Origin: Mobula hypostoma | Taxonomy: Eukaryota | Assembly: GCF_963921235.1 (NCBI RefSeq) | Contig: NC_086097.1 | Coordinates: forward strand, 6,076,001-6,140,000 | Reading direction: 5' to 3' | Length of the DNA stretch: 64,000 bases | In this document: piece after piece, positions 1 to 64,000 of the stretch | How positions within the stretch are numbered: the stretch's first letter is position 1 | Layout: each line of letters opens with the position of its first letter | Position numbers and translations under genes: made by a program | Notes under the pieces: generated by a model | What the model saw: the letters and a program-made list of their open reading frames with translations, nothing else | What the model was told of the DNA's origin: nothing | Databases searched by the model: none

Positions 1-1333
1 TTTTATTGTTTTACAACATTGAATCACAGTGTGTTTAATTTGGCTAATTTGACACTGATCAACAGAAAAAGACTTCTGCATCAAAGTGAAAACCGATCTG
101 TACAAAGTAATCTAAATTAATTACAAATATAAAACACAAATAATTGATTGCAGAAGTATTCACCCCCTTTAATATGACACACCAAATCATCACTGGTGCA
201 GCCAACTGGTTTTTGAGGTCACATAATTAGTTAAATGAAGATCTATTTTTGGAAACCTGTGTGCAGTCAAGGTGTTTCAATTGATTGCAGTAAAAATACA
301 CCTCTATCTGGAAGGTCCAACTGTTGTTAAGTCAGAACCCAAGCAAAAACTAAAAAAGAAGACAAAGGAACACTCCAAGCAACTCCATAAACAATACAAG
401 TCAAGATATGGAAACAAGAAAATTTCCAAGTCACTGAATATCCCTTAGAGTACAGCTAAGTCAATCATCAAGAAACAGAAAGAATATGACACAGCTGTAA
501 ATCTGCCTAGAGCAGACTGTCTTCAAAAACTGAATGACTGTGCAAGAAGGAGACTAGTGAGGGAGGCCACCCACCTATGACAACTCTGGAGGAGTGGCTG
601 AGATGGGAGAGACTGCGCAGACAACGACTGTTGCCCAGGTGCTTCACCAGTCACAGCTTTATGAAGGAGTGGCAAAGAGAAAGCCATTGTTGAAAAAAAC
701 TCACATTAAATCTTGGCTAGAGTTTGACAGAGTCATGTGGAGAACTCTGAAGTCAGCTGGAAGAAAGTTCTATGGTTTGCTGAAACCAAAACTGAGCTTT
801 TTGGCCATCAGACCAAATGTTATGTTTGGTGTTAGCCAAAAACAGTACATCATCAAAAACACACCTTCCCTACAGTGAAGCACGGTGGTGGATGCATCAT
901 ACTGTAGGGATGCTTCACTCCAGCAGGCCCTGGAAGGCTTATGAATGCAGCAAGATACAGGGAAATCCCGGAGGAAAACCTGAGGCAGTCTGCAAGAGAA
1001 CCGTGATTTGGGAGATTTGTTTTCCGGTAAGACTATGACCCCTAGCATAAAGCCAAAGCTACACAGAAATGGCTTAAACAGAACAAAGTTAATATCCTGG
1101 AGTGGCCAAGTCAGAGCCCAGACCTCAATCCAATTGAAAATTTGTGGCTGAACTTGAAAAAATTAGTTCACTTATGATCCTCATGCAATCTGACAGAGCA
1201 TGAGCAGTTTTGTAAGGAAGAATCGGGAAAAATTACAGTGTCCTGGTGTGCAAAGCCAACACAGACTCAAGGCTCACACATAAAAGTTGCTGGTGAACGC
1301 AGCAGGCCAGGCAGCATCTCTAGGAAGAGGTGC

Positions 1334-1369
1334 AGTCGACGTTTCAGGCCGAGACCCTTCGTCAGGACT
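1334..1369 (-). ncRNA. Minimal type I hammerhead ribozyme motif, intact core
   Basis: Minus strand reads AGUC-CUGACGA-AGGGUCUCGGCCU-GAAA-CG-UC-GACU: stem I AGUC/GACU, CUGANGA box, stem II, GAAA, palindromic ACGU stem III, GUC triplet. Confidence 0.85.
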
Positions 1370-1432
1370 AACTGAAGGAAGAGTGAGTAAGGGATTTGAA
1401 AGTGGGAGCACTTACTCACTCTTCCTTCAGTT

Positions 1433-1468
1433 AGTCCCGACGAAGGGTCTCGGCCTGAAACGTCGACT
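1433..1468 (+). ncRNA. Minimal hammerhead motif with a core substitution
   Basis: agtc-ccgacga-agggtctcggcct-gaaa-cgtc-gact (CCGACGA instead of CUGACGA). Confidence 0.7.
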
Positions 1469-1849
1469 GCACCTCTTCCTAGAGATGCTGCCTGGCCTGC
1501 TGCGTTCACCAGCAACTTTGATGTGTGTTGCTTGAATTTCCAGCATCTGCGGAATTCCTGTTGTTTACAGACTCAAGGCTGTAATTTCTGCCGATAGTGC
1601 ATCTATTAAATACTGACTAGAAGGGGGTGAATACTTATTCAAGCACTTATTTTGTGCTTTATATTTGTAATTAATTTAGGTCACTTTGTAAAGATCTGTT
1701 TTCACTTTGGCACTAAAGAGTCATTTTCTGTTGTCAAAGCACCAAATTAAATCCACTGTGAATTATTGTTATAAAACAATGAAACATGAAAACTTCTAAG
1801 AGGGTGAATATTTTTTATATACATATATATTAAATAAATATTTCATAAA

Positions 1850-2090
1850 AAGAACAAAATAAGAAAAAAATAGTGAGGGAACATGGGTTCATTGTCCATT
1901 CAGAAATCTGATGGCAGAGGGGAAGAGGCTGTTCCTGAAATGTTGAGTGTTTGTCTTCAGACTCCTTGACGGTAGAAATGGCACAAGGACATGTCCTGAG
2001 TGATGGGGTCCTTAATGAAGGATGAAGCCTTTATGTGGCATCGTCTTTTGATGATGTCCTTGATGCAGCAACCACTTGTAATTTTTAGGC
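1850..2090 (-). repeat. Rex1/Babar-related 3'-end fragment
   Basis: Same family as 59320-59950 and the reverse complement of 57705-58155 (cagaaatctgatggcagaggggaag..ctgttcctga). Confidence 0.6.
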
Positions 2091-2274
2091 ATTCAGTAAC
2101 ATTTTCAGACAACAGTTATTGTAGTTCAACAGGACATAGAACAAAGAGGAGAAAGTTGTGTGACATTTAGGTGAGAAATTCCAGAATTCCAGAATGTAGA
2201 CACAGCTATCAATAGAAGAGAAATAGAAGCCAAACATGCACAAGAGGCCAGAATTGCAGATAGTTACTAATGGG

Positions 2275-2640
2275 TCATCCTCATCATTATGTGCTGTGTC
2301 ATATGATGTGGGTGATCAGGGTCTTTCCATGATCATGATTGTTCTTGTTAAATTTTTCTACAGATGTGGTTTGCTATTGCCTTTGTAAGGTCTGCGTCTT
2401 TACAAGATGGGTGACGCCAAACATTATCAAAACCTTCAAAGATTGTCCACTTGGCAGCAGTGGTCACATAACCAGGACTTGTGATGTGCACCGGCTGCTC
2501 ACACGACCATCCACCACCTGCTCCCATGGCTTCTCATGACCCCGATGTTACACTTTGCTCAAGGGTGACCTACAAGCTAGCAGAAGAAAGGAGCACCTTA
2601 CACCTCCTTTGATAGAAACTTACCTCCACCCTGTCACTCA
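2275..2640 (-). repeat. Probable RTE-related SINE or non-autonomous element
   Basis: Minus strand has GGCAATAGCAAACCAC (resembles an RTE/BovB-type motif) and ends in a short (TGA)n tail. No ORF. Confidence 0.4.
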
Positions 2641-2649
2641 TAGCAATGG

Positions 2650-3220
2650 GTAGGTGAAACAAATGTTCAGCTTTCTGTCATTGGTTACCTGAGAAAGATG
2701 TTACAACTTAATAAAACATTGGCTAGTTTGCATTCAGAGTATCTTATCTGCAGTTCTGGTCTCCAAAACGTGGGAAATGTTACTGAGTTGCAGGTAGTAC
2801 GGAGGATTTTTACCAAAACGTGGCTTTGATTGGAGCATTTTACTTATAAAGAAAACTTAAAGAATGGTTGTTTTCTTTAGAATGGTGATCTGATGAAGTT
2901 GTAGAAAACTCTGAGCAGAACAGAAAAGATAGATGGTAAAAACTTATTTTTTTCCACTATGATGGGGGCTTCCAACACAAAACAGCAGGTCGAAGTTAAT
3001 GCACACAAAATACTGAGGAACTCAGCAGGTCAAGCAGCATCTATGGAAATGAACAGGTGGTCGATGTTTCAGGCTGAGACTCTTCTTCAAGACTTCGAAG
3101 TTTAGTGTTGGGAACTTCTGAGAGAATCTGAAGGAGTTATTTTTCACACTGGGAATGGCTGAACTCTGGAAAGCACTGCTGGAAAAGGCGGTAGAAGCAG
3201 ATATTCTCACAATATTTAAC
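2650..3220 (+). repeat. Old CR1 3' fragment interrupted by a degenerate Penelope-like pLTR piece (~2972-3095)
   Basis: Degenerate CR1 C-terminal coding sequence; the pLTR piece has a decayed hammerhead at ~3059-3094. Confidence 0.6.
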
Positions 3221-3224
3221 ACCC

Positions 3225-3412
3225 AGTGGTTAGCATGGCACTATTACAGCTCTGTGTTCCAGAGTTTGGACTTCAATTCAGCGCTGTCTGTACAGAGCTA
3301 GTACATTCTTCCTGTCAACTGCGTGGGTTTCTTCCAGGTGCTCTGGTTTCCTCCACTATCAGAAGATGTACATGTGATTTGGCCAGGATTAAATAGGTGG
3401 ATTTCTAGCTGG
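3225..3412 (+). repeat. V-SINE (HE1-like)
   Basis: V-domain gtgggtttcttccaggtgctctggtttcctcc after a decayed tRNA-like head. Confidence 0.7.
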
Positions 3413-4128
3413 ACCACAAATTTGAGAAAATCTGCAGATGCTGGAAATCTAAACAAGACACACAAAATGCTGGAGGAACTCAGCAGGCAAGGACACTTCT
3501 ATGGAAAAGAGTACAGTCGACGTTTCAGGCCGAGATCCTTCATCAGGACTGGAAAAAAAGATGAGAGGTCAGAGTAAGAAGATGAGGGAGGGAAGGAAGA
3601 AATACAAGTGATAGGTGAGACTGGGAGGGCTGAAGTAAAGAGCTGTGAAGTTGATAGGTGAAAAAGATAAAGGGCTGGAGAAGGCGGAATCTACTAAGAG
3701 AGGACAGAAGACCATGGAAGAAAGGGAAGGGGGTGGAGCACCAGAGGGAGGTGATGGGTAGGCAGGGAAATAAGGTGAGAGAGGGTAAAGGGGATGGGAA
3801 ATGGTGAAGGAGCGGGAGGATGCCATTGCAGGAAGTTTGAGAAATCAGTGCTTATGCCATCAGGTTGGAGGCTACCCAGATGGAATATAAGGGGTTTCTC
3901 CTCCAACCTGAGTGTGGACTCATCTACTGCAGTAGAGGAAGCCATGGACTGAAATGTCAGAAAGGGAATTTGAAGTGGAATTAAAGTGGGTGGCCAACTA
4001 TGAGATTCCCCTTTCTCTGGTGGACAGAATGTAGGTACTCGGAGAAGTTGTCTCCCAACCTATGTCAGGTCTCACCAATATACTGGAGGCCACATTGGGA
4101 GCACCAGATACAGCAGATAGCGCCAACA
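3413..4128 (-). mobile_element. 5'-truncated Penelope-like (Neptune-type) element: GIY-YIG C-terminus plus pLTR
   Basis: Peptide LRLEEKPLIFHLGSLQPDGISTDFSNF; colinear with 47609-48278; hammerhead at 3515-3550. Confidence 0.85.
3515..3550 (-). ncRNA. Minimal type I hammerhead ribozyme motif, intact core
   Basis: Minus strand: (C)AGUC-CUGAUGA-AGGAUCUCGGCCU-GAAA-CGUC-GACU(G). Confidence 0.85.
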
Positions 4129-4219
4129 GACCTAGCTGGTGTGGCTCATTTGGCTGAAAAGTCCTGTTCTGAGATGTATCTCTGAATAAATGCATAGATA
4201 ATAAGCATCTACGTAGACT

Positions 4220-4740
4220 GTTATAGCCAGGGTGGTAATGGGGATAAGTGCCCACTACCTAGTAAATACTCCCAATAGTGTGCATTTCTGACAACCAGGC
4301 TCTGACAACCAAGTCTAGCCACTGGCCTTTATGTGTGGCTTAGCTACTAGTCCAGTTTCTACTGACAGGAGAAGGGGCAAAGGCAGATTACTAGCGCATT
4401 AAAACCTGTTGCTTTGTGCAGATGAGGCTCGTCAGCCATCTTTGTCAGCTCATCCAGGAGAAGAAATACTCTGATCTGAAACCTTTGCTGCCTTATAACT
4501 ATCCCCACTCATGGCGAAGACTTCAAGAGTGAATCTGGACATGGAGTCTCTGAGGCAGAACCTTGTTGAGTTCAACGCAGACTGGCAGCTTCTGTGATGC
4601 CGCCGGTGCCAAGCTGTATTGATCTCTGCCATTCTTTTGGCTTCATCAGATGCGTGGAGAGGCGGAGCCTGCAGCATGGGCAACAGGGTGCTCTCCATAT
4701 CGCACTACCCTAGTTTGCATCCTGGCCTGTGTATCACCTA
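4220..4740 (+). repeat. RTE-clade 5'UTR-like repeat
   Basis: ggctcgtcagcc...ccaggagaagaaatactctgatctgaaacc resembles RTE 5'UTR motifs. No ORF. Confidence 0.4.
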
Positions 4741-4889
4741 GAAAGCTGGGACCTTGATCAACCATGAGTTACAGGTAAGAACCGAAATTGCCAAGACACA
4801 TTGAAATGTTGTTGGAAACGTTGTTAGAAATGTGCAGTATGCAGACCTATTGACAGTATTGCACAACTGGTCCCTTGGTGTACGTCCAA

Positions 4890-5620
4890 TGTTCAAAGTA
4901 CATTTATTATCAAAGTAGGTGTGCAATATACAACCCAGGGATTTGCGTTCCCATAGACAGCTATGAAACACAGAAACACCGTTTTATCTGGCCAAAGAAA
5001 ACATCATACATTCAGCACACAAAAAAAGAACAAATCATGCAAACAGCAAAAAAACAAGCGAAAAACACTGAATTTAAGCATCAAACCACAGAGTCAATGA
5101 AACAGTCGAGGAACCTTCAGGTTAGTTCAGTCCAATTCAATTTATCATTGTGTCTTTCGTTAACTGCTGGCCACAGAGCAAGTTCATCCTTATCAAACTT
5201 TCACAAAGTAGTAATAAAAAAAGGAGTAACCAGAAACCAGAGACACATCATTACATGAATTGCAGTGACCAATCCACAAACTGCATTGATTAAACCTTGC
5301 CCAAGAACCAAGACTCCAGAAACATTGAGCGAGAGGAAGAGAGAGACTGGTCGAACGCAGGAACCTTCTTCCAGGAGCACCAAGTGAGAAGGTGGAAGAG
5401 AGAATGGTCAAATGGAGACATTTTCCTTGGGCAGGCAGATGGCACTCACCTTTCATTCTTGTCCTAATTGATTTCAATCTTGCCCAACGCTTTATTCGGT
5501 GAGATGGTCAAGAAGTGGTGTCGATTGTGGTCAGGATCCCCGTCTCTAGGCTTCTTGGCCTCCAAGCCCCATACTCAGCTCCAAACCTTACGGAACACCC
5601 TCGGAGAAAGCCAAGTGCCA
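4890..5620 (-). repeat. Non-autonomous LINE-tail element
   Basis: 3' end TACTTTGATAATAAATGTACTTTGAAC on the minus strand; related ends at ~14496, ~40260, ~47335. Confidence 0.55.
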
Positions 5621-5994
5621 AATTACTCAGTCGGCCTGAAATCACTTCATCAAAATGCAAACCACATGCTCCGATTGGAGCAGAACCATATCTGAAAGAA
5701 GAAGTTTTTCATGAAATGTCTGAAGGATATTTATTGCCTTTAGTCTCATTTTGTTTGCTGGCAGCATCTTCTTCTTCAACTATGTGGAAGAAATAGCACA
5801 ATGACAGCTTTATAAGTCTGTGAACATTTAACCAGTGGATTAATAATGTGGTGTATGTTGGAGTGTTGGCGTGTTTTTGGCAGTTGATAACAGTTGTCAT
5901 TCTAGGTTAAAATATAAACCATGTAGTGGCAAGCAAAGACACAAAAGATTGCTGATGCTGGAATCCGAAGAAACACACTAAAAGCTTATTTTTA

Positions 5995-6460
5995 AAGTGA
6001 AGGTTCATAGGCTTGATAAGGCATTGTTCAGCCTGTATTTGGAGTATTGCGAGCAGTTCTGCAACTCTTACCTAAGAAAAGATGTGCTGGCATTGAAGAG
6101 GGTCAAGAGAAGGTTAGTGAGAATGATTCCAGGAATGAAAGGGTTAATTTATGAGGAGCGTTTGATGGCTCTGGGCCATCAAATCTATTGAATATTAAAA
6201 GGCCTAGATAGAGTGATTGTGGAGAGGGTGGTGAATCTGAAGAATTTATTACCACAGACGGATGTGGAGGCCAAGTTATTGAATATATTTAAAGTGGAGG
6301 TTGATATGTTCTTTATTAGTTCGGGAGGAAAAGGCTGAGGAGAATCAGGAGAATGGGGTTGAGAGGAATACTAAATCAGCCATGATTGAATGGTGGAGCA
6401 GGTTCAATTGACTGAATGTCCTAATCCTGCTCCCATGTCTCATGGTCTTATGGTCTTGAC
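5995..6460 (+). repeat. CR1 LINE 3' fragment
   Basis: LYLEYCEQF..YLRKDVLALKRVKRRLVRMIPGMKGL; (tatggtct)-type tail. Confidence 0.85.
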
Positions 6461-7117
6461 CTAGTGGTAAGTGAAGGTCTGTATCAGGCAAACCTGGTAG
6501 GAAGCACATAATCATAATTCAGAGATTGCAGTAGGATCTGGACCAGCTGGAAGATGGCAGATAGAATTTAATGCAGACAAGTGTGATGTGTTGAACTTTG
6601 GTAGGACCAACCAGGTTGGGTCTTACATGGTGTGGGGTCAGGCACTGAGAAGCATGGTAGAACAGAGGAATTTAAGAGTACAGTTTCACAATTCCTAGAG
6701 CATGGTGTCACAGTAAGATAGGGTCATTAGAAAAGCTTTGAGCACATTGCCCTTCATAAGTCAATGTATTAAGTGCAGAAGATGATGGTGAAACCTAATT
6801 TGGATGGGGTTTGGTCACCTATCTATAGGAATAATATCAATAGGACTGAAAGGATGCAGAGAAACTTTACAAGGACATTGCCAAGACTTGAAGACCTGAG
6901 TTACAAGGAAAGGTTGAACAGGTTAGGACTATTCTGTAAAGCAGAGGAGAATGAGGAGAGATTTGATAGAGGTATACAAAATTATAATTGGTATAAATAG
7001 GGTAAACGCAAGCAGGCTTTTTTTCTACTGCTTGCTCAGATTACAACTAGAGTCATAGGTGAAAGACTGAAAGGTTTAAGGGGAACTTGAGGGGAAACCT
7101 GTTCACTCAGAAGGAGG

Positions 7118-7252
7118 CAAACTACAGGAATTCTGCAGATGCTGGAAATTCAAGCAACACACATCAAAGTTGCTGGTGAACGCAGCAGGCCAGGCAGCAT
7201 CTCTAGGAAGAAGTACAGTCAACGTTTCAGGCCGAGACCCTTCGTCAGGACT
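7118..7252 (-). mobile_element. ~135-bp Penelope-like mini-insertion (hammerhead plus 3' tail only)
   Basis: Direct repeat ACTCAGAAGGAGG at 7105-7117 and 7250-7262; insert matches the pLTR end. Confidence 0.85.
7217..7252 (-). ncRNA. Minimal hammerhead motif with GUU triplet
   Basis: Minus strand: AGUC-CUGACGA-AGGGUCUCGGCCU-GAAA-CGUU-GACU. Confidence 0.8.
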
Positions 7253-7884
7253 CAGAAGGAGGTGTGAGTGTGGAATCAGCTGCCAGTGGAAGTGGAGGAT
7301 GCAGGGTCGATTTCAACATTTTAGATAAATTTTGGTAAGTACATGGATGGGAGGGGCATGGAGGTCTATAAAAGTGCAGCAGGGACCAGAGGGCCTGTAA
7401 CACTCTATATGATTCTAATTGATAAATGTTTGAGGTAAATTATTGATTGTTGCTACTGAGTTTAATACAGAAGCCTTGTCGATTAGTTACATTATTACAA
7501 ATAGCTCCAATTAGCAGCTCTTCTGGCTTCCGTCAGAAGCTTTTGGCGTCAAGTCCTTCCTCGTGATTTAAGCACATAAACATGACAGTTGACTTAGTGT
7601 TGCCTTGAGGAATGTTTGGTGGCACCTTTTTAATGGGATGCTAAACTGTGTTAATAATCTTCGAATTGCTGAGATGAACGGAAATGGCCAGGAGCTCCCA
7701 TTAGGTTGTGCTGCTTTCCCGGTGCCAATCCTTGGAAATCAGTCAAGGCAACGCAAGAGGATTGGAGGATATCAAAAATAAATTGTGTCAATCGCAGCTT
7801 TGAGTTACTCATTTTTTGGCATGGTTTTAGAAAACTGTACCAGAATCAGCCATTACTCCTGACAAATTAGCTCAGAAAGTTGTT

Positions 7885-8236
7885 TCCATAAGATATAGGA
7901 GCAGAATTAGGCAATTTGGTCCATTGTGTCTACTCGGCCATTTCAACATGGCTGATCCATTCTTCCTTTCAACCCCAGTCTCCTGTCTTTTCCCCGTAGC
8001 CCCTCATGCCCTGACCAATCAAGAATCTATCAACCTCTGCCTTAAACATACATAGAGACATGATCTCCACAGCTGCCTGTGGCAACAAATTCCACAGATT
8101 CACCCTTCTCTGGCTCAAGAAATTCCCCCTCATCTCCATTCTAAAAGGATGATCCTCTATTCTAAGGCTGTGTCCTCTGCTCTTAGACTCTCCCACAATA
8201 GGACACATCCTCTCGACATCCACTCTATCAAGGCCT
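7885..8236 (-). repeat. CR1 LINE 3' end
   Basis: SRGHSLRIEDHPFRMEMRGNFLSQRRVNLWNLLP. Confidence 0.85.
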
Positions 8237-10028
8237 AAAGGTGTTGAATCTTTGTGGATAGAGCTAAAGAACTAAAGGGCAAAATGACCCTGATGGGAGT
8301 TGTATACAGACTCCCAAAAAGTAGTAAGGATCTGGTCTACAGATCACAGTACGAGATAGAAAATGTATGTCAAAAGGGCAATTTACAATAGTCCTGGGGG
8401 ATTTCAATATGCAGGTAGAAATCAGGTTGATGCTAGATTCAAGGAGGGGAACTTTCTAGAGTGCCTATGAGATGGCTTTTTAGAGCAGCTCGTGGTTGAG
8501 ACCGCTAGGGGATCAGCTATTCTGGATTGAGTGTTGTGCAAAGAACCAGAATTGAATAGAAAGCCAAAGGTAAAAGAAACCTTAGGGACCAGTGATCATA
8601 ATATGATTGAATTCACCCTGAAATTCGAGAAGGAGAAACTAACGTCACATGTATCAGTATTACAGTGGAGAAAAGTGAATTACAGAGTTACGAGAGAAGA
8701 GTTGGCCAGAATTGACTGGAAAAGAACAGTGGCAGAGCAGCAATGGCTGGAATTTCTGGAAGCAATTTGGAAGGTACAGGATATATACATCCTAAAGAGG
8801 AAAAAGTATTTCAAAGGAAAGATGACACAACTGTCGCAAACAAGAGGTCAAAGCTAGCATAAAAGTCAAAGAGAGGGCATCTAATAGAGCAAAAATTAGT
8901 CATAAGTTAGAGCATTTTAAAAACTAACAGAAGGCAACTTAAAAAGTTATTAAGAGGTAAAGATGGAATACAAAAGTAAGCTAACCAATAATATTAATGA
9001 AGATACCATAAGTTTCATCAGATATATAAAGTGTAAAAGAGAGATGAGAGTGGATATCAGTTCACTGGAAAACGATGATGGAGAGGTGGTAATGGGGGAC
9101 AAGGAAATGGAGAATAAACTGAATAAGTATTTTGCATCAGTCTTCACTGTGGAAGACACTAGCAGAATGGTGCAAATTCCAGGTTTCAGGGGTCATGAAG
9201 TGTGTGTATTTTCCATCACTAGGGAGAAAGTTCTTGGGAGGTTGAAAGGCCTGAAGATAGGTAAGTCACCTGGACAAGATGATGTATATCCCAGTGTCTG
9301 AAAGAGATGGCTGAAGAGATTGTAGAGACATTAGTAATGATTTTTAAAGAATCACTACATTCTGGTATGATTCCAGAAGTCTGGTAATTTGCAAATGGCA
9401 ACATTACTCTTCAAGAAGGGAGAGAGACAAAGGAAAGGAAACTGCCATACATTTCATCTGACCTCAGTGTTTGGGAAGATGTTGGAGTTGACTATCAAAG
9501 ATGAGGTCTCAGGGTACCTGGAGGCCATGATAAAATAGTCAGCATGCTTTCCTCAAGGATAAATTTTGCCTGACAAATCTGTTGGCGAGAGAAGATGGCA
9601 GCGCGATGCAGCATGCACAGCTCTCCGGTGAAATGATATTGTATCTGTTAAATAGGGGCAGTGGACAATTCTGATTTGATGGAGACAGACATGAAAGCAC
9701 AGAGGAACATTTGGAGAAATTTCTGAAATGCTGGTTCGCTGCCGCTGCTACTGTGCGATCGAAAATCTCCGGAGGGAAGGCCCAAAAATCCCTGGCTTTG
9801 CCTGCTGCTGGCGACCGAGGCTGAGGGCGAAGCGTTTGGATAGAGATGGTGCTCGGTACTTGGTGTCGGAGGGCTGATCAGAGCTCAGTTTTCGGATGAC
9901 TCAGATTGTGTCAGGCGTAGCAGGGAGTTTTCTTCCTTCTCCCATCTGTGTGAGATGTGGGACTTCCGAGAGAGTTTGAACTTTTTTACTGTGCCCATGG
10001 CCAGTTCTTCATCAAGTTATGATATTGT

Positions 10029-12792
10029 GGTTCCGGGGTCGAGTATGGAGTGAGTCGGTGCGTGTGAGTGTGGCTCCCGATTTTTATTGAAAATCCACCT
10101 GTTTATCTTTGCCGTATGCTCGAGATAACTGGATACTTACCATTGTGAACAACGCGGGACATAGCTGGACATTGAAATGGCAAGTAGAATGTACCTTCGA
10201 AGTAAAGCTGGGGAAAAAGATAGCGAAGCCTCGAGCAAGAAGGCGGATGTTACAGTAATGGCGCCGTTGCACGCTGCTGGAGCTGGGCCCGGACCTGCCC
10301 TACCCGATGACTTGGGGAGGCTTCATTTAGTGCTTATTACTGACATGACGCAAGCGGTGCATTCTGCCCTAAAAAGAGAACTTGAAGATGCTTTATCACC
10401 AGTGACTGCTACCATGGAACAAATTACGTCTGCTTACGAGTCACAGGGCGAACGCATTCGTGAGGTTGAAGACGGCCTGAGTGATTACAGTGACCGGCTG
10501 GTGAGCGCCGAAGCCGCCATTGCAGCGTTGCAGAGCGAAAACGCAGTTCTGAAGGGAAAGCTAGATGACCTCGAAAATCGGTCGCGGAGATCCAATTTGA
10601 GAGTGGTCGGCATTCCTGAAAATTTGGAAGGTACGGACCCTGTTAAATTTATGACCGAGTTTTTTGACGAAGTGCTGGGGACAGATTTTTTCCCAAGTCC
10701 TCTCGTACTTTCGCCTGCTCACCGAGTCGGACATAAACCATCCGGTGTCTCTGGAGCCAAGCAAACGAGACCAAGAACGTTCCTGGTTTGCTTTCACTCC
10801 TTTCAAGATAAGCAACGCATCATCAACAGACGGAAGCAGGAGCTGTATTTCCGCGGACACCGCGTGTTTTTTTATGAAGATTTTAGTGCGGAGCTGGGTA
10901 AAAAACGAGCAGCTTTCAAGGAGGTGAAATCCCTGCTTTACGGGAAGGGGGTCAGGTTCGGCCTCTTGTATCCTGCCCAGCTCTGGGTCATGCATGAAGG
11001 TAAAAAGCATTATTTCCATACACCAGAGGCGGCCAAAGAGTTTTACCATTCGCGCTGGGGAGAAGAAGAACGAGAAGAGCAATGACTTTTTTTTTAGGTT
11101 ATTCCTGCAGCATTGAAGGGACCTCATGCCGAAGCAAACTGTTAATTTTCACAATCCACTTCTTTGTTCATTTTTTCCAGTTTAATTTGTGGAACGCGAT
11201 CGGGTCGAACTGCTATGCTGCCGAAACTGATTAACAAAAACTTTCAACCAGCAAAATGTAAATATTTGGGATTTATATCTCGGGTGTTTAAGTTGCCCAG
11301 TGTGTTTTTTTTTTGTTTTTAATGCTTAGCTTGACCTGTGTTATCTTTAGCCTATATGTTATATTAAAGGTAGTATAAGTGATAGGATAAATTTTAAGGA
11401 GGGGAGCCACCCTAGATTAGATTGAAAATTGGGTTGTATGGGGAACGCCTTGGAAGTTTTTTGTTGGGTACTGCCTGCGATCATCCTCAATTGGGGAGGT
11501 AGATCTAGGCTTCGGGGGTTAATTGGGTTTTTTTGTTTGTGTAAAGGGGTGAGGGGAGTGTTTTGGGGGATTACCATGGCAGTTTATTCTTTTGTGTGTT
11601 ACGGATTGATCAGACTTTCTTTTCATTGTGCGTTATTGTGTGCAACTTATACCCTCGCACTGTTTTGGATTGTAGGCCCTGTGTGTCTTTTGATATGGTT
11701 AACATGAGTGCAGCTGATGGAGGCCACCCTGTGAGGTTTATTTCTTGGAATGTAAAGGGGCTCAATGGTCCGGTTAAAAGAGCTAAAGTTTTCTCTCATC
11801 TGAAACAATTAAAAGCAGATATACTATTTCTACAAGAGACACATTTAAGAGTGGAGGACCATAATAGACTTCGTAAAGCATGGATTAGTCAGGATTTTCA
11901 TTCCAGATTTAATAGTAGGTCCAGGGGGGTGGCAATATTAATCACCAAAAGAATGCAGTTCACACCATCTGATGTAATCAGTGACCCTAATGGTCGCTTT
12001 ATTATAGTCTCTGGCTCTCTCTTTCAGATACCTGTTATTTTGGTAAATGTTTATGCTCCTAATTGGGATGATGTCCAATTTGCAAATAGGGTTTTGTCAT
12101 TAATACCTAACCTGAATACACATAAGCTAATCTTTTCCGGAGATTTGAACTGTGCTATTGACCCACTGCTTGATAGGTCTTGCCCTAGGGGAACATTTTC
12201 TGGTATGGCAAAGGCCTTCTCGATGTTTATGCAACAAAATGGTTATATGGATCCTTGGAGATTTTTGAATCCATCAGTTAGGCAATTCTCTTTCTTCTCT
12301 CATGTTCACCACTCCTATTCCAGGCTAGACTATTTCTTTATAGATAATTCCTTGATACCTATGATTAGACAAATTGAATACACTGCTATAGTTATATCTG
12401 ATCACTCGCCCGTGAAACTGGACCTATGTTTTCCTTTAAACGTTAGAGAACGGCCTCTGTGGAGACTTAACCCCCTTTTGCTTTCTAATGAGAAATTTTG
12501 TAGTTATATATCGGCTAACATTGACACATTCTTCGAGACTAACAAAACTGAGTCGGTATCGTACTCTTTACTTTGGGAAACTTTAAAAGCTTACTTGAGG
12601 GGTCAAATAATATCTTATACTTCACATGCCAATAAAGAGCATAGGAAGGAAATGCAAGTGTTATTGCAATCTATTTGGGACCTGGATAGAAAATACTCTG
12701 AGGCACCCACTGCGGAATTATATAAAAGCCGGGTTGATTTGCAAGCGAAGTTTAATCTTCTATCTACAAACCTATCAGAACAATTAATTCTT
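10029..12792 (+). mobile_element. L1-clade LINE, 5' intact and 3' truncated
   Basis: CpG-rich 5'UTR, ORF1, T-rich inter-ORF spacer, APE domain. Flanked by AAGTTATGATATTGT at 10014-10028 and 12793-12807. Confidence 0.92.
10177..11085 (+). CDS. L1 ORF1p (coiled coil, RRM, CTD), 302 aa, open
   Basis: KLDDLENRSRRSNLRVVGIPE, AHRVG, RPR, FYEDFSAE..KKRAAF, LLYPAQL. Confidence 0.9.
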   Translation: MASRMYLRSKAGEKDSEASSKKADVTVMAPLHAAGAGPGPALPDDLGRLHLVLITDMTQAVHSALKRELEDALSPVTATMEQITSAYESQGERIREVEDGLSDYSDRLVSAEAAIAALQSENAVLKGKLDDLENRSRRSNLRVVGIPENLEGTDPVKFMTEFFDEVLGTDFFPSPLVLSPAHRVGHKPSGVSGAKQTRPRTFLVCFHSFQDKQRIINRRKQELYFRGHRVFFYEDFSAELGKKRAAFKEVKSLLYGKGVRFGLLYPAQLWVMHEGKKHYFHTPEAAKEFYHSRWGEEEREEQ

Positions 12793-12801
12793 AAGTTATG
12801 A
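11695..12801 (+). CDS. L1 ORF2 truncated after the APE endonuclease and linker; no RT
   Basis: ISWNVKGLN, LQETHL, NVYAPN, GDLN, SRLDY, SDH, WRLN, WETLKAYLRG. First in-frame ATG is at 11695; the stop TGA lies inside the right duplication. Confidence 0.88.
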   Translation: MVNMSAADGGHPVRFISWNVKGLNGPVKRAKVFSHLKQLKADILFLQETHLRVEDHNRLRKAWISQDFHSRFNSRSRGVAILITKRMQFTPSDVISDPNGRFIIVSGSLFQIPVILVNVYAPNWDDVQFANRVLSLIPNLNTHKLIFSGDLNCAIDPLLDRSCPRGTFSGMAKAFSMFMQQNGYMDPWRFLNPSVRQFSFFSHVHHSYSRLDYFFIDNSLIPMIRQIEYTAIVISDHSPVKLDLCFPLNVRERPLWRLNPLLLSNEKFCSYISANIDTFFETNKTESVSYSLLWETLKAYLRGQIISYTSHANKEHRKEMQVLLQSIWDLDRKYSEAPTAELYKSRVDLQAKFNLLSTNLSEQLILKL

Positions 12802-14609
12802 TATTGTTGCATTGTTGTAACTATATGTTATAATTATGTGGTTTTGTTAGTTTTTCAGTCTTGGTCTGCCCTGTGTTTCTGTGATATCACACTGGAGGAA
12901 TCTTGTATCATTTCTTAATGTCTGCATTACTAAATGACAATAAAAGAGGACTGTGTGTCCTCATAAGCTAATCTATTCTATTTTGAAGAAATAACAAGCA
13001 GGATAGACAAAGGAGAATTGGTTGATGTTGTGCACTTGGATTTTCAGAAGGCCTTTAACAAGGTGTCATACATGAGGCTGCTTATCAAGCTATGAGCCCA
13101 CGGTATTACAAGAAAAATACTATCATGGATAAAGCAGTGGTTGATTGACAGGAGGCAAAGAGTGGGAATAAAGGGAACCTTTTCTAGTAGGCTGCTGGTG
13201 ACTACTGATTTGTGTTGTGATAGATTCTTTTTATGTTTTATGTCAATGTTTTGGATGATGCTTTGTTGCAGATTTTGTAGACAATATGCAGATAGGTAGA
13301 TTTGAGGAAGTCAAGAGGCTACAGAAGGACATAGAGTAATTATGAGAATGGGCAAAGAAATGGCAGATGGAATACAGTGTCAGGAAGTGTATGATCATGC
13401 ACTTTGACAGAAGAAATGAAAAGTTGACTATTTTCTTAATGGAGAAAAATTACAAAACAAAACTGAGACACAAAATGATCCAGGAGTCTTTGTGCAGGAT
13501 TTTCTGAAAGTTAATTTGCAGGTTGAGTCTGTGCTAAAGAAGGCAAATACAATGTTAGCATTAATTTCAAGAGGACTAGAATATAAGAGCAAGGATGTAA
13601 TGTTTAGACTTTATAAAACACTGGTGAGGCTTCACTCGGAGTATTGGGAGCGGTTTTGGGCCCCTTATCTTAGAAAGGATGTGCTGAAACTGGACAGAGT
13701 TGAAATGAGGATGATGAAAATGATTCCAGAATTGAATGGCTTGTCATATGAAATGTGTCTGATGGCTCTGGGGCTGTATTCTCCAGAAGTCAGAAAAATA
13801 AGTGTTGACCTCATTGAAGCCTATAGAATGGTGAAAGGCCTTAACAGAGTGGATGTGGAGGGACGTTTCCTATAGTGGGGGAGTCGAAGACTAGAGGACA
13901 CAATCTCCAATAGATGGGGCTTCCTTTTGGAATGGAGATGAGGAGGAATTTCTTGAGGTAGAGTGTGTTGAATCTGTGGAATTCTTTGCCACAGGCAGCT
14001 GTGGAGGATACATTTGGTTGCACAGTTAGATGACAATAAACTGGAACTTGAAAGGCTCCAAATAAATCTGAATGTTGACAGCTAAGCATCTGATACTGGT
14101 ATTATTTTATTATTGCCACATGTACCAAGATGCAGTGGAAAATTTAGTTTTACCAGCCATGCATACATTTCAAAACACAGCAACCTGGGGTAGAACAGGA
14201 GAAAAACAATAACAGAATGTGTAACGAAGTGTTACTGATGTTAACAGGGAAAATGTGGTACAGGAGGAAAATAAGATGCAGGGGCCAAGACAAAGCAGAC
14301 TGTGATATCAACAGTTTATCTGTTACATACATGAATTCCTTTGAATAGTTTTATAACAGGAGCAAGGTAGCTACCCTTCAGCTTGGTTGTGTATGTTGTC
14401 GATTATTTGTAACTTCAAACTAATGGAAGGGAGCAGAACAACAAATATCAGTGGTGGGAAATGTCTTTGACTATCCCAAATGCTTTTCCAAAGAGGTTCA
14501 AAGTACATTTATTATCAAAGTATTTATACTTTACACAACCTTGAGATTTGTCTCATTACAGGAAACCACAAAACACAGAAACCCAATAGAACACACTAAA
14601 ACAAAATAT

Positions 14610-15585
14610 GACCATAAGAGATAGGAGCAGAATTAGGCCATTCAGCCCATCAAGTCTGCTCCACCATTCCAAAATGTCTGATCCTGGATCCCTCTCAACC
14701 CCACCCACCTGCCTGTTCGCTATATCCTTTGGTGGCCTGACCAATCAGAAAATGATCAAATTCTAGCATACCCACAGACTTGGACTCCACTGCAGTGTCC
14801 AATCCACCTGGGCAAGCTCCTCTTTCATGCCTCTGTAATTCCTTTTATTCCATTGCAATGCTGATACATGTGAGTTATGCTACTTTCTCTCAAATTGCTG
14901 AATGAATTCAATCATATTGCCTCCAAAGGGTTCCTTTACGTCAAGCTCCCTAGTAAGATCTGGGTTATGACACAACACCCAGTCTAAACTAATCTTTTCC
15001 AGAGTAGGCTCGAGCACAAGCTGCTCTAAAAAGCCATCTCATAGGCATTCAACAAATTCCCTCTCTTGCAATCCGACACCAATCCTGTTACAATTGTGTC
15101 AAGAACCATATTACATTCCTTTTTCAGTTCCCTTTGCAATCTCAACCCAACATGTTAGCTACTATTTGGAGGCCTATATATGATTCCCATAATAGATTTT
15201 TTACCCTTGCAGATTCTTAACTCCACCCAAAAAGATTCAACATTCTCTGACTCTAAGTCACCTCTTTCTAAAGATGTAATCCTATCTCTTACCAACAAAA
15301 CCACACCATTGCCTATGCCATCCTGCCTGTCCTTTTGATACAAAGTGTATCCTTTTATGTTAAACTCCCAACAATGGCCTTCTTTCAGCCACCACTCAGA
15401 GGTGCCCACAACATCATACTGACTCATCTCTAATTGTGCCAAAAGTTCGTCCACTTTATTCTGAAAGCTACGTGCACTTAAATACAGTACCTTCAGTCCT
15501 TCACCCTTTTGAATTTTGTCTCTTTAGTACAATTTAACTCTGCACTGTCTGCATTTGTACCCAATCATTTGTTTGTCCTTCCTTA
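14610..15585 (-). repeat. CR1 pieces: short 3' end followed by an APE fragment
   Basis: MDELLAQLEMSQYDVVGTSEWWL..ESFWVEL..GIIYRPPNS (15155-15454). Confidence 0.8.
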
Positions 15586-16345
15586 CATAAGAACATAAGA
15601 ATTAGGAGCAGGAGTAGGCCTTCTGGCCCATCAAGCCTGCTCCACCATTCAATAAGATCAAGGCTGATCTGGCCATGGACTCATCTCCACCTAGCTGCCT
15701 TTTCCCCATAACCTTTAATTCCTCTACTATGCAAAATCTATCCAGCCTTGTCTTAATTACATTTACTGTTGTAGCCTCCACTGCTTCATTGGGCAAAGAA
15801 TTCCACAGACTCTCCACTCTCTGGGAAAAGCAATTCCCCCTCTTCTCCGTCCTAAATCTACTCTCACGAATCTTGAGGCTATGTCCGTTAGTTGTAGTCT
15901 CATCTTCCATTGGAAATAACTTTCCAGCCTCTATCTTACCTATCCCTTTCACAACTTTATTTGTTTTGATAAGATATCCCCTTATCTTTCTGAATTTCAG
16001 TGAGTACAGTCCCAGGCGACTCAATCTCTCCTCGTAGGTTAACCCCTTCATCTCTGGAATCAACCTGGTGAACCTCCTCTGCACTACATCCAAAGCCAGT
16101 ATATCAGTCCTCAAGTAACGAGACCGGAACTGCTTGCAGTACTCCATGTGCGGCCTCACCAGTATCCTGTATATTTGCAGCATAACCTCCCTACTCTTAA
16201 ATTCAATCCCTCTAGCAATGAAGGCCAACATTCCATCTGCCATCTTGATAACCTGCTGCACCTGCAAACCAACATTTTGTGATTCATGCACAAGAACGCC
16301 CAAGTTCCCCTGCACAACAGCATGCTGCAATTTTTTACTATTTAA
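15586..16345 (-). repeat. Relatively young CR1 3' end
   Basis: 242-aa open frame (LVRPHMEYC..QRRFTRLIP..YEERLSRLGL); (tcttatgt) tail. Confidence 0.9.
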
Positions 16346-16587
16346 GTATTAATCTGATGACCTCGCATTCACCAACATTGTACTCCATCTGCCAGGCCCT
16401 TGCCCATACACTTAACCTATCTACATCTCTCTGCAGACTCTCCGTATCATCCGCACAATTTGCTTTTCCATTCAATTTAGTATCATCAGCAAACTTAGAT
16501 AAACTATGCTTGGTCTCCTCTTCCAGATCATTAATATATATCGTGAACAGGTACGGGTCCAGCACTGACCCCCTACGGCACACCATT

Positions 16588-16820
16588 TGAAGCGCACCTT
16601 CAATAACTACAAAAGACTGAAGTTGGGTAAAATACTGAAAGGCTTTTATTCGCTGTGCAACAATCTGACCTCCATGGTGAGTGTCTGCCCCTGGACTGAG
16701 GGGGAGGGGCAAGGCGAAACACCTTTATACAGGATTGTGTGGGAGGAGCCACAGGGGCAGTCAGCAGAGGGGCGTGTCCAGACAGTTAACACAGTTACAA
16801 CATATATATGGTTTACCATA
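16588..16820 (-). mobile_element. Solo LTR, 233 bp, probably Ty3/Gypsy
   Basis: 5-bp duplication CCATT at 16583-16587 and 16821-16825. Minus strand runs TA(TG-derived)...CA, with TATAAA followed by AATAAA. Confidence 0.8.
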
Positions 16821-17175
16821 CCATTCACCACTGATTACCAACCAGAGAAACACCCATGTATCCTAATGCTCTGCTTTCTATTAGTTAACCAATCCTCTAT
16901 CCATATTAATACACCACACCCAACTCTATGTATCCTTATCTAATGGATAAGTCTTTTATATGACACCTTCTCAAATACCTTCTGGAAATCCATGTAAGTA
17001 ATGTCCATCTGTTCTTCTCTATCCACTGCACTCATTATATCCTCAAAAGAACTCTAAGTTTGTGAAACAGGACTTGCCTTTGCTGAATCAATGCTGCATC
17101 TGCCTGATGGATCCATTTCTTTCCAGATGCCTCTCTAGTTCTTCTTTAATGATAGCTTCAAGCATTTTCCCAACT

Positions 17176-20100
17176 GTCCGTCTGTCTAGGTATCATATCC
17201 GATGCGGACTTTGGTGACCATGGTTTTCCATATAGATCTATCCTTCATTTTTTGGATGACTTCTATTTCCTCAATGTGTAGCAACCTGGCTATACTTTTG
17301 ATGTACATAAGCCGAGGTCTTCCTCTAGGTTTGCTCCCCTCAATCTTTCCACAGAGGATAAGTTTTTCTAGTTCATCTTTCCACATGATGTGTCCTAGGA
17401 ATCTGAGTTGACTTTCTCTTGTTGTTGGTATGAGAGATGGAACTGCTTGGGCTCTTCTGAGAACTTCTTCATTTGATGTGTGTGTGTGGTCCATGATAAT
17501 TTTAACATTCTCCTGTAGAACCATAATTCAGCTGCTTCTAGTCTCTTTTCCATTGCTGGAGAAATGGTCCAGCATTCACTTCCATAAGTCAGGATAGAAT
17601 AAATGTAGCACTGCTGTATTCTGTTTTTAGTGTACGTGCTCATCTTTCTTTCTGTTAAAATGGTCTTCATTTTTTGGAAAGCTTCTTTCGCCGTTGCTAT
17701 TCTGTATTTGATATCTATGTCGCACCTGCCATTACTTGTTATTAGGCTGCCAAGATATTTAAATTTGTTGACTTGTTTGATGTTTGTAGTTCCGATCTTG
17801 ATCACACGTTGTGGGATGTTTGTCTTTCTGGAGATGACCATGCTTTTTGTCTTCTTGGTGTTGATTGAGAGGCCTCTGTGATTACTTTCTGCTGCCACTA
17901 TAGTGAGTAGTCCTTGAAGTTTTATTTCTGAGTCAGCTATTAGTACGATGTCATCAGCATATCTGATGTTAGTTACATTATGGCCTCCAATTGTGAATCC
18001 TTTGATGTCTTTGATACTTCTCAAGATATTTTCACTATACAGGTTGAATAAGCCTAGTGAAAAGACACAACCTTGCCTGACTCCTCTCATGATATTCACA
18101 TACTCATTCACTTCTCCTTCTGTTCTGATCGATGCTGTCTGGTCCCAGTATAAATTTCTTAAGAAACGTATATCTTTCCCACCTATGTCAAGATCTTGAA
18201 GCATTTCCAGAAGATCTTGCTGTCTGACAGTGTCAAAAGCTTTTGTATAGTCAATGAAACATAGGTAGATGTCTTTTTGTACCTGGATAGCTCATTCACT
18301 GATCATCCGTAGCACGAAAATTGCATTTCTGGTTCCAGTGTTTTCCACAAAGCCGAATTGTTCCTTACTGATTTCTGGTTTTATACAGCGTCTTGCTCTC
18401 ATCATGATTACTCTGAGAATAATTTTTGCTACGTGGCTCATCAGGCTTATTGTACGATGTAACTCACATTCTGTTGCTCCCTCTTTCTTTGGAAGTGTGA
18501 TGAACACTGATTTACTTAAATCATCAGGTATCTCCCCATGATCATAGATTTCATTTGCTATTTCTGTTATTTTCTCTATTCCAAAATCTTCTAAGGCCAG
18601 TATCATTTCAACAGCGATGTTGTCTGGACCAGTTGCTCTGTTATGTTTTGTTTTATTTATGGCTGCTTGAATTTCTGATTTTAGAATGCTAGGTCCTTCA
18701 AGATTCTTCTTTATGTTCGGTTTTTCTCCTCTTTGGTCTTCAAAAAGTTCTTTTATATATTCTGTCCATCTGTTTAGGATTTCCTCTTTGTTCATAATTA
18801 AGCTGCCATGTTTTGCCTTGATGCAAGGTAATTTCCCCATTAGTTCTTTAATCTTATTGTGCATCAACTTTGTTCCAGGGTTATGGGTTTGTAGCATTTC
18901 TGTCTCTGAGCATTTCTCATTTAGCCATCTGTCTTTAACTTCTGTGCATTTTCTTTTTATTGTCTTATCAGGTTGTTTGTATTCTTTGCTGTCTCTTAGT
19001 TTGATGGTCTGCTTTTGTTGCATCAATTGTATTATATCTTCAGTTATCCATTTCTTTTTACTTTTCCGTTCTTTTCGTGGGATGGTTTCTTTTGCAGCTA
19101 CAACCATGGATTCCTTCAGTATGTCCCAGGAAAATTTGCGTCCTTCATCCTGCAGCAATTGAAAATGGTTTTTCACCTTGATTGCGTATTCTGCTTTCAG
19201 ATGAGCGTTGTTTTGTAGTTGTTGATAATCTAGTGGTTCTGATCTTTTTGGTTTCTTTAATTTTCTCATCTTTATTTTCATTTTGCAAATGACTGGTGTG
19301 TGATCGCTTCCACAGTCTGCTCCAGGGTAGCTTTTAGATTGAGTTATCGAGTTTTTGAATCTGTTATTGATTGTTATGTAGTTGATATGGTTTTTGTTGT
19401 TCCCATCTGGGCTTCTCCATGTCCATTTCCTTCTTGGATGTCATTTAAACCAAGTGTTGGTGATTATCTGATAGTTTGTTTTACACCATGATGTAGGCTT
19501 TTCTCCTCTTTCATTTCTTTCTCCCAGTCCCTGGTCTCCAACAATATGGTCTTCTCATCCCTCACCAACTTTTGCATTGAAGTCACCCATGACTATGATG
19601 GCTTCTTGTGATTTGCATTCTTCTAGTGCTTATCTAGGGAGTGGTAGAGGCATCAATTTCTTCCTCTGAGCTTTCCATTGTGGGTGCGTATACTTGGATG
19701 ATAGAGATGTTTTGTTGTCCTTTTAGTTTGATTAGCATCATTCTGTCTGAGATACGCCAGTATCCTAGCAGACTCTTGGATGTTTTTTTGTCTAAGATGA
19801 TTGCAACACCCTTTTCATGTTTCTCTCCACCAGAGTATCTCATCCTGTAGTCGTCTGATTGGAATACTCCAGTGACTTTCCATCTTATTTCACTTAGGCC
19901 TAGGATGCTGACTTCTAGCCTCTTCATTTCTAATTTTACGTTTTCTAGCTTACCAGCTTGGTGCAGGGTTCGAATGTTCCAAATGGCAATTCGCAGTCTC
20001 TTGTTCTTGCAGACAGTAGTGGTATGATTAACCATGGTTGTACTAGGGATAAAATACAAGAAGTAGCTTCCCCTTGCTTGCTTCCGATGCAGTGTCTTTA

Positions 20101-20370
20101 CAAGACGGGTGACCCTGAACATTGTCCTATTAAAAGGATCTACTGCTCAGCGTCTGAGAAGCAGGAACCATTGACTGTGTTACTCACAACTTGCCTTCTG
20201 CTTCATCCACCACCTGCATTCCGTGGCTTCACTGTAACCCAAGTAGGGAGGCTAACAGGTGCTACATCTTGCCTAATGTGACCTGGAGGTAGCTGTGGTT
20301 AATGGTATCCTCATTATCCAAAACAAATGCTCCACAGCCCGATGTAGTTTATCTTCATATCCAGGAGAGA
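17176..20370 (-). mobile_element. Near full-length RTE-clade LINE with a disrupted APE-RT ORF (~20035 to 17186)
   Basis: IAIWNIRTL..LGLSEIRW..IIQVYAPT (APE); RTISLMSH..EQFGF, GVRQGC, IRYADDIVL (RT); RGRPR C-terminus; GACAGACGGAC tail directly after the stop; no ORF1. Confidence 0.92.
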
Positions 20371-21155
20371 TTTTTTTTAAGTTTGTTTAAGTTTATTTCA
20401 ATAAACTAACAGAAAATTGTGTAGATTGAATACTGAAGCCAAATGGAAGTAACTCTTCAACAAACACAACCCAGCTCCCTTTCATTCCTTTATATTTAAA
20501 GTAACCAATATCTGCTTCATAATAAACAGAAGGAAAGTCACACAAATAAACATTTCCCAAAGTAAAAAGGATGAAATTCTTGTGTTTTATTCTTGATGTG
20601 TAATTCAACCTGGCTTTGTAGGTTTTATCCAGTTGCTATCCTTGTCTCAGACTCAAAGTTTAAGAACGTCAATACTTTCTACTTCTATATCTCTAAAAAC
20701 TATAACAGAGTCAATCTTCCATTCAGAGATACCTGGAAAGTGTTGTTCCACACCATAAACACTAGCTTAAATAGTGAACCTCTGGAAGCAATCTTTTCAT
20801 ACTTCTCACCCTGAAATCCCCCGCCATCAGGTCAGCGAGAATTAAAGATAATTTTTTTCAAGTTCCTCTTTAGAACAGGGATTGAAATGGAATAAAATGT
20901 CAGCATTAGGATGGTCGCCCCTCTGAAAATTAACATCGAATCTCAGCGGGTCATCAGTCAACTTTCCTTTAACAACAACTATTGATTCTTCACTTAATTC
21001 TTCATCAAATTTTGCGTACAGGAATAATCGGGCGGTAGAGCTTGAGGATGTTCATTGTGCGGGAGGTCGAGGCGGCTCAGACACGACGGGAACGGACGGA
21101 CGAACACGACCGGTTAACGGACGCTGCCCTGCCCACACAACCGTTCGCCTTGGAT
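20371..21155 (-). pseudogene. Processed single-CRD galectin-like pseudogene (CDS remnant 21055 to 20653); absent from the ORF track
   Basis: Manual translation across frameshifts: MNILKLYRPIIP/LYAKFDEELSEESIVVVKGKLTDDPLRFDVNFQRGDHPNADILFHFNPCSKEELE/KIIFNSR*PDGGGFQGEKYEKIASRGSLFKLVFMVWNNTFQVSLNG/KIDSVIVFRDIEVESIDVLKL*. CpG-rich ~100-nt leader; AATAAA at 20397-20392 then A8 at 20378-20371; no introns. Confidence 0.85.
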
Positions 21156-21976
21156 TTTTCCCAACTACAGATGTTAAACTAACTGGCCTATAGTTACCCA
21201 CCTTTTGCCTACTTCCTTTTTTGAACAGTGGAGTGACATTCGCCGTCTTCCAATCTGCCAGGACCTGCCCAAATTCCAGACAATTTTGGTAAATTATCAC
21301 CAAAGCCTCAACTATAACTTCTTCCATTGCTTTCAGTACCCTGGGATGCATTCCATCAAGACCAAGGGACTTACCTATGTTTAGGCCCACAAGTTTGCTC
21401 AGCACTACCTCTTTAGTGATAGCTATTGTATCGAGGTCCTCACCTCCCATCGGATCCCTATCCTTTCTATTTGGCATGTTAGACATATCCTAAACGTAAA
21501 GACCAACACAAAATTGTCATTACCCAATATCAATTCCCCCTCTCGTCCTCCAAGGAAGCTATGTTCACTTTAGCCTCCCTTTTCCACTTTATATAATTAT
21601 AAAAACTTTTACTATTCATTTTATATTTTGTGCTTGTTTTATAATCTAGCGTCCCTTTCTTTATTGCTCGCTTAGTGGTTCTTTGTTATTTTTTAGTGTT
21701 TTCCCAATCTTCCAGTTTCCCACTACTCTTGATGACTTTGTATGCATGAGCTTTTAGTCTGATGTCTTCTTTTAATTCCTTAATTATCCAAGGCTGGTCA
21801 ATGTGCAAGTTAAAGTTCCCCATGATAATTGCTGTTCCATTCTCACATGCCTCAGCTATTTCTCCGTCTACTGCCTGTCCCACTGTAATGTTGTTATTCG
21901 GTGGCTGATAAACAACTCCCATCAGTGATTTTTTTTCCCTTTACTATTGCTAATCTCTGCCCAGATGGATTCAACA

Positions 21977-22153
21977 TTCTGCTCCTTAAATCTCATATGG
22001 CCCTTGTGGCTATGGGGGTCAGGGGGTATGGAGGGAAGGCTGGGGCGGGGTTCTGAGTTGGAGGATCAGCCATGATCATAATAAATGGCGGTGCAGGCTC
22101 GAAGGGCCGAATGGCCTACTCCTGCACCTATTTTCTATGTTTCTATGTTTCTA
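21977..22153 (+). repeat. Young CR1 3' terminus
   Basis: (TTTCTATG)n tail; nearly identical to the reverse complement of ~37899-38060. Confidence 0.9.
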
Positions 22154-23254
22154 TATCATCTTTCACTATCGCCCTGATCGCATCTTAAATTAAGAGCTCT
22201 ACTCCACCTTCCTTACCTTCCGGCAAATCCTTCCATATTACCTAATATCCTTGGATATTTAATTCCCAATTCTCTCCACCCTGCAACCACTTCTTTGTAA
22301 TGGCCACTAAATCATACCCCTTGGTACTGATTTGTGCCACAAATTCACTGACCTTGTTTCAAATACTACGGGCATCCAAATAAAGTACCCTTACACTCAT
22401 TGTGCTTTTAAAATCTTGTAACCTTTTTCTCTTTCTCACTTGACTTTTCTGCACTCCACCCTTACTTTTCTCATTTTTATCTTTTGTTTTTATTTTATCT
22501 TTATCCACACTTTTTTTCTTTTACTTCATCTATACCTCTCCAATGTGTTGAACCCATCCCCCAACTATTTAGTTTGAAGCCCTATTCAAAGCCCTAGTGA
22601 TGCGATTCTATAGGATCCAGGTTCCACCACAGTTCAGATGGAGCCTGTCCCATTGGAGTAGATCTGTCCTTTGCCAATACTGGTGCCAATTTCTGATGAA
22701 TTCAAACCCACTTCTCCCACACCAATCCTTGAGCCACACATCTAATCTTCCTGACTCAATGCCAATTTGTATGTGGCATCCAGGGATTACCACCATTTTG
22801 GTTCTACTGTTTAATTTAGCCCCTAGCTGCTCAAATTCCCTCAACAGAAAATCTTTCCTCATTCTACCTATGTCATTGGTACCCTCATGGACCACAACAA
22901 CTGAATTTTTCCCCTCCACTTCAAATTCTTCTGCAGATCAGATAAGATGTCCTGAACCCGGGCACCAGGCAGGCAACACAGCCTTCGGGATGTTGTATCT
23001 TCACAACAGAAATCTGTCTATTCCCCTGACTATGTTATCCCCAATTACCACTGCATTGCTGTCCTTACCCCCCACTTGAATGGTTCCATGATCTACAGTA
23101 CCACAGTGAGGCTACTCATCCTTCCTACAGCTGCCACTCTCATCCACACAGAGAGCATGAATCTCAGACCCGTCAGACAAGCTCAAGGGCTGAGGCTCCT
23201 CTAGCACTGTCTCTTGGATCTCACTTCTTGGCTCACTCATAATCATCTTACATC

Positions 23255-24230
23255 CAACATCTACTTATAAACCTGCTGCCTCATCTTCAGCTCTGTCATA
23301 CTGGTTCCCACGCCCCAGACATAATAGTTTAAACCACTCCCAACAGCTCTGGTAAACCTGCCCCTAAGGATATTGGTCCCCCTTGGATTCAAATGCAACC
23401 TGTCCCTTTTGTACATGTCCCTCCTGCCCCACAAAAGGTCCCAATTATCCAGAAATCTGATTTGGAGCCCCTGCTCTAATTCTTCAGCTATGCTTTTATC
23501 TGCCACCTCATTCTATTCCTATCCTCACTATCGCGTGGCACAGGCAGCAGTCCCGAAATTATTACCCTTGAGGTCCTGCTTCTCAGCTTCCTTCCTAACT
23601 CTTTGTATTCTTTTATTCAGCACTTCCTCCCTTTTTCTACTGATGTCATTGGTACCAATATATACCACGACTTTTGGCTGCTCGCCTTCTCTCTTCAGGA
23701 TATTGTGGATGCCTTCAGAAACATCACTGACCCTGGCACCTGGGAGGAAGACTACCATCTGTGTTTCTTTTTCACGTCCACAGAATCACCTATCTGTCCC
23801 CCCAACTATAGAGTCCCCTATTACTGCTGCCATCTTCAGTTCCCTACCCTTCTGAGCCACAGAGCCAGATTTAGTGCCAGTGCCAGTGCCAGAGAACCCC
23901 CAGGTAGGTCGTTCCCCCCAAAAGAACTCAAAATGTAGCACTTATTGCTGAGGGGGACAGCCACAGGGAAGCTCTCCACTATCTGATGTTCTCCCTTCCC
24001 TCTCCAGACAGTCACCCGTTTATCTGTCTCCTGTAGCCTTGGGGTGACTACCCCCCTGTCGCTCCTGTCTATCACTGCTTCACCTTCCCTAACAAGCCAA
24101 AGGTCATCGAGCTGCAGCTCCAGTTCCCTAACACGGTCTCTAAGGAGCTGCATCTCGATGCACCTGGTGCAGATGTGGCCATCGGGAAGGCTGCAAGTCT
24201 CCTGGGAAGAGAACAGAACACTCACTGAGT
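23255..24230 (-). repeat. CR1 ORF1 remnant (Cys motif, leucine zipper, SGNH esterase) of a second element
   Basis: HICTRCIEMQLLRDRVRELELQLDDL, FLPGARVSDV..VVVYIGTNDI, YKRDRLHLN. Confidence 0.85.
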
Positions 24231-24904
24231 AGACATACCCACTATTCTCTCATGATTTAAATAAGAAATAAGGAACAAACTTACCTACTTATCTTGCCTC
24301 TGTCCTGTATTCGCCGAAGCCCTTTTGAGCCAAAGCCTTACAACTCTGCCTCAGACTGCTCCGACAACAACCACTCCCACGATGACCACTCCACTAGACG
24401 GTACCTCTCTTTTACAGAGACTGGCTTTTTAAAGCTCTGCACACCTAATGTGCAGAGAAATAAAACACAAATCATGCACGCAATAAAAGTCAACAAATAA
24501 CGTTCAGAACTGAATTTCATGAAAGTGTGTCCCCAGAGTAATGTAGAAAGGGCCCATGGAGTGGATGTTGGTTTCGTGATGGACCGAGCCTTGTTCACAG
24601 CCCTGTAAATTATTGCGATTTTGAGCAGAGCAGGGGCCATATTAATTTGCAATGCATCCAGACTGTATGCTTTTAATGGTGCATCTATAAAAATGGTGAG
24701 GGCATAAGACCATAAGACCAAAAAAAAATCAATAGTCCCAGCCAACATCCAAAAACCCTGAAAACCTGGGCAACATCTTCCAGGCATGGCGGCAGCTTTT
24801 CCACTCTCCAGTAGCACAGGCAAAGCATAGCACTAAGGTAGATCTGTAGATAAATTAGAATAGGAGAATAATCACATATTATGGTACAAAATCGGGAAAA
24901 TACA

Positions 24905-26515
24905 AGGTATGATGCGACTTAAGCACATGGCATTTCTGGGTTCTCATGGACAGAAGCGACTCAGTGGGTCTTTGCTTATCACACAGAGATTGTGCTGTTT
25001 GCTTGCAACAGCAGCCACACCCTGGTGCACCACTTTGTTAGGCAGGCCAATCCAGGGGAAGGCAGCTAGTGGGTCTTATACCCCAGTGAGGTAGGGACAT
25101 GCTTGTCTGAGCATGTGAAGTTCGCTTTGATGGTCTGGGTAGATGAGATCTACAGTAAGATCCAATGGCCAGGAAGGTGGCTCCACAATGCTTGTTGGAG
25201 AGTGAAGGGCATTGCAAGGTACAGAAAAAGTCAAGGTCATCCACTGCAGCCAAGGAAGACTCCAGTTTGTGATGACTATTTGTACCACTGAAACTGGACT
25301 ACTAAAGCTGAGAGAGTGGAGCTGCCCCAGTGCAACAGCTTTTCCACTTTGCCAAGAAGGCCCACTAGCACCTTTACTTTCTGAGAAAACTAAAGAAATT
25401 TGGTCTGTCCCCTAAAACTCTCACTAATTTTTATAGATGCACCGTAGAAAGCATTCTCCTAGGGTGCATCAAAACCTGGTATGGAAGTTGTGCTGTCCAA
25501 GACCGAAAGAAGCTGCAGAAGATCGTGAACATGGCCCAGCACATCACACAAACCAATCTTCCGTCCGTGGACTCACCTTACACCGCACGCTGTCGAAGCA
25601 GTGCTGCCAGGATAATCAAGGACACGACACACCCAGCCAACACACTTTTCGTCCCTCTTCCCTCCGGGAGAAGGCTCAGGAACTTAAAGACTCGCATGGC
25701 CAGATTTGGGAACCGCTTCTTTCCAACTGTGATAAGACTGCTGAACAGATCCTGACCCGGATCCGGACCGTACCCTCCAAATATCCGGACTTGCATCTCG
25801 GTTTTTTTTGCACTACCTTACTTTCCATTTTTCTATTTTCTGTTTATGATTTATAATTTAAATTTTTAATATTTACTATTGATTTGTAATCCAGGGAGCG
25901 GGAAGTGCAGAATCAAATATCGCTGTGATGATTGTACGTGCTAGTACCAATTGTTTGGCGACAATAAAGTATAAAGTAAAGTAAAGTAAAAGTCTGTCAC
26001 CCAGGTTTCCTGCCATGGTTGGACATGACAGATAATAACCACAAAGACAGATCAAGCTGCAGTCACATGATCACCGAATACTTGGACCATTGGGGTATAT
26101 GTGGTGTCCAGGGAGGGCTAGCACCTCCGCTGGCGGGCTTTGTCATACTCCACCCAGTGGAAGCTCATCCACCTTTTGTCCCCACCTATCTACCGTCCAG
26201 CTCTCACCCATGACTCCAAGTAACTGTTTGCATGTGACAGTAGCCACACCCCAGTACCCACCTTCGACAGGCGGGCTAAACCAGGTGAGGGTAGTCGGGA
26301 AACCCCAGTGCCAGTGAGATAGGGAAGCCAGTTCCAGTGGGCTAGGCAGATGAGATCAACTACAAGATCCAACGGCCAAGAAGGCAGTGCCGCAACATTT
26401 CGTGGAGGACGAAGGGCATGACAAGGCACAGAAGGTGTCATGGGTCTCCACTGCAGCCAAGGAAGTCTCCAGTCATGACAATTTTTCATACCATTGGACC
26501 CAGACTTGTCACTCT
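24905..26515 (+). repeat. Two copies (~24905-25345 and ~26015-26515) of a non-coding, probably RTE-related repeat
   Basis: Both carry agatgagatc..aagatccaa.ggcc..ccactgcagccaaggaag..tccagt. Confidence 0.5.
25350..25992 (+). repeat. Rex1/Babar LINE 3' fragment
   Basis: LPSVDSPYTARCRSSAARIIKDTTHPANTLFVPLPSGRR..RFGNRFFPTVIRLLN; (TAAAG)n tail. Confidence 0.85.
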
Positions 26516-26794
26516 AAAACTCTCCCTGCACAGGTTGATTTACCGTTGGAAATGACGGACACCGACACTAGGGGGCGTTGCTGAGGCTCAGAGGCAGGGA
26601 ACAGTGTGTTTGACAAGCACTGTGAGATGTTCCTGAGCTGTCCACCATCTGTCCATAAGCTAGTTAAACAGTCTCCTTCCACCTTACTTACACTGGATCG
26701 GGCATGCATGTGAATAAACAATTCATGTTCATACTACTGGCCTATTGCCAGCTGGGAAACAACTGAGAAAATTCTAATTTCTCAAAGTGGACTG

Positions 26795-27120
26795 TCACGG
26801 TACCATAACAGTTAGCCAAACACTATTACAGCTCAGGGTGAAAACACTATTAAAGCTCACTATTACAGAGTTCATAGTTCAATTCAAACATCCTATGTAA
26901 GAAAGTTTGTGCCGTCTTCTCATATATGCGTGTGTTTCCTTAGCGTGCCGCGGTTTCCTCTCATACTCCAAAGACATATGGGTTACTCGGCTAATTGGCC
27001 TGTGATTAGACAAGTGTTAAATAGGTGATTTGCAGGGCAGCACGTCTCACTGAGCTGAAAAGGGCCTGCTCTATGTTATATCTCAAAATAAAATTTAAAA
27101 ATTAAAAAATTAAAAAAATA
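26795..27120 (+). repeat. V-SINE
   Basis: gtttccttagcgtgccgcggtttcctctcatactccaaagac V-domain; A-rich tail. Confidence 0.65.
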
Positions 27121-27610
27121 AAAAGATGACGTTTTTCTTCATTCTGTGGAGAAGCTGTCTGGAAGACACTCAAATTCTCTCCAAAAGTGATAATTAATAA
27201 ACAGTTAATAATTGTAATGGAAATGGCCCTTGAGTGATTCTTCAGTCATAACATTTTCTTTTAGCTATTCACAGTTGGAGCTCAATAAAACACCAGCAAC
27301 ATCTCCCATTTCAGTAACGTAGAGCCCAGTATATGAGTGCAGAAGGAAATGAAACATTCACAGCTAAAAATGCAAAGTCTATCTGGTTGCATCACTGTCT
27401 GGTATGAAGACGCCACTGCGAAGGATTGGAAAAATCTGCAGAAAGTTGTAAAGTCAGCCAGCTCTGTCTTGGGCACCAGCCCGCAGCACAGAGGACATCT
27501 TCAAAAGGCAACATCTGAAGACACATACTCAACATTTTCAGAACAGCTTCTTCCCCTCTGGCTTCAGATTTCTAAATGGCCATTGAAACCAGGTACACCA
27601 CCTTACTACT

Positions 27611-27748
27611 GTATAAGGGGCTTATAAAAAATTTTCAACCCTTTGCAAGTTTTCATGTTTTATTGTGTTACAGCATTGAATCACGGTGCATTTAATTTGG
27701 CTTTTTTTGCCACTAATCAACAGAAAAAGACTCTTTTGTGTCAAAGTA
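27611..27748 (+). repeat. Tc1 inverted-repeat fragment, same family as 1-1820
   Basis: ttttattgtgttacagcattgaatcac...atcaacagaaaaagact..tcaaagt matches positions 1-88. Confidence 0.85.
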
Positions 27749-28938
27749 ATTTTCAAAAGGCTTTTGACAAGGTCCCACACAGGAGATTAGTGTGCAAACT
27801 TAAAGCACATGGTATTGGGGGTAAGGTATTGGTGTGGATAGAGAATTGGTTGGCAGACGGGAAGCTAAGAGTGGGAATAAACGGGACCTTTTCAGAATGG
27901 CAGGCAGTGACTAGTGGGGTACTGCAAGGCTCAGTACTGGGACCCCAGTTGTTTACAACATATATTAATGATTTAGACGAGGGAATTAAATGCAGCATCT
28001 CCAAGTTTGTGGATGACACGAAGCTGGGCGGCAGTGATAGCTGTGAGGAGGATGCTAAGAGGATGCAGGGTGACTTGGATAGGTTAGGTGAGTGGGCAAA
28101 TTCATGGCAGATGCAATTTAATGTGAATAAATGTGAGGTTATCCACTTTGGTGGCAAGCAAAGGAAAACAGATTATTATCTGAATGGTGGCCAATTAGGA
28201 AAAGGGGAGGTGCAAGGAGACCTGGGTGTCATTTACACCAGTCATTGAAAGTGGGCATGCAGGTACAGCAGGCAGTGAAAAAGGCAAATGGTATGCTGGC
28301 ATTCATAGCAAGAGGATTTAAATACAGGAGCAGGGAGGTTCTACTGCAGTTGTACAAGGCCTTGGTGAGACCACACCTGGAGTACTGTGTGCAGTTTTGG
28401 TCCCCTAATCTGAGGAAAGACATTCTTGCCATAGAGGGAGTACAAAGAAGGTTCACCAGATTGATTCCTGGGATGACAGGGCTTTCATATGAAGAAAGAC
28501 TGAATCGACTAGGCTTATACTCTCTGGAATTTAGAAGATTGAGGGTGGATCTTATTGAAACATATAAAATCCTAAAGGGATTGGACAGGCTAGATGCAGG
28601 AAGATTGTTCCCGATGTTAGGGAAGTCCAGAACAAGGGGTCACAGTTTAAGGATAAAGGGGAAGCCTTTTAGGACCGAGATGAGGAAAAACTTCTTCACA
28701 CAGAGAGTGGTGAATCTGTGGAATTCTCTTCCACAGGAAACAGTTGAGGCCAGTTCATTGGCTATATTTAAGAGGGAGTTAGATATGGCCCTTGTTGCTA
28801 AAGGGATCAGGGGGTATGGAGAGAAGGCAGGTACAGGGTTCTGAGTTGGATGATCAGCCATGATCATACTGAATGGTGGTGCAGGCTTGAAGGGCTGAAT
28901 GGCCTACTCCTGCACCTATTTTCTATGTTTCTATGTTT
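27749..28938 (+). mobile_element. Young 5'-truncated CR1 (RT C-terminal half)
   Basis: FQKAFDKVPH, SGVLQGSVLGP, YINDL, KFVDDTKL, LVRPHLEYC; single frameshift near 28230; (tttctatg) tail. Confidence 0.92.
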
Positions 28939-28939
28939 T

Positions 28940-30028
28940 AAGCATTTACCAACATTGTACTCCATCTGCCAGACCCTTGTCCACTCAATTAACCTGACAG
29001 ATCTCTCTTCAGACACTCCATATCTTCTGCACAATTTACTTCTCCACTCTATTTAGTATCATCAGCAAACTTAGATACACTACACTCGGTCCTCTCTTCC
29101 AGATCATTAATATGTATCGCGAACATTTGCAGGTCTAGCATCGACCCCTGCGACACCCCACTCACCACTATCTGCCAACCAGAGAAACACCCATGTATCC
29201 CAACTCTCTGCTTTCTATTAGTTAACTAATCTTCTATCCATGCTAATACATCACCCCAACTCAATGCATCCTTACCTTATGGATAAGTTTTTTATGTGGC
29301 ACCTTATTGATCGCCTTCTGGAAATACAAATAAATAACATTCATCTGTTCCCCTCTATCCACTGCACTCATTATCTCCTCAAAGAACGCTAGTAAGTTTG
29401 GCAATCCATGCTGCGTCTGCCTGATGGATCCATTTCTTTCCAGATGCCTCGCTATTTCTTCTTTAATAATAGCTTCAAGCACTTTCCCAACTACAGATGT
29501 TAAACTAACTGCCAAATAGTTACCTGCCTTTTGCCGACATCCTTTTTTTTGAACAGTGGTGTGACATTCACTGTCTTCTAATCCACCAGGACCTGCCCAG
29601 AGTCTGCAGAATTTTGTTAAGTCATCCATCAAAGCCTCTACTATAACTTCTACCGTTTTTTTCAGTACCCTGGGAAGCATTCCATCAGGACCAGGGGACT
29701 TGTCTATCTTCAAGCCCATGAGTTTGCTCAGCACTACCTCTTTGGTGATAGCTATTGTATTGAGCTCCTCACCTCCCATCGCACCCATAACATCTCTCTT
29801 TGGCATGTTAGACGTGTCCTCCACCATGAGGACCAACACAAAGTAGTCATTCAAAGCCTTGGCCATTTCCTCATTACCCAATATCAATTCCTCCTTCTCG
29901 TCCTTCAAGGGACCCACGTTCACTTCAGCCACCTTTTCCTGCTTTATATAATTATAAAAACTTTTGCTATCCATTTTTATATTTTGTGCTATTTTATTTT
30001 CATAATCTAGTTTCCTTTTCTTTATTAC
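28940..30028 (-). repeat. CR1 RT fragment
   Basis: KSPGPDGMLPRVLK..VSLTSVVGKVLE..FQKAINKVPH; shows the empty site equivalent to 17175/21156. Confidence 0.85.
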
Positions 30029-30331
30029 CCACCTAGGATTTTTCTGTTTGGAGCGAAGAAAGATGACAGGTGACTTGCTGGAGGTATTCAAGATAATAAG
30101 AAGCATAGATCAAGTAGCCAGACAGAGACTTTTTCCCAGGGCGGAAATGGCTAATAAGTCAGGGCATAATTTTAAGGTGATTGGAGGAAAGTATAATTGA
30201 GGATGTCAGAGGTTTTTTTTTTACACAGATAGTGGGTCGTCTGCTTACAGCCGCCCAGGAGAGAGGCATTGCAGTCAGTATGCTCCACCAGAGATACTGG
30301 GAGCAGACTGGCATAGTGCCGGCACACTGGA

Positions 30332-30989
30332 TTAATGAGCTAGGAAGAAAATTGTTCCTTCTGACTGCTTGATAAATCATCTGGCCCCATTTGGAACTGT
30401 GTGTGGGAGATAATTCTAAGGTAGTTCCTAATCCAAGGTCCGATCATGCCGAAGTTGGTGCTGCCCCCCCAGTGTTCAATCAGCCAAAGACAAGACGTAT
30501 GGTGTTTCAACTCCAGACTGCCGCAACATTCATGGTCTCGGGGTGTTGGACTATATTTTTTGTGTGACTGTATTTTACTGCTATCTTGTATGTGCTACGT
30601 GTGCCTTGTGCTTTGTGTGACTGTTGTTTCTGTGTTTTGCACCTCAGCCCTGGAGTAACACTGTTCATTTGCCTGTATTTATGGGTATTCATGTATGGTT
30701 GAATGACAATTAAACCTGTAAGGTCTGTTTCTGCACTGTATTACTCTATGATTCTATGAGCAATTATGTTTGTTTTCAGAGAAGGAACATTATCTATTAG
30801 GCTTTGGGCAGAGTCAGCTTAGTTCACTTGGATATACATAGACAGTGAAAGGTTGTTGAACAAGCCTTAGAGCACAATCGGACCTTGGATTAGGAACTAT
30901 CTTAGAATTATCTTCCACACACAGTTCCAAATGGGGCCAGATGATTTATCAAGCCGTCAGAAGGAACGATTTTCTTCCTACCTCATTAA
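30332..30989. repeat. 113-bp inverted repeat pair (30332-30444 and 30877-30989)
   Basis: Manual alignment gives 5 mismatches in 113 nt. Confidence 0.9.
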
Positions 30990-31000
30990 CCCTGTGTGTC

Positions 31001-31526
31001 TAAAACACAAGAAAGTCTGCGGATGTTGGAAATCCAGGTCAACACACGGTGGCATAACAGTTAGTGTGATGCTATTAGAATCTGGGTGCTGGATTCAGGA
31101 GTTTATTTCCACCGCTGTCAGTAAGAAAGTTTGTGCGTTCTTCTCGTGTGTATACAGGGTTTCCTCTGGATGCTCTGGTTTCCTCCCACAGTCCAAAGTT
31201 GTACTGGCTAGTAGGTTAACTGGTCATTGTAGATTTTCCAGTGATTACTCTAGGGTTAAGTAAGTGGGTTGCTGGGCGGTGTGGTTTGTTGGACTGGAAG
31301 GGCCTCTTCCGTGTTGTTTCTTTAAATGAAATAAAATAACTCAAAATGCTGGAGGAACTCAACGGGTCAGGCAGCATCTATGGAAATGAATGAACAGTCG
31401 ATGTTTTGGGCCAAGAGTCTCAATCAGGACTCCCCAGATGAAGAGTCTCAGCCTGAAATGTCAATTGTTTATTCATTTCCATAGATGCTGTCTGACCTGC
31501 TGAGTTCCTCTGGCATTTTGTGTGTC
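31001..31526. mobile_element. Older fold-back Penelope-like pLTR pair, interrupted by a V-SINE (~31048-31340)
   Basis: Diverged inverted arms ~31342-31430 and ~31433-31520 with decayed hammerheads; tail piece at 31001-31047; V-domain at ~31157-31198. Confidence 0.75.
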
Positions 31527-32579
31527 ACTGTGAGTGTCTCCCTCCCTGCTAGTTACATCAAACTTTGCTGCATAACTATTGCTCAGTAAATGAAGAAACA
31601 AGGTATTTCAAAATCAGGAAAGGCCGAGGATCTGAATTCAACTTGATTCTAATGGTTTTTAACTAATTCTCCTTCTTAAGCAGTCAGTGAACAAAACTGC
31701 ACATTTCAAGATGCAAGATTGTTTAATGTCACTTCCAGTACACAGGTGTAAAGGAGAATTGTTACTCCAGATCTGATGCAGCACAAAAAAGCACAACAAA
31801 TATAAATACGTAAGATAGCTTATATCAATAGATTGATTGTGTGCCCATTAAGTGATACTAGATACAGGAGTGTGTGTACACAAGATCACTGAATGGAAAT
31901 GATAAAGTAGTGGTGGTTGGGGGTGTGGAGGGGAGGGTTACTAGGTGGAGGAGTTGATCAGCCTTACTGCTTGGGGAAAGAAACTGGTTTTGAGTCTGAT
32001 GGTCCACAGTGTGGATACTACATTGCCTTCCACCCATAATGTTTTGTATGTTCAGTGCTGTACAGCCATGTTGTTTAGATTCAGCTGGATTTCAATCCCT
32101 AGGACAACTGATAAAATCCCCTGTATTTAGATGTATATATTACAGTATTTACAGAATGGAACAACATAGCTAAACCAAATTGGTACATTGACTGTGCAGT
32201 CAATGTGCTAAGGCAGTTGCCTGCCGATAATGACAGACAGAGACGAGTCTTAATTACCACATTAATTCAATGAGCATAATTATATATGACATAATTAAGG
32301 ATGAAGTGCTGTCTGTTGTGCTTGCAGTTTATGTGATTCCGACAATGTAGATTTGAAAGTTAAAGCACATAAATTTGCATATCTGTGTAACCTAAAATAA
32401 TAAAACGGTGCTTGGTTACTTGCACCGCAGAGAGCAGTCTAATTGCTTGTATCACCGTCTGGTAGGGAGGGGCCACTGCATGGGGCTGGATAAACCTGCA
32501 GCAAGTTGTAAACTCAGCCAGCTTCATCATGGGTACTAGTCTCCCTGCATCAAGGATACCTTCGAAAGCTGATGCCTCA

Positions 32580-34560
32580 AGAGACCAGGGGATTATAGAC
32601 TGGTGAATCTGATAAACATAGTGGGGAAGTTATTGGAAGGTGTTCTACAGGAGCAGATATATGACTATATGGAAACAGATGGACTGGTTAAGGATAGTCA
32701 TCATGGCTTTGTGCATGGCAGGAAATGTCTCGCCAATCTTATAGACTTTTTGAGGAAGTTACCAGGAAAGTGGATGAAGACAAGGCAGTGGATGTTGTCC
32801 ACATGGACATTAGTAAGACATTTGACAAGGTCCTGCATGGGAAGCTGGTCAAGAAGGTTCAGTTGCTCGGCGTTCTGGATGAGATAGTAAATTGGATTAG
32901 ATATTGTCTTTGTGGGAGAAGTCAGAGAGTGGTAGTAGATGTTTGCTCTGACTGGAGGCCTGTGACTAGTGGTGTGCAGCAGGGATTGTAGCTGGGTCCT
33001 TTGTCATTTGTCATCTATATCAATGATCTAGATGATAATGTGGTTAACTGGATCAGCAAATTTGTTGATGACACCAAGACTGGGGGTGTAGTGAACAGTA
33101 AAGAAGGTTATTATAGCCAGCAGAGGGATCTACATCAACTGAAAAAAGGACAGATGGAATTTAATGCAGACAAGTGTGAGGTTTTGCATTTCAATAGGAC
33201 CAACCAGTGTAGGTCTTGTTAAGGCACTGATGAGAGTGGTAGAACAAAGGGATCTGGGAATACAGGCTCATCATTTGTTGAAAGTGGCGTCACAGGTAGA
33301 TAGTGTCGTAAAGAAAGCGTCTGACATATTGGCTTTTGTAAATCAATGTATTGAGGACAGAAGATGGAATAAGATCATAAAATAGAGGAGCAAAATTAGG
33401 CCATTTAGCCCATTGCATCTGCTCCGCCATTTCATCATGGCTCATACAATTTTCATCTCAGCCCCAATCTCATGCCTTCTTCCTGTATTCCTTCATGTCC
33501 TGACCAATCAAGAATCTATCAACCTCTGGCTTAAATATACATGAAGACTTGGCCTCCACAGCTGCCTGTGACAAATAATTCCACAGATTCACCAGTCTCT
33601 GCCTAAACAAAATTACTCCTCATCTCCATTCTAAAAGAACTCTATTCTGAGGCTGTCCCCTCTGGTCTTAGACTCTCCACTATAGAAAACATCCTCTGAA
33701 CATCCACTCTGTCAAGGCCTTTCACCATTCAATAAGTTCTAATGAGGTCAACACTCATTCTTCTGAATTCTAGTGAATACAGGCCCAGAGCCATCAAATG
33801 TTCTTCATATGACAGGCCATTCAATCCTGGAATCATTTTCATGAACCTTCTTTGAACTCTCTCCAGTTTCAGTACATCCTATCTAAGATAAGGGGCCCAA
33901 AATTGCTCACAATACTCCAAATGAGACCTCATCATTGCTTTATAAAGTCTCAACATTACATCCTTGGTTTTATATTTTAGTCCTATTGAAAGGAACGCTA
34001 ATATTTGCCTTCCTCACCACTGACTTACCCTGCAAATTAACCTCAAGGAATCCTGCACAAGGACTCTCAAGTTCTTTTGTACCTCAGTTTTTTGCATTTT
34101 CTCTCCATTTAGAAAATAGTCAACTCTTTCATCTCCTCTACCAAAGTGCATTACCAACGCAGTTCCCAACACTGAAAGAGTACAGAAAAAATTTACAAGG
34201 ATGTTGTTGGCACTGGAGAACCTGAGTTATAAGGAAATACTGAATAGGTTAGGACTGTATTCCTTGGAACGTAGAAGATTGAGAGATTTGATAGGTGTTT
34301 ACAAAATTGTGAGGGGTATGTAGGGTAAATGCAAGTAGGCTTTTCCCACCAAGGTTGGGTGGGACTAAAACAGAGGTCTTAGCTTTAGGGTGAAAGGTGA
34401 GAAGTGTAAGAGGAACATGAGGGGCAATTTCTTAAATCAGAGGGTCGTTAGAGTGTGGAATGAGCAGCCATTGCAAGTGGTCCATGTGAGCTTGATTTCA
34501 ACGTTTAAGAGAATTTGGACAGGGACACAGATAGTACGGATATGGAGGGCTATAGTACAG
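32580..34560. repeat. CR1 RT/3' fragment (+) interrupted by an antisense CR1 3' end (~33370-34170)
   Basis: FEEVTRKVDE..FDKVLHG, YINDLD..KFVDDTK; the + element resumes at ~34172. Confidence 0.8.
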
Positions 34561-35330
34561 TGCAGGTTGATGGCAGAGGGGAAAAAACTGTTCCTGAATC
34601 GCTGAGTGTGTGCCTTTAGGCTTCTATACCTCCTACCTGATGGTAACAACGAGAAAAGGGCATGTCCTGGGTGCTGGAGGTGTTTAATAATGGACGCTGA
34701 CTTTCCTTGAAGGTGTCTTGAGTACTTTGTAGGCTAGTACCTAAGATAGAGCCGACTAGATTTACAATCCTTTGCTGCTTTTTTCGGTCCTGTGCAGTAG
34801 CCCCTCCATACCAGACAGTGATGCAGCCTGTCAGAATGCTGTCCTGTAGAAGTTTTTGAGTGTATTTGTTGACATACCAAATCTCTTCAAACTCCTAATA
34901 AAGTACAGTCGCTGTCCTGCCTTCTTTATAACTGCAAATATATGTTGGGATTAGGTGGGTCCTCAGAGATCTTGACACCCAGGAACTTGAAACTGCTCAC
35001 TCTCTCCACTTCTGATCCCTCTATGAAGATTGGTATGTGTTCCTTTGTTTCAGCCTTCCTGAAGTCCACAGTCAGCTCTTTCATCTTACTGACATTGAGT
35101 GCAAGATTTTTGCTGCGGCACCACTCCTCTAGTTGGCATATCTCACTCCTGTACACCCTCTCATTGTCACCTGAGATTCTACCAACAATGCTTGTATCGT
35201 CAGCAAATTTATAGTTGATTTTTGAGCTATGTCTAGCCATACAGTCATGGGTATAGAGAGAGTAGAGCAGTGGGTTAAGCACACACCCCTGAGGTGCACT
35301 GTGTATATCTTCAGCGAGGAGGAGATACAA
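34560..35330 (-). repeat. Rex1/Babar RT fragment
   Basis: APQGCVLNPLLYSLYTHDC..KFADDT..VERVSSFKFLGV; LPSGRRYRSL. Confidence 0.85.
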
Positions 35331-35369
35331 GTCCTCCCATCAAGACTTATGGCATTGCCTTACCCAGCA

Positions 35370-35600
35370 CTGGCAGATTCATGTACCTGAACATCATTTG
35401 GCAGGATGGTGGGACCAAGGAGGGCATCTAATGCAGACTCAGCAAAGCTAGAAATGTCTTCAGATCAATGAGCAATATATGGGGATCAACCACACCAAGG
35501 TGAAGTTCTATCAGCTGTGTTCTATCCACAGTCTTGTATTGGTCAGAATGCTGGTGCATTGCATAAAGCAACCTTGCAAATCTGCTGTTATTGCAGCTCC
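35370..35600 (+). repeat. Old RTE-clade RT fragment
   Basis: Decayed FMYL..QDGGTKE.I.CRLSKARNVF. Confidence 0.55.
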
Positions 35601-38600
35601 TCTCTCATGCCTCTGTAATTCCCTTAACTTCACTGTAATAACTGATACATCTGACTTTAGCTTCTCCCTCTTAAACTGCAGGGTGAACTCTATCATATTA
35701 TGATCACAGGCCCCTAAGGGTTCCTTTATCTTAAGCTCTCTAATCAAAACTGGTTCATTGCACAACACCTAATTTAGAATTGCCTTTCCCCTAGCAAGCT
35801 CAATCACAAGCTGTTCCAAAAGCCATCTCATAGGTATTCTACAAATTCTGTCTCTTGGGATCCAGCACCAACCTAATTTTCGATATTTACCTGCAGTTTG
35901 AAATCCCCCATGTCTATCTGATTACATAGTCCTTTTGACATGCCTTTTCTATCTCCCATTATAATTTGTAGCCCACATTCTCTTTACCATTCTGAGGCCT
36001 GTAAATAACTCCCAGCAGGGTATTTTTACCCTTCCAGATTCTTAGCTCTACCATAAGAACTCTACATCTTCTAATCCTATCTCACCTCTTTCTAAGGATT
36101 TGATTTAATTTTTTACCAAGAGAGCCACCTACCTGCTTGTCCTTTTGATACGCGGTGTGATACAAGGAAAATGTCACTGCAGTGTTCAGTCAGGACAAAC
36201 TGGAGAGCTCATCTACTGAGGCTTTATGAGTAGAGCTGAGGAATAAGAAACATATGACCATGTTAATATATAATGGTTGTTAAACTCTCAACTATGATCT
36301 CCTTTCAGCCACAACTCAGTGATGCACACATCATTGTACCTGCCAATCTCAAATCTGTGCATCAAATTCATCTACCTTATACTATATACTGCGTGCATTC
36401 AAATGTGGCACCTTCAGTCCTGAATTCATCACCTTTCTACCTGTGGTACCTGCTAGTGAGGCCAGAACTAGGAAGATCAGACAGTTTAACACATGGCTAA
36501 GGTGATGGCGCAGAAGAGAGGGCTTCTGATTTTTGGATCATTGGTTTCTTTTCCAGGGAATGTGGGATCTGTACAAAAGGGACAGTTTGCACCTGAACTG
36601 GAAGTGGACTAATATCCCAGCAGGAAGGTTTTCTCATGCTGCAGTCTAGGGGTTTAAATTAGACTTGCAGGAAATGGGAACCAGAGTACCAGAACAGAGA
36701 GTGGAGTGATCGTGGAGAAAGATGTTGTTAAGCCTACATACAAAGTCAAGAATCAAAAGCATGAGCACGGTGGGACTGGTGTTCTGAACTATGAATACTT
36801 CAATGCAAAGTGTATTGTAGGATGAGCTTAGTGCATGAATCAGTACGCAAGATTATGACATTGTCGTTATTAGTAAGACTTGATTGCAGGAGGGGCAGGA
36901 CTGGCAGCTCAGTATTCCAGGGTTCCATTGCTTTAGATGTGATAAAGCAAGTGGGATTAAAGGGATTAAAGGGGGAGGGGTGATTTTCTAAATCAAAGAA
37001 AAGCCAATTTTGATGGTATCAGAAAGGATCTGGTAAGGGTAGATTGGAACAGTTTGTTTTTTGGCAAAGGTGTACTTGGTAAATGGGAGACCTTCAAAAG
37101 TGAAATTTTGAGAGTACAGAGTATGTACATTCCTGTCAGAGTAAAAGGTAAAGATGATAGGTTACGGGAACCTTGGTTTTCAAGAGATTTTGAGGCCCTA
37201 GTTAAGAAGAAAATGGAACAAATACAGAATTTGAGCAGGATAAGAAATGTAAGCGAACACTTAAGAAAGAAAGCAGGAGGGCTATAAAAACATATACAGT
37301 TTTTGAAGAAGTTACCTAGAAATTTGATGAAGGCAAAACATTGGATGTTGGTGATATGGACTTTAGCAATGCCTTCGATAAGTTCTCACGTGGGGGGTTT
37401 GTCAAGATGGTTCAGTTGTTTAACATTCAAGGTGATGGAATAATTTGGATTAGACATTGGCTTCATGGAAGCAGCCATAGAGTGATAATAGATGGTTGCT
37501 TCTCTGACTGGAGGTCTGTGACTAGTAGTATGCCACAATGATTAGTGCTGGGTCCATAATTGTTTGACATTGGATTGAAGACCTGAATTATAAGGAACAG
37601 TTGAATAAAATACGGCTTTATGGCCTAGAAAATAGAAGATTGAGGGGAGATTTAATTAAGGTATACGGAATAATGAGGGGCTTAGATAGGATATGTGCAA
37701 GCAGGCTTTTTCCACTGAGGCTGAGCGAGACTAGATCTAGAGAACATGGGGTAAGGGTGAAAGGTGAAATGTTTAAGGGGAACATGAAAGAGAACGTCTT
37801 CATTCAGAGGGTGGAATGAACTGCCAACGCAAGTGGTAGATGCGGGGTCGATTTCAACAATTAGGCGAAATTTGGTTAAGTACATGGATTGGAGGGGTAT
37901 AGAAACATAGAAACATAGAAAATAGGTGCAGGAGTAGGCCATTCGGCCCTTCGAGCCTGCACCGCCATTTATTATGATCATGGCTGATCATCCAACTCAG
38001 AACCCCGCCCCAGCCTTCCCTCCATACCCCCTGACCCCCGTAGCCACAAGGGCCATATCTAACTCCCTCTTAAACATAGCCAATATGGTTCAGCATGGAC
38101 GAGATGGGTTCTATGACTGTATGACCTTTTGCAATTTTGCCCTCATGTTAAAATTCAATTTCACTGACTGTAAATTTGCCCTCTCATCATCCTGTCCTTC
38201 CCCACAGTCTCACTGCACACTGCATCTACTTGTATACCAAATAGCCCATGCTCAGCCCTATCATTCCCATTCCCACTCCCCGCAAGGCTGTTGTTCCCCC
38301 TCAGGTTCAGGTGTAACCCATTCTTCGTGTACTTTCGCAATAATCCAGAATTCTGAAACCCCGCCTTCTGCTCCTATTCCTTAGATATGCATTCATCTTG
38401 TAAAACATCCTATTCTTACCTTCAATGGCACTGTAGCACAGGCAGAAATCCACAGCTTGTGACCCTAGAAGTCTGGCTTTTCAGCTTTCTTCTCAGCTCT
38501 CTTTATTCTCTCTTCAGGATCTTTTCCCATTTCCTACTGATGTCATTGGTACAACTTCTGGCCCTTCACCCTCTCCCTCTAGAATGCTGTGGAGCTGATC

Positions 38601-39110
38601 TGAGGCATCCCTGACCCTGGCACCCGGGAGGTCACATATCACCCAGGTATCCCTTTCACGTCCACAGGATCTCATGTCTGCTCCTGTAACTATGAAACCC
38701 CAATCACTACTGCATATCCCTTCTCTCCCCTTCCCTTATTAGTCACATAGACACTCAGTGCAGAGACCTGGTTACTGTGGCTTCCCCCTGGTAGGACATA
38801 CCCCCCAACAGTATCCAAAGCGGTGTACTTATATCCCCCAACAGTACTCAAAGCAGTGTACTTATTATTGAGGGGAATGACCACAGGGCTTTCTGCCTGT
38901 CCCTTTCCCTCTCCTGACAGTCGCCCAGGTACCTTCCTCCTGCAAGTCAGGGGTGACTACATCCCTGTAGCTCCTATCTATCACCTCCTCAGTCTCCTGC
39001 ATGGCACACAAGTCATCGAGCTGCAGCTCGTGTTCCTTAACATGGTTTCTCAGGAGCGGCAGCTCGATGCTGTTCATGTAGATGTTATCAGGGAGACTGG
39101 AGTGATGCTA
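35590..39110. repeat. Mosaic of CR1 fragments (APE minus 35590-36150; ORF1-ORF2 plus 36430-37898; young 3' end minus 37899-38083; ORF1 minus 38200-39110)
   Basis: EPLGACDHNMIEF, KWETFKSEI, DFSNAFDK, HELQLDDL..PLNNKYTAL. Confidence 0.75.
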
Positions 39111-39495
39111 GACACAGGAGTGACTGTCTACAAGGTGACTCTAACAGGAAATGATAAAGTAGTGGTGGTACGTTACTGGGTAGAGTTGTTGATCAGCCTT
39201 ATTGCTCGGGGAAATAACTGTTTTGAGTCTGGTGGTCCTGCTGTGGATGCTACGTAACCTTCTCACTGATGGCAGTGGGACAAACAGTCCACGAGCAGAG
39301 TGGGTCATGATGCTAGTGGCCTTTTTCCAGTACCTCTCTGCATTTACTGAATGTCGCTGACAATGGGTAGGCCAGTGCAGGTGATGCTTTGGGCAGTTTT
39401 GACCACACGTTGTAGAGCCCTCCTGTCCGTCGCAGTGCAGTTTCCGTACCATGCAGTAATGCAGCTCGTAAGGATACTCTCTACTGCACATGCAA
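39110..39495 (-). repeat. Rex1/Babar 3' fragment
   Basis: GLFVPLPSVRRLRSIHSRTTRLK; same family as ~31705-32000. Confidence 0.7.
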
Positions 39496-39584
39496 ATACT
39501 CAATTAGCCCAGAGCCCATCCTGCTTGGGGAAACACCATCCAAGTAACTTTGCAGAAATTGTTCCATCACATCACAATTGAGTG

Positions 39585-40290
39585 ATCTGGTCCTTTGGCT
39601 TCTCCTGGGGTGTTTTGAGAGGTTTTGAGCAAAGTGTGCAGCCTGGAGACAGGGCGTGAGCCCATGATCAACTCCATTTCACGTTGATCTCACTGATTAA
39701 AGTGTCAAGCAAGTTTGAAATCAACGAGGACGAGAGCAGAAGGTGAGTGGGTGTTTAGTGCCATCTGCGTACATTTGATCAGTCTTTCTCCCTCTCACTT
39801 GCTGTCACTGGAGGAAGGAGTCTGCGTTTAACCCATCTCTCACTCTAGCTCGCTGCTCCCAGAGGATGCTGGAGTAGTCTTGGGTCCTGGGCAAGGTTTA
39901 ATCACTGGATTGAGTATGGATTGGACTTTGTAGTTAATATTATATGTGTTTCTGGCTCTGGTTACTCCTTTATCATTGCTATTTTGTGTGATTTTGAATG
40001 GCTTCTGCAGCCTGCAGTCAATGAACGACACAGCACTAAATTAAACTGAACTGGGCTGAACTGAACATTCCCAAACTGTTTCAATGACTCTGTGGCTTCG
40101 TGTTTTATATTCTCTGTTTTTTGCCGTTTGCGTGATTTGTTCTTTTTTGTGCGTTGGGTGTTTGATGTTTCTCTTTGAATAGGTTCCATGGTGTTCCTTT
40201 GTTTTGTGGCAGACTGTAGGAAGACAAATCTCAGGGTTGTACACTGCATACATATGTTGATAATAAAAGTACTTTGAATCTTTGAATCGC
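39585..40290 (+). repeat. Non-autonomous element with TTTGAA(T/C)C tail
   Basis: 3' ~300 bp homologous to the reverse complement of 4890-5170. Confidence 0.6.
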
Positions 40291-41049
40291 TGGATGATGC
40301 TTTGACTAGTTTATATTGGATCTCAGGGAAAAGCTACTTGACGAACCATAATGACCCCAGCCACTTGCTGCCTTTAGGCCACCAGTAGAGAGCATATTAG
40401 CCGAAGCAGCTGTAGAGGGAGCAGTGGCATAGAGGGTGTGACTGTGAATGAACACCATGTAGGGCTGCAAAGATTGGATGATTGAGAAGGGAGAAGAGAG
40501 GCAGCAGAGAGAACAGGAACCTGGTAAAACAGGGTTAGTTCCCTTAACACGCCTGAACAGCAGAAGGTCCAGGCTGTCCTGCGGGGTTGTGCTTAAACAT
40601 CTGTAGCCATATCACAGCAATTCCCCACTGGACTTGGTAGCCATGAGTTATTAGAAGCTGTCAAAGCCATCACATCTTTTACCTTCCAGATTTCCCCAGG
40701 CTCCTGCCAGAGACACATTAAACATCTCCCTGCTGGCTAACAACAAATGTATCCGACTGATTGCTGTACTGCCAGAACAAGCAATCCTGTCAACGCGGCC
40801 TGTGATGGCACCAACCAGAACGAATACCTCTTCTCCTGTCAGCCCACGGGGAAAGTGAAAAGGGATTTTCATATCATACCTCAGCACTTGTTTCAGTTAA
40901 CTCCTCTTCCCATTAGCTTGACACAATGCAACTGTTTCCAAGTCTTAAAATAAGACCACAAAACTATAAGGCACAGGAGTAGAAATAGGCCATTTAGACC
41001 ATTGAGTCTGTTTCACAATTTCATCCTGGCTGATTTATTATCCCTCTCA

Positions 41050-41730
41050 TTCTAATGAACTCGGGGTAAGGCACACATTCCCTTGAGACAGGTAACACAG
41101 GTAGACAGGGTGGTGAGGAAGGAAGGCAGGTGACGTTGGCTGGGTCACTGAATACAGAAATAGAGGCATCATGCTGCAACTGTACAAGATATCACTGAAA
41201 CCACAGTCTGAGACATCATGTAAAGTTCTGGTCACGACTATAAGTAGGATGACTAAGCAAGAAACAGGTGCAGAAAAGTTTATGAGGATGTTACGAAGAC
41301 AAGAGTTTTGAGTTATATGGAGAGACAGGATAGGCTGGAACTTCACTCCTGGAGTGCCGAAGGCTGAGAGATGACCTTATAGGGAACGTAAAGTCATGAA
41401 GGCTACATGGTAGATAGTCACAGTCTTTTTCACAGGATAAGGGAGCTTGCAGCTTGAGGATATGGATGTAAAGTGACATGAATGATTTGAAAAGGGTTTA
41501 AAAGCGTAACTTTTGATAAAGAACTTGTGGGTTTCTGGAATGATCCACTAGACAAAATAATAGAGTTGCGTGCAATTATAATGTTTGAAAGACATTTGGA
41601 TGAGTATAAGGATAGAAAATACTTAGGTTGATATGGCTAAATGAAGATAAAGTGATCTTAGATAGACTTCTTGCTTAACATGGAGAAGTTGTGCTAAAGG
41701 GTCTGTTTTCGTGTTGTACGGTTCTCCAGA
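41050..41730 (+). repeat. Old CR1 3' fragment
   Basis: Degenerate CR1 C-terminal coding sequence and 3'UTR. Confidence 0.65.
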
Positions 41731-41799
41731 GTCTGTGATCGGTGGAAACAGTAAAAAAAACTAGTAACAATAACTTATTCACCGATCACTTTTCCTACA

Positions 41800-42182
41800 G
41801 ATAATGTAGTTCAAAGTGCTTTATAATGGAATAAAGTGCAAACATGAAAATATAAGGCAAAATGATGTTTGTTAAAAGCAAGGTTAAATAAATAGATTTT
41901 GATCTGGTGTTTAAAAGTGTCAACTGAGTCTGCATCTGTTCTAGTTTTAGGGGTTGGAGAGTAGTTCAAAAGAAAAGCTAACCTGCCAATTATCCTTTGA
42001 GGGAGATTGTTTAAATGTAAGAGACTGGTGGAAGAAGACCTGAGAGTTCAAGCAGGATTATAAAACAAAAGTGATTCTGTGATGTACTCCGGTCCCAGAC
42101 CATTGAGAGCTTTAAAAACAAGTCAGAGAACTTTAAAATCAATTTGAAATGATACAGGAAGCCGATGCAGAGTAGCTAGGGC
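41800..42182 (-). repeat. L2-clade LINE 3' fragment
   Basis: Minus strand LATLHRLPVSFQIDFKVL*LVFKALNGLGP matches the L2 LHWLP..I.FK..L.FKAL motif. Confidence 0.75.
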
Positions 42183-42894
42183 TTTTTTTAAAATCTTAAG
42201 GGATAGGAACAGAGTTAAGTCTTAAGCTTCCTGCAGGCTGCCTCAGTGCTCTGTCAGATCATCAATAATTTCTCTTCTACATTTTTCCTATTCTCTGGAT
42301 CCCTTTACATCCAGAGTATTTGCTGTGGATATTTACAGTATCTATTTGATAAATACTTGACGTGCCAACTTCTTGGCATTTCTTTTTTCCTCTGCATGTC
42401 ATAAACTTTGAGAAATAAGTTGCTGAAACATTGAGTCACTTTGAGCTTTACCTTTGAAGGACTATTGAAACGAGTTGTGCAGGGGAAAGACAAGACCCAA
42501 AGCTTCTATCTCTGATCAGCCTGGTTCCTCTCTGAAATATTTTAATTGTTGAAAATCCCTTCAGGACATAAAATAGCCTACCTTAATGTAAGTTATTTCT
42601 TCATGAAGCGTATCTGTTGGAATGATTGGCAAAATGTTTGCCTCAAGGTAAAGCATCTCCTAATACTCACGCAGTTAAACAACTCCTATTGGAGCACAGC
42701 ATTCGATATAAATCTTTAATATACAGGATTTATCTTTAATTCCCCACAGCTCCTGATACTTTGCAGTAAAAATTGTACATTATCTATTTCTTTTTTTGTA
42801 CACAAAAGGACTTTCTTTGCACATAACTTCATATACTTGCGAAGCTATTTTTATGTATTTCACTCATTTTTGCAAGGTAATATGAGCAAGTTTC

Positions 42895-43350
42895 CTTCAA
42901 CCTCATGGCATGAGCATTGATTTCTCCAACTTCTGTTTTTTTCTCCCTCTCTCCATTTCCTCTTCTTCAATTCCCCACTCTGGGCCCCCTCTTACCTCTT
43001 CTCTACTTTTCACCTGCCTGTCACCTCCTCTGGGGTCCCTCTTTCCTCCCTATCTTCTTTAGTCCTCTCTCCTCTCCTGTCGGATTCCTTCCTCTCCAAA
43101 CCTTTAACTTTTCCACCTATCACCTCCCTGCTTCTTACTTCACCCCCTCCCCCACTCACCAGGTTTCACCTATCAACTTTGAGCTTGTTATCCTTCCACT
43201 CACGGCACCCTCTTATTCTGGCTTCTTTCACCCCTCACCCCCACCTTGCTTTCCAGTCCCGATGAAAGGTCTCAGCCTGAAACACTGACTATTTATTTAT
43301 TTCCACAGATGCTACCCGACCCGTTGAGCTCCCCCAGCATTTTATGTGTG
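42895..43350 (+). mobile_element. Penelope-like pLTR with a degenerate hammerhead (43255-43290)
   Basis: Starts at the GIY-YIG end (GMSIDFSNF), pyrimidine-rich body, agtcccgatgaaaggtctcagcctgaaacactgact. Confidence 0.75.
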
Positions 43351-43509
43351 CTTTCCTAGGATTCCTTCCTGCCTTTTTTTTGCTGGGATAATCAGCAAAT
43401 TCCATTCTTTTGTAAAATCCCCACTCTGTTATTTGATGTAAAACCTAAGCTCCATAGATAGATTTGCAAATGTTTTTAAAGTGCTGAGTAAGTTGAAATT
43501 GACTGAAAT

Positions 43510-44047
43510 CAATTCCGATTTGATGGAGAATGGACGTGAAAGCACAGAGGAACATCTGGAGAAATCTCTGGAACGCCCGTTCGCTGCTGTCATTACTGTG
43601 TGATCGGGAATCTTTCAGAGGGTAGGCCTCAAAATCCCCGGCCTTGCCTGCTTTTGACGACCGAGAAGGAGGTCGAATCGTTCAGACAGAGATGGCGCTC
43701 AGTACTCGGTGTCAGAGAGCTGATCAGAGCTGGAAGTTTTCGGATGACTCAGAGTCGGACCATGGTCGGCATGGCAGGGAGAGTTTTTCTTCTTTCTCCT
43801 GTCTGCGTGAGATGTGGGACATTTGAGAAACTTTAAACTTTACTGTGCTCACGGACTTCTTCATCAAGTTATGGTACTGTTACACTGTTTGTAACTATAT
43901 GTTATAATTATGTGGTTTTGTCAGTTTTTTCAGTCTTGGTTTGTCCTGTGTTTTGTGATATCAGACCGGAGGAAATAATGTATCATTTCTTAATGCATGC
44001 ATTACTAAATGACAATAAAAGAGGACTACGTGTCTTCATAATCATAT
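43510..44047 (+). repeat. Uninterrupted copy of the non-autonomous element that hosts the L1
   Basis: Colinear with 9667-10028 plus 12808-12970; single copy of aagttatggtactgt at the L1 site. Confidence 0.85.
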
Positions 44048-44119
44048 CAGGCCGCTATATTTATCTGAAAGCCCGGATGAAATTACACTCTGCTTCCAGG
44101 AGGCATTCTACCAGCTGGA

Positions 44120-44760
44120 GGGACTTGGAGTATTGTGAGCAATTTTGGGCCCTTTACCAAAGAAAAGATATGCTGGCATTGGAGATGGTTCAGAGGAGGT
44201 TCAGGAGAATTATTCTGGGAATGAAAGAGTTAATGTATGAGGCGGGATTGATGGCTCTTGGCCTGTACTTCTGGGAATTTTGAAGAATGAGCAGGAACCT
44301 CATTGAAACCTATCAAATATTGAAAAGCCTACATAGAGTGGATGCGGGGAGGATGTTTCCTTCAGTGGAGGACGCTATGACTGGAAGGCACACCCTCAGA
44401 ATAGACCACCGGTTCCCATCCTTTTTTATGCCATGGACCTATACCATTAAGCACGGGGTTCACAAATCCCAGGTTGGGAACTCTTGGAATAGAGAGATAT
44501 TCCTTTAGGACAGAGATGAAAAGGAATTTCTTTAGTCAGAAGGTGGAATTAATTACCATAGACAGCTGTGGCGGCCAACTCATTGAGTACATTTAAAGCA
44601 GAGGTTAATAGGTTCTTGATTAGTCAGGGTGTCAAAGGTTATGGGTAGAAGTAGGAGATTGGTTTTGGAAGGAATAATAAATCAGCCATGATGGAATGGC
44701 GGGGCAGACTCAAAGGGCCAAATGGCCTAATTCTGCTCTTATGTCATATGCTCTTATGGA
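44120..44760 (+). repeat. CR1 3' fragment
   Basis: LEYCEQFWALYQRKDMLALEMVQRRF. Confidence 0.8.
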
Positions 44761-44971
44761 GTGGCAGGTGCTGGCCAGTGATGACTTTGTCATGGAGAGT
44801 GGTGCAGGAGCCTTGCTGAACCCTGGACAAGCACCAGAAACTTCCCTATCAAAGACTTTGAAACTACAGTATTTTCAATGGTCTTTAATCAGATAATATT
44901 AAAACAAATTAAAAATAAATGAAATATCACACATGAGGATGAATAATTTTAAATGTAAAGTAATTTAATTT

Positions 44972-45640
44972 CGGTGGAATCTGTTTAATTGGGCCATTGG
45001 TTAATGGGGATAGCCACTTATTTGAGACAAATTTTAAAGAACAAAAGCTAATCAAGAAAATAGCTGGATTCCTTCATTTATTTGCAACACCATGCCACTT
45101 AATTGAGACAGGAGACTGTGTTGAGCAATTTGTAACGAGCATCAGTCATGTGCACTTGTGTGGCTGTTTGACACTATACTGTGCTTAGAGCAAACAGTTT
45201 TTAAATAGTATCAGTTGCATGTGCTGTGTTATCCATTTGGGCCAATGAACCCCAATTCAAAAAGCAGTGATTTTTTTAAAAACGCAAACAACTTTAAAAA
45301 AAATTTTTAAAACAATTTTTTTTTAAATTGCTTGTTTTTATTTTGACTTCAGAAATTTTTAGATCCTTGCCAAGGTGCCACAAAAAGGTTTACCACTAGC
45401 TGAAAAAAATTACCCTACATGGCAGCCTACATTGGATGAATTCTTCCATTGATAAATATTAGAAACTAATACACAGTTTTATAGTACTGTAGTAGTATTG
45501 GTAGGATTCTAATTTGTTCTGTATTTCATTTAAATACATCATTTGTTATTTGCTTAAACAGTAGTTTGTCTTTTTAATAGCATTTTAAATATGAAGCTTC
45601 AGCTAATTAGGGCAGCTACTTAATTGGGCCAAAATGCACC
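44972..45640. repeat. Possible Tigger/pogo-like DNA transposon remnant
   Basis: Repeated TTAATTGGG-type motifs near both ends (cggtggaatctgtttaattgggcc; gcagctacttaattgggcc). No clean TIR pair found. Confidence 0.35.
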
Positions 45641-45854
45641 AAAATGAGTCTCTATTATCCTGAAACCTAGACTTATAGTTCCATAGCAATGACAATAGCC
45701 TTGAGTATGGCATTTGTGTCCGGTGTAAAGCTAAGGGGCCAAATGAAAAATACCCTCAGATGCTCTCCAGCACATCACAGTGCCTCAGTCACAAATTCTT
45801 CTGTGTTTTCTGTGAAAGTCTGTGATGATTTGAGGGCTAATGGCTGACAATCAG

Positions 45855-46130
45855 TACTAGTGGCGTAGCAGTTAGTGTAACCTACGGCAGCTCGGGGTGG
45901 CAGAGAACAGAGTTCAATTCCAACATTATTTGGCAGGAGTTTTTACGTTCTCTCCATGACTGAGTGGGTTTCCTCCGGATCCTCTGGTTTCCTCCCACAG
46001 TCCAAAGATGAGTGAATTAATCATTGTAAACTGACCTGTGATTAGACTGGGGTTAAATATATGGATTGCTGGGCAGCACAGCTTATTGCGCTGGAAGGGC
46101 CTGGTCCACACCATCTCTAAATAGATTAAC
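45855..46130 (+). repeat. V-SINE
   Basis: gtgggtttcctccggatcctctggtttcctcccacagtccaaaga. Confidence 0.75.
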
Positions 46131-46536
46131 AGTGAAAATAGCTCTCTGAGAAAAAGTTGGCCACTAGCTAGCGGGGTTTGGCCCCACAAGAGAGATGTGA
46201 TTCACCCATTGCTGTGATATTGCTGTCTATGTCAGAACTGACTGACTTTAGAAACATAGAAACATAGAATCATAGACAACCTCCAGCAACCTTCGGCCCA
46301 CAAAGCTGTGCTGAACCTGTCCTTACCTGAGAAATTTCCTAGGGTTACCCATAGACCTCTATTTTCCTAAGCTTCATGTGCCTATCCAGGAGTCTCCTAA
46401 AAGACCCTATCGTATCAGCCTCCACCACCATGGAAAAAGAGAGAAGGGGGAGAGAAAAACCAGAAGCTGGAGAAATCAATGTTGATGGCATCAGGTTGGA
46501 GGCCATCCACTTGACCCAGCTCACAAAGGATTTCAT

Positions 46537-47370
46537 AGACTTCCGGTCAAGATGGTGCCAGTGAGCAATGATTTCTAATGCAACATCTTCTCGAGAGTCC
46601 ATGGAACTGATTATTTCACTTTTTCTACATCTTCTACTTATTCTTTTCAACTTAAATGTGTTTCTGGAACAGTTGGAGCCTGTGACTTATAGCTTGGAGT
46701 TCGATTCAGTGATCTAACACTCTGCTATCCCTGAGGGAGTGCCAGGAGGGATTTTGAGCATGAGCTGCCTGAAGGAGAAGCTCAGAGATGGGCTGTAGGG
46801 TCATTACCGACTCTGTTTCTCACCGATTGAAATGTCGAGGAAGATTGAAACATCGAGGCGAATCCTGAGGAGAGCGAGTGGTTGCTCTCATTGGAAGGCA
46901 GCCATGTTCGAGCGGTCACTCTCATCGATGCTGTCAGAGGAAGTTATTGAAATCCTGTGACTTACGTGAGTATTAGTGTGGACTGTAGTTCAAACTAATT
47001 GTAGTTCATAATGATCTTCAGTTTTCTGGGTTTTCTCTCTTGTTGCCAAACGGCGGGTGGGGGTTTGTGGTTTGATGTCCTTATTGCCACTTTTTGGGTG
47101 GTTGACATCTTAGTTTTTTGTAGAAGGAGGGGAGTAGTGTTTGGGGTTTGCTGTTCTTGTTGTTTTTCCATTGGTGACCTGTTTTTTTTGTGCAAGGGAG
47201 GGGTTTGGAGGTTTGGGGTTTCTTTTTTGTGCAGGGGGTATTGTTTTCTTTCTCTCAATGACTTCCATGGTTTTCTTTGTTTCGTGGCTATCTGGAGAAG
47301 GCAAATCATGGAGTTATAATCTGTAGACATACTTTGACCATAAAATGACCCTTTGAATCTTTGAACCTTG
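46537..47370 (+). repeat. Non-autonomous element with GACTTCCGGTCAAGATGG head and tttgaatc tail
   Basis: LINE-like 5' head, non-coding T/G-rich body, tail related to ~40260. Confidence 0.55.
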
Positions 47371-47608
47371 GGAAGTAAAAGAGAAGGTCAAATCCTGAAG
47401 TTACTCTCCAGTTCAGAGCGATTCCTGAAAAAAGTTTTTGATGGAGCTCACAAGGTAAAGGAAAGCTTCACACTTACATTTATATGGATGTTACAAACCA
47501 ATGAGTGAGTGTTGAAATGCTTTCAGATGTGAAGCATATAACACAGCCAAACGAAACATCATTACTCTGGGGCCAAAGTGCAAAACACAGTATCAAAAGT
47601 CACACACA

Positions 47609-48278
47609 TCAAAGTTGCTGGTGAACGCAGCAGGACAGGCAGCATCTCTAGGAAGAGGTACAGTCAACGTTTCGGGCTGAGACCCTTCGTCAGGACTAAC
47701 TGAAGGAAGAGTTAGTAAGAGATTTGAAAGTGGGAGGGGTAGGGGGAGATCCAAAATGATAGGAGAAGACAGGAGGGGGAGGGATGGAGCCAAGAGCTGG
47801 ACAGGTGACTGGCAAAAGGGATATGAGAGGATCATGGCACAGGAGGCCCAGAGAGAAGGAAAAGGGGGAGGGGGGAAAAACCCAGAGGATGGGCAAGGGG
47901 TATAGTCAGAGGGACAAAGGGAGAAAAAGGAGAGAGAGAAAAAGAATGTGTGTGTATATAAATAAATAACGGATGGGGTACGAGGGGGAGGTGGGGCTTT
48001 AGCAGAAGCTTGAGAAGTCAATGTTCATGCCATCAGGTTGGAGGCTACCCAGATGGAGTATAAGGTGTTGTTCCTCCAACCTGAGTGTGGCTTCATCTTT
48101 ATGGTAGAGGTGGTCGTGGATAGACATATCAGAATGGGAATGGGACATGGAATTAAAATGTGTGGCCACTGGGAGATCCTGCTTTCTCTGGTGGACAGAG
48201 CATAGGTGTTCAGCGTAACGATCTCCCAGTCTGTGTTGGGTCTCTCCAATATACAGAAGGCCACATCGGGAGCACCAG
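47609..48278 (-). mobile_element. 5'-truncated Penelope-like (Neptune-type) element
   Basis: IWCSRCGLLYIGETQHRLGDRYAEH..PVATHFN..LRLEEQHLILHLGSLQPDGMN (GIY-YIG). 17-bp duplication ATCAAAAGTCACACACA at 47592-47608 and 48279-48295. Confidence 0.92.
47662..47697 (-). ncRNA. Minimal hammerhead motif
   Basis: Minus strand: AGUC-CUGACGA-AGGGUCUCAGCCC-GAAA-CGUU-GACU. Confidence 0.8.
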
Positions 48279-48589
48279 ATCAAAAGTCACACACAGTACA
48301 AAGCTCACATAGCACATACAAGATAACAAGCACATGAATGACAGCAGTTCAGTACAGTCTCCCAAAAAAATTATAGTCCAAGACCCCGAGTCCATGAATG
48401 TTGCAGCAGTCTGCAGTCGACACAATACAGGTTGCTTTTTGCTGAGATCATTTTTGTTTTGTCAGCCTCTCAAGTGGATCCATAGCTGCTGTGCACACAC
48501 ATCACAGACAAAACTAGGCCCTCACTCACTGCCCCTGTAGTGCTAGAAACTACAAATTAAAAATTTTTACTCAAACAGACCAAAGAGTC

Positions 48590-48867
48590 TTGATTTTCCA
48601 GCATCTGCAGATTTCCTCGTGTTCGTGTTTTTAATTTCACTACTGCGAAGCCTGTTCTGGTGATGCCTACACTGAAGAAGTTTAAATCTTCTCTTCGACA
48701 GGAGTTCAGTGAAACCATCTCTTACTGCTCCCCATCTGTAATTTCTTCGACTCTTCAACTTTTCGAAGCCCTGACGAAGGGTCTCGGCCTGAAACGTTGA
48801 CTGTACCTCTCCCTAGAGATGCTGCCTGGCCTGCTGCGTTCACCAGCAACTTTTATGTGTGTTGCTT
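48590..48867 (+). mobile_element. 278-bp permuted Penelope-like mini-element with a hammerhead motif (48767-48802)
   Basis: Duplication AGACCAAAGAGTC / AGATCAAAGAGTC at 48577-48589 and 48868-48880. The insert starts with the sequence that follows its own end in other copies. Confidence 0.85.
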
Positions 48868-48994
48868 AGATCAAAGAGTCACATTGATGGAGTTACATAA
48901 GGAAGAAAGGGAAGAGGCTTGAAGGGAGCTCATATGCTTACACATTCTGGCAGACAAAGGGGCTCGCTTCTGCATTACCGTTTGTAATGTAATA

Positions 48995-49147
48995 CGGGTC
49001 GACCTTCACTAATCCGGCACCACTGGCACCTGAGGAGTGCCGGATTAGTGAAAATGCCGAATTACAGAAGGATCACATTAAGCATAATCAGTGCCGGATT
49101 ATCTAGGAACCGGTTTATAGGTAGTCGGATTAGTGAAGGTCGACCTT
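48995..49147. mobile_element. 153-bp MITE, Tigger/pogo-like
   Basis: 20-bp perfect inverted repeat GGTCGACCTTCACTAATCCG (48997-49016 and 49126-49145); TA on both sides; internal GTGCCGGATTA repeats. Confidence 0.85.
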
Positions 49148-50536
49148 TACCAAGAGAAGTACAATCTGTAGTACTTGCTGTTTCTGAGTATGTAAAGCAA
49201 GCAAACTTCACAAGTAGACTGCAACAAACACACAAAGTATAAATAAGGAGGAGTGATTTAAATCAATAAAAAAGTGTTTGCAAGGTTACAGCCTTGAGAC
49301 TATTGATTCTAAACAACTCTCAGTAATTATGCACTTGATGAACTTTTCTTAAAATCAATATCCCCTTGCTGTGCGTTAAGATAGATTTTCATCTTATTGT
49401 ACGGAAAAAGTATTTCTGTCACCGAGTACAGGTTTCTGTGCAATTACGGTTGCATTGTTTGCTGTAGGAATGACTGAATATCTCCCTTCGCACATTAAAT
49501 CATCTCAGAACCTACTGTAAAGCGAATGCACTAACCTCTACCCGCCAAAGTCGGTAAGGAGTTTGTACATGTTCCTGTACATTCAACCATGTAGGTTTCC
49601 TCTGGGTGCTCTAATTTCCTTCCACGTTTCAAAGGCCCACCGTTAGTGAGTTGGGGACATGCTCTCTTTGTTTTGGAGGCATGGCAACACTTGCCGTCCA
49701 CCCCCAGCATAATGATCACTAATTTGATTTGACATGAAATACACATTTCACTGCATGTACCGGTGTACATGTGATCAATAGAGCCAATCTTTATCATTAG
49801 GTATGCAAGACTTCCTTGTAGCTTAAGACCATAAGACATAGGAGCAGACTTAGGCTATCGGGCTGATCCTTCTACCCACTCCCCAGCCTTCTCCCAATAA
49901 CCTTTGTCGCCCTGGCGAAACAAGAACCTATCAATCTCTGCCTTAAATACACCCAAGAAGCTGGCCTCCACAGCAGCCAATTCTCATTTTATTACCCTCT
50001 GGCAACAGAAGTTTCTCCGCATCTCTGTTTTGAAAGGATGCCCCTCTATCCTGAGCTGTGCCCTCTTGTCCTAGACTCTGCCACCATGGGAAACATCCCT
50101 TCCACATCTACTCTGTGTAGGCCTTTCAACATTTGAAATGTTTCAAAGAGAACTCCCTCATACATTTAAATTCATGTGAGTATAGACCCAGAGCCATCAA
50201 ACATTGATAACCCTTCCATTCCCGCAATCATCCTTGTAAAACTCTTCTGAACCCTCTCCAATGGCAGCACAAATTTGTGACAATGAGGAGCCCAAAAACT
50301 GTTTACAATACTCAAGCTGAGGCCTCACCAGTACCTTATAAAGCCTCAGATCAGATCCCTGCTCTTGTATTCTAGACATATTGAAATGAATGCTAACACT
50401 GCATTTGCCTTCCTCACCACGACTCACCCTGCAAGTTAACCTTCAGGGTGTGTTGCTCAAAGACTTCCGACTCTGTCTGCATCTCAAATATTTGGATTTT
50501 CTCCTCATTTAGGTAATAGGCTGCACATTTATTTCC

Positions 50537-51506
50537 AATGTCAGATTGCTGGCAGGTGGTAAGAGTGGTCTCCCTCACCTCCACCCCTCAATACAGGAGC
50601 CCTCAGGACTGTCCCCTCCTTTACTCCCTGTATACCCATGACTGTATCACCACCCACAGCTCTAATCTGCTAATTAAATTTGCCGACAACACTACATTGA
50701 TTGGCCTAATCTCAAACAATAACGAGGTTCCCTACAGGGAAGAAGACATCTCTCTGACACAATGGTGTCAAGAAAACCTCTCCCTCAGTGTTGCAGAAAC
50801 AAAGGAGCTGGAGGAATGGAGACGAGCTAACCCCTATTGACATCAATGGATCTGGGGTTCAGAGTGTAAACAGCTTTAAGTTCCTCGGCATCCACATCAC
50901 TGAGGACCTCACATGGATTGTACACACCAGCTGTGTGGTGAAAAAAGCGCAACAGCACCTCTTGCACCTCAGCCAGTTGAGGAAGTTTGGTATGGGCCCC
51001 CAAATCCTAAGAACTTTCTACAGGGGCACAATTGAGAGCATCCTGACTGGCTGCATCACTGCCTGGTATGGGAACTGTACTTCCCTCAATCGCAGGACTC
51101 TGCAGAGAGTAGTGCAAACAGTCCAGCACATCTGTAGTTGTGAACTTCTCATGATTCAGGACATTTACAAAGACAGGTGAGTAAAAAGGGCCCGTGGGAT
51201 CACCAGGGATCTGGGTCACCCTAATCACAATCTATTCCAGCTGCTGCCATCTGGAAAACGGTACCACAGCATAAAAGCCAGGACCAACAGGCTCCGGGAC
51301 AGCTTCTTCCACCAGGCCATCAGACTGATTAACTCAGAATGATTTGAGTATATTTCTATGTTACATTGACTGTTCTATTATTAAAAATTATTATAAATTA
51401 CTATGATTGCACATTGTACATTTTGACAGAGACATAACGTAAAGATTTTTACTCCTCATGTATGTGAAGGATGTAAGAAATAAAGTCAATCCATATTCAA
51501 TTCAAT
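50537..51506 (+). repeat. Rex1/Babar 5'-truncated copy
   Basis: LLYSLYTHDC..IKFADNTT, FKFLGIHI, ESILTGCITAWYGNC; (TTCAA)n tail. Confidence 0.88.
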
Positions 51507-52124
51507 ACTACCAAAGTGTACGATTATGCGTTTTCCAACATTGTATTTTATTTGCCACTTTCTTGCCCATTCTCCTCTAAGTCCTTCTGCAGCCTATTTG
51601 CTTCTTCAAAACTACCTGTCCCTTCAACAATCTACATATCATATGTAAACTTAGCAACAAAGTAATTTATTCCATCATCTAAATTATTAATATACAGCAT
51701 AAAAGGAAGTGGTCCCAACACTGACCCCTGCAGAACACCACTAGCCACTACAGACAATGAGAAAATGATCCTTTTATTCCCACACACTGCATCCTACCAA
51801 TCAGCCAATGCTCTCACCATGCCAGTAACTTTCCTGTAATATCATGGGTTCTTAACTTGGTAAGCAGCCTCGTGTGTGGTACCTTGTCAAAGGCCTTCTG
51901 AAAGTCCAAATATGCAACAGTCACTGCATCCCCTTTATCTATCCTACTTGTAATCTCCTCAAAGAATTCCAGCAGGTTTGTCAGGCAAGATTTTCCCTTA
52001 AGGAAACCATGCTGACTTTGTCCTATCTTGTCCTGTATCACCAAATACAGCATATCCTCATCCTTAACATTTGACTACAACATCTTCCCAACCACTGAGA
52101 TCAGGCTAACTGGTCTATAATTTC

Positions 52125-52526
52125 TCCACCTTCCGGTAATTCCCCCCCCCCTCCTTTATTCCTATGTCACTCTACCCCCTCCCCCAGCTGCCTATCACCT
52201 CCCTCATGGTTCCACCTCCTTCTACTACCCATTGTGTTTTCCCCTATTACTTCTTCATCTTTCCTGCCTATCACCTCCCTGCCTCCCCTCCCCCACCCCT
52301 TTGTCTTTCCCCTTACTGGTTTTTCACCTGGAACCTACCAGCCTTCTCCTTCCCACCCTCCCCCCACCTTCTTTATAGGGCCTCTGCCCCTTCCCTCTAC
52401 AGTCCTGACGAAGGGTTCTGGCCCGAAACGTCGACTGATCATTTCCACGGATGCTGCCTGACCTGCTGAGTTCCTCCAGCGTGTTGTGAGTGTTGCTTTG
52501 ACCCCAGCATCTGCAGATTATTTTGT
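52125..52526 (+). mobile_element. Solo Penelope-like pLTR insertion
   Basis: 12-bp duplication GTCTATAATTTC at 52113-52124 and 52527-52538. Confidence 0.88.
52401..52436 (+). ncRNA. Minimal type I hammerhead ribozyme motif, intact core
   Basis: (C)AGUC-CUGACGA-AGGGUUCUGGCCC-GAAA-CGUC-GACU(G). Confidence 0.85.
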
Positions 52527-55500
52527 GTCTATAATTTCCTTTCTGCTGCCTCGTTGTTTCTTAAAGAGTGGAGTGACATTTGCAATTTTACAGTCCTCTA
52601 GTACCATGCCAGAGTCCAATGATTTTTGAAAGAACATTGCTAATGCTTCCACAATCTCTACCACTACCTCTTTTAGAATCCTAGGGTGTAGTTCATCTGG
52701 TCTGGTTGACCTATGTTCCCTTTAGTCTTTCAGATTTTTGAGCACCTTCTTCCTTTTGGTAGAAACTGCACTCACTTCTCTTCCCTCACCCCCTTCAATA
52801 TCTGGCACACCGCTAGTGTCTTCCACAGTGAAGACTGACACAAAATACTCATTTCGTTCATCTGCTATCTCTTTGTCCCCTCTTATTACTTCTCCAGCTT
52901 CAAATTCCAGTTATCCTTTATCCACTCTCATCTCTCTTATTATTTACATACTTGAAAAAGCTTTTACTATCCACTTTGATATTGTTTGCTAGCTTGCTTT
53001 CAAATTTCATCTTTCCCCCCAATGATTATTTTAGATGCTGGCTGTAGGTTTTTAAAAGTTTCCCAATCCCCTATCTTCCCACTAATTTTGCTTTGCTCTG
53101 TGTCCTCCTTTTAGCTTTTACATTAGCTTTGATTTCCCTTGTCAGCCATGGTTGCACTGTTTTGCCATTTGAATATTTCTTTGTTTTTGGAATCCTGCAC
53201 CTTGTTTGTTCTTCCCAGAAACTTTGGCCATTGCTGCTCTGCTGATATCCCTGCCAGCGTCGCCTTTAATTTACTTTGACTAACTTCTCTCTCAGACCAC
53301 TCTAATTTCCTTTACTCCACTGAAATATTGCAATGTCAGACTTTAGTTTCTTCCCATCAAATTTCAAGTTTAACTCAATCATATTGTGATAACTGCCTCC
53401 TAAGGGTTCTTTTACCTCAAGTTCCTGAATCACCTCCTATTCATTACATAACACCCAATACAGTACAGCTGATCCCCTAGTAGGCTCAACAACAAACTGC
53501 TCTAAAAAGCTGTCTCATAGGCATCCAACAAACTCACTCTCTTGAGGTCCACTGCCAACCTGATTTTCCCAATCGAACTGCATGTTAAAATATCTCATGA
53601 CTATCATAACATTGCCCTTTTGACATGCCTTTTCTATTTCCCACTGTAATCTGTGGTCCACATTCCAGCAGTTGGGTGCCTGTATGTAACTGCCATCTGG
53701 TCCTTTTACCCTTGCAGTTTCTTAACTCAACCCACAAGGATTCAACGTCTTCCTATCCTATGTCACATCTTTCTGATGATTTGATGCCATCTTTACCAGC
53801 AGAGCCATGCCTCCCCCTCTCCCTACCTTCCTATCCCTCCAATACAATGAGTAGCCTTGGACATTCAGCTCCCAATTACAACTATCTTCAGCTATGATTC
53901 AGTGCTGGGTGCAACATCATACCTAACAATCTGTAATAATGCAACACCTCATTTCTTATATTTCATGCATTGAGATATAACATTTTGAGTGCTGTATTTG
54001 CTACCCTTTTTGATTCTGCATCCTTAATATATTGATACTTACCCTGATGGCTGCAGTTATGTCCTATCATCTGCCTGCCCTTGACAGTCCGACTGCACAC
54101 TATCTTTGTTTTTTTACCATGCTATCCTGAGTCCCTTCACTCCAGTTCCCACTTTGCTGCCAAAGAAGTTTAAACCCTTGCCATCAGCTCTAACAGAACT
54201 GCCCATGAGAATGTTGGTCCCCTCGGGTTCACGTGTCAATTTTGTACAGATCATACCTCCCTGCAGAAGAGATCCCAATGATCAAAGATCCTAATGCCCT
54301 GCCCCCTGCGCCAGCTTCTCATGCACATATTTATCTGCCAAATCATCCTGCTTCTACTCTTACTGGTGCATAGCACAGGTAGCAATCTAGAAATCACTAT
54401 CCTGGAGGGCCTGCTTCACAGCTTTCTACATAGCTCTCTAAATTCCCTTTTCAGGACCTCTTTGCTTTTCCTTCCTATGTCATTCGTATCAATATGTACC
54501 AAGACATCTGGCTGCTCTCCCGCCAACCGCCCACCCCCCACCGAAAAATGCTGTGGGCGTGGTCTAAGACATCCCTGACTTGGTACCAGGAGGCAACATA
54601 CCACCTGGGTGTCCCGTTCATGTTCACAGAATCTCCTGTCTGTTCCTGACTTTTGAGTCCTCTTTCACTATTGCTCCCCCGGTCTCCCTCTTTCTTTTCT
54701 GTACTATGGATCTATGCTCAGTGTCAGTAACACAGTCTCTGTGGCATTCCCCTGGGAGGTCATCCTCCCACAACAGTATCCAAAGCAGTATACTTATTAT
54801 TCAGTAGAATGGCCACCGGGGTGCTCTGCATTAACTGCCTATTCACATTTCCATTTCTCCTGACAGTCACCCAGCAACTCGCCTCCTGCAACTGAGGGGT
54901 GACTGCTTCCCTGCAAGTCTGATTGGTTATCTCCTCACTCTCCCGTACAAGCCAAAGGTCATGCATCTGCTGCTCCAGATCCCTAGCACTGTCTTCAAGG
55001 AGCTCACGCAAATGTAGTTCCCTACAGCATTGTTAAAGTTTAATTTTTAAATCAAGGAAGAACTGCTTTAATGGGAATAATAAGCACTAGTCAGAGAAAG
55101 ACAGTGCTTAACTCCATGCACATCACATTTAGCACTATACTCATTTGAGCATGTGTATCACATTGAGAGTTACTTATGAAACCCCCTTCTCTGTATCTCT
55201 CCAGAATCTGCTTGTTAGCCCCTTACTGACAGCCACCAGACATCAGCACTGAGAAAACCCAGCTTTCTCTGGCTTTGTATGTCTAGTGTGTAGATGGCTC
55301 CAGCTTGGGATTGGGACGACTTGTCCACCCAAGCCCCAATTTGTGTGAATGCTGTGTGATCTACTGCCCTGTTAGGGTCTGTCACCAGGAAATAATATAT
55401 TGCACACTGCATACAATTATAAAGAAGTATATTTGTGGACATTAATTTAACTAAAAGACTTAGTAAAGAAAAGAAAGAAAAAAACAAAAAGAGACCATTA

Positions 55501-56461
55501 TAATTAAACAGTCAAATGTGCACAGGCTGGAGTTCAAATCTTCCAAAAGCTACATTCATCGATCCTTGGCAGACTTATACGCCTTGGCTCCATCGAATCG
55601 TGTGTCCTACCAGATCGAATCCTATGACCGGCTCTCTCCAGTGTCTTCTTTCTTCATCTCTCACCGAGCAAAGACCAAGACCAACCTTCATGCCTCTCAC
55701 AAAACCTCTTCCTCCACCCCCCACCAGCATTCTCTGGAACCTTCTCCCAGTTCCTCTGTCCTAATTGGATGGCACATATTCCTAAACATCCCTTATCTTC
55801 ACCGGTAACCCAAACAGGTTGAAAACAGAACAGACTGAATACTTACAGAACTGTTAAAATGAAATACCTACAATATAGCAGTAAAAATGAGAGCCAGGGT
55901 GTTACATGTAAGCTATTAGAAGCTACATATTCAGATTAAAAAGTTGTAGTTCAGAGGAAGATGGACTATTAAACTTTTGAACCAGTGGGATAAATTTATT
56001 CACCCCATCACTGCAATGGACTCATTTTCAAGGACTCATCATCTCACATTCCCAATTATTATTATATATTTACTTGTGGCCACTTGATCCAGTAAAGGGG
56101 AAAATGAGCAGATCTGTCTCCAATTTACAGCCAATGTACAACACTAGTCTTCAGTTCAATACAAAAGGGCCTCGTTATTGTCTAGCTGCAGTTAATAATA
56201 TTTACTGATGTAGACTGAGAGACGATAGTTGTGATAATATACTGTATATGCAGCATGTGAACCAGAGGGGAAACCTCACTCGCCCAACACAGAATTGCAC
56301 CTACAACCTATGAACTCACTTTCAAAGATTCTTCAAATCATGGTATCAATATTTATTGCTTGTCTATTTATTTATTTATTCTTTTTTTGTATTTGCACAG
56401 TGGCATTATAAAGAAACGTCAAGATCACCTTTACTGCCTCAGAAGTTTGCGAAGATTCAGC

Positions 56462-56805
56462 ATGAAACATAGATAGAAACGTAGAAAACTTACAGCACAA
56501 TACAGGCCTTTCAGCCCACAAAGCTGTGCTGAACATGTCCCTACCTTAGAAATTACCTAGGGTTACCCATAGCCCTCTATTTTTCTCCGCTCCATGTACC
56601 TATCCAGGAGTCTCTTAAAAGACCCTATCATATCTGCCTCCATCACTGTCACTGGCAGCCCATTCCACACACTCACCACACTCTGCGTAAAAAACTTACC
56701 CCTGACATCTCCTCTGTACCTACTTCCAAGCACCTTAAAACTGTGCGCTTTCGTGCTAGCCATTTCAGCCCTGGGAAAAAGCCTCCGACTATCTACACGA
56801 TCAAT
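56462..56805 (-). repeat. CR1 3' end, same subfamily as ~46250-46430
   Basis: LFPRAEMASTKAHSFKVLG..FFTQSVVSVWNGLP. Confidence 0.85.
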
Positions 56806-57470
56806 GGCTCTCCCACAACTGACTGCTATTCGATATACCAAGGACACAGCCTAGAAGACTAGCACGCCGTCAGGCCTTCAGGATTTTGTGGTTCTGGAGG
56901 TGGGCGGACTCAAGGTCGGTGCCTCCACAGGAAATTGGTGTACCCTGGGAGAAGGAAGATCGAAAGCAGCAAGTTTGCTGCTGGCTGTGTGCCCAGAGAC
57001 CTGAGTTCTTTGGTCACAAAGCTTGAAAAAGTCACACAACCAACTTTTAACATCATTGTTTGTTATGTCTTCCCTCTCACTGTGAAATGGGACATCTCTT
57101 TTTCCCTTATTAGGAAGGGAGAGAGCTTGTGGTATGTCAAATTACCGGGTGAACGAGTAGTCTTTGGAGTACTGCAAGTCTGTGTCTTTATTGATATTTT
57201 ACTGCGTGCTTGAGTGCTTGGTGGGGGGAGGGGGTGGCAGTGATGGCTGGTGGGGGAGGGGGGATCATTGCTTTGCTACTGCTTATGCATGGGAGGGGGG
57301 AGCTGGGGGGGTTGCTTTGGGATTCTGACAATTAACTGTCTCATCCCTTGGGCCACTCCTTTGTTTTCGTGGATGGCTGCGAAGAAAAACAAGTTTAGGA
57401 TGTATATTGTAAACGTTTCTCTGACATTAAGTGTACCCTTGAACCATTGAAACCTTTGAATTTTGAACTT
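56806..57470 (+). repeat. Non-autonomous element with (TTGAAC) tail
   Basis: Ends ctgacattaagtgtacccttgaaccattgaaacctttgaattttgaac. Confidence 0.5.
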
Positions 57471-57699
57471 CAAACTTTCTGTATTTGCATAGGTGTGAAC
57501 AGCTATAATTATCCAATGTAAATGGCAATAAAAATCAAATATAAAGGTAGAAACAAATTTCTAAGTTTTTGATGCATTTAAAATCATAGAGACAGATATT
57601 GACATCACATTGCGGGTGCATTAAACAGAGAGAATCAATACTAATTTTATTGGACAAAATAGTTATAAATTTCTGTTGCCGAATATTTGCATTCTAACT

Positions 57700-58157
57700 A
57701 TTTGCATCACTGTCTGGTATGGATGTGGCACTGCACAGGATTGGAAAAAAACGGCAGAAAGTTGTAAACTCCGCCAGCTCCATCATGAGCGCTAAACTCC
57801 CCAACATCGAGGACATTTTCAAAAGCCGATGTCTCAAATTGTGACACCCTTCATTAGGGACCCCCAGCACCCAGGACGTGCCCCCTTCTCACTGCTACGA
57901 TCAAGATGGAGGTACAGGAGCCTGAAGACACATAGTCAATGATTCAGAAACAGCTTCTTCCCCTCTGCCATCAGGTTTCTGAATGAACAATGAACCCATC
58001 TATACTACCTCAATACTTTTTGTTCTCTTTTTGTATTACTCATTTAAAATACATATGCATTTGTTATTGTAATTTTTAAATTCTGTATTTCAATGTACTG
58101 CTGCCACAAAACAACAAATTTCACAACATATGCCAATCATATTAAGTCGGATTCTGC
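57700..58157 (+). repeat. Rex1/Babar-derived 3' fragment
   Basis: CITVWYG..QKVVNSASSI remnant; gattctg tail. Confidence 0.7.
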
Positions 58158-58894
58158 TCATCAGATCATTTGAATCTCATGCTAAGCTCCTTTAGAAAAT
58201 AAAGGAACTTGGATTTCAAAATGCATTTTGTTGTCTCATCTTAATTTATTGTTCTTGATCTTTGACTCCTTAGTGGACTAAACTCCACTGGTTGGCACTT
58301 AATTAAATGAGGGACGCAGGTCAGTGCTTGAAAGAGTTATGAAGCGGTCTCAATTACACCTGAATATTTATATCCAAAGTTGATCTATTTTTCTAAATCA
58401 CTTGTAACCCTCTTCAATACAAACACAGCATGCCTGTTATTCATGCAGCAAGGTATTCTCTGACGAAAATCATGCTCTTTTGGGTTATCAGAGAAACAGA
58501 TCTAGTAGGCTCTAAAAGCAGAATACACACTGTTATTGCAGACTGTATAAAACCATTAGACCTTGAGACCCATCGAGTCTGCTCTGCCATTCCATCATGG
58601 CTGATTTATTGTCCTTCTCAACCCCATTCTCCTGCCTTCTCCTCATAACTCTGCTTTAAATATATCAAATAATTTGGCCTCCACAGCCTTCTGTGGCAGT
58701 GAATTTCACTGATTCACCACCCTCTGGCTAAATAAATTCCTCCCTATATAGCATCAGACCTAGATAATGTTCCACACTGTTGGGCAGACATTTTCTAGTG
58801 CTGGAGCTGGCTGTAATAGCTTGGCTTGAGGTGGAATGCAAGCCTTCAGCAGCACATAACTGAGCTGGCATGTTGCCTGGTCCTATAACCAGAG

Positions 58895-59160
58895 ATGGTG
58901 TGGAACAGGCCCTTCAGGCCCAATGAACGGTGCCACCCAGCAACCCACCTATTTAACCCTCGCCTAATCACAGGGCATTTTACAATGATCAGTTAACCTA
59001 TTAGCAGTACGTCTTTGGACTGTGGGAGGAATACAGAGGACATGGAGGAAACCCACAGAGGACACACAGCTTCCTTATAGATGATGCTGGGATTGAACTC
59101 TGAACTCCGATGCCCTGAGCTGTAACAGCGTCATGCTGACCACGTCGCTACTGTGGTGCC
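58895..59160 (-). repeat. V-SINE
   Basis: Reverse complement of the V-domain: gtctttggactgtgggaggaa..ggaggaaacccac. Confidence 0.75.
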
Positions 59161-59403
59161 CTGAAACAGAATGAATTATCTCGGCTGAAGACTGGCCTCT
59201 GCAATGACAGAGCACCAGGGAGCAGTGACAGATTGTCAACATTCTTGGCTAGAAGTATTTGCATATGATTCAGACTTTGCTTTGGACTGAAAAACAGCAG
59301 CAAAATAGTGGGAATGCTGGAATTCAGAGAAGAATCAGAATCATGTTTAATATCACTGGCAGATGTTGTGAAATCTGTTGTTTTGCGACAGCAGTGCATT
59401 GCA

Positions 59404-59599
59404 GTTGTTGTTCCTCTCCATGGCTTGTGACGCATCGGGCAGCAACTTTGCTGTTCCTTTTGCATTTGTCCCTTTTTTAATGAGGCGAGTTGCTAGCTTG
59501 ACTCTCAACCCGGCATGCGTGCAAGGAGCTGTCTGGATTCGAACCCAGGACCACTCACCTCAAAGTCCAGTGCGGATGCCTCCACATCACCGGCCGGCC
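59404..59599 (-). repeat. tRNA-derived SINE inserted in a Rex1-type element (59320-59950)
   Basis: Minus strand GGCCGGCCGGTG...GGTTCGAATCC (B box); (CAA)n tail; imperfect 11-bp duplication at 59393-59403 and 59600-59610. Confidence 0.75.
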
Positions 59600-60049
59600 A
59601 TTACATTGCAATACAAAATAATAAAAACTGTGAATTACAGTAAATATGTATATTACATAGTTAAATTAAATAAGTAGCGCATAAAAAGTTGTGAGGTGGT
59701 GTTCATAGGTTCATTGTCCATTCAGAAATCTGATGGCAGTGGGGATTAAGCTGTTCCTGAATCGTTGAGTGTGTGTCTTAAGACTCCTGTACGTCCTCCC
59801 TGATGGTAGCAATGAGAACAAGGCGTGTTCTGGGTGATGGGGGTCTTTAATGATGGACAACACCTCCCTGAGGCATTGCCTCTTGAGGACGTCCTGGATG
59901 CTATGGAGGATAGTGCCATGATGGAGCTGACTGAGTTTACAAATTTTTGGAATTTAAAAAACAGAACATTCTGAGAATAAGGGCCATTATCTTGGGCGAT
60001 AAATGTCAATGACTCTCACATCCTATAAATAAATAATAGAACATATGAA

Positions 60050-60365
60050 GATAGATTTTTACTTCCTCTAAGACTTCTCCTCTTTCCCTCTCTCCCATGG
60101 CCCATTCTTCTCTCTTATTAGATTCCTTCTTCTCCAGCTCTTCACCTTTTCCGCCTTTCACTGCCCAGCTTCCTATGTCACCCCCTCCCACCAGCTGTAC
60201 CTATTACTACCTAGCTTGTCCTACTTCCTCTCCTCCCACCTTCTCATTCTGGCATTCTCCCCCTTCCTTTCCAGTCCTAATGAAATGGCTCAGCCCGAAA
60301 CACTGACTGTCTATTCATTTGCCTGACCTGCTGAGCTCCTCCAGCATTTTGTGTGTGCTGCTCTG
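60050..60365 (+). mobile_element. Old Penelope-like pLTR with a decayed hammerhead (60273-60308)
   Basis: agtcctaatgaaatggctcagcccgaaacactgact; homologous to 42895-43350. Confidence 0.7.
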
Positions 60366-60944
60366 GTTCTCACTCACCAGAGGTTTGATCGGATCTTTGG
60401 CTACAAGCATTCTTACTTTTACAGGTGTGGTTTTGGTAGTTGCAATTTTCCATCTAAGGAGGTGCTGTGTTTGAAATAGAAAAGGGCAGCAATATTAAGT
60501 GGTCAGTCTAGAAGTTCCAGCAACATGGGCTTGATTCTGACCTTGCATGCATTCGTACGGAGTTTAGAATTCACATTGTAAATGCATGTGTTTCCACTGA
60601 AAGCCTTTATTTTTTTCCTACATTCCAAGGATGTAGTAGTTAAAATGCCCTGGGAGCTAGCATGGGCTTGATAGGCTCAATGGCCTCCCTTTTGTCTTAA
60701 GAAAATATTAACTAGAAAATTCTTCTGCCACTTTTGAATAAAAATCTCATCAAGTGTAATACTAAGAGCTGCTAGTCATGTTGGTAGATGGAGATACATT
60801 CGGGGCACATGGACAATTGAAAATTGACGACTATGTAGCAGAGAAGGGTTAGATTAATCATAGACTCGGTTAAAAGGTTGGCACAGAACCATGGGCTGAA
60901 GGGCCTGTACTGTGCAATAATGTTTTATGTTTTGTGTTCTGTCC

Positions 60945-61195
60945 TGCTATGGCAGTGTTATTCCAGCTCGGGGCATCGGAGTTCAATACTGACGTCACCT
61001 GGAAAGAGTCTGTATGTCCCCTCCGTGAAACGTGATTTTCTCCTGCACTCCAAAGCCTTGCTGGTTAGTAGATTAATTGGTCATTGTATATGGTCCCGTG
61101 ATAGGGCTGGAGCTAATCAGGGGATTGTGGGGCAGCATGTCTCGAAGAGCCAGAAGGGCCCATACAACGTTGTATCTCAATAGATAAATAAATAT
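60945..61195 (+). repeat. V-SINE, internally deleted
   Basis: Head and tail match 45855-46130; (taaa)n tail. Confidence 0.65.
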
Positions 61196-61691
61196 TCTAT
61201 ACTCTCAGAGATGTTGTGTTTCAGGTGAAATGTCAAATCAATTTAAATATAGAACATAGAACAGTACAGCATAGGAACAGACACTCCAGACCAAACAAGT
61301 TCGTAATCAATTTCTATGCAACATCCATAACTTTCCAATTTTCCTCACATTCATGAGGCTATCTAAACATATAGAACATCGATTTGTTGGGGAACTTATG
61401 GTGGATAGACTGTCTGCTTCTTTGCTCACCACAACACCAAAAATAAGTACTTCTTTGACAGTGAATCTCACTGGATTGTCTTGAGCTTGTGAATGATGGG
61501 AAAGGCACAGACTGGATGGGCCAAAGGGCCTGTTTCTTTGCTGTGATGTAACCAATGAAAAGATACTGCACCAGAACTGGCTCACTCGCTCTGACACCTG
61601 AAATATTAGCTGATTCCACAGATGTTGCTTAACTGAATGATTTCTTTCAGTATTTCTGCTTTTATTTTGGAATAGAGAAGGCCTTAGATGT

Positions 61692-62375
61692 AAATACGAG
61701 GAATTCTGCAGATGCTGGAAATTCAAGCAACACACATCAAAGTTGCTGGAGAACGCAGCAGGCCAGGCAGCATCTCTAGGAAGAGGTACAGTCAACGTTT
61801 CGGGCCAAGACCCTTCGTCAGGACTAACTGAAGGAAGAGCTAGTGAGAGATTTGAAAGTGGGAGGGGGAGATCCAAAATGATAGGAGAAGACAGGAGGGG
61901 GAGGGATGGAGCCAAGAGCTGGACGGCTGATTGGCAAAGGGGATATGAGAGGATCATGGGACAGGAGGCCCAGGGAGAAGGAAAGGGGGGGGACCTAGAG
62001 GATGGGCAAGGGGTATAGTGAGAGGGACAGAGGGAGAAAAAGGAGGGAGAGAGAGAAAGAATGTGTGTATATAAATAAATAATGGATGGGGTACGAGGGG
62101 GAGGTGGGGCATTAGCGGAAGGTAGAGAAGTCAATGTTCATGCCATCAGGTTGGAGGCTACCCAGACGGAATATAAGGTGTTGTTCCTCCAACCTGAGTG
62201 TGGCTTCATCTTTACAGTAGAGGAGGCCGTGGATAGACATATCAGAATAGGAATGGGATGTGGAATTAAAATGTGTGGCCCCTGGGAGATCCTGCTTTCT
62301 CTGGCAGACAGAGTGTAGGTGTTCAGCAAAACGATCTCCCAGTCTGCGAACATTGACTTCTCTAACTTCCGCTAA
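61692..62375 (-). mobile_element. 5'-truncated Penelope-like element with a short inverted cap
   Basis: RRLGDRFAEH..ATHFNS..LRLEEQHLIFRLGSLQPDGMNIDFS; hammerhead at 61790-61825; 62348-62375 is the reverse complement of 62112-62139. Confidence 0.9.
61790..61825 (-). ncRNA. Minimal hammerhead motif
   Basis: Minus strand: AGUC-CUGACGA-AGGGUCUUGGCCC-GAAA-CGUU-GACU. Confidence 0.8.
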
Positions 62376-62409
62376 AAATCGAGGCCTAGGGTGATTCACC
62401 TGTGACAGC

Positions 62410-62955
62410 GGCAAGTCCTGGTGTGGGCTTCTCATCTAAGAACAGATGTACTGGCATTGGAGAAGGTTCAGAGGTGGTTGACAACAATGATTCCAGGAAT
62501 GAAAGGGATATCATATGAGGAACATTTGATAGCTCTGGGTCTGTACTCACTGGAATTTAGAAGGATGAGGAGTGATCACATTGAAACCTTTTGAATATTG
62601 AAAGGCCTAGATGTGAAAAGAATGTTTCCCATGGTGGGGGAGTCTAGGACAAGAGGGCACAGCCTCAGGATAGAGCGGACGTCGATGTGAAAAACAGAGA
62701 TGCGGAGAAATTTCTTGAGCAAGATTGCAGTGAATTTGTGAAATTTGTTACCATAAGCAGCTGTGGAGGCCAGGTCATTGGGTATATTTAAGGCAGAGCT
62801 TAATAGGTTCTTGACTGGACACAGCATCAAAGGTTACAGGGGGAAGACCAGGGAGTGAGGCTGAGGAGGGAAAAAGGATCAACCATGATTGAATGGTGGA
62901 GAAGACAAGATGGGCAAATGGCCAAATTTTGCTCCTATGTCTTATGGTCTGATGG
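62410..62955 (+). repeat. CR1 3' end
   Basis: Homologous to 28400-28938 and 13650-14010; tcttatggtct tail. Confidence 0.85.
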
Positions 62956-64000
62956 TTTATTTCCTTCACTGGGGTGGGGTGGGGGGTGGTCAAGAACAAA
63001 GGTGATATGGTTTTACACTCATTGTTGGAAAGAATAGAGGAGGTGTTGAGGCCGAGCTTAGATCTGATAGAGGTTTATAAGATTGAGAGGCATAGATAAA
63101 GTAGACAAACAGCATCTTTTTCTAAGGGTTGAAATAGTGGTAAGACAATATTTTATTTTAAAGACTTAATTACTACTTTAAAACATACCAGCAAAAACAT
63201 TTCCTAGTTGTACTGGGATGAAATTTTCAATTTCCTGGTAATTTTCAAATTCTGTATATCCTGCTTGGGGATGGGAGAGTCCTGGGCTGGTTATCCTGCT
63301 CACTTAAGGAAGGATAAGTGAGCCTCTTCCAAAGCCTCTCCTTTCCAGGTGTAGTGGTCACTGCAGGACCACTGTTTGGCTTGCAGCTCCTCTGAAATAA
63401 AAGCACAGCATTAGCCACTCTACAGTCTCCTAGTACCTCAATGACGGTTGAAAATGATGCAAATTTCTCTTGCTAAATCCCAGCAATTTTGTAACAGGGA
63501 TGGTTGCAAGGCTGGGTTTGAACTGTGATTGTTATGACAAAAAAAAACAAATAAAACTTAAATGAGCATGGATAAAACAAGACACAGATGAAAATAATCA
63601 ATTAATAGTCAGGCATGGAGGACCATTCGAGCCTCTAGGACTCTGGCACCCTCAGGTGGTAGGTGGTCAGACCATAGCATGACAGATTTCTTCCCTAGGA
63701 TTGGGTTAATTAGTGCTGTCACAAAGTGAATGTGTGTCTACTGTGATTGAATAGTAGTCATGTGTCAAGCTTTGAGATGTGACTGAAAGAATCTGTGGAA
63801 ATCTTGGCGAACATTTGATTATCAGGCCTCAGCATTTGACAGTTGGTAGGTGATTAGTGCCTTAAATATCCATCTTACCTGTTTATTGAAAGCCAGTCAC
63901 CCATGTTAGCCAGGGATGGGTCTGTTTAAGGAGCGCTGCAGCCCCCTCCCATTGGCTGCCATTTGGCACCAAGGCGGCAGCTGGTGATAGCAAGAATATA

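What the first reader, a model, noticed from the sequence alone, without database searches (positions are those of the whole stretch)
1334..61825. At least ten minimal hammerhead ribozyme motifs carried by Penelope-like pseudo-LTRs
Seen: a 36-nt motif AGTC-CTGAYGA-A-GG(N)CCY-GAAA-CGTY-GACT at 1334, 3515, 7217, 47662, 61790 (minus) and 1433, 48767, 52401 (plus), with decayed versions at ~3059, ~31397, ~31432, 43255 and 60273. Where the GIY-YIG ORF is present, the motif is on the same strand and downstream of it. The stem II loop varies (TCTCG, TTCTG, TCTTG, TCTCA) while the boxes are kept across pLTR subfamilies. Known: Penelope-like elements carry minimal type I hammerheads with a palindromic stem III, proposed to work as dimers. 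The GGG/CCC copies need an extra A after A9, as in the CChMVd viroid hammerhead. The class is known; the density and copy architectures here are notable.
Basis: partly seen in the sequence, partly recalled or inferred. Interest (0 to 1): 0.75.

Follow-up and report, generated by a model that had tools for sequence, protein, structure and literature searches.

The report
Hammerhead ribozyme motifs in Penelope-like retrotransposon tails
The window holds thirteen copies of a small, already described kind of self-cutting RNA motif that sits near the tail end of dead Penelope-like jumping genes in a ray-type fish genome, which carries tens of thousands of such copies.

Summary
Thirteen copies of the 38-nt motif lie at the stated places: 8 near-intact and 5 decayed, of which 6 pass a strict descriptor. 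Chance expects 0.17 core matches; 7 are seen.

The motif has all hallmarks of the published minimal type I hammerhead of Penelope-like elements (PLEs). These are the CUGAYGA and GAAA boxes, no helix III, an ACGU palindrome, an extra A before stem II, and a GUC cut site.

It lies about 300 nt after a GIY-YIG reading frame and about 62 nt before the element's 3' end. Longer genomic copies run on into a reverse transcriptase.

All window copies are 5'-truncated 3' fragments. None sits in a repeat-ORF-repeat unit, and two pairs are head-to-head fold-backs that cannot act as ribozyme dimers.

The genome holds 101,806 core matches and 60,995 fully intact motifs.

There is no compensatory covariation and no pile-up of copy starts at the predicted cut site. 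Self-cleavage in vivo therefore stays unshown.

This is a known class with a new, very large family.

The parts
1333..1370 (-). Hammerhead motif, near-intact (1 mismatch). It is the left arm of a fold-back whose element piece spans 1258-1408.
1432..1469 (+). Hammerhead motif with a core change (CCGA for CUGA). It is the right arm of the fold-back, with element piece 1411-1528. The arms are 125 nt long, 96% complementary and 19 nt apart.
   Evidence: (I11)
3058..3095 (-). Decayed hammerhead motif (8 mismatches), element piece about 3018-3094.
3514..3551 (-). Hammerhead motif of a second subfamily (CUGAUGA, GGA in stem II). It passes the descriptor only in the register without the bulged A.
3832..4121 (-). 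Frameshifted remnant of the GIY-YIG endonuclease frame. It lies upstream of the 3514 motif on the same strand, and its end is about 280 nt before the motif.
7216..7253 (-). Hammerhead motif, near-intact, in a short 5'-truncated piece at 7157-7269.
31395..31432 (-). Decayed motif (10 mismatches), left arm of a second fold-back (31347-31431).
31430..31467 (+). Decayed motif truncated within the CUGAUGA box, right arm of that fold-back (31434-31507).
42894..42935 (+). Remnant of the C-terminal end of the GIY-YIG frame, about 320 nt before the 43254 motif.
43254..43291 (+). Decayed motif of an older subfamily (8 mismatches; the ACGU palindrome is lost through CpG decay).
47602..48280 (-). The longest PLE fragment of the window: end of the GIY-YIG frame, 3' untranslated part, hammerhead and tail. 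It is 5'-truncated inside the endonuclease domain.
47661..47698 (-). Hammerhead motif, near-intact, with U at the cleavage position 17.
48002..48286 (-). Open 95-codon end of the GIY-YIG endonuclease frame. The Pfam GIY-YIG match has E 0.005 and 17.5 bits, below the 22.6 cut-off. It is 87% identical to a ray protein that carries RT-like and GIY-YIG parts.
48766..48803 (+). Hammerhead motif with one stem I mismatch. The copy starts at the motif itself (48767-48862) and is inverted relative to the 47661 copy, 1069 nt away.
   Evidence: (I20)
52400..52437 (+). Hammerhead motif of a third subfamily (loop UCUG, G10.1-C11.1). It passes the descriptor.
60272..60309 (+). Decayed motif (10 mismatches), older subfamily.
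61730..62346 (-). PLE fragment: end of the GIY-YIG frame (62115-62348), 3' untranslated part, hammerhead and tail.
61789..61826 (-). Hammerhead motif, near-intact. It passes the descriptor.

Best explanation
The 13 motifs are copies of the minimal type I hammerhead ribozyme of a canonical Penelope-like retrotransposon, one with a reverse transcriptase followed by a C-terminal GIY-YIG endonuclease.

Shown in the sequence:
- Stem I is 5 bp (AGUC/GACU plus one closing pair).
- The CUGAYGA box is followed by one extra A.
- Stem II is 4 bp, G-rich, with a 4-nt loop.
- GAAA is followed directly by CGUC, so there is no helix III.
- The four letters ACGU are self-complementary.

Inferred from published work on this class: two motifs pair through ACGU to build a shared helix III, and each core then cuts after C17, giving GUC|GACUG. 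This happens slowly and probably with protein help.

Shown about the carrier: the motif sits about 300 nt behind the endonuclease stop codon and about 62 nt before the 3' end of the element. Every window copy is a dead, 5'-truncated 3' fragment, and two pairs are head-to-head fold-backs.

Inferred about retrotransposition: the RNAs that were copied into these insertions had not been cut at the ribozyme. All copies carry both sides of the cut site, and copy starts do not pile up there. Cleavage, if it occurs, would serve to trim read-through or tandem transcripts of the few active source elements. It is not needed to make the template for insertion.
For: Motif and hallmarks:
- 13 copies against a chance expectation of 0.17 for the core.
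- A strict descriptor gives 17 hits in 264,000 bases and 0 in the same sequences reversed.
- The motif matches all four features that Cervera and de la Pena 2014 give as marks of PLE minimal hammerheads: a nucleotide between 9 and 10.1, G10.1-C11.1 (in the CCC copies), palindromic 15.2/16.2, and no helix III.

Carrier:
- A GIY-YIG frame lies upstream on the same strand.
- The best relatives are ray proteins with RT-like and GIY-YIG parts.
- 10 of 12 long copies examined continue upstream into the endonuclease linker.
- One 10-kb locus holds an RVT_1-like frame upstream of GIY-YIG, hammerhead and tail; E 2.7e-6, 27.7 bits, just under the 29.6 cut-off.
- 5' truncation points are spread out. Adjacent inverted copies, 6 pairs among 51 copies, are the published PLE pattern (PMC8557442, passages).

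Conservation: between five subfamily representatives the motif is 81% identical (shuffled 59%) and the 62-nt tail 73% (shuffled 55%). The 120 nt upstream are at the shuffled level, 60-61% against 59-60%.

Uncut templates:
- 60,995 genomic copies are continuous across the cut site.
- Simple copy starts are about as common 3 nt before, at, and 1 nt after the cut site: about 140, 210 and 210 after correction, with rows sorted by eye.
- This agrees with Frangieh et al. 2024, who found no RNA-seq ends at the cut site, found cleavage dispensable for insertion in vitro, and found the ribozyme protein-assisted (PMC11167929, passages).
Against: - No cleavage was or could be tested here.
- Rfam 15 gives no hammerhead match at the gathering score, at E up to 10 on the whole window, or on an 81-nt stretch around the 52400 copy.
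- There is no compensatory change in either stem. Among 51 copies there were 0 two-sided changes. Among 22 distinct rows, 0 pairs changed on both sides, and 464 of 500 shuffles were paired as well as the real data.
- Genome-wide, the double change at pair 3-36 occurs 23 times against 11.9 expected (odds ratio 1.9). An unpaired control double occurs 61 times against 39.8 (odds ratio 1.5).
- Most copies carry U at 11.1: 33 of 51 and 78 of the first 100 intact copies listed. This replaces the conserved G10.1-C11.1 pair by G.U, or shifts the register.
- Nearest-neighbour folding favours an inactive hairpin that pairs GACG of the first box with CGUC. It puts the double-hammerhead fold 6.5 to 15 kcal/mol above two separate monomers.
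- The Pfam matches to GIY-YIG and RVT_1 are below the curated cut-offs.
- No tandem (pseudo-LTR) unit was seen in the window or in the 200 kb sampled.
Confidence: 0.85

Rival explanations
1. The motif is kept for a job other than catalysis. Together with the conserved 62-nt tail, it would be a structured recognition or dimer-linkage element for the element's protein or for the start of reverse transcription. Its resemblance to an active hammerhead would then be historical.
For: - The motif and the tail are the only non-coding parts conserved between subfamilies.
- Inserted copies derive from uncut RNA.
- Most copies have U at 11.1, which weakens a pair that active hammerheads conserve.
- Published work finds low in vitro activity and finds cleavage dispensable for insertion.
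- Craig et al. 2021 note that PLE clades without hammerheads proliferate well.
Against: - All core nucleotides needed for catalysis are kept across subfamilies, beyond what a mere binding hairpin would need.
- PLE hammerheads from fungi and from Anolis do cut in vitro.
Confidence: 0.2
2. The ribozyme works as a single, protein-assisted motif rather than as an RNA dimer. The element's own protein would hold the three-way junction in place of helix III.
For: - The Anolis Poseidon hammerhead cuts only when its protein is added, and endonuclease mutants do not affect this (PMC11167929, passages).
- The window has no close pairs of intact motifs in direct orientation. The nearest such pairs are 456 nt apart (one partner decayed) and 3.6-3.7 kb apart.
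- The double-hammerhead fold is disfavoured in nearest-neighbour energy.
Against: - The ACGU palindrome is kept in 43 of 51 copies at pair 30-31 and in 48 of 51 at pair 29-32. A monomer has no use for it.
- Dimeric and trimeric constructs of a Schistosoma motif cut where the monomer did not.
Confidence: 0.25
3. The short copies belong to a separate non-autonomous family, retrozyme-like or SINE-like, that merely shares the ribozyme with PLEs.
For: - About half of the family-A copies sampled are only 90-135 nt long and start within 40 nt upstream of the motif.
- Simple starts at motif position 1 are about 9 times more frequent than at the cut site.
- A 2026 preprint links animal retrozymes to PLE repeats (abstract and one section read).
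Against: - Short and long copies share the same sequence, and start points grade continuously into the endonuclease and RT frames.
- There is no tandem array with a hammerhead in the window; only one unrelated 33-nt repeat was found.
- No common 5' end sequence is seen among the short copies (listing).
Confidence: 0.07
4. The motif is a chance look-alike inside a repeat and has nothing to do with hammerhead ribozymes.
For: No Rfam hammerhead model matches, and there is no covariation.
Against: - Both conserved boxes, the cut-site triplet, two stems and the four published hallmarks all coincide, on the right strand, in the element class known to carry them.
- The reversed pattern gives 0 matches against 101,806.
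Confidence: 0.02

Closest known systems
Minimal hammerhead ribozymes (min-HHR) of metazoan Penelope-like elements (Cervera and de la Pena 2014, PMC4209133; main text parts 1-2 read)
   Same: - Type I topology with a short stem I and no helix III.
- Palindromic 15.2/16.2.
- An unpaired nucleotide between A9 and 10.1.
- G10.1-C11.1 in part of the copies.
- Location in the terminal repeat region of a PLE.
- Mostly dispersed single motifs from truncated elements, with pairs on opposite strands 100-700 bp apart.
   Different: - Stem II is short here (4 bp), whereas the Schistosoma families have 7-8 bp.
- Most copies carry U at 11.1.
- One sequence family dominates, without the covarying families reported for other genomes.
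- The copy number (101,806 core matches, 60,995 intact) is more than ten times the largest figures in that paper: about 9,000 in Xenopus tropicalis and about 4,000 in coelacanth.
- No cartilaginous fish is named in the parts of the paper I read.
Poseidon element of Anolis carolinensis (PAc) and its hammerhead (Frangieh et al. 2024, PMC11167929; passages read)
   Same: - A vertebrate PLE with RT and GIY-YIG, and a hammerhead with stems I and II only.
- Insertion ends defined by an internal start of reverse transcription (the 'tail').
- No sign that cut RNA is the insertion template.
   Different: In PAc the reading frame starts inside the hammerhead. Here the motif lies about 300 nt after the stop codon of the endonuclease frame. 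Where the next unit's frame would begin was not seen.
PLE insertion units with adjacent inverted 5'-truncated copies (Craig et al. 2021, PMC8557442; passages read)
   Same: - Heavy 5' truncation.
- Head-to-head inverted copies: 2 pairs in the window and 6 pairs among 51 sampled copies.
- A variable 3' 'tail'.
   Different: Here both arms are often cut down to little more than hammerhead plus tail, giving hairpin-like insertions of 250-300 bp. No partial tandem (pseudo-LTR) was seen in the DNA examined.
Extra nucleotide after A9 in some canonical hammerheads (De la Pena and Flores 2001, as cited in PMC4209133; the 2001 paper itself was not seen, and its link to the chrysanthemum viroid is recalled)
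   Same: One unpaired nucleotide between A9 and the first pair of stem II.
   Different: That case is a viroid type III ribozyme with full helices. Here the extra nucleotide is a family trait of the PLE motifs, so it adds nothing new.
Rfam hammerhead families (type I, II, III, HH9, HH10; the family list is recalled)
   Same: The same catalytic core boxes.
   Different: None of the Rfam models matches, even at E up to 10. The lack of helix III is the likely reason.

Membership tests
Hammerhead ribozyme, type I | Conserved core: C3 U4 G5 A6 N7 G8 A9 and G12 A13 A14, with A15.1-U16.1 and a non-G at position 17. | tested here: met
   6 of 13 window copies and 17 sites in 264 kb meet a strict descriptor; 0 sites meet it in the reversed sequences. 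7 window copies match the core pattern exactly.
Hammerhead ribozyme, type I | Stems I and II flank the core, with the open end at stem I. | tested here: met
   91.7% of cells are paired in the named structure, against 10.9-39.1% when partners are slid by 1-3 columns.
Hammerhead ribozyme, type I | Site-specific self-cleavage after position 17. | not testable with these tools
   No RNA holder was listed and only contigs could be laid. The genomic record of copy starts shows no excess at the cut site.
Hammerhead ribozyme, type I | Compensatory covariation in the stems. | tested here: not met
   There were 0 two-sided changes in 51 copies and in 22 distinct rows. Genome-wide, the paired double change has odds ratio 1.9 against 1.5 for an unpaired control. 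The copies are one young family of dead insertions, so the test has little power.
Rfam hammerhead models | Score at or above the family's gathering score. | tested here: not met
   There is no hammerhead hit at the gathering score or at E up to 10.
PLE minimal hammerhead (Cervera and de la Pena 2014) | No helix III or loop 3; positions 15.2/16.2 are palindromic. | tested here: met
   GAAA is followed directly by CGUC. ACGU is kept at 48 of 51 copies (pair 29-32) and 43 of 51 (pair 30-31).
PLE minimal hammerhead (Cervera and de la Pena 2014) | [quoted passage not shown] | tested here: met
   A at column 13 in 51 of 51 copies. It is needed as a bulge in the CCC copies. The CCU copies can also pair it with U25.
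PLE minimal hammerhead (Cervera and de la Pena 2014) | A G10.1-C11.1 pair. | tested here: inconclusive
   G-C in 15 of 51 copies, G.U in 32 of 51. 22 of the first 100 intact genomic copies listed have C.
PLE minimal hammerhead (Cervera and de la Pena 2014) | Carried in the terminal repeat region of a Penelope-like element. | tested here: met
   It lies on the same strand, about 300 nt after the GIY-YIG frame and about 62 nt before the element's end.
Canonical endonuclease-bearing Penelope-like element | A single frame with a reverse transcriptase followed by a C-terminal GIY-YIG endonuclease. | tested here: met
   - Window frame: GIY-YIG E 0.005.
- Relatives P0005 and P0008: GIY-YIG E 5e-4 and 8e-4, with RT-like parts upstream.
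- Locus L020: RVT_1 E 2.7e-6 upstream of the endonuclease part, with frameshifts.
- All Pfam scores are just under the curated cut-offs.
Canonical endonuclease-bearing Penelope-like element | Partial tandem giving a pseudo-LTR on both sides of the frame. | tested here: not met
   There is no repeat-ORF-repeat unit in the window or in the 20 sampled loci. The sample is small and holds no full-length copy.
Canonical endonuclease-bearing Penelope-like element | Frequent 5' truncation and adjacent inverted 5'-truncated copies. | tested here: met
   Truncation points are spread from the endonuclease frame to the motif. There are 6 inverted pairs among 51 copies and 5 such pairs among the first 100 core matches listed.
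Non-LTR retrozyme | Head-to-tail tandem arrays of short units, each with a type I hammerhead. | tested here: not met
   Tandem Repeats Finder gives one unrelated 33-nt array. The closest direct pair of motifs is 456 nt apart and the two are unrelated insertions.

The most novel reading that the evidence does not exclude
In this family the hammerhead region may matter at the DNA-copying step rather than, or as well as, through RNA cutting.

Copy starts are about 9 times denser at the 5' edge of the motif than at the cut site. Many fold-back junctions lie in its self-complementary parts: stem I, the GTCGAC and ACTAGT palindromes, and stem II.

Every long copy has what looks like a branch site, a pyrimidine tract and a YAG 3' splice site abutting stem I.

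The motif edge could therefore mark one of three things: a stop or strand-switch point of the reverse transcriptase, the end of an intron as in Drosophila virilis Penelope, or the start of repeat-driven transcripts. With over 60,000 intact copies, this genome would also be a natural archive showing that PLE insertion templates are not ribozyme-cut in vivo.
Probability: 0.15. Interest if true: 0.55.

Novelty: new member of a known kind. Interest (0 to 1): 0.27.

Why it matters
The class has been described since 2014, so the window adds no new kind of RNA.

It does add two things. First, it adds a very large, young and uniform family in a cartilaginous-fish genome. My two searches of the held paper library for such a report found none. 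A 2026 preprint did sample one chondrichthyan for retrozymes.

Second, that size allows a genome-scale look at a question reviews call open: whether these minimal ribozymes cut in vivo, and what for (PMC7761336, passages). Here the copies show no trace of cut templates. That agrees with the one biochemical study of a vertebrate PLE.

For annotation, these short hairpin-like insertions should be masked as PLE tails. They draw weak false microRNA matches.

Tried and rejected
RNA evidence:
- The look-up of sequencing runs listed no RNA holder.
- The four runs laid were contigs, probably DNA, and say nothing on expression or RNA ends. They only show the same family at high depth in two other coded organisms, with GUC and the UCUCGG loop in the majority.

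Fossil test for cleavage:
- I suspected, from an aberrant subset of 12,557 matches, that copy starts pile up at the cut site. My pattern there excluded intact copies by mistake.
- Patterns that force four non-family letters upstream gave 170, 240 and 92 matches at -3, 0 and +1.
- After I set aside inverted junctions, deletions and other classes by eye, simple starts came to about 20 of the first 100, 13-14 of the first 100, and 33 of 92.
- That is a flat profile, so the idea was rejected.
- About 60 of the first 100 matches at position 0 are inverted copies that run through stem I into a sense tail. Perfect palindromes centred on GTCGAC are common but cannot be assigned to cleavage, because the site is itself a palindrome.

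Covariation by genome-wide counts was negative. The unpaired control change, C at column 37, turned out to mark a subfamily with the UUCC loop, so founder effects confound such counts.

Protein searches:
- Pfam on 51 window frames and on 18 read-through translations gave no GIY-YIG at E up to 0.01 and 0.1. The RVT_1 hits there belong to LINE-like frames.
- The PDB sequence search with the RT-like frame gave nothing.

Limits met:
- Lunse, Weinberg and Breaker 2017 is not held. Its counts may bear on my copy-number comparison.
- The supplements of Cervera 2014, with species tables and alignments, were not opened.

Full report
**Observation.** Eight have 1-4 mismatches: 1333, 3514, 7216, 47661 and 61789 on the minus strand, and 1432, 48766 and 52400 on the plus strand. 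Five are decayed, with 8-10 mismatches: 3058, 31395, 31430, 43254 and 60272. The core pattern CTGAYGA-N8-16-GAAAC occurs 7 times against 0.17 expected, and 0 of 100 shuffles reach 7. A covariance model made from 26 copies and run with filters off returns the same 13 and one chance-level match. Six of the 13 pass a strict structural descriptor. That descriptor gives 17 hits in 264,000 bases of window plus sampled genome and none in the reversed sequences. Two details need correcting: the 1432 copy has CCGA for CUGA, and the 48766 copy has a stem I mismatch.

**Anatomy.** On the sense strand the order is as follows:
- stem I, 5' strand (N-AGUC);
- CUGAYGA;
- one A;
- stem II (GGGU, a 4-nt loop, GCCY);
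- GAAA;
- CGUY;
- stem I, 3' strand (GACU-G).

Nothing lies between A15.1-C15.2 and G16.2-U16.1, so a single molecule cannot form helix III. ACGU is self-complementary, so two motifs can. The predicted cut is GUC|GACUG, with U17 in CpG-decayed copies. These are exactly the traits that Cervera and de la Pena 2014 list for the minimal hammerheads of Penelope-like elements (PLEs). The same paper reports mostly dispersed single motifs from truncated elements, and pairs on opposite strands 100-700 bp apart.

**Carrier.** Upstream on the same strand, three copies have the end of a GIY-YIG frame, and a fourth has a remnant:
- 48002-48286, open for 95 codons, Pfam E 0.005, under the cut-off;
- 62115-62348;
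- 3832-4121, frameshifted;
- the remnant at 42894-42935.

The 95-codon piece is 87% identical to a ray protein. Its relatives carry RT-like sequence followed by GIY-YIG. The stop codon lies 280-320 nt before the motif, and the element ends about 62 nt after the cut site.

The window's longest copy is itself truncated inside the endonuclease domain. In the sampled genome, 10 of 12 long copies continue upstream into the endonuclease linker. Several run into RT sequence. One holds an RVT_1-like frame, E 2.7e-6 and just under the cut-off. Truncation points are spread out, so these are 5'-truncated PLE copies and not a separate short element.

No copy in the window sits in a repeat-ORF-repeat unit, and there is no tandem array. 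The word pseudo-LTR is therefore apt for the region but not shown for these copies.

**Architectures.** Two pairs are head-to-head fold-backs. The first is 1258-1408 with 1411-1528, with 125-nt arms that are 96% complementary. The second is 31347-31431 with 31434-31507. Such pairs make up 12 of 51 sampled copies. They are the published PLE pattern of an adjacent inverted 5'-truncated copy. Transcribed in either direction, the first pair folds into one long hairpin of about -250 kcal/mol, which buries the one sense motif. These pairs are therefore not ribozyme dimers. They also draw weak microRNA-family matches.

**Genome scale.** The window lies in a 3.48-Gb assembly. The core pattern occurs 101,806 times there, and the reversed pattern 0 times. 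A 35-nt pattern that also demands stems I and II occurs 60,995 times. The window's 7 core matches compare with 1.9 expected, so its density is 3.7 times the mean. The genome count exceeds the largest figures in the 2014 paper, about 9,000 and about 4,000, by an order of magnitude. I could not see Lunse et al. 2017, which may give larger numbers.

**Covariation.**
- Among 51 copies from 264 kb there is no two-sided compensatory change in either stem. The 20 loci were chosen around exact core matches, so this sample is biased. The only standard-pair variation is one-sided: U.G or C-G at pair 1-38, and G.U or G-C at pair 14-25.
- On 22 distinct rows, 0 pairs change on both sides, and 464 of 500 shuffles pair as well as the real data.
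- Genome-wide counts for pair 3-36 are: unchanged 60,995, A3 alone 1,323, U36 alone 550, both 23. Independence expects 11.9, so the odds ratio is 1.9.
- A control double with an unpaired site gives 61 against 39.8 expected, odds ratio 1.5.

There is thus no compensatory signal beyond the general tendency of older copies to carry more changes. I do not take this as refutation. The copies are one young family of dead insertions that decay neutrally, and selection can act only on source elements.

The better evidence for constraint comes from comparing subfamilies. Between five representatives, the motif is 81% identical and the tail 73%, while the 120 nt upstream and the DNA beyond the 3' end are at the shuffled level.

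**Does it cut in vivo?** All 60,995 intact copies carry both sides of the scissile bond. Their templates were therefore uncut, or cut and rejoined. If cut RNAs were copied, insertions should start at GACUG.

An aberrant subset suggested such a pile-up, so I counted matches whose four upstream letters all differ from the family's. The counts were 170, 240 and 92 at -3, 0 and +1 relative to the cut. I sorted rows by eye. Simple truncations came to about 20 of the first 100, 13-14 of the first 100, and 33 of 92. After correcting for the filters, that is roughly 140, 210 and 210 copies. The profile is flat.

This fits Frangieh et al. 2024 on an Anolis PLE. They found no RNA-seq ends at the cut site, found cleavage dispensable for insertion in vitro, found the ribozyme active only with protein, and found reverse transcription starting internally.

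No RNA data could be brought to bear here.

Nearest-neighbour folding favours an inactive hairpin and disfavours the double hammerhead by 6.5-15 kcal/mol. That is in line with the low in vitro activity reported for this class. Such models ignore tertiary contacts.

**Unexplained.** Simple copy starts at the first nucleotide of the motif are about 9 times more frequent than at the cut site. There are 1,410 matches, about 32 of the first 100 are simple, and the corrected figure is roughly 1,900. In the sample, 18 family-A copies start within the 45 nt that end at the CUGA box.

All 26 long copies have 72-96% pyrimidines in the 25 nt before the motif, ending in YAG at stem I. The main family also has TACTAAC 13 nt before CAG. 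This looks like a 3' splice site abutting helix I, as reported for Drosophila virilis Penelope.

Four causes are possible: a polymerase stop or fold-back, a lariat branch, a transcription start in the repeat, or solo repeats. Which one applies I could not test.

**Verdict.** The motifs are real and correctly named. The class and its peculiar traits are in print. The copies here are dead tail fragments and fold-backs of a PLE family that is unusually abundant in this ray-type genome. Catalysis is inferred from the class and not shown.

Noticed in passing
window 47699-47740, 61827-61870, 3552-3590, 52360-52399, and 22 further long copies in loci L009-L026: Every long copy has a pyrimidine-rich tract (72-96% of 25 nt) ending in YAG at or in stem I. 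The main family also has TACTAAC 13 nt before CAG. Together these look like a branch site plus a 3' splice site abutting the hammerhead, as reported for Drosophila virilis Penelope.
   Followed up: partly
genome-wide; window copies starting at 7269, 48767, 3094, 1408, 1411: Copy 5' ends cluster within about 40 nt upstream of, or at, the first nucleotides of the hammerhead. Simple starts at motif position 1 are about 9 times more frequent than at the predicted cut site.
   Followed up: partly
genome-wide listings: Fold-back junctions often sit in self-complementary parts of the motif. Inverted copies run through stem I straight into a sense tail (about 60 of the first 100 matches). Perfect palindromes are centred on GTCGAC at the cut site and on ACTAGT at stem I.
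   Followed up: partly
window 1357-1446 and 1342-1459: The fold-back gives sub-threshold Rfam matches to microRNA precursor families (35.5 and 34.9 bits, against gathering scores of 80 and 72). This is an artefact of the long perfect hairpin.
   Followed up: yes
window 1333-1370, 47661-47698, 52400-52437 and others: The minimum-energy monomer fold pairs GACG of the CUGACGA box with CGUC at the cut site. This extends stem I into a hairpin that would hide the catalytic core.
   Followed up: partly
genome-wide; window 52400-52437; locus L019 5175-5212: A subfamily with the UUCC or UUCU stem II loop often carries C at column 37, which mismatches A2 in stem I. 1,833 otherwise intact copies have this change.
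   Followed up: no
window 11545-12801(+), 15155-15523(-), 16338-16724(-), 17395-18291(-), 27628-28248(+), 34926-35339(-): These are LINE-like frames with Exo_endo_phos and RVT_1 matches, unrelated to the PLE copies. The window is a mosaic of decayed retrotransposons.
   Followed up: no
window 25369-25755(+) and 50758-51180(+): Frames match Pfam ALKBH8_N (E 5e-8 and 1e-10) inside repeat-like DNA. This is probably a repeat-derived look-alike rather than a host gene.
   Followed up: no
window 46461-46509(-): A further 49-nt remnant of the end of the GIY-YIG frame (88% to the reference copy), with no hammerhead detected downstream.
   Followed up: no
window 7880-8122, 14606-14764, 33369-33611 and others (repeat families D4, D5, D8, D9): Several other interspersed repeat families have 3-6 copies each in the window. 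None was examined.
   Followed up: no

Follow-up and report, generated by a model that had tools for sequence, protein, structure and literature searches.

Within the window (the whole stretch of 64,000 nucleotides of Mobula hypostoma DNA that was analysed), a LINE reverse-transcriptase gene is interrupted by a 3,980-bp insert, which is bracketed by an 11-bp duplication (TTTTCCCAACT) and in which the copy of a galectin mRNA is joined to a second LINE, apparently of the RTE type. The interpretation of this insert as a galectin-RTE chimera formed in a single event is well supported, because the pair shares one duplication while the halves, taken singly, have none, the two parts have the same orientation, and they are joined directly; both parts most likely entered the genome in one reverse-transcription event. 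Read on the minus strand, the insert begins with a 100-nt CpG-rich leader, followed by an intronless galectin copy, its 3'UTR, an AATAAA signal, 13 nt and a run of eight A residues (A8); directly after this run, a 3,195-bp APE-RT element lacking an A-tail begins with its 5'UTR. All these structural elements had been proposed by the initial annotation and were recovered in place, with the only exception of the intactness of the galectin coding sequence. The direct support consists of this anatomy, the single duplication, the intronless galectin copy with its polyadenylation signal, the contrast between its low copy number and the high one of the RTE, and a contig spanning the junction, all of them bearing on a single locus with one decayed copy.

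The sequence TTTTCCCAACT occurs exactly twice in the whole window, against an expectation of 0.10, and two matches were reached in none of 100 shuffles. One of the two copies (17165-17175) lies on the 3' side of the insert, the other (21156-21166, AGTTGGGAAAA in the minus sense) on its 5' side, at offset 0 to the boundary. In a boundary-repeat test, only the whole insert yielded the 11-mer, at offset 0/0; no flanking repeat was detected for the RTE alone, nor for the galectin part alone, where just 'AAAA' was retrieved with A8 counted as flank. Among random boundary pairs, a repeat of at least 11 nt was found in 8 out of 20,000. The claim that a single duplication surrounds the galectin-RTE pair is borne out. 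These data also bear on the possibility that two independent insertions abut at this site, with an RTE landing precisely between the poly(A) of an earlier retrocopy and the duplication, or with the order reversed. Poly(A) tracts can attract endonucleases, and the two parts have decayed unequally, which would fit separate insertions; nonetheless, no duplication belongs to either part alone, the outer 11-mer has stayed intact at offset 0, no A residues are left 3' of the RTE, and the second event would have needed to strike one exact phosphodiester bond. We regard two insertions as very improbable.

The interrupted LINE has a paralogous copy in the window, at 29076-30026, to which the flanks of the insert align head-to-tail. 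The 3' portion of the host element (15602-17164, minus strand), which comprises the RT and the downstream region, aligns to 29076-29492, while its 5' portion (21167-21922, minus strand), recognized through its homologs as the N-terminal part of the RT, aligns to 29483-30026. Since the alignment of the left flank reaches to 29492 and that of the right flank begins at 29483, the uninterrupted paralog harbors one copy of the site (29482-29492), as had been noted initially, and represents a proxy of the empty site. The RVT_1 domain of the host LINE was found on 16338-16712 with E 1.3e-6 and 28.7 bits, slightly below the Pfam cutoff of 29.6; a protein search retrieved 140 homologs at E<=1e-5, many of them with APE and RT domains. 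The empty-site form of the host LINE was also seen in contigs of four runs, in which position 17164 is joined to position 21156, so that 3,991 nt are left out and 11 letters are shared; there are 18 such contigs in run X1, 23 in X2, 19 in X5 and 5 in X10.

The galectin part extends from 21155 to 20371 on the minus strand. Its leader (21056-21155) has no Rfam match at E<=1 and contains 14 CpG within its initial 100 nt, an observed/expected ratio of 1.33, in agreement with the CpG richness originally ascribed to it. The following coding sequence (20653-21055, minus strand) is a 'galectin-8-like' one with a single CRD, in which Gal-bind_lectin (PF00337) is recognized with E 5.7e-10 and 39.2 bits (cutoff 22.1), and the copy shares 93% identity with a stingray 'galectin-8-like' protein and 85-89% with shark and chimaera proteins. 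A frame-by-frame alignment to the conserved 147-aa 'galectin-8-like' family revealed that residues 1-147 are all represented in the copy. The initial annotation had described a galectin-like coding sequence, and this sequence is complete and intronless, but it is broken: it is 403 nt long instead of the 444 expected, single nucleotides have been lost at two positions and gained at one, 40 nt are missing around 20715-20721, and one stop lies in frame. The galectin copy was non-functional at insertion or became so later, and it has decayed since. In the 3'UTR (20379-20652, minus strand), which is covered by the parent-like contig described below, a basking-shark isoform model (P0004) aligns with its C-terminal part to the region 20629-20396; this model reads the galectin 3'UTR and ends with LLK and a stop inside the AATAAA. 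The copy is colinear with the full coding sequence and the conserved 3'UTR, and has no introns. The parent galectin gene, on the other hand, is presumably split by introns, since divergence among the isoform models sets in after 'NNSFQ' and ahead of 'VPCTAKF' and 'RFDVNFQ'. The layout of a processed pseudogene, with a poly(A) followed by the duplication, was not found at this locus, where A8 is followed by the RTE and the galectin part has no flanking repeat of its own.

The second half of the insert (17176-20370, minus strand) comprises, as had been recognized from the beginning, a 5'UTR (about 20370-20123) and an APE-RT ORF (20122-17186). The ORF has 2 frameshifts and 3-4 stops; RVT_1 is found with E 1e-17, and residues 40-984 of the 987-aa APE-RT protein P0010 can be aligned to the element with about 61% identity. 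The precomputed domains of P0010 are PF03372, PF14529 and PF00078. The N-terminal region of the ORF is present in the copy, and the APE part gave no Pfam score at E<=0.01. As many as 277 homologs were retrieved at E<=1e-10, many of them being about 1,000 aa long, with the same three domains and on contigs of about 3.3 kb. Some of the source names of these homologs ('craniofacial development protein 2', 'endonuclease-reverse transcriptase'), which we take to be marks of RTE or BovB derivatives, point to an element of the RTE type. Two features of the RTE clade are found in the copy, i.e., a single long APE-RT ORF in an element of about 3.2-3.3 kb, and a short 3'UTR with a simple end motif (...CCTAGACAGACGGAC) and no poly(A) tail. 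The RTE tail (...GACAGACGGAC) directly abuts the duplication with no A-run in between, in accordance with the absence of poly(A) already reported for this end. The window contains no second RTE copy with which it could be compared.

The public DNA contigs place the RTE in a high-copy family that shows a 5' truncation gradient. In bins of 160 nt, the summed contig depth (which does not represent a copy number) of the last RTE bin (20216-20375) is 941 in X1, 1,461 in X2 and 2,085 in X5, and that of the four galectin bins is 30-39, 40-48 and 81-136, respectively, so that the depth at the junction bin drops 28-fold in X1, 33-fold in X2 and 19-fold in X5. This 19- to 33-fold drop indicates that the RTE family lacks the galectin segment; a module belonging to the RTE consensus had been named by the initial annotation as a case that would speak against its reading, and the segment lies outside the family. 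In X1 and X2, the last RTE bin maintains 0.75-0.80 of the depth of the bins before, a ratio that fits a family similarity reaching within a few tens of nucleotides of 20370; in X5, it has only 0.46 of the preceding bins. The 5' end of the family probably lies near 20370, a position known by depth only to within roughly 40 nt.

The frame-breaking indels are unevenly distributed, with 4 in the 444 nt of the galectin coding sequence versus 2 in the 2,841 nt of the RTE ORF (binomial P = 0.004), and this unequal load hints that the two parts may not have one simple shared history. It would be accounted for if the insert were a secondary copy of an older chimera or captured module, in which a galectin leader was carried by a small RTE lineage and decayed there while the RTE ORF was under selection. 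Such an origin appears improbable: the depth of the galectin bins in X1 and X2 (30-48, again a summed depth and not a copy number) is just about 2-3 times the 16.6 of the contig bridging the junction and can be explained by this locus together with the exons of the parent gene. Moreover, when proteins of 108-2,000 aa were searched for similarity to the galectin piece, 6 of 24 candidates reached E<=0.001, and an RT domain was found in none of these six.

As to the junction, the succession of AATAAA (20397-20392), 13 nt, A8 (20378-20371, minus strand) and, immediately after, the RTE is the one originally described. Record 13 of X10 (a set that is only guessed to be an RNA run) is a 781-nt contig, 94.4% like the galectin part (39 differences in 701 nt). 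Its gaps match the lesions of the window copy, in that the contig possesses the 40 nt and the three 1-nt positions, and its reading frame is restored. At one end it stops fitting at 21078, with 24 loose letters, leaving 21079-21155 of the leader unmatched. At the other end it fits only from 20378, meaning that at most the first A of A8 is templated in the contig, and the 14 letters beyond fit neither the A-run nor the RTE. That the fit of a parent-like contig ends at the first A speaks for poly(A) as the source of the run, which might represent a shrunken poly(A) tail. However, the contig could derive from a paralog instead of the parent, and A8, being only 8 nt long, could be of genomic origin.

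The latter case would correspond to a 5' transduction, in which the parent galectin gene was directly followed by the source RTE, with a genomic A-run standing between them about 14 nt past the AATAAA, cleavage was escaped, and one spliced RNA that read through the RTE as far as its tail was retrotransposed by the RTE machinery. The same single duplication and the same orientation would be expected, and finding an RTE behind a genomic A-run would not be odd, because the second-strand nick at this locus also follows AAAA (GGGAAAA^). Both 5' transductions and chimeras between L1 (mostly near full-length) and mRNA exons have been documented (bioRxiv 10.1101/2025.02.02.635956); in the L1 set as described there, 6 of the 17 junctions fall exactly at splice donors, and none is described behind a poly(A) signal. 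A transduction also needs an RTE within about 20 nt of the polyadenylation signal plus the failure of that signal, and the parent-like contig from X10 runs into neither A-run nor RTE. This origin is conceivable but rather unlikely.

A 212-nt DNA contig (X1 record 2, depth 16.6) bridges the junction (20247-20458) with 0 differences, providing the continuity that had been chosen beforehand as a check. Repeats misjoin easily, and the contig probably comes from the assembly's own sample, and hence would not be independent of it; still, it is a de Bruijn contig whose construction did not involve the assembler, it crosses the junction at ordinary depth, and the duplication is precise, so that it is exceedingly improbable that a galectin retrocopy and an RTE were brought together by the assembly alone.

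The two parts might also have been joined in other ways within one insertion, either as RNAs, through ligation or trans-splicing, or through the capture of a galectin cDNA at the open 5' junction by end-joining repair; by anatomy alone, these routes and a template switch are inseparable. A polyadenylated mRNA lacks the cyclic-phosphate 3' end on which the ligase route depends. The junction lies after a complete 3'UTR, AATAAA and A-run rather than at a splice donor, and no filler or microhomology is visible between A8 and TCTCTCC. RNA ligation has been reported to take place ahead of U6/L1 chimera retrotransposition (PMC6789731), and trans-splicing, or intronic source elements, have been proposed for the L1-mRNA chimeras, where 15 of 17 mRNA or lncRNA pieces map to the transcript start (bioRxiv 10.1101/2025.02.02.635956). 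For the galectin-RTE pair, a joining of this kind seems quite unlikely.

On the whole, we consider it fairly probable that the RTE reverse transcriptase copied its own RNA and then switched onto the poly(A) end of the galectin mRNA. The order of synthesis that we infer, together with the template jump, would be as follows. The RTE endonuclease would have nicked the plus strand after ...CCCAACT inside the older LINE, and reverse transcription would have begun on the RTE RNA's own non-poly(A) tail, proceeding to the 5' end of this RNA or very near to it. The enzyme might then have switched to the poly(A) end of a spliced, polyadenylated 'galectin-8-like' mRNA, copying it to its 5' end, and a second-strand nick 11 nt away would have left one duplication around the pair. 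According to Bibillo and Eickbush, whose work is cited in a preprint on tobacco RTEs (bioRxiv 10.1101/2022.11.04.512097), the R2 reverse transcriptase reportedly jumps end-to-end between templates in vitro, and a jump of this type, which leads without homology from one RNA's 5' end onto the 3' end of a second RNA, would produce precisely the junction seen here. The R2 activity is a biochemical property of another clade.

Several known systems resemble the galectin-RTE insert. In mammals and fungi, the LINE chimeric retrogenes (U6-L1, mRNA-L1 and the WEIRD-MGL 'MINE' elements) reportedly unite, between direct repeats, a full-length cellular RNA and a LINE of like orientation, and they have been explained by RT template switching (PMC2104539). 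As in those, a cellular RNA copy lies directly 5' of a LINE, in the same orientation and with one pair of short direct repeats (11 nt, for the whole insert only); the 5' partner may be a whole RNA too, part of its leader being unmatched by the parent-like contig. Differently from the chimeras described there, in which the LINE is 5'-truncated, cut at a random point, the 3,195-bp RTE is near full-length, with 5'UTR and ORF N-terminal region, and is joined end-to-end; moreover, it is of RTE type, has no poly(A) tail and resides in a cartilaginous fish, and its 5' partner is an apparently complete polyadenylated mRNA joined via an A-run. The L1-mRNA chimeras share with the present insert a near full-length LINE, a sense mRNA at its 5' end and one duplication, but most of the pieces described map to the transcript start (bioRxiv 10.1101/2025.02.02.635956), whereas the insert apparently contains the mRNA in full, with 3'UTR, signal and A-run.

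In Nicotiana, RTE LINEs switch their 5' UTR, a fusion between a host mRNA and the LINE body being one possible source (bioRxiv 10.1101/2022.11.04.512097). In both cases an RTE body gains an unrelated 5' sequence; however, the Nicotiana 5' ends, as presented in that work, are of unknown origin and carried by whole subfamilies, whereas here the donor is identified and the single decayed copy shows no hint of having spread. SINEs with RTE or CR1 tails, for which a 'stringent' model of 3'-end recognition has been put forward, likewise combine a foreign 5' part with a LINE-derived 3' end that provides recognition by the LINE machinery, although those described have a small pol III head and only the LINE tail (PMC3747384) in place of a pol II mRNA and a whole LINE. 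Finally, LTR-mediated retroposition also embeds host mRNA copies in a retroelement through RT template switches, but the cases reported involve LTRs on both sides, junction microsimilarity and partial mRNAs (PMC5131818), none of which is found here.

LINE chimeric retrogenes are already known, and the galectin-RTE fusion is a new form among them. Since it is one dead copy, no general 'route to retrogenes' is established by it, and it is doubtful that RTE-type LINEs, which recognise their own tail instead of poly(A), regularly end reverse transcription with a jump leading from the 5' end of their RNA to the poly(A) ends of host mRNAs. If they did, such jumps would represent a general, L1-independent source of the many lineage-specific retrocopies in cartilaginous fishes and a way for RTE lineages to try new 5' leaders, and the galectin-RTE locus would be the first such case observed for which the donor is identified.

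Read on the minus strand, the insert opens, after a first copy of an 11-nt direct repeat, AGTTGGGAAAA (21166-21156), with a 100-nt leader (21155-21056; 14 CpG, observed/expected 1.33), followed by a galectin reading frame that runs from an ATG at 21055 to a TGA at 20655-20653 and by a 274-nt 3'UTR in which AATAAA (20397-20392) precedes, after 13 nt, a run of eight adenines (A8, 20378-20371). Directly after A8 begins, with TCTCTCCTGG, an RTE element of 3,195 bp on the same strand (20370-17176), which ends in CCTAGACAGACGGAC and adjoins the second copy of AGTTGGGAAAA (17175-17165, minus-strand reading) without an A-run. The order of these parts, as well as the lack of poly(A) at the RTE tail, had been described in the initial annotation and holds at each coordinate. 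The duplication claimed at 17165-17175 and 21156-21166 is likewise present, and exact copies of the 11-mer occur at these two places only in the 64 kb (expectation 0.10; two matches reached in 0 of 100 shuffles). In a boundary test, the 11-nt repeat at offset 0 was obtained for the whole insert only; no flanking repeat was found by this test for the RTE alone or for the galectin part alone, and counting A8 as flank yields AAAA only. Repeats of at least 11 nt occurred in 8 of 20,000 random boundary pairs. A separate duplication for one half of the insert is rejected by the boundary test. Since a single duplication encloses both halves, it is very probable that these co-oriented, directly joined and unrelated retro-sequences entered in one integration event; two insertions that abut, neither of them with a repeat of its own, are very unlikely.

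The flanks of the insert are the two halves of the reverse-transcriptase gene of an older LINE, whose RVT_1 match (E 1.3e-6, 16338-16712) lies slightly under the Pfam cutoff and which has 140 homologs at E ≤ 1e-5, many bearing APE and RT domains. A paralog of this host LINE at 29076-30026 holds the site once, its left flank ending at 29492 and its right flank starting at 29483, in agreement with the single-site copy previously placed near 29471-29505. Contigs of four public sequencing runs were placed on the window with likeness set to 80%, and the 160-nt bins used were aligned with the boundaries: X1 and X2 are DNA contigs from one sample of organism A, X5 is DNA from organism B, and X10, from organism A, is RNA by guess only. 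Empty-site contigs, in which 17164 is joined to 21156 with 11 shared letters, number 18, 23, 19 and 5 in X1, X2, X5 and X10, respectively. Between 16856 and 21655, 1,529 of the 13,491 contig pieces of X5 are at least 99% alike to the window; organism B is thus close in the RTE and host-LINE families, a closeness that could reflect slow evolution or recent common ancestry. As for the other LINEs of the window, the paralog corresponds to an RT fragment on the minus strand (29076-30109), a further RT fragment lies on the plus strand (27628-28248; RVT_1, E 4.6e-21), and another LINE, at 10165-12801 (+), contains an ORF of 306 aa, whose matches are weak and of coiled-coil type, the next ORF having an Exo_endo_phos domain (E 2.1e-14).

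The longest piece of the galectin frame matches Gal-bind_lectin (PF00337, E 5.7e-10) and shares 93% identity with a stingray 'galectin-8-like' protein and 85-89% with proteins of shark, sawshark and chimaera (147-148 aa). The hits number 6 out of 24 candidates and identify the organism as a cartilaginous fish. A frame-by-frame alignment represents all 147 residues of the protein. The galectin-like CDS claimed initially is confirmed in its domain and in its extent over the whole protein, but the frame itself is broken by indels and a stop. Two single nucleotides are deleted near codons 12-14, one is inserted in an A-run near codon 69, a TGA stands in frame, and 40 nt are missing around 20715-20721; the CDS is 403 nt long vs. 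the 444 expected. The 3'UTR is conserved across sharks and rays. P0004, a basking-shark isoform model of galectin-8-like, reads it as protein, ending LLK* within AATAAA; a 71-aa ORF in the 3'UTR (20393-20608, minus strand) corresponds to the C-terminal portion of this 'isoform X1', a model that is probably a mis-splice annotation. Isoform models depart from one another at three points, one after 'NNSFQ' and two ahead of 'VPCTAKF' and 'RFDVNFQ', respectively, which suggests that the parent gene may have introns there; the copy in the window is uninterrupted through all three. An Rfam scan of 20000-21400 (E ≤ 1) returned two chance-level matches only, i.e., snR76 (E 0.32, inside the RTE 5'UTR) and a coronavirus 5'UTR model (E 0.7), so that the leader corresponds to no known small RNA. 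A tripartite chimera is unsupported, the leader having no Rfam small-RNA match.

The RTE part, which had been described as an APE-RT element, was recognised as such from an RVT_1 match (E 1e-17), from endonuclease/RT homologs (277 at E ≤ 1e-10 among 1,489 candidates) and from an alignment at ~61% identity to residues 40-984 of P0010, an APE-RT protein of 987 aa. Many of the homologs are ~1,000 aa long, with endonuclease and RT domains, and lie on ~3.3 kb contigs; among their names are 'craniofacial development protein 2' and 'endonuclease-reverse transcriptase'. A Pfam search (E ≤ 0.01) of the N-terminal ORF pieces gave no APE match, and the APE assignment rests on the homologs. The size, the presence of one APE-RT ORF and the non-A tail would fit an element of RTE type. 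This copy contains two frameshifts and three in-frame stops, with a fourth stop near the first frameshift. The three stops in the main alignment (18291, 19440-19634) are all TGA, P0010 having R or D at two of them, a pattern that CGA codons decaying at their CpG could explain. On self-comparison, the RTE and the galectin segment each occur once in the window. Among 40 of 392 difference rows, ~34 substitutions are private to this RTE copy (roughly 1%), which gives a lower bound for its distance from the family.

Across the RTE, the summed contig depth in X1 and X2 declines from ~66,000 at the tail to ~1,000-1,500 near the 5' end, which is the customary 5'-truncation profile. At the junction, it drops from 941 in the last RTE bin (20216-20375) to 30-39 in the four galectin bins in X1 (28-fold), from 1,461 to 40-48 in X2 (33-fold) and from 2,085 to 81-136 in X5 (19-fold); these sums differ from copy numbers and are to be read qualitatively only. 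The drop indicates that the high-copy RTE family lacks the galectin segment, and on this ground the alternative posed in the initial annotation, a module of the RTE consensus, is rejected. In X1 and X2, galectin depth is ~2-3 times that of one unique contig, a value that the insert locus together with the parent gene could explain. Relative to the four preceding bins, the depth of the last RTE bin is 0.75-0.80 in X1 and X2 and 0.46 in X5; family similarity would therefore continue almost to 20370, stopping a few tens of nt from it at most. A depth spike was observed at 20056-20215 (8,209 in X1, 10,500 in X2 and 36,823 in X5, the neighbouring RTE 5' bins having ~1,000-7,000); a stretch of the RTE 5' region seems to occur also in a repeat of higher abundance, which might be a non-autonomous derivative. 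Concerning the continuity of the junction, a DNA contig of X1 (record 2; 20247-20458, 212 nt, depth 16.6) bridges the galectin-RTE joint without any difference; it probably derives from the same sample as the assembly, and an assembly misjoin is extremely improbable. The galectin-RTE structure in the window is real.

A single X10 contig, record 13, covers the galectin bins (depth 5.3-5.4). This putative parent-like transcript (781 nt, depth 5.4) is colinear with 20378-20721 and 20715-21078 and shows 39 differences from the window in 701 nt (94.4% alike); the UTR piece is gapped once and the CDS piece three times. Over this span the contig is 42 letters longer than the window, in agreement with the lesions of the window copy, both the 40-nt deletion and those of single bases; with these lesions restored, it represents an intact relative and not the insert locus. 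The 40-nt deletion is bounded by 7 nt (20715-20721) that align to both sides of record 13, and it looks like a microhomology or slippage event, away from the inferred exon borders. The alignment of record 13 begins at 20378, the first A of A8, and 14 further letters match neither the A-run nor the RTE, which argues that its gene did not template the A-run and has no RTE behind it. This transcript weakens the alternative of read-through from a source RTE located directly behind the parent galectin gene; the AAAA at the second nick of the insertion itself speaks in favour of read-through, which on the whole is rather unlikely. At the other end, the fit stops at 21078, with 24 loose letters, so that the contig does not match the 77 nt farthest out in the leader; an alternative first exon is conceivable.

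As regards the mechanism, the plus strand would have been nicked after ...CCCAACT, and priming must have occurred at the RTE tail, because the end of the tail abuts the duplication without an A-run. The reverse transcriptase might then have switched from the 5' end of the RTE RNA to the poly(A) end of the galectin mRNA, A8 being the putative shrunken poly(A) tail. Such a template switch is the simplest continuation and the best available reading, and we consider it moderately probable on the basis of one decayed locus. The R2 reverse transcriptase is reportedly capable of end-to-end template jumping, which matches the proposed switch. The same direct joint might have arisen through joining at the RNA level or through capture of a free cDNA, both of which taken together are unlikely. 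Frame-breaking indels number four in the 444 nt of the galectin CDS (20653-21055) vs. two in the 2,841 nt of the RTE ORF (17207-20047), an excess with a binomial P of 0.004. It is possible that the template mRNA was already defective, that the RTE part was homogenised through gene conversion from many paralogs, or that an older chimera was copied again; the last of these is quite improbable.

Retrocopies are commonly ascribed to L1, for which any poly(A) RNA is acceptable; LINEs that recognise their own 3' end, such as CR1 and RTE, are regarded in reviews as yielding few retrocopies (PMC3747384, PMC5470649). A 2026 preprint (10.64898/2026.06.26.734816) describes many, mostly species-specific retrocopies in cartilaginous fishes and assigns them to CR1 or Tx1 by correlation only. 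For the chimeric retrogenes of L1 and of fungi, template switching has been proposed (PMC2104539); they share with the present locus a cellular RNA on the 5' side, a direct joint in one orientation, and the flanking repeats; the LINE is truncated there and untruncated here, and its clade differs from the RTE type. L1-mRNA chimeras with a near full-length L1 are known, 6 of 17 ending exactly at splice donors (10.1101/2025.02.02.635956). Searches of open-access papers and bioRxiv yielded no report of an mRNA-RTE chimera. In a tobacco RTE study (10.1101/2022.11.04.512097), repeated 5'UTR exchange is inferred and host-mRNA fusion is put forward as a possible source; the galectin-RTE locus would be a concrete instance of the fusion proposed there for new RTE 5' ends. 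A retrocopy welded to a full-length RTE within one duplication would represent a direct footprint of the enzyme responsible, and would imply a way round poly(A) recognition, with the LINE priming on its own tail and the mRNA joined on later.

Follow-up and report, generated by a model that had tools for sequence, protein, structure and literature searches.

A spliced galectin mRNA copy joined end to end to a full-length RTE-like LINE within one target-site duplication: a probable template jump

Background

Retrocopies are usually credited to L1-type LINEs that recognize poly(A), and few of them are expected in genomes dominated by stringent LINEs (CR1, L2, and RTE). Bipartite chimeric retrogenes were reportedly described by Buzdin et al. 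in 2002 and 2003, and in the work of Bibillo and Eickbush the R2 enzyme is said to jump end to end in vitro, from the 5′ end of one RNA to the 3′ end of another without homology. The available text of Gogvadze et al. (2007, PMC2104539) records bipartite retrogenes from human, mouse, and Magnaporthe, the last being MINE, which consists of WEIRD and the LINE MGL. In Anolis carolinensis, chimeras of U6 snRNA with RTE-clade (RTEX-2) and L2 LINEs were reported by Doucet et al. (2015, PMC4476161), who, in the accessible sections, proposed template switching and held that stringent LINEs make pseudogenes only as chimeras. For human mRNA/L1 chimeras, trans-splicing is raised in the available part of a preprint (bioRxiv 10.1101/2025.02.02.635956). 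RTE LINEs of Nicotiana were found to switch their 5′ ends, gaining unrelated 5′ sequence, and a host mRNA joined to the LINE body is named there, in the accessible text, as one possible source (bioRxiv 10.1101/2022.11.04.512097).

In this study, an insert was analysed in a 64,000-nt stretch of Mobula hypostoma DNA (the window, meaning the whole stretch), in which a processed galectin mRNA copy is followed directly by a full-length RTE-like LINE. The whole insert is probably the product of a single retrotransposition event with a template jump. The R2 jump is an in vitro property of R2-clade enzymes, whereas the jump proposed here is deduced from one genomic product of an RTE-like element.

Like the Anolis U6 chimeras, as presented in the available text, the insert combines a stringent LINE without poly(A) and a cellular RNA copy at its 5′ side; unlike them, its acceptor is not U6 but a complete spliced and polyadenylated mRNA, apparently entered via the poly(A) tail, and its LINE is full length to the first base (PMC4476161). 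With the bipartite retrogenes it shares a full-length cellular RNA copy as the 5′ part, a direct join in the same orientation, one pair of short direct repeats, and LINE machinery as the presumed agent; in the cases covered by the accessible text, the 3′ part (mostly a LINE, of the L1 or MGL clade) is 5′-truncated at a random site and the switch lies inside the LINE RNA, whereas the LINE in the window is RTE-like and starts at nt 1 (PMC2104539). Whether the join is end-to-end or internal distinguishes variants within one class of mechanism. The 5′ part in the window is full length in that five exons are joined, poly(A) stands at the cleavage site of the parent gene, and the 5′ base is that of a second retrocopy on contig C71; no source for its first 13 nt was identified in the parent locus. 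Human mRNA/LINE-1 5′ chimeras likewise have host mRNA at the 5′ end of a near full-length LINE within one duplication, but those in the available text contain 5′ exons only, are often joined at splice sites, and have no poly(A) between the parts (bioRxiv 10.1101/2025.02.02.635956), whereas the window has the whole mRNA including its tail and no splice motif at the join. In Nicotiana, the new 5′ UTRs are, in the portion available, of unknown origin and the variants were amplified; in the window the donor mRNA is identified and the chimera is single-copy (bioRxiv 10.1101/2022.11.04.512097). Template-switch chimeras have thus been described, in the accessible parts of these papers, for L1, a fungal LINE, and U6 with RTE-clade and L2 elements (PMC4476161, PMC2104539), and the novelty implied by the original prediction for this locus does not hold. 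To these known chimeras, in which U6 is paired with RTE or L2 and cellular RNAs are paired with L1 or MGL, the locus adds a case with a complete mRNA and an exact end-to-end join.

Results and discussion

Structure of the insert

A host CR1-like LINE is split by a 3,980-bp insert (21155-17176, minus strand; Table 1) enclosed by an 11-bp duplication, AGTTGGGAAAA (TTTTCCCAACT on the plus strand), whose two copies are identical at 11/11 positions. Read on the minus strand, the insert comprises a CpG-rich leader, a broken galectin frame, a 3′UTR, AATAAA, 13 nt, A8, the RTE-like element, and an (ACAG)n-type tail. The original prediction had described the duplication, this order, and the absence of poly(A) beside the duplication at the RTE tail, and all of its features were confirmed at every coordinate; at the RTE end of the insert no poly(A) was found, the (ACAG)n-type tail being present there. 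No second copy of the insert was detected within the 64-kb window.

Table 1 Features of the insert and the interrupted host element in the window
Feature	Position	Strand	Remarks
5′ part of interrupted host CR1-like LINE	21167..21797	-	21797-21156 aligns 79% with C66 CR1 copy
Upstream duplication copy, AGTTGGGAAAA	21156..21166	-	Inside host CR1-like RT frame (...VSLTSVVGK)
Galectin retropseudogene, processed	20379..21155	-	Leader 21155-21056, ATG 21055-21053, TGA 20655-20653, 3′UTR, AATAAA 20397-20392
A8, mRNA poly(A) remnant and junction with RTE	20371..20378	-	13 nt after AATAAA
Full-length RTE-like LINE, 3,195 bp	17176..20370	-	Degenerate APE-RT ORF, stop TAG 17188-17186, tail ACAGACGGAC(AG)
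Downstream duplication copy	17165..17175	-	First two bases AG may equally end the RTE tail (2-nt microhomology)
3′ part of interrupted host CR1-like LINE	15594..17164	-	Colinear with CR1 copies on C66 and elsewhere in the window; RT-type frames

The retrocopy and the RTE, both on the minus strand, are directly joined, A8 being followed by TCTCTCC with no extra untemplated bases between them. The single perfect duplication encloses the pair, and neither part alone has its own. The flanks of the retrocopy read GGGAAAA/A upstream and A8/TCTCTCC downstream, having at most AAAA in common; a duplication belonging to the retrocopy alone could be no longer than 4 nt, because the next base is A where T is needed. 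Since the upstream duplication copy (11/11) and nt 1 of the RTE are both intact, nothing was deleted at the upstream boundary.

The retrocopy/RTE junction was spanned (20247-20458) by contigs from organism A, with 0 differences, and from organism B, with 6 differences and 97% identity; the organism A contigs may derive from the assembly's own sample. The junction is real, and its bridging in a second organism speaks for a single event. Neither an empty nor an intermediate orthologous site was encountered; the full chimera is already there in organism B. Organism F yielded only a parent-exon-like contig that leaves the retrocopy 3′UTR uncovered, and such missing coverage is no evidence of absence.

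Galectin retrocopy and its parent gene

An intron-containing parent with an mRNA ending just after AATAAA, as had been anticipated, was found on contig C18, where the gene has 5 exons over approximately 65 kb. Five retrocopy segments match the five exons with 87-95% identity, the segment ends coincide with GT/AG-bounded exon ends, and all four exon junctions are spliced in the retrocopy. Parent exon 3 (69 aa) matched Pfam Gal-bind_lectin (PF00337) with 46.7 bits (cut-off 22.1, E 2.7e-12). In the retrocopy, the galectin frame is broken by two 1-nt deletions, a 1-nt insertion, and a 40-nt deletion in exon 4.

The A-run starts at the parent cleavage site, where the match to the parent genome stops. 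Because the parent reads ...AACAAACTTA/CTGCATGC there (the slash marking cleavage), 7 of the 8 A's are untemplated in the parent. A8 is the remnant of a real mRNA poly(A) tail. A classical L1-type processed pseudogene likewise lacks the introns of its multi-exon parent and ends in poly(A), the tail here being 8 A; the target-site duplication directly around the retrocopy that belongs to this class is absent.

When the genome was queried with the galectin segment, only the window locus, the five parent exons, and the retrocopy on C71 were recovered. The C71 retrocopy starts at the same base, ATCCA, as that in the window. For the first 13 nt of the window retrocopy, the 1.5 kb preceding parent exon 1 contained no counterpart, and a genome pattern search assuming one exon boundary gave 6 matches, none of them on C18.

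RTE-like element and its family

Comparison with 29 other copies placed the family start where it had been predicted: nt 1 of the RTE, at 20370, is the maximal 5′ extent, 10 copies starting from nt 1 and 19 from nt 2-8. No sequence extends further upstream in any of these 29 copies. The galectin segment was also considered as a module captured by the RTE family, and this was rejected on the basis of the genome query described above and of the 29 other RTE 5′ ends, none of which (0/29) has galectin sequence upstream. The single-event reading survives this test, the galectin segment being no part of the family.

The element in the window lacks approximately 103 bp near 20027 that are present in all 29 compared copies. 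Family copies match Exo_endo_phos (6.6e-8), Exo_endo_phos_2 (6.5e-9), and RVT_1 (7.4e-31). In the window and in all 29 other copies, (ACAG)n directly follows the stop codon and is followed by unrelated flanks without poly(A); tails in the family are (ACAG)2-5. The stop codon is TAG in the window and in 27/29 other copies, and TGG in the remaining two (L046 and L059). Elements of the RTE clade are about 3.2-3.3 kb long, encode an N-terminal APE-type endonuclease and a reverse transcriptase in one ORF, and have, in place of poly(A), a very short 3′ UTR with a short tandem repeat at its end. By its single APE-RT ORF, its size of 3,195 bp, and its poly(A)-less tail, the present element appears to fit this clade and is referred to as RTE-like. 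Most named relatives of the APE part are annotated 'craniofacial development protein 2-like', a label which we take to mark RTE/BovB-type endonucleases. A protein atlas returned generic reverse-transcriptase clusters only.

Target site in the CR1-like host

The host frame reads ...VSLTSVVGK, is interrupted by the insert, and resumes with MLEAIIKEE.... Uninterrupted CR1 proceeds from 21156 into ...TGCTTGAAGCTATCATTAAAGAAGAAATAG in more than 100 contigs per run (4/4 runs). The other CR1 copy in the window, predicted to be intact at ~29471-29505 with a single site, indeed contains a single site, TCTGTAGTTGGGAAAGTGCTTGAAGC, near 29483-29500, which differs at one position.

On contig C66, an RTE with a twin-priming 5′ inversion occupies the same CR1 position and has the same duplication, A(A/G)TTGGGAAAA. 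The distance between the window and C66 RTEs is 7.6%, compared with a sum of terminal branches of 7.4%, and they share 1 non-majority state, with 24 and 33 being private; these values show that the C66 RTE is an insertion independent of that in the window. Since an independent RTE at the same site produced the same 11-bp duplication, the duplication in the window carries the signature of the RTE machinery. An 11-bp duplication is also present at another RTE copy (L014/L052). C66 was further considered as a paralogous locus holding the RTE only, which would have indicated sequential insertion. This was rejected on the same counts of shared and private states; in addition, the C66 CR1 resembles the host CR1 (79-85%) no more closely than it does the other CR1 in the window (79-83%), and the two RTEs differ in 5′ structure, which is fixed at insertion.

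Origin of the insert

Copying of both parts in one event is most likely, and the join most likely arose by a template jump rather than from pre-joined RNA. In the proposed course of events, the RTE endonuclease would nick the bottom strand of the CR1 copy at ...CCCAACT, and the nicked 3′ end would prime on the (ACAG)n tail of the RTE RNA through a 2-nt AG/CT microhomology. The reverse transcriptase would copy the RTE RNA up to its very first base and, without stopping there, jump end to end onto a galectin mRNA by way of its short poly(A) tail and copy that mRNA to its 5′ end; a second nick 11 bp away would leave the chimera inside a single duplication. The A8 run falls far below the usual length of an mRNA tail and calls for a nearly deadenylated acceptor, internal landing in the tail, or later shrinkage.

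Alternatively, the RTE may have been inserted first, with its 11-bp duplication, and a poly(A)-dependent LINE may later have added the retrocopy between the upstream duplication copy and nt 1 of the RTE, priming on AAAA. At the GGGAAAA/TCTC boundary the bottom strand has a short T-run on which such priming could occur, and L1-ORF1-type (Transposase_22) frames are abundant in the genome and often open (3,353 candidates, of which 150 were scored, all over the cut-off; many open 306-aa frames), so that later addition by such machinery is conceivable. Window-private substitutions in the retrocopy number 19/565 (3.4%), and for the window RTE the terminal branch measures 2.8% (18 copies, 5′ 1.7 kb) or 3.0% (11 copies, 3′ part). 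The equal age of the two parts speaks for one event; it holds only within wide error, and two events in the same period would look no different. Against two insertions, the second would have had to land at zero offset, in the right orientation, on one RTE 5′ terminus; because there are only 91 such termini in 3.48 Gb, the odds of an unrelated insertion doing so by chance would be approximately 1e-8 per insertion. It would have deleted nothing, left a duplication of at most 4 nt (AAAA), and carried a tail of just 4-8 A. Furthermore, TTTT/CC is not the preferred L1-type site, and neither retrocopy of this gene (window and C71) has the classical structure of poly(A) plus its own duplication. We consider sequential insertion unlikely. 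The opposite order, with the retrocopy first, appears to be excluded, because the bottom-strand primer ...AACT is not T-rich and because an RTE re-using its preferred site would leave a third site copy between A8 and the RTE, where none is present.

The anatomy predicted by a template jump (one duplication, same orientation, exact end-to-end join) is equally that of an RNA in which the 3′ end of a deadenylated galectin mRNA had been ligated or recombined to the 5′ end of the RTE RNA and which was then copied in one pass by the RTE enzyme, and the two are indistinguishable by sequence. The junction A8/TCTCTCC has no splice-site motif, and the ligase implicated in U6/L1 is not known to accept a poly(A) 3′-OH or an RTE 5′ end that is capped or carries a triphosphate. 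Pre-joining is in our opinion improbable. A precedent for it is the RNA ligation ahead of reverse transcription reported for U6/L1 in the available text (bioRxiv 10.1101/2025.02.02.635956).

A 5′ transduction would likewise give one duplication around both parts and is known for L1, according to the accessible part of the same preprint (bioRxiv 10.1101/2025.02.02.635956). Here, an older galectin retrocopy elsewhere would be followed just downstream by a source RTE, and an RNA transcribed from the first base of that retrocopy to the RTE tail would be retrotransposed as a unit. No such source locus is present in the assembly: the galectin query recovered none, and the combination of an A-run and an RTE terminus is unique. 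A promoterless retrocopy would need to initiate exactly at its own first base, because chimera and independent C71 retrocopy share their first base, and the origin of the junction between A8 and nt 1 of the RTE would merely be shifted to another locus. Such a course is very improbable. The single-event reading of the original prediction has come through the refutation tests that were run, the mechanism itself being deduced from the product.

Frequency and significance

An A7 run within 10 nt upstream of the RTE 5′ terminus is found in 1 of the 91 copies with this terminus, the window chimera only, and the other galectin retrocopy is not joined to an RTE. The chimera being unique, the genome provides no independent replicate of an RTE-to-poly(A) jump, and the further proposal of a general route to retrogenes is unsupported.

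A stringent RTE-like element appears to have run past its own 5′ end and thereby carried an entire polyadenylated mRNA into the genome, and single-base resolution is available for the donor gene, the cleavage site, the element terminus, and the target site. The locus illustrates concretely how host mRNA could, as proposed, give rise to new RTE 5′ ends; as the sole such copy among 91, it does not show a frequent pathway. It is doubtful that stringent RTE LINEs have here been caught in the act of gaining host 5′ sequence, the jump to poly(A) putting a CpG-rich host leader before a full-length element. If true and recurrent, such gains would give rise to retrogenes where the main LINEs of a genome ignore poly(A), and would also provide material for the 5′ UTR switching of RTE families, for which there is no explanation as yet.

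Other candidate loci

The C71 retrocopy was considered as a second clean chimera and was not upheld, its structure being ambiguous. All genome matches to the adjoining repeat, X, start at the retrocopy/X junction. Four of the 6 fetched copies of X reach at least 50 nt further 5′ than the copy on C71, and repeat X is therefore 5′-truncated there. A duplication was not evident at C71, and the rest of the retrocopy was absent within 1.5 kb.

Inverted RTE sequence upstream of nt 1 in four copies (L017, L033, L034, and L036) was likewise rejected as evidence of template jumping. Mapping showed these to be 5′ inversions of the twin-priming type; in L017, for example, inverted q1361-2649 lies beside direct q1-1368.

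Structure of the insert

On the minus strand, the frame of a CR1-like LINE (...RPVSLTSVVGK) breaks off at 21156 and is picked up again at 17164 (MLEAIIKEELERHLE...). The sequence in between is a 3,980-bp insert, which occurred once in the window upon self-comparison, and the target site was found once in the window's other CR1 copy. Contigs joining 21156 directly to the sequence after 17165, as in an uninterrupted CR1, numbered more than 100 per run (4/4 runs). The original observation was confirmed as a whole: all details listed were present in the window sequence, including the CpG-rich leader, AATAAA, 13 nt, A8, an ACAG-type tail, and a LINE end without poly(A).

Features of the 3,980-bp insert and its boundaries (window positions)
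Feature	Position	Length	Strand	Remark
Target-site duplication AGTTGGGAAAA	21166-21156 and 17175-17165	11 bp	minus	11/11 identical
mRNA-like part		777 bp	minus	upstream of A8
First bases of retrocopy, ATCCARGGCRAAC	21143-21155	13 nt		
Deletion in exon 4 of retrocopy	20718-20719	40 nt		TGG microhomology on its flanks
A8 run	20378-20371		minus	between mRNA-like part and LINE
RTE-like LINE	20370 to 17176	3,195 bp	minus	
Gap in RTE-like LINE	~20021-20027	~103 bp		just after first ATG; breakpoints share ~6 nt

Galectin retrocopy and its parent gene

The mRNA-like part matched 7 places in the 3.48-Gb genome: the window, five pieces on contig C18, and one other intronless copy on contig C71. The C18 pieces, colinear across approximately 65 kb with 87–95% identity, are exons bounded by AG/GT that the retrocopy splices together exactly, and parent exon 3 matched Pfam Gal-bind_lectin (E 2.7e-12). 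After ...AACAAACTTA, the retrocopy has an A-run; since the parent genome reads CTGCATGC at that point, the run is a genuine untemplated tail, 13 nt past AATAAA. The mRNA-like part is a processed pseudogene of a galectin gene, and the intron-containing parent predicted for it was found. Small indels and the 40-nt deletion in exon 4 disrupt the frame of the retrocopy.

The window and C71 retrocopies have the same 5′ first base (ATCCA...), which argues for full-length cDNA. The first 13 nt of both were not contiguous with parent exon 1 (locus L005, 1380-1500), which has AG directly before it. This stretch was not found within 1.5 kb upstream of exon 1, and one genome pattern gave no C18 match; ATCCARGGCRAAC points to a putative unannotated short leader exon or other start site.

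The RTE-like family

The 5′ terminus was searched with a query spanning the junction, which lies between query positions 100 and 101. The 40 scored of 612 candidates started at query 83-108, with clustering at 100-104; the start at 83, in locus L015, was discounted because the added A-rich stretch lies upstream of the element and is spurious. When 29 other loci were aligned, 10 began at nt 1 (TCTCTCCTGG) and 19 at nt 2-8; no locus reached beyond nt 1, and the flanks upstream of it were unrelated. This maximal extent agrees with the expected family start at ~20370. At the 3′ end, the stop-codon position was followed directly by (ACAG)2-5 in all 29 copies and the window; the codon was TAG in the window and 27/29 copies and TGG in the remaining loci, L046 and L059. 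Better-preserved copies matched Exo_endo_phos and RVT_1, and most named relatives of the endonuclease part were 'craniofacial development protein 2-like' proteins, presumably the usual automatic name of RTE/BovB-type endonucleases. Judged by its sequence, the LINE part of the chimera is a full-length member of this RTE-like family. It lacks approximately 103 bp near 20027 that were kept by 29/29 compared copies.

Twin-priming-type 5′ inversions are a frequent feature of the family: 4 of the 29 other loci with a 5′ terminus (L017, L033, L034, and L036) have one, as does a copy on contig C66. In L017 and the C66 copy, the inverted and direct segments overlap by 7-8 nt where they meet. Four copies carry RTE sequence in reverse orientation ahead of nt 1; a reading of these as jumps to foreign RNA was rejected, since they are 5′ inversions. 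The closest named relatives of the endonuclease part (locus L018, 565-1620), at approximately 55-60% identity, came from shrimps, sea slugs, and rotifers, not vertebrates; this would be in line with horizontal spread, for which RTE-type elements are known.

A second RTE at the same CR1 position

Only one other locus, L044, had the same CR1 flank after the RTE 3′ end. In a 30-kb stretch of C66 (28124000-28153999; L068-L070), an RTE was located at exactly the same CR1 position as in the window, with the same duplication (AATTGGGAAAA upstream, AGTTGGGAAAA downstream). This RTE has the structure of a textbook 5′ inversion (18850-19943 inverted, beside direct 18856-tail, with 7-nt overlap) and was subsequently split by another CR1; no galectin sequence was found at this RTE. 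The window and C66 RTEs differ by 7.6%, matching their terminal branches taken together (3.3% + 4.1%), and share 1 non-majority state, with 24 and 33 private, respectively. The C66 CR1 resembles the host CR1 no more closely than it does the other CR1 copy in the window. By these comparisons, the two insertions are independent events.

Genome-wide, the pattern of RTE tail plus CR1 flank gave 26 matches, with clear RTE junctions in the window and C66 only; 23 of the other 24 read as intact CR1 copies, and one, on contig C55, was ambiguous. Because independent insertions hit the same position with the same duplication, this CR1 sequence is a preferred RTE target, and the window duplication bears the signature of the RTE machinery. 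This suggests that both RTE nicks fall in a sequence-preferred target, TCTGT/AGTTGGGAAAA/TGCTTG.

Origin of the chimera

A single target-primed RTE event with a template jump is the best-supported reading and is probably correct. The RTE enzyme would have primed on the ACAG tail through AG/CT microhomology, copied the RTE RNA up to nt 1, jumped end-to-end from there to a short poly(A) tail, and copied the galectin mRNA to its 5′ end, with a second nick 11 bp away.

Insertion of the RTE first and of the retrocopy later is unlikely. Abundant, often open L1-ORF1-type frames in the genome speak for it, but it needs a zero-offset landing at an RTE 5′ terminus, of which the genome has only 91, with the duplication and RTE nt 1 both kept without loss, a retrocopy duplication of at most AAAA, and a tail of just 4-8 A. 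The reverse order was rejected: the primer that the bottom strand offers (...CCCAACT) is not rich in T, and an RTE re-using its preferred site would leave a third 11-mer between A8 and the RTE, where there is none. Over the 565 sites comparable among the window retrocopy, parent, and C71 copy, private changes numbered 19 (3.4%), 23, and 20, respectively, and the terminal branch of the window RTE was 2.8% and 3.0% in two alignments; the estimated ages of retrocopy and RTE agree.

Contigs bridge the A8/RTE junction with 0 differences in organism A, which may be the assembly's own sample, and with 6 differences over 212 nt in organism B. Contigs of 146 nt from organism B span 20635-20780 without a gap, so that B appears to have the spliced copy too, including the 40-nt deletion of the window. 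Presence in contigs of A and B makes the chimera older than their split, and no intermediate state of insertion was seen in these contigs.

Compared with the template jump, retrotransposition of a chimeric RNA already joined by ligation or other RNA recombination would give the same product, inseparable by sequence, and is considered improbable. 5′ transduction from an unseen source is less probable still.

Recurrence and comparison with known chimeras

The proposed jump of the RTE enzyme onto host poly(A) stands as the probable origin of this chimera, but not as a recurrent route to retrogenes: patterns of A7 plus the RTE terminus (≤3 mismatches) and of A7 at most 10 nt from the terminus each matched the window only, versus 91 RTE termini in the genome. 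The C71 retrocopy (locus L002, 1501-2130, minus strand) ends at mRNA position 589, without the last ~190 nt and poly(A), and adjoins a 5′-truncated copy of a repeat of ~290+ nt with a (GATTT)n tail; no target-site duplication was found there. About the same age as the window retrocopy (20 private changes in 565 sites), it may form with the repeat another RT-switch chimera, but is not clean evidence of one.

Five features are listed for bipartite chimeric retrogenes (PMC2104539): full-length cellular RNA 5′, 5′-truncated LINE 3′, truncation at random points, parts fused directly in the same sense, and direct repeats on the flanks. The galectin-RTE locus has all of these except those of truncation, because its LINE is full length. 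Doucet et al. (PMC4476161) described Anolis chimeras of U6 with RTE-clade (RTEX-2) and L2 LINEs, and concluded template switching to be general and the sole way for stringent LINEs to make such pseudogenes. Human mRNA/L1 chimeras contain 5′ exons only, with trans-splicing a possible origin (bioRxiv 10.1101/2025.02.02.635956), and host-mRNA fusion has been proposed as a source of new 5′ ends in plant RTEs (bioRxiv 10.1101/2022.11.04.512097). In a limited full-text literature search, no account was found of an RTE-clade LINE whose first base is attached to the tail of a complete polyadenylated mRNA. The galectin-RTE chimera belongs to a known class, is well resolved, and is a single case in this genome.

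As a separate observation on LINEs of this genome, L1-ORF1-type (Transposase_22) frames form a very large family, with 3,353 candidates; 150/150 scored were above the cut-off, many open at an identical 306 aa, which suggests a young LINE family with ORF1.

Follow-up and report, generated by a model that had tools for sequence, protein, structure and literature searches.

How does the beginning of a retroelement come to lie in a genome as one exact unit with its parts in the wrong order? The question is raised by an insert of 278 bp (positions 48590-48867, GC content 0.46) in the window, the whole stretch of 64,000 nucleotides of Mobula hypostoma DNA analysed here. It consists of one unit, the first 276 nt of a Penelope-like element (PLE) of Neptune/Nematis type, in circularly permuted order.

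Structure of the permuted insert

Positions within the element were numbered on the family, with 48767 as +1. Besides the window, we used contigs of four public sequencing runs (X1, X2 and X5, DNA; X17, guessed to be RNA) out of 24 candidate runs. The locus reads as follows.

48577-48589, + strand: left target-site duplication, 13 bp (AGACCAAAGAGTC), within a contig with 0 differences in runs X1 and X2
48590-48623, + strand: PLE "tail" (part B), family about +100 to +133, natively 3' of GTTGCTT; from other window copies and loose contig ends
48624-48662, + strand: probable parental 5' leader, separating the tail from the start codon; from contigs of other loci
48663-48766, + strand: probable first 104 nt of the PLE ORF (34 codons plus 2 nt); from an anchored fit to relatives and multi-copy depth
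48663-48800, + strand: chimeric frame of 45 codons from the ORF start into the hammerhead; stop resting on a minority letter, no homologue found
48766-48767, + strand: new joint, ORF nt 104 to family +1 (5' edge of hammerhead helix I); a family contig of X2 leaves at 48766
48767-48802, + strand: minimal type I hammerhead (motif according to PMC4209133), core CUGACGA / GAAA intact, predicted cut between 48798 and 48799
48803-48867, + strand: remaining pLTR, ending at +101, of the "tailless" 3'-end class; from window copies and loose ends
48868-48880, + strand: right target-site duplication, 13 bp with 1 difference (AGATCAAAGAGTC); in an X5 contig covering 48850-48990

Re-reading the sequence bore out the coordinates, the 278-bp length and the 12/13 duplication given in an earlier note on this DNA. 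The flanking 13-bp repeats agree at 12 of 13 positions, and matches of this quality or better were obtained for 36 of the 12,737,700 position pairs of the window at a spacing of 200-399. The two ends of the insert overlap by TT, so that the unit amounts to 276 nt (the overlap is 3 nt if the C shared with the duplication is counted), and the earlier claim that circularised ends would restore the pLTR also holds, the insert being a one-unit permutation with an end overlap of 2-3 nt. The left junction is present without differences in a 218-bp contig of X1 and X2, and the right junction was recovered from X5, which carries the label of another organism, with 2 differences in 141 positions and only 18 letters inside the element, below our 31-letter bridging rule. 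An assembly artefact was ruled out by the left junction in two runs, the right junction in another organism and the duplication on both sides. No depth was obtained over the right flank in X1 and X2, where a filter effect is possible. In the public-run contigs the family majority differs from the insert at 48635, 48654, 48658, 48700, 48723 and 48811; with six or more such places listed, we consider the insert to be old. Its surroundings are themselves rich in repeats: the left-flank stretch 48353-48421 reaches a summed depth of about 50,000 in X1, and a short MITE-like element, whose terminal inverted repeats have GGTCGACCTTCACTAATCCG-like arms (read by eye), lies to the right at about 48990-49150.

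On the family numbering, part A of the insert corresponds to +1 to +101 and parts B and C together to +100 to +276. Contigs from the public runs give the native order as hammerhead/pLTR, tail, leader and ORF start (A-B-C), and the order in the insert is B-C-A. The stretch 48589-48623 matches the sequence that follows GTTGCTT in window copies 1433, 7252, 61825 and 3550, and loose contig ends before 48589 read the end of the pLTR in all four public runs. Contigs of other loci (X1, X2 and X5) continue from the tail into the leader over 48597-48695 with 12 differences. Part A (48767-48867) matches the other window copies at 69-96%, and many loose contig ends fall at 48865 and 48867. Part C (48624-48766) has no other match within the 64-kb window and is multi-copy in the public runs; the middle of about 135 nt that had been described as seen nowhere else in the window is thus indeed without a second copy there, although its length is 143 nt and it is repeated elsewhere.

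Summed depth in X1, which is not equivalent to copy number, was 11-19 over unique flank, 85,000-212,000 over part C and 4-13 million over part A; across X1 and X2, depth over the ORF start was 65,000-212,000. Part C is evidently a repeat, and far less abundant than part A. Over the ORF start, depth fell to 0.40 in X1, 0.41 in X2 and 0.35 in X5 in the final bin ahead of the joint, and this drop in the DNA runs indicates that most copies of C do not continue into A; the value in X17 was 0.86, where it is little informative. One family contig of X2 agrees up to 48766 and diverges right after it. The internal joint between 48766 and 48767 was bridged by none of 32 pieces (the 8 longest per run in four runs), a sample in which a minority family of tens to hundreds of copies could hide. 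Joints from the tail to the start of the hammerhead were seen in the DNA runs from several tail positions (48614-48623 to 48770, in up to 11 contigs, the intervening letters being unread), and varied head-to-tail joins near +1 are routine in this PLE family. Run X17 had no depth over the unique flanks and its contigs carry the family letters at 48654, 48658 and 48723, so it says nothing on expression; one of its contigs (depth 96) joins leader and ORF start on opposite strands, at 48627/48739.

The ATG at 48663 starts the peptide quoted in the earlier note, and the frame comprises 45 codons as stated there. Its stop at 48798-48800 needs a T at a site where about 70% of the contig depth has C; the length of the peptide is therefore accidental. 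A search with the 45-aa frame returned two candidates, neither at E 0.01, the 34-aa piece before the joint had 0 matches among 1.84 billion representatives, and matches of the peptide in the Atlas were all under 0.8. With its stop provided by a minority letter and no homologue, the 45-codon frame was rejected as a gene, and probably is none. Scans with DNA patterns gave 0 loci in metagenome contigs, viral contigs and prokaryote genomes. The 34 residues encoded before the joint were also aligned to the N-terminus of full-length elements, a comparison the earlier note had proposed for the 45-aa peptide. An unanchored profile search scored -1.1, below many shuffles. When the K-T-R motif, present in 25 of 37 full-length relatives, was used as an anchor, the peptide fitted best 6 residues upstream of it, with its Met 39 residues before the motif; in most of the 25 relatives a Met stands 35-40 residues ahead of K-T-R. 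This anchored fit was equalled by 13 of 2000 shuffles, and in 3 of the 25 proteins it came out top among about 900 windows. Part C therefore probably represents the leader and ORF start of the PLE, with moderate support. The earlier description of the insert as pLTR plus ORF start in permuted order is supported by the public-run contigs, the peptide fit and the boundaries of the window copies.

The parent family, its boundaries and its hammerhead

A census of the window with a sequence profile gave 16 hits, 13 of them with a hammerhead; three hits consisting of tail only were set aside, and boundaries were read by eye. A GIY-YIG piece (47999-48283, Pfam score 18.1 versus a cut-off of 22.6) precedes the copy at 47697 by about 300 nt, and the layout at 61825 is equal. 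The GIY-YIG piece of the window shares 74-87% identity with proteins assigned by name to Mobula and Hypanus rays, and full-length relatives carry RVT_1 together with a GIY-YIG domain at the C-terminus, the domains of the parent ORF being deduced through these homologues. A CX2-5CxxC linker precedes the endonuclease in 4 of 5 ray proteins and in 2 of 3 full-length relatives tried; this linker is a mark of Neptune and Nematis PLEs (PMC8557442). Three 5'-truncated PLE 3' ends, each a GIY-YIG remnant followed by the 3' UTR and pLTR, were found on the - strand at 47597-48304, 61693-62378 and 3419-4169.

Eight of the 13 hammerhead copies continue into a 3' UTR, five begin at most 3 nt from +1 and none begins at the cut site. 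The five copies starting at +1 are the solo copies 3094 and 7252, the two arms of an inverted pair (31431/31434) and the present insert. The solo pLTR insertions occupy 7120-7252 (-), with a 13-bp duplication, and 2998-3094 (-), with one of about 10 bp; one of them is tailed and the other tailless. Part A, taken alone, resembles such an ordinary solo insertion. At the 3' side, the 13 copies fall into two classes, ending at about +95 to +105 without a tail (n=7, the insert included) or at about +130 to +136 with a tail (n=6). Two head-to-head inverted pLTR pairs are present in the window, at 1268-1566 and 31341-31525; in the latter, the arms meet at the 5' edge of the hammerhead, and a further repeat (about 31048-31340) interrupts the left arm, whose tail continues at 31047-31004. 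TTCGA stands directly before +1 both in solo copy 3094 (3095-3099, -, in target DNA) and in the insert (48762-48766, +, in the ORF), which may be chance.

The initiator consensus is YYANWYY, and with its A placed at +1 it is matched by 7 of 8 intact copies; the pyrimidine fraction upstream of +1 is 0.64-0.86. A pyrimidine-rich tract ending in AG at the hammerhead start was noted at 47698-47727 (-) and in seven other copies, with TACTAAC upstream in copy 47697. Judged by its letters, +1 resembles both an initiator and a 3' splice site.

The hammerhead of the insert has a G-U at the base of stem II and a mismatch in stem I; the single mismatch recorded earlier was confirmed as C-A. Among the 13 window copies, one other has C in the mismatch column, and it is the joint end of the inverted pair. 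Rfam gave 0 matches in the window at the gathering score. Across the 13 hammerhead copies 86.5% of cells were paired, with 0 compensatory changes and no excess over shuffles, and energy folding gave the hammerhead shape in one of four copies, which was not the insert. In PMC4209133, a single minimal hammerhead motif did not cleave. The 5' edge of helix I, where the new joint is placed, is 32 nt upstream of the predicted cut; since the two positions differ, formation of the joint by hammerhead cleavage and ligation was rejected.

Origin of the permuted unit

We propose, with a probability of about 0.55, that the insert is an old and dead composite insertion made by the enzyme of the parent PLE, with a linear RNA covering the 5' end of the element as template. 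The PLE RNA would start at +1, the A of AGTCC, as is suggested by the clustering of copy starts at +1 and the initiator match there. The endonuclease would cut the target and reverse transcription would begin internally at about +101, as in the solo pLTR copies. The reverse transcriptase would then run off the RNA 5' end at +1 and jump without homology to +276 (ORF nt 104), on the same or on a second RNA, the landing site probably being the 3' end of a broken or prematurely ended RNA, and would copy back to +100 before stopping. On the same RNA, the stop would fall where the enzyme meets its own hybrid, giving exactly one unit and no circle. With a second RNA, it would be luck that the ends abut; by our own estimate, abutment within 2-3 nt has a chance of about 2% (6 of 276 positions), to be held against the thousands of copies screened. 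We infer where copying started, that it jumped and why it stopped; neither hammerhead cleavage nor a circle is needed for the insert's structure.

The joint at +1 coincides with the usual 5' boundary of the family and was counted in favour of a template jump, although this boundary could instead mark a splice acceptor. In an anole PLE the tail is bounded by two internal start sites, and hammerhead mutants still insert (PMC11167929); the two 3'-end classes of the window fit such sites and were counted in favour of an internal start near +101. In about 30% of D. virilis Penelope copies, a full-length copy stands in tandem with one truncated at the 5' end (PMC2377424). The R2 reverse transcriptase jumps between templates without base-pairing in vitro; the same source adds that jumping is possibly unneeded in vivo and that human L1 chimeras arise from RNA ligation (PMC8857657).

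The same arrangement would result if a near full-length pLTR-ORF-pLTR copy had been inserted and had later lost about 3 kb by DNA deletion. Retroelements often suffer internal deletions, and the insert is old: six of its sites depart from the family majority, and its right junction occurs in a second organism. We nevertheless hold this to be distinctly unlikely: it needs both a 5' truncation that abuts the 3' end and a deletion that ends at +1, where four other window copies begin, and no microhomology is evident at the joint (read in one contig). Less probable still is a back-spliced circle, in which splicing would link a donor at the ORF start with the acceptor-like AG at +1/+2, the resulting circle being copied once round. 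The pyrimidine-rich stretch ending in AG before TCC in 8 of 8 intact copies and the TACTAAC upstream in copy 47697 speak for it, as does the D. virilis Penelope intron, which reaches up to the 5' end of helix I (PMC4209133). However, the AG is retained in the insert, which would require a donor exon with AG as its last letters, and the sole informative family contig departs after 48766; moreover, solo copy 3094 also begins with AG, which there lies outside its duplication.

A circular template could also have come from a low-copy, non-autonomous family, that is, a young retrozyme whose master locus would hold tandem 276-nt units carrying the joint. Dimeric hammerhead cleavage and ligation would yield a circle, and the PLE reverse transcriptase would copy it once round from +101 and stop at its own start. 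This reading, which we regard as rather unlikely, accounts directly for the exact one-unit length, and it draws on two precedents: circular PLE templates were proposed in PMC4209133, and 10.64898/2026.07.22.740005 derives retrozymes from PLE pLTRs, has them leave monomers and lists one chondrichthyan with them. The earlier note had called the insert a retrozyme-like monomer, and at this locus the label finds no support. The two arrays in the window are unrelated and no tandem array is present at the locus, a tandem array being defined in 10.64898/2026.07.22.740005 as at least two consecutive hammerhead-bearing units, and the middle part has no second copy in 64 kb. The circular fold behaves like shuffled sequence (z -0.44, 52 of 150 shuffles as stable; linear fold, z 0.04), whereas retrozyme circles are described as highly self-paired in PMC7229834 and PMC7761336, a test that is weakened by the mutations of this copy. 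Furthermore, helix I is damaged, the alignment of most ORF-start copies breaks off at the joint and, the joint being off the cut site, a master that carries it would first have to arise by a template jump. In more general form, the 276-nt unit may recur as an RNA, namely as a PLE 5'-end transcript, short or circular, copied once round from the internal start by the PLE reverse transcriptase, which we consider possible but doubtful. If true, this reading would supply genomic evidence for the circular PLE template put forward in 2014, and the locus would capture the birth of a retrozyme in a vertebrate.

Comparison with known Penelope-like elements and retrozymes

The components of the insert and the general tandem habit of PLEs are already known. 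Literature searches of partial coverage turned up no PLE monomer described as exactly permuted, and the chondrichthyan retrozyme list of 10.64898/2026.07.22.740005 might contain the 276-nt unit. How PLEs form tandems, and which role hammerheads or RNA circles have in it, is a question taken up in PMC2377424, PMC4209133 and PMC11167929. Insertions of this permuted type record the start, jump and stop points of copying; one old copy cannot separate template jumping from circular templates, but a census of permuted copies in this family-rich genome could.

With the partial-tandem, tailed insertions of endonuclease-bearing PLEs of Neptune/Nematis type (PMC8557442, PMC2377424, PMC11167929), the insert shares the minimal hammerhead in a pLTR about 300 nt behind the GIY-YIG ORF, the optional tail of 30-40 bp, the two 3'-end classes and a long duplication. 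As in PLE partial tandems, the downstream copy is complete to the 5' end and the truncated copy lies upstream. Unlike in those, however, the upstream segment begins at ORF nt 104 and not at the 3' end of the element, and it stops where the downstream segment started, which leaves a single permuted unit of 276 nt.

The hammerhead is like the minimal ones of metazoan PLEs (PMC4209133) in its core boxes, the bulged base before helix II, the palindromic positions 15.2-16.2 and the 4-bp helix I, and differs from them in the helix I mismatch and in the G-U that replaces the conserved G10.1-C11.1 pair. The insert also resembles the non-LTR retrozymes of animals (PMC7229834, PMC7761336, 10.64898/2026.07.22.740005) in size (150-450 bp), GC content (46%, where less than 50% is the criterion), type I hammerhead, duplication of more than 4 bp and origin from a PLE pLTR. 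In contrast to these, it is a single unit outside any tandem, with a minimal, damaged hammerhead and no stable rod-like fold, and while non-LTR retrozymes have no protein-coding region, the insert retains a remnant of one, the 34 codons assigned to the start of the PLE ORF.
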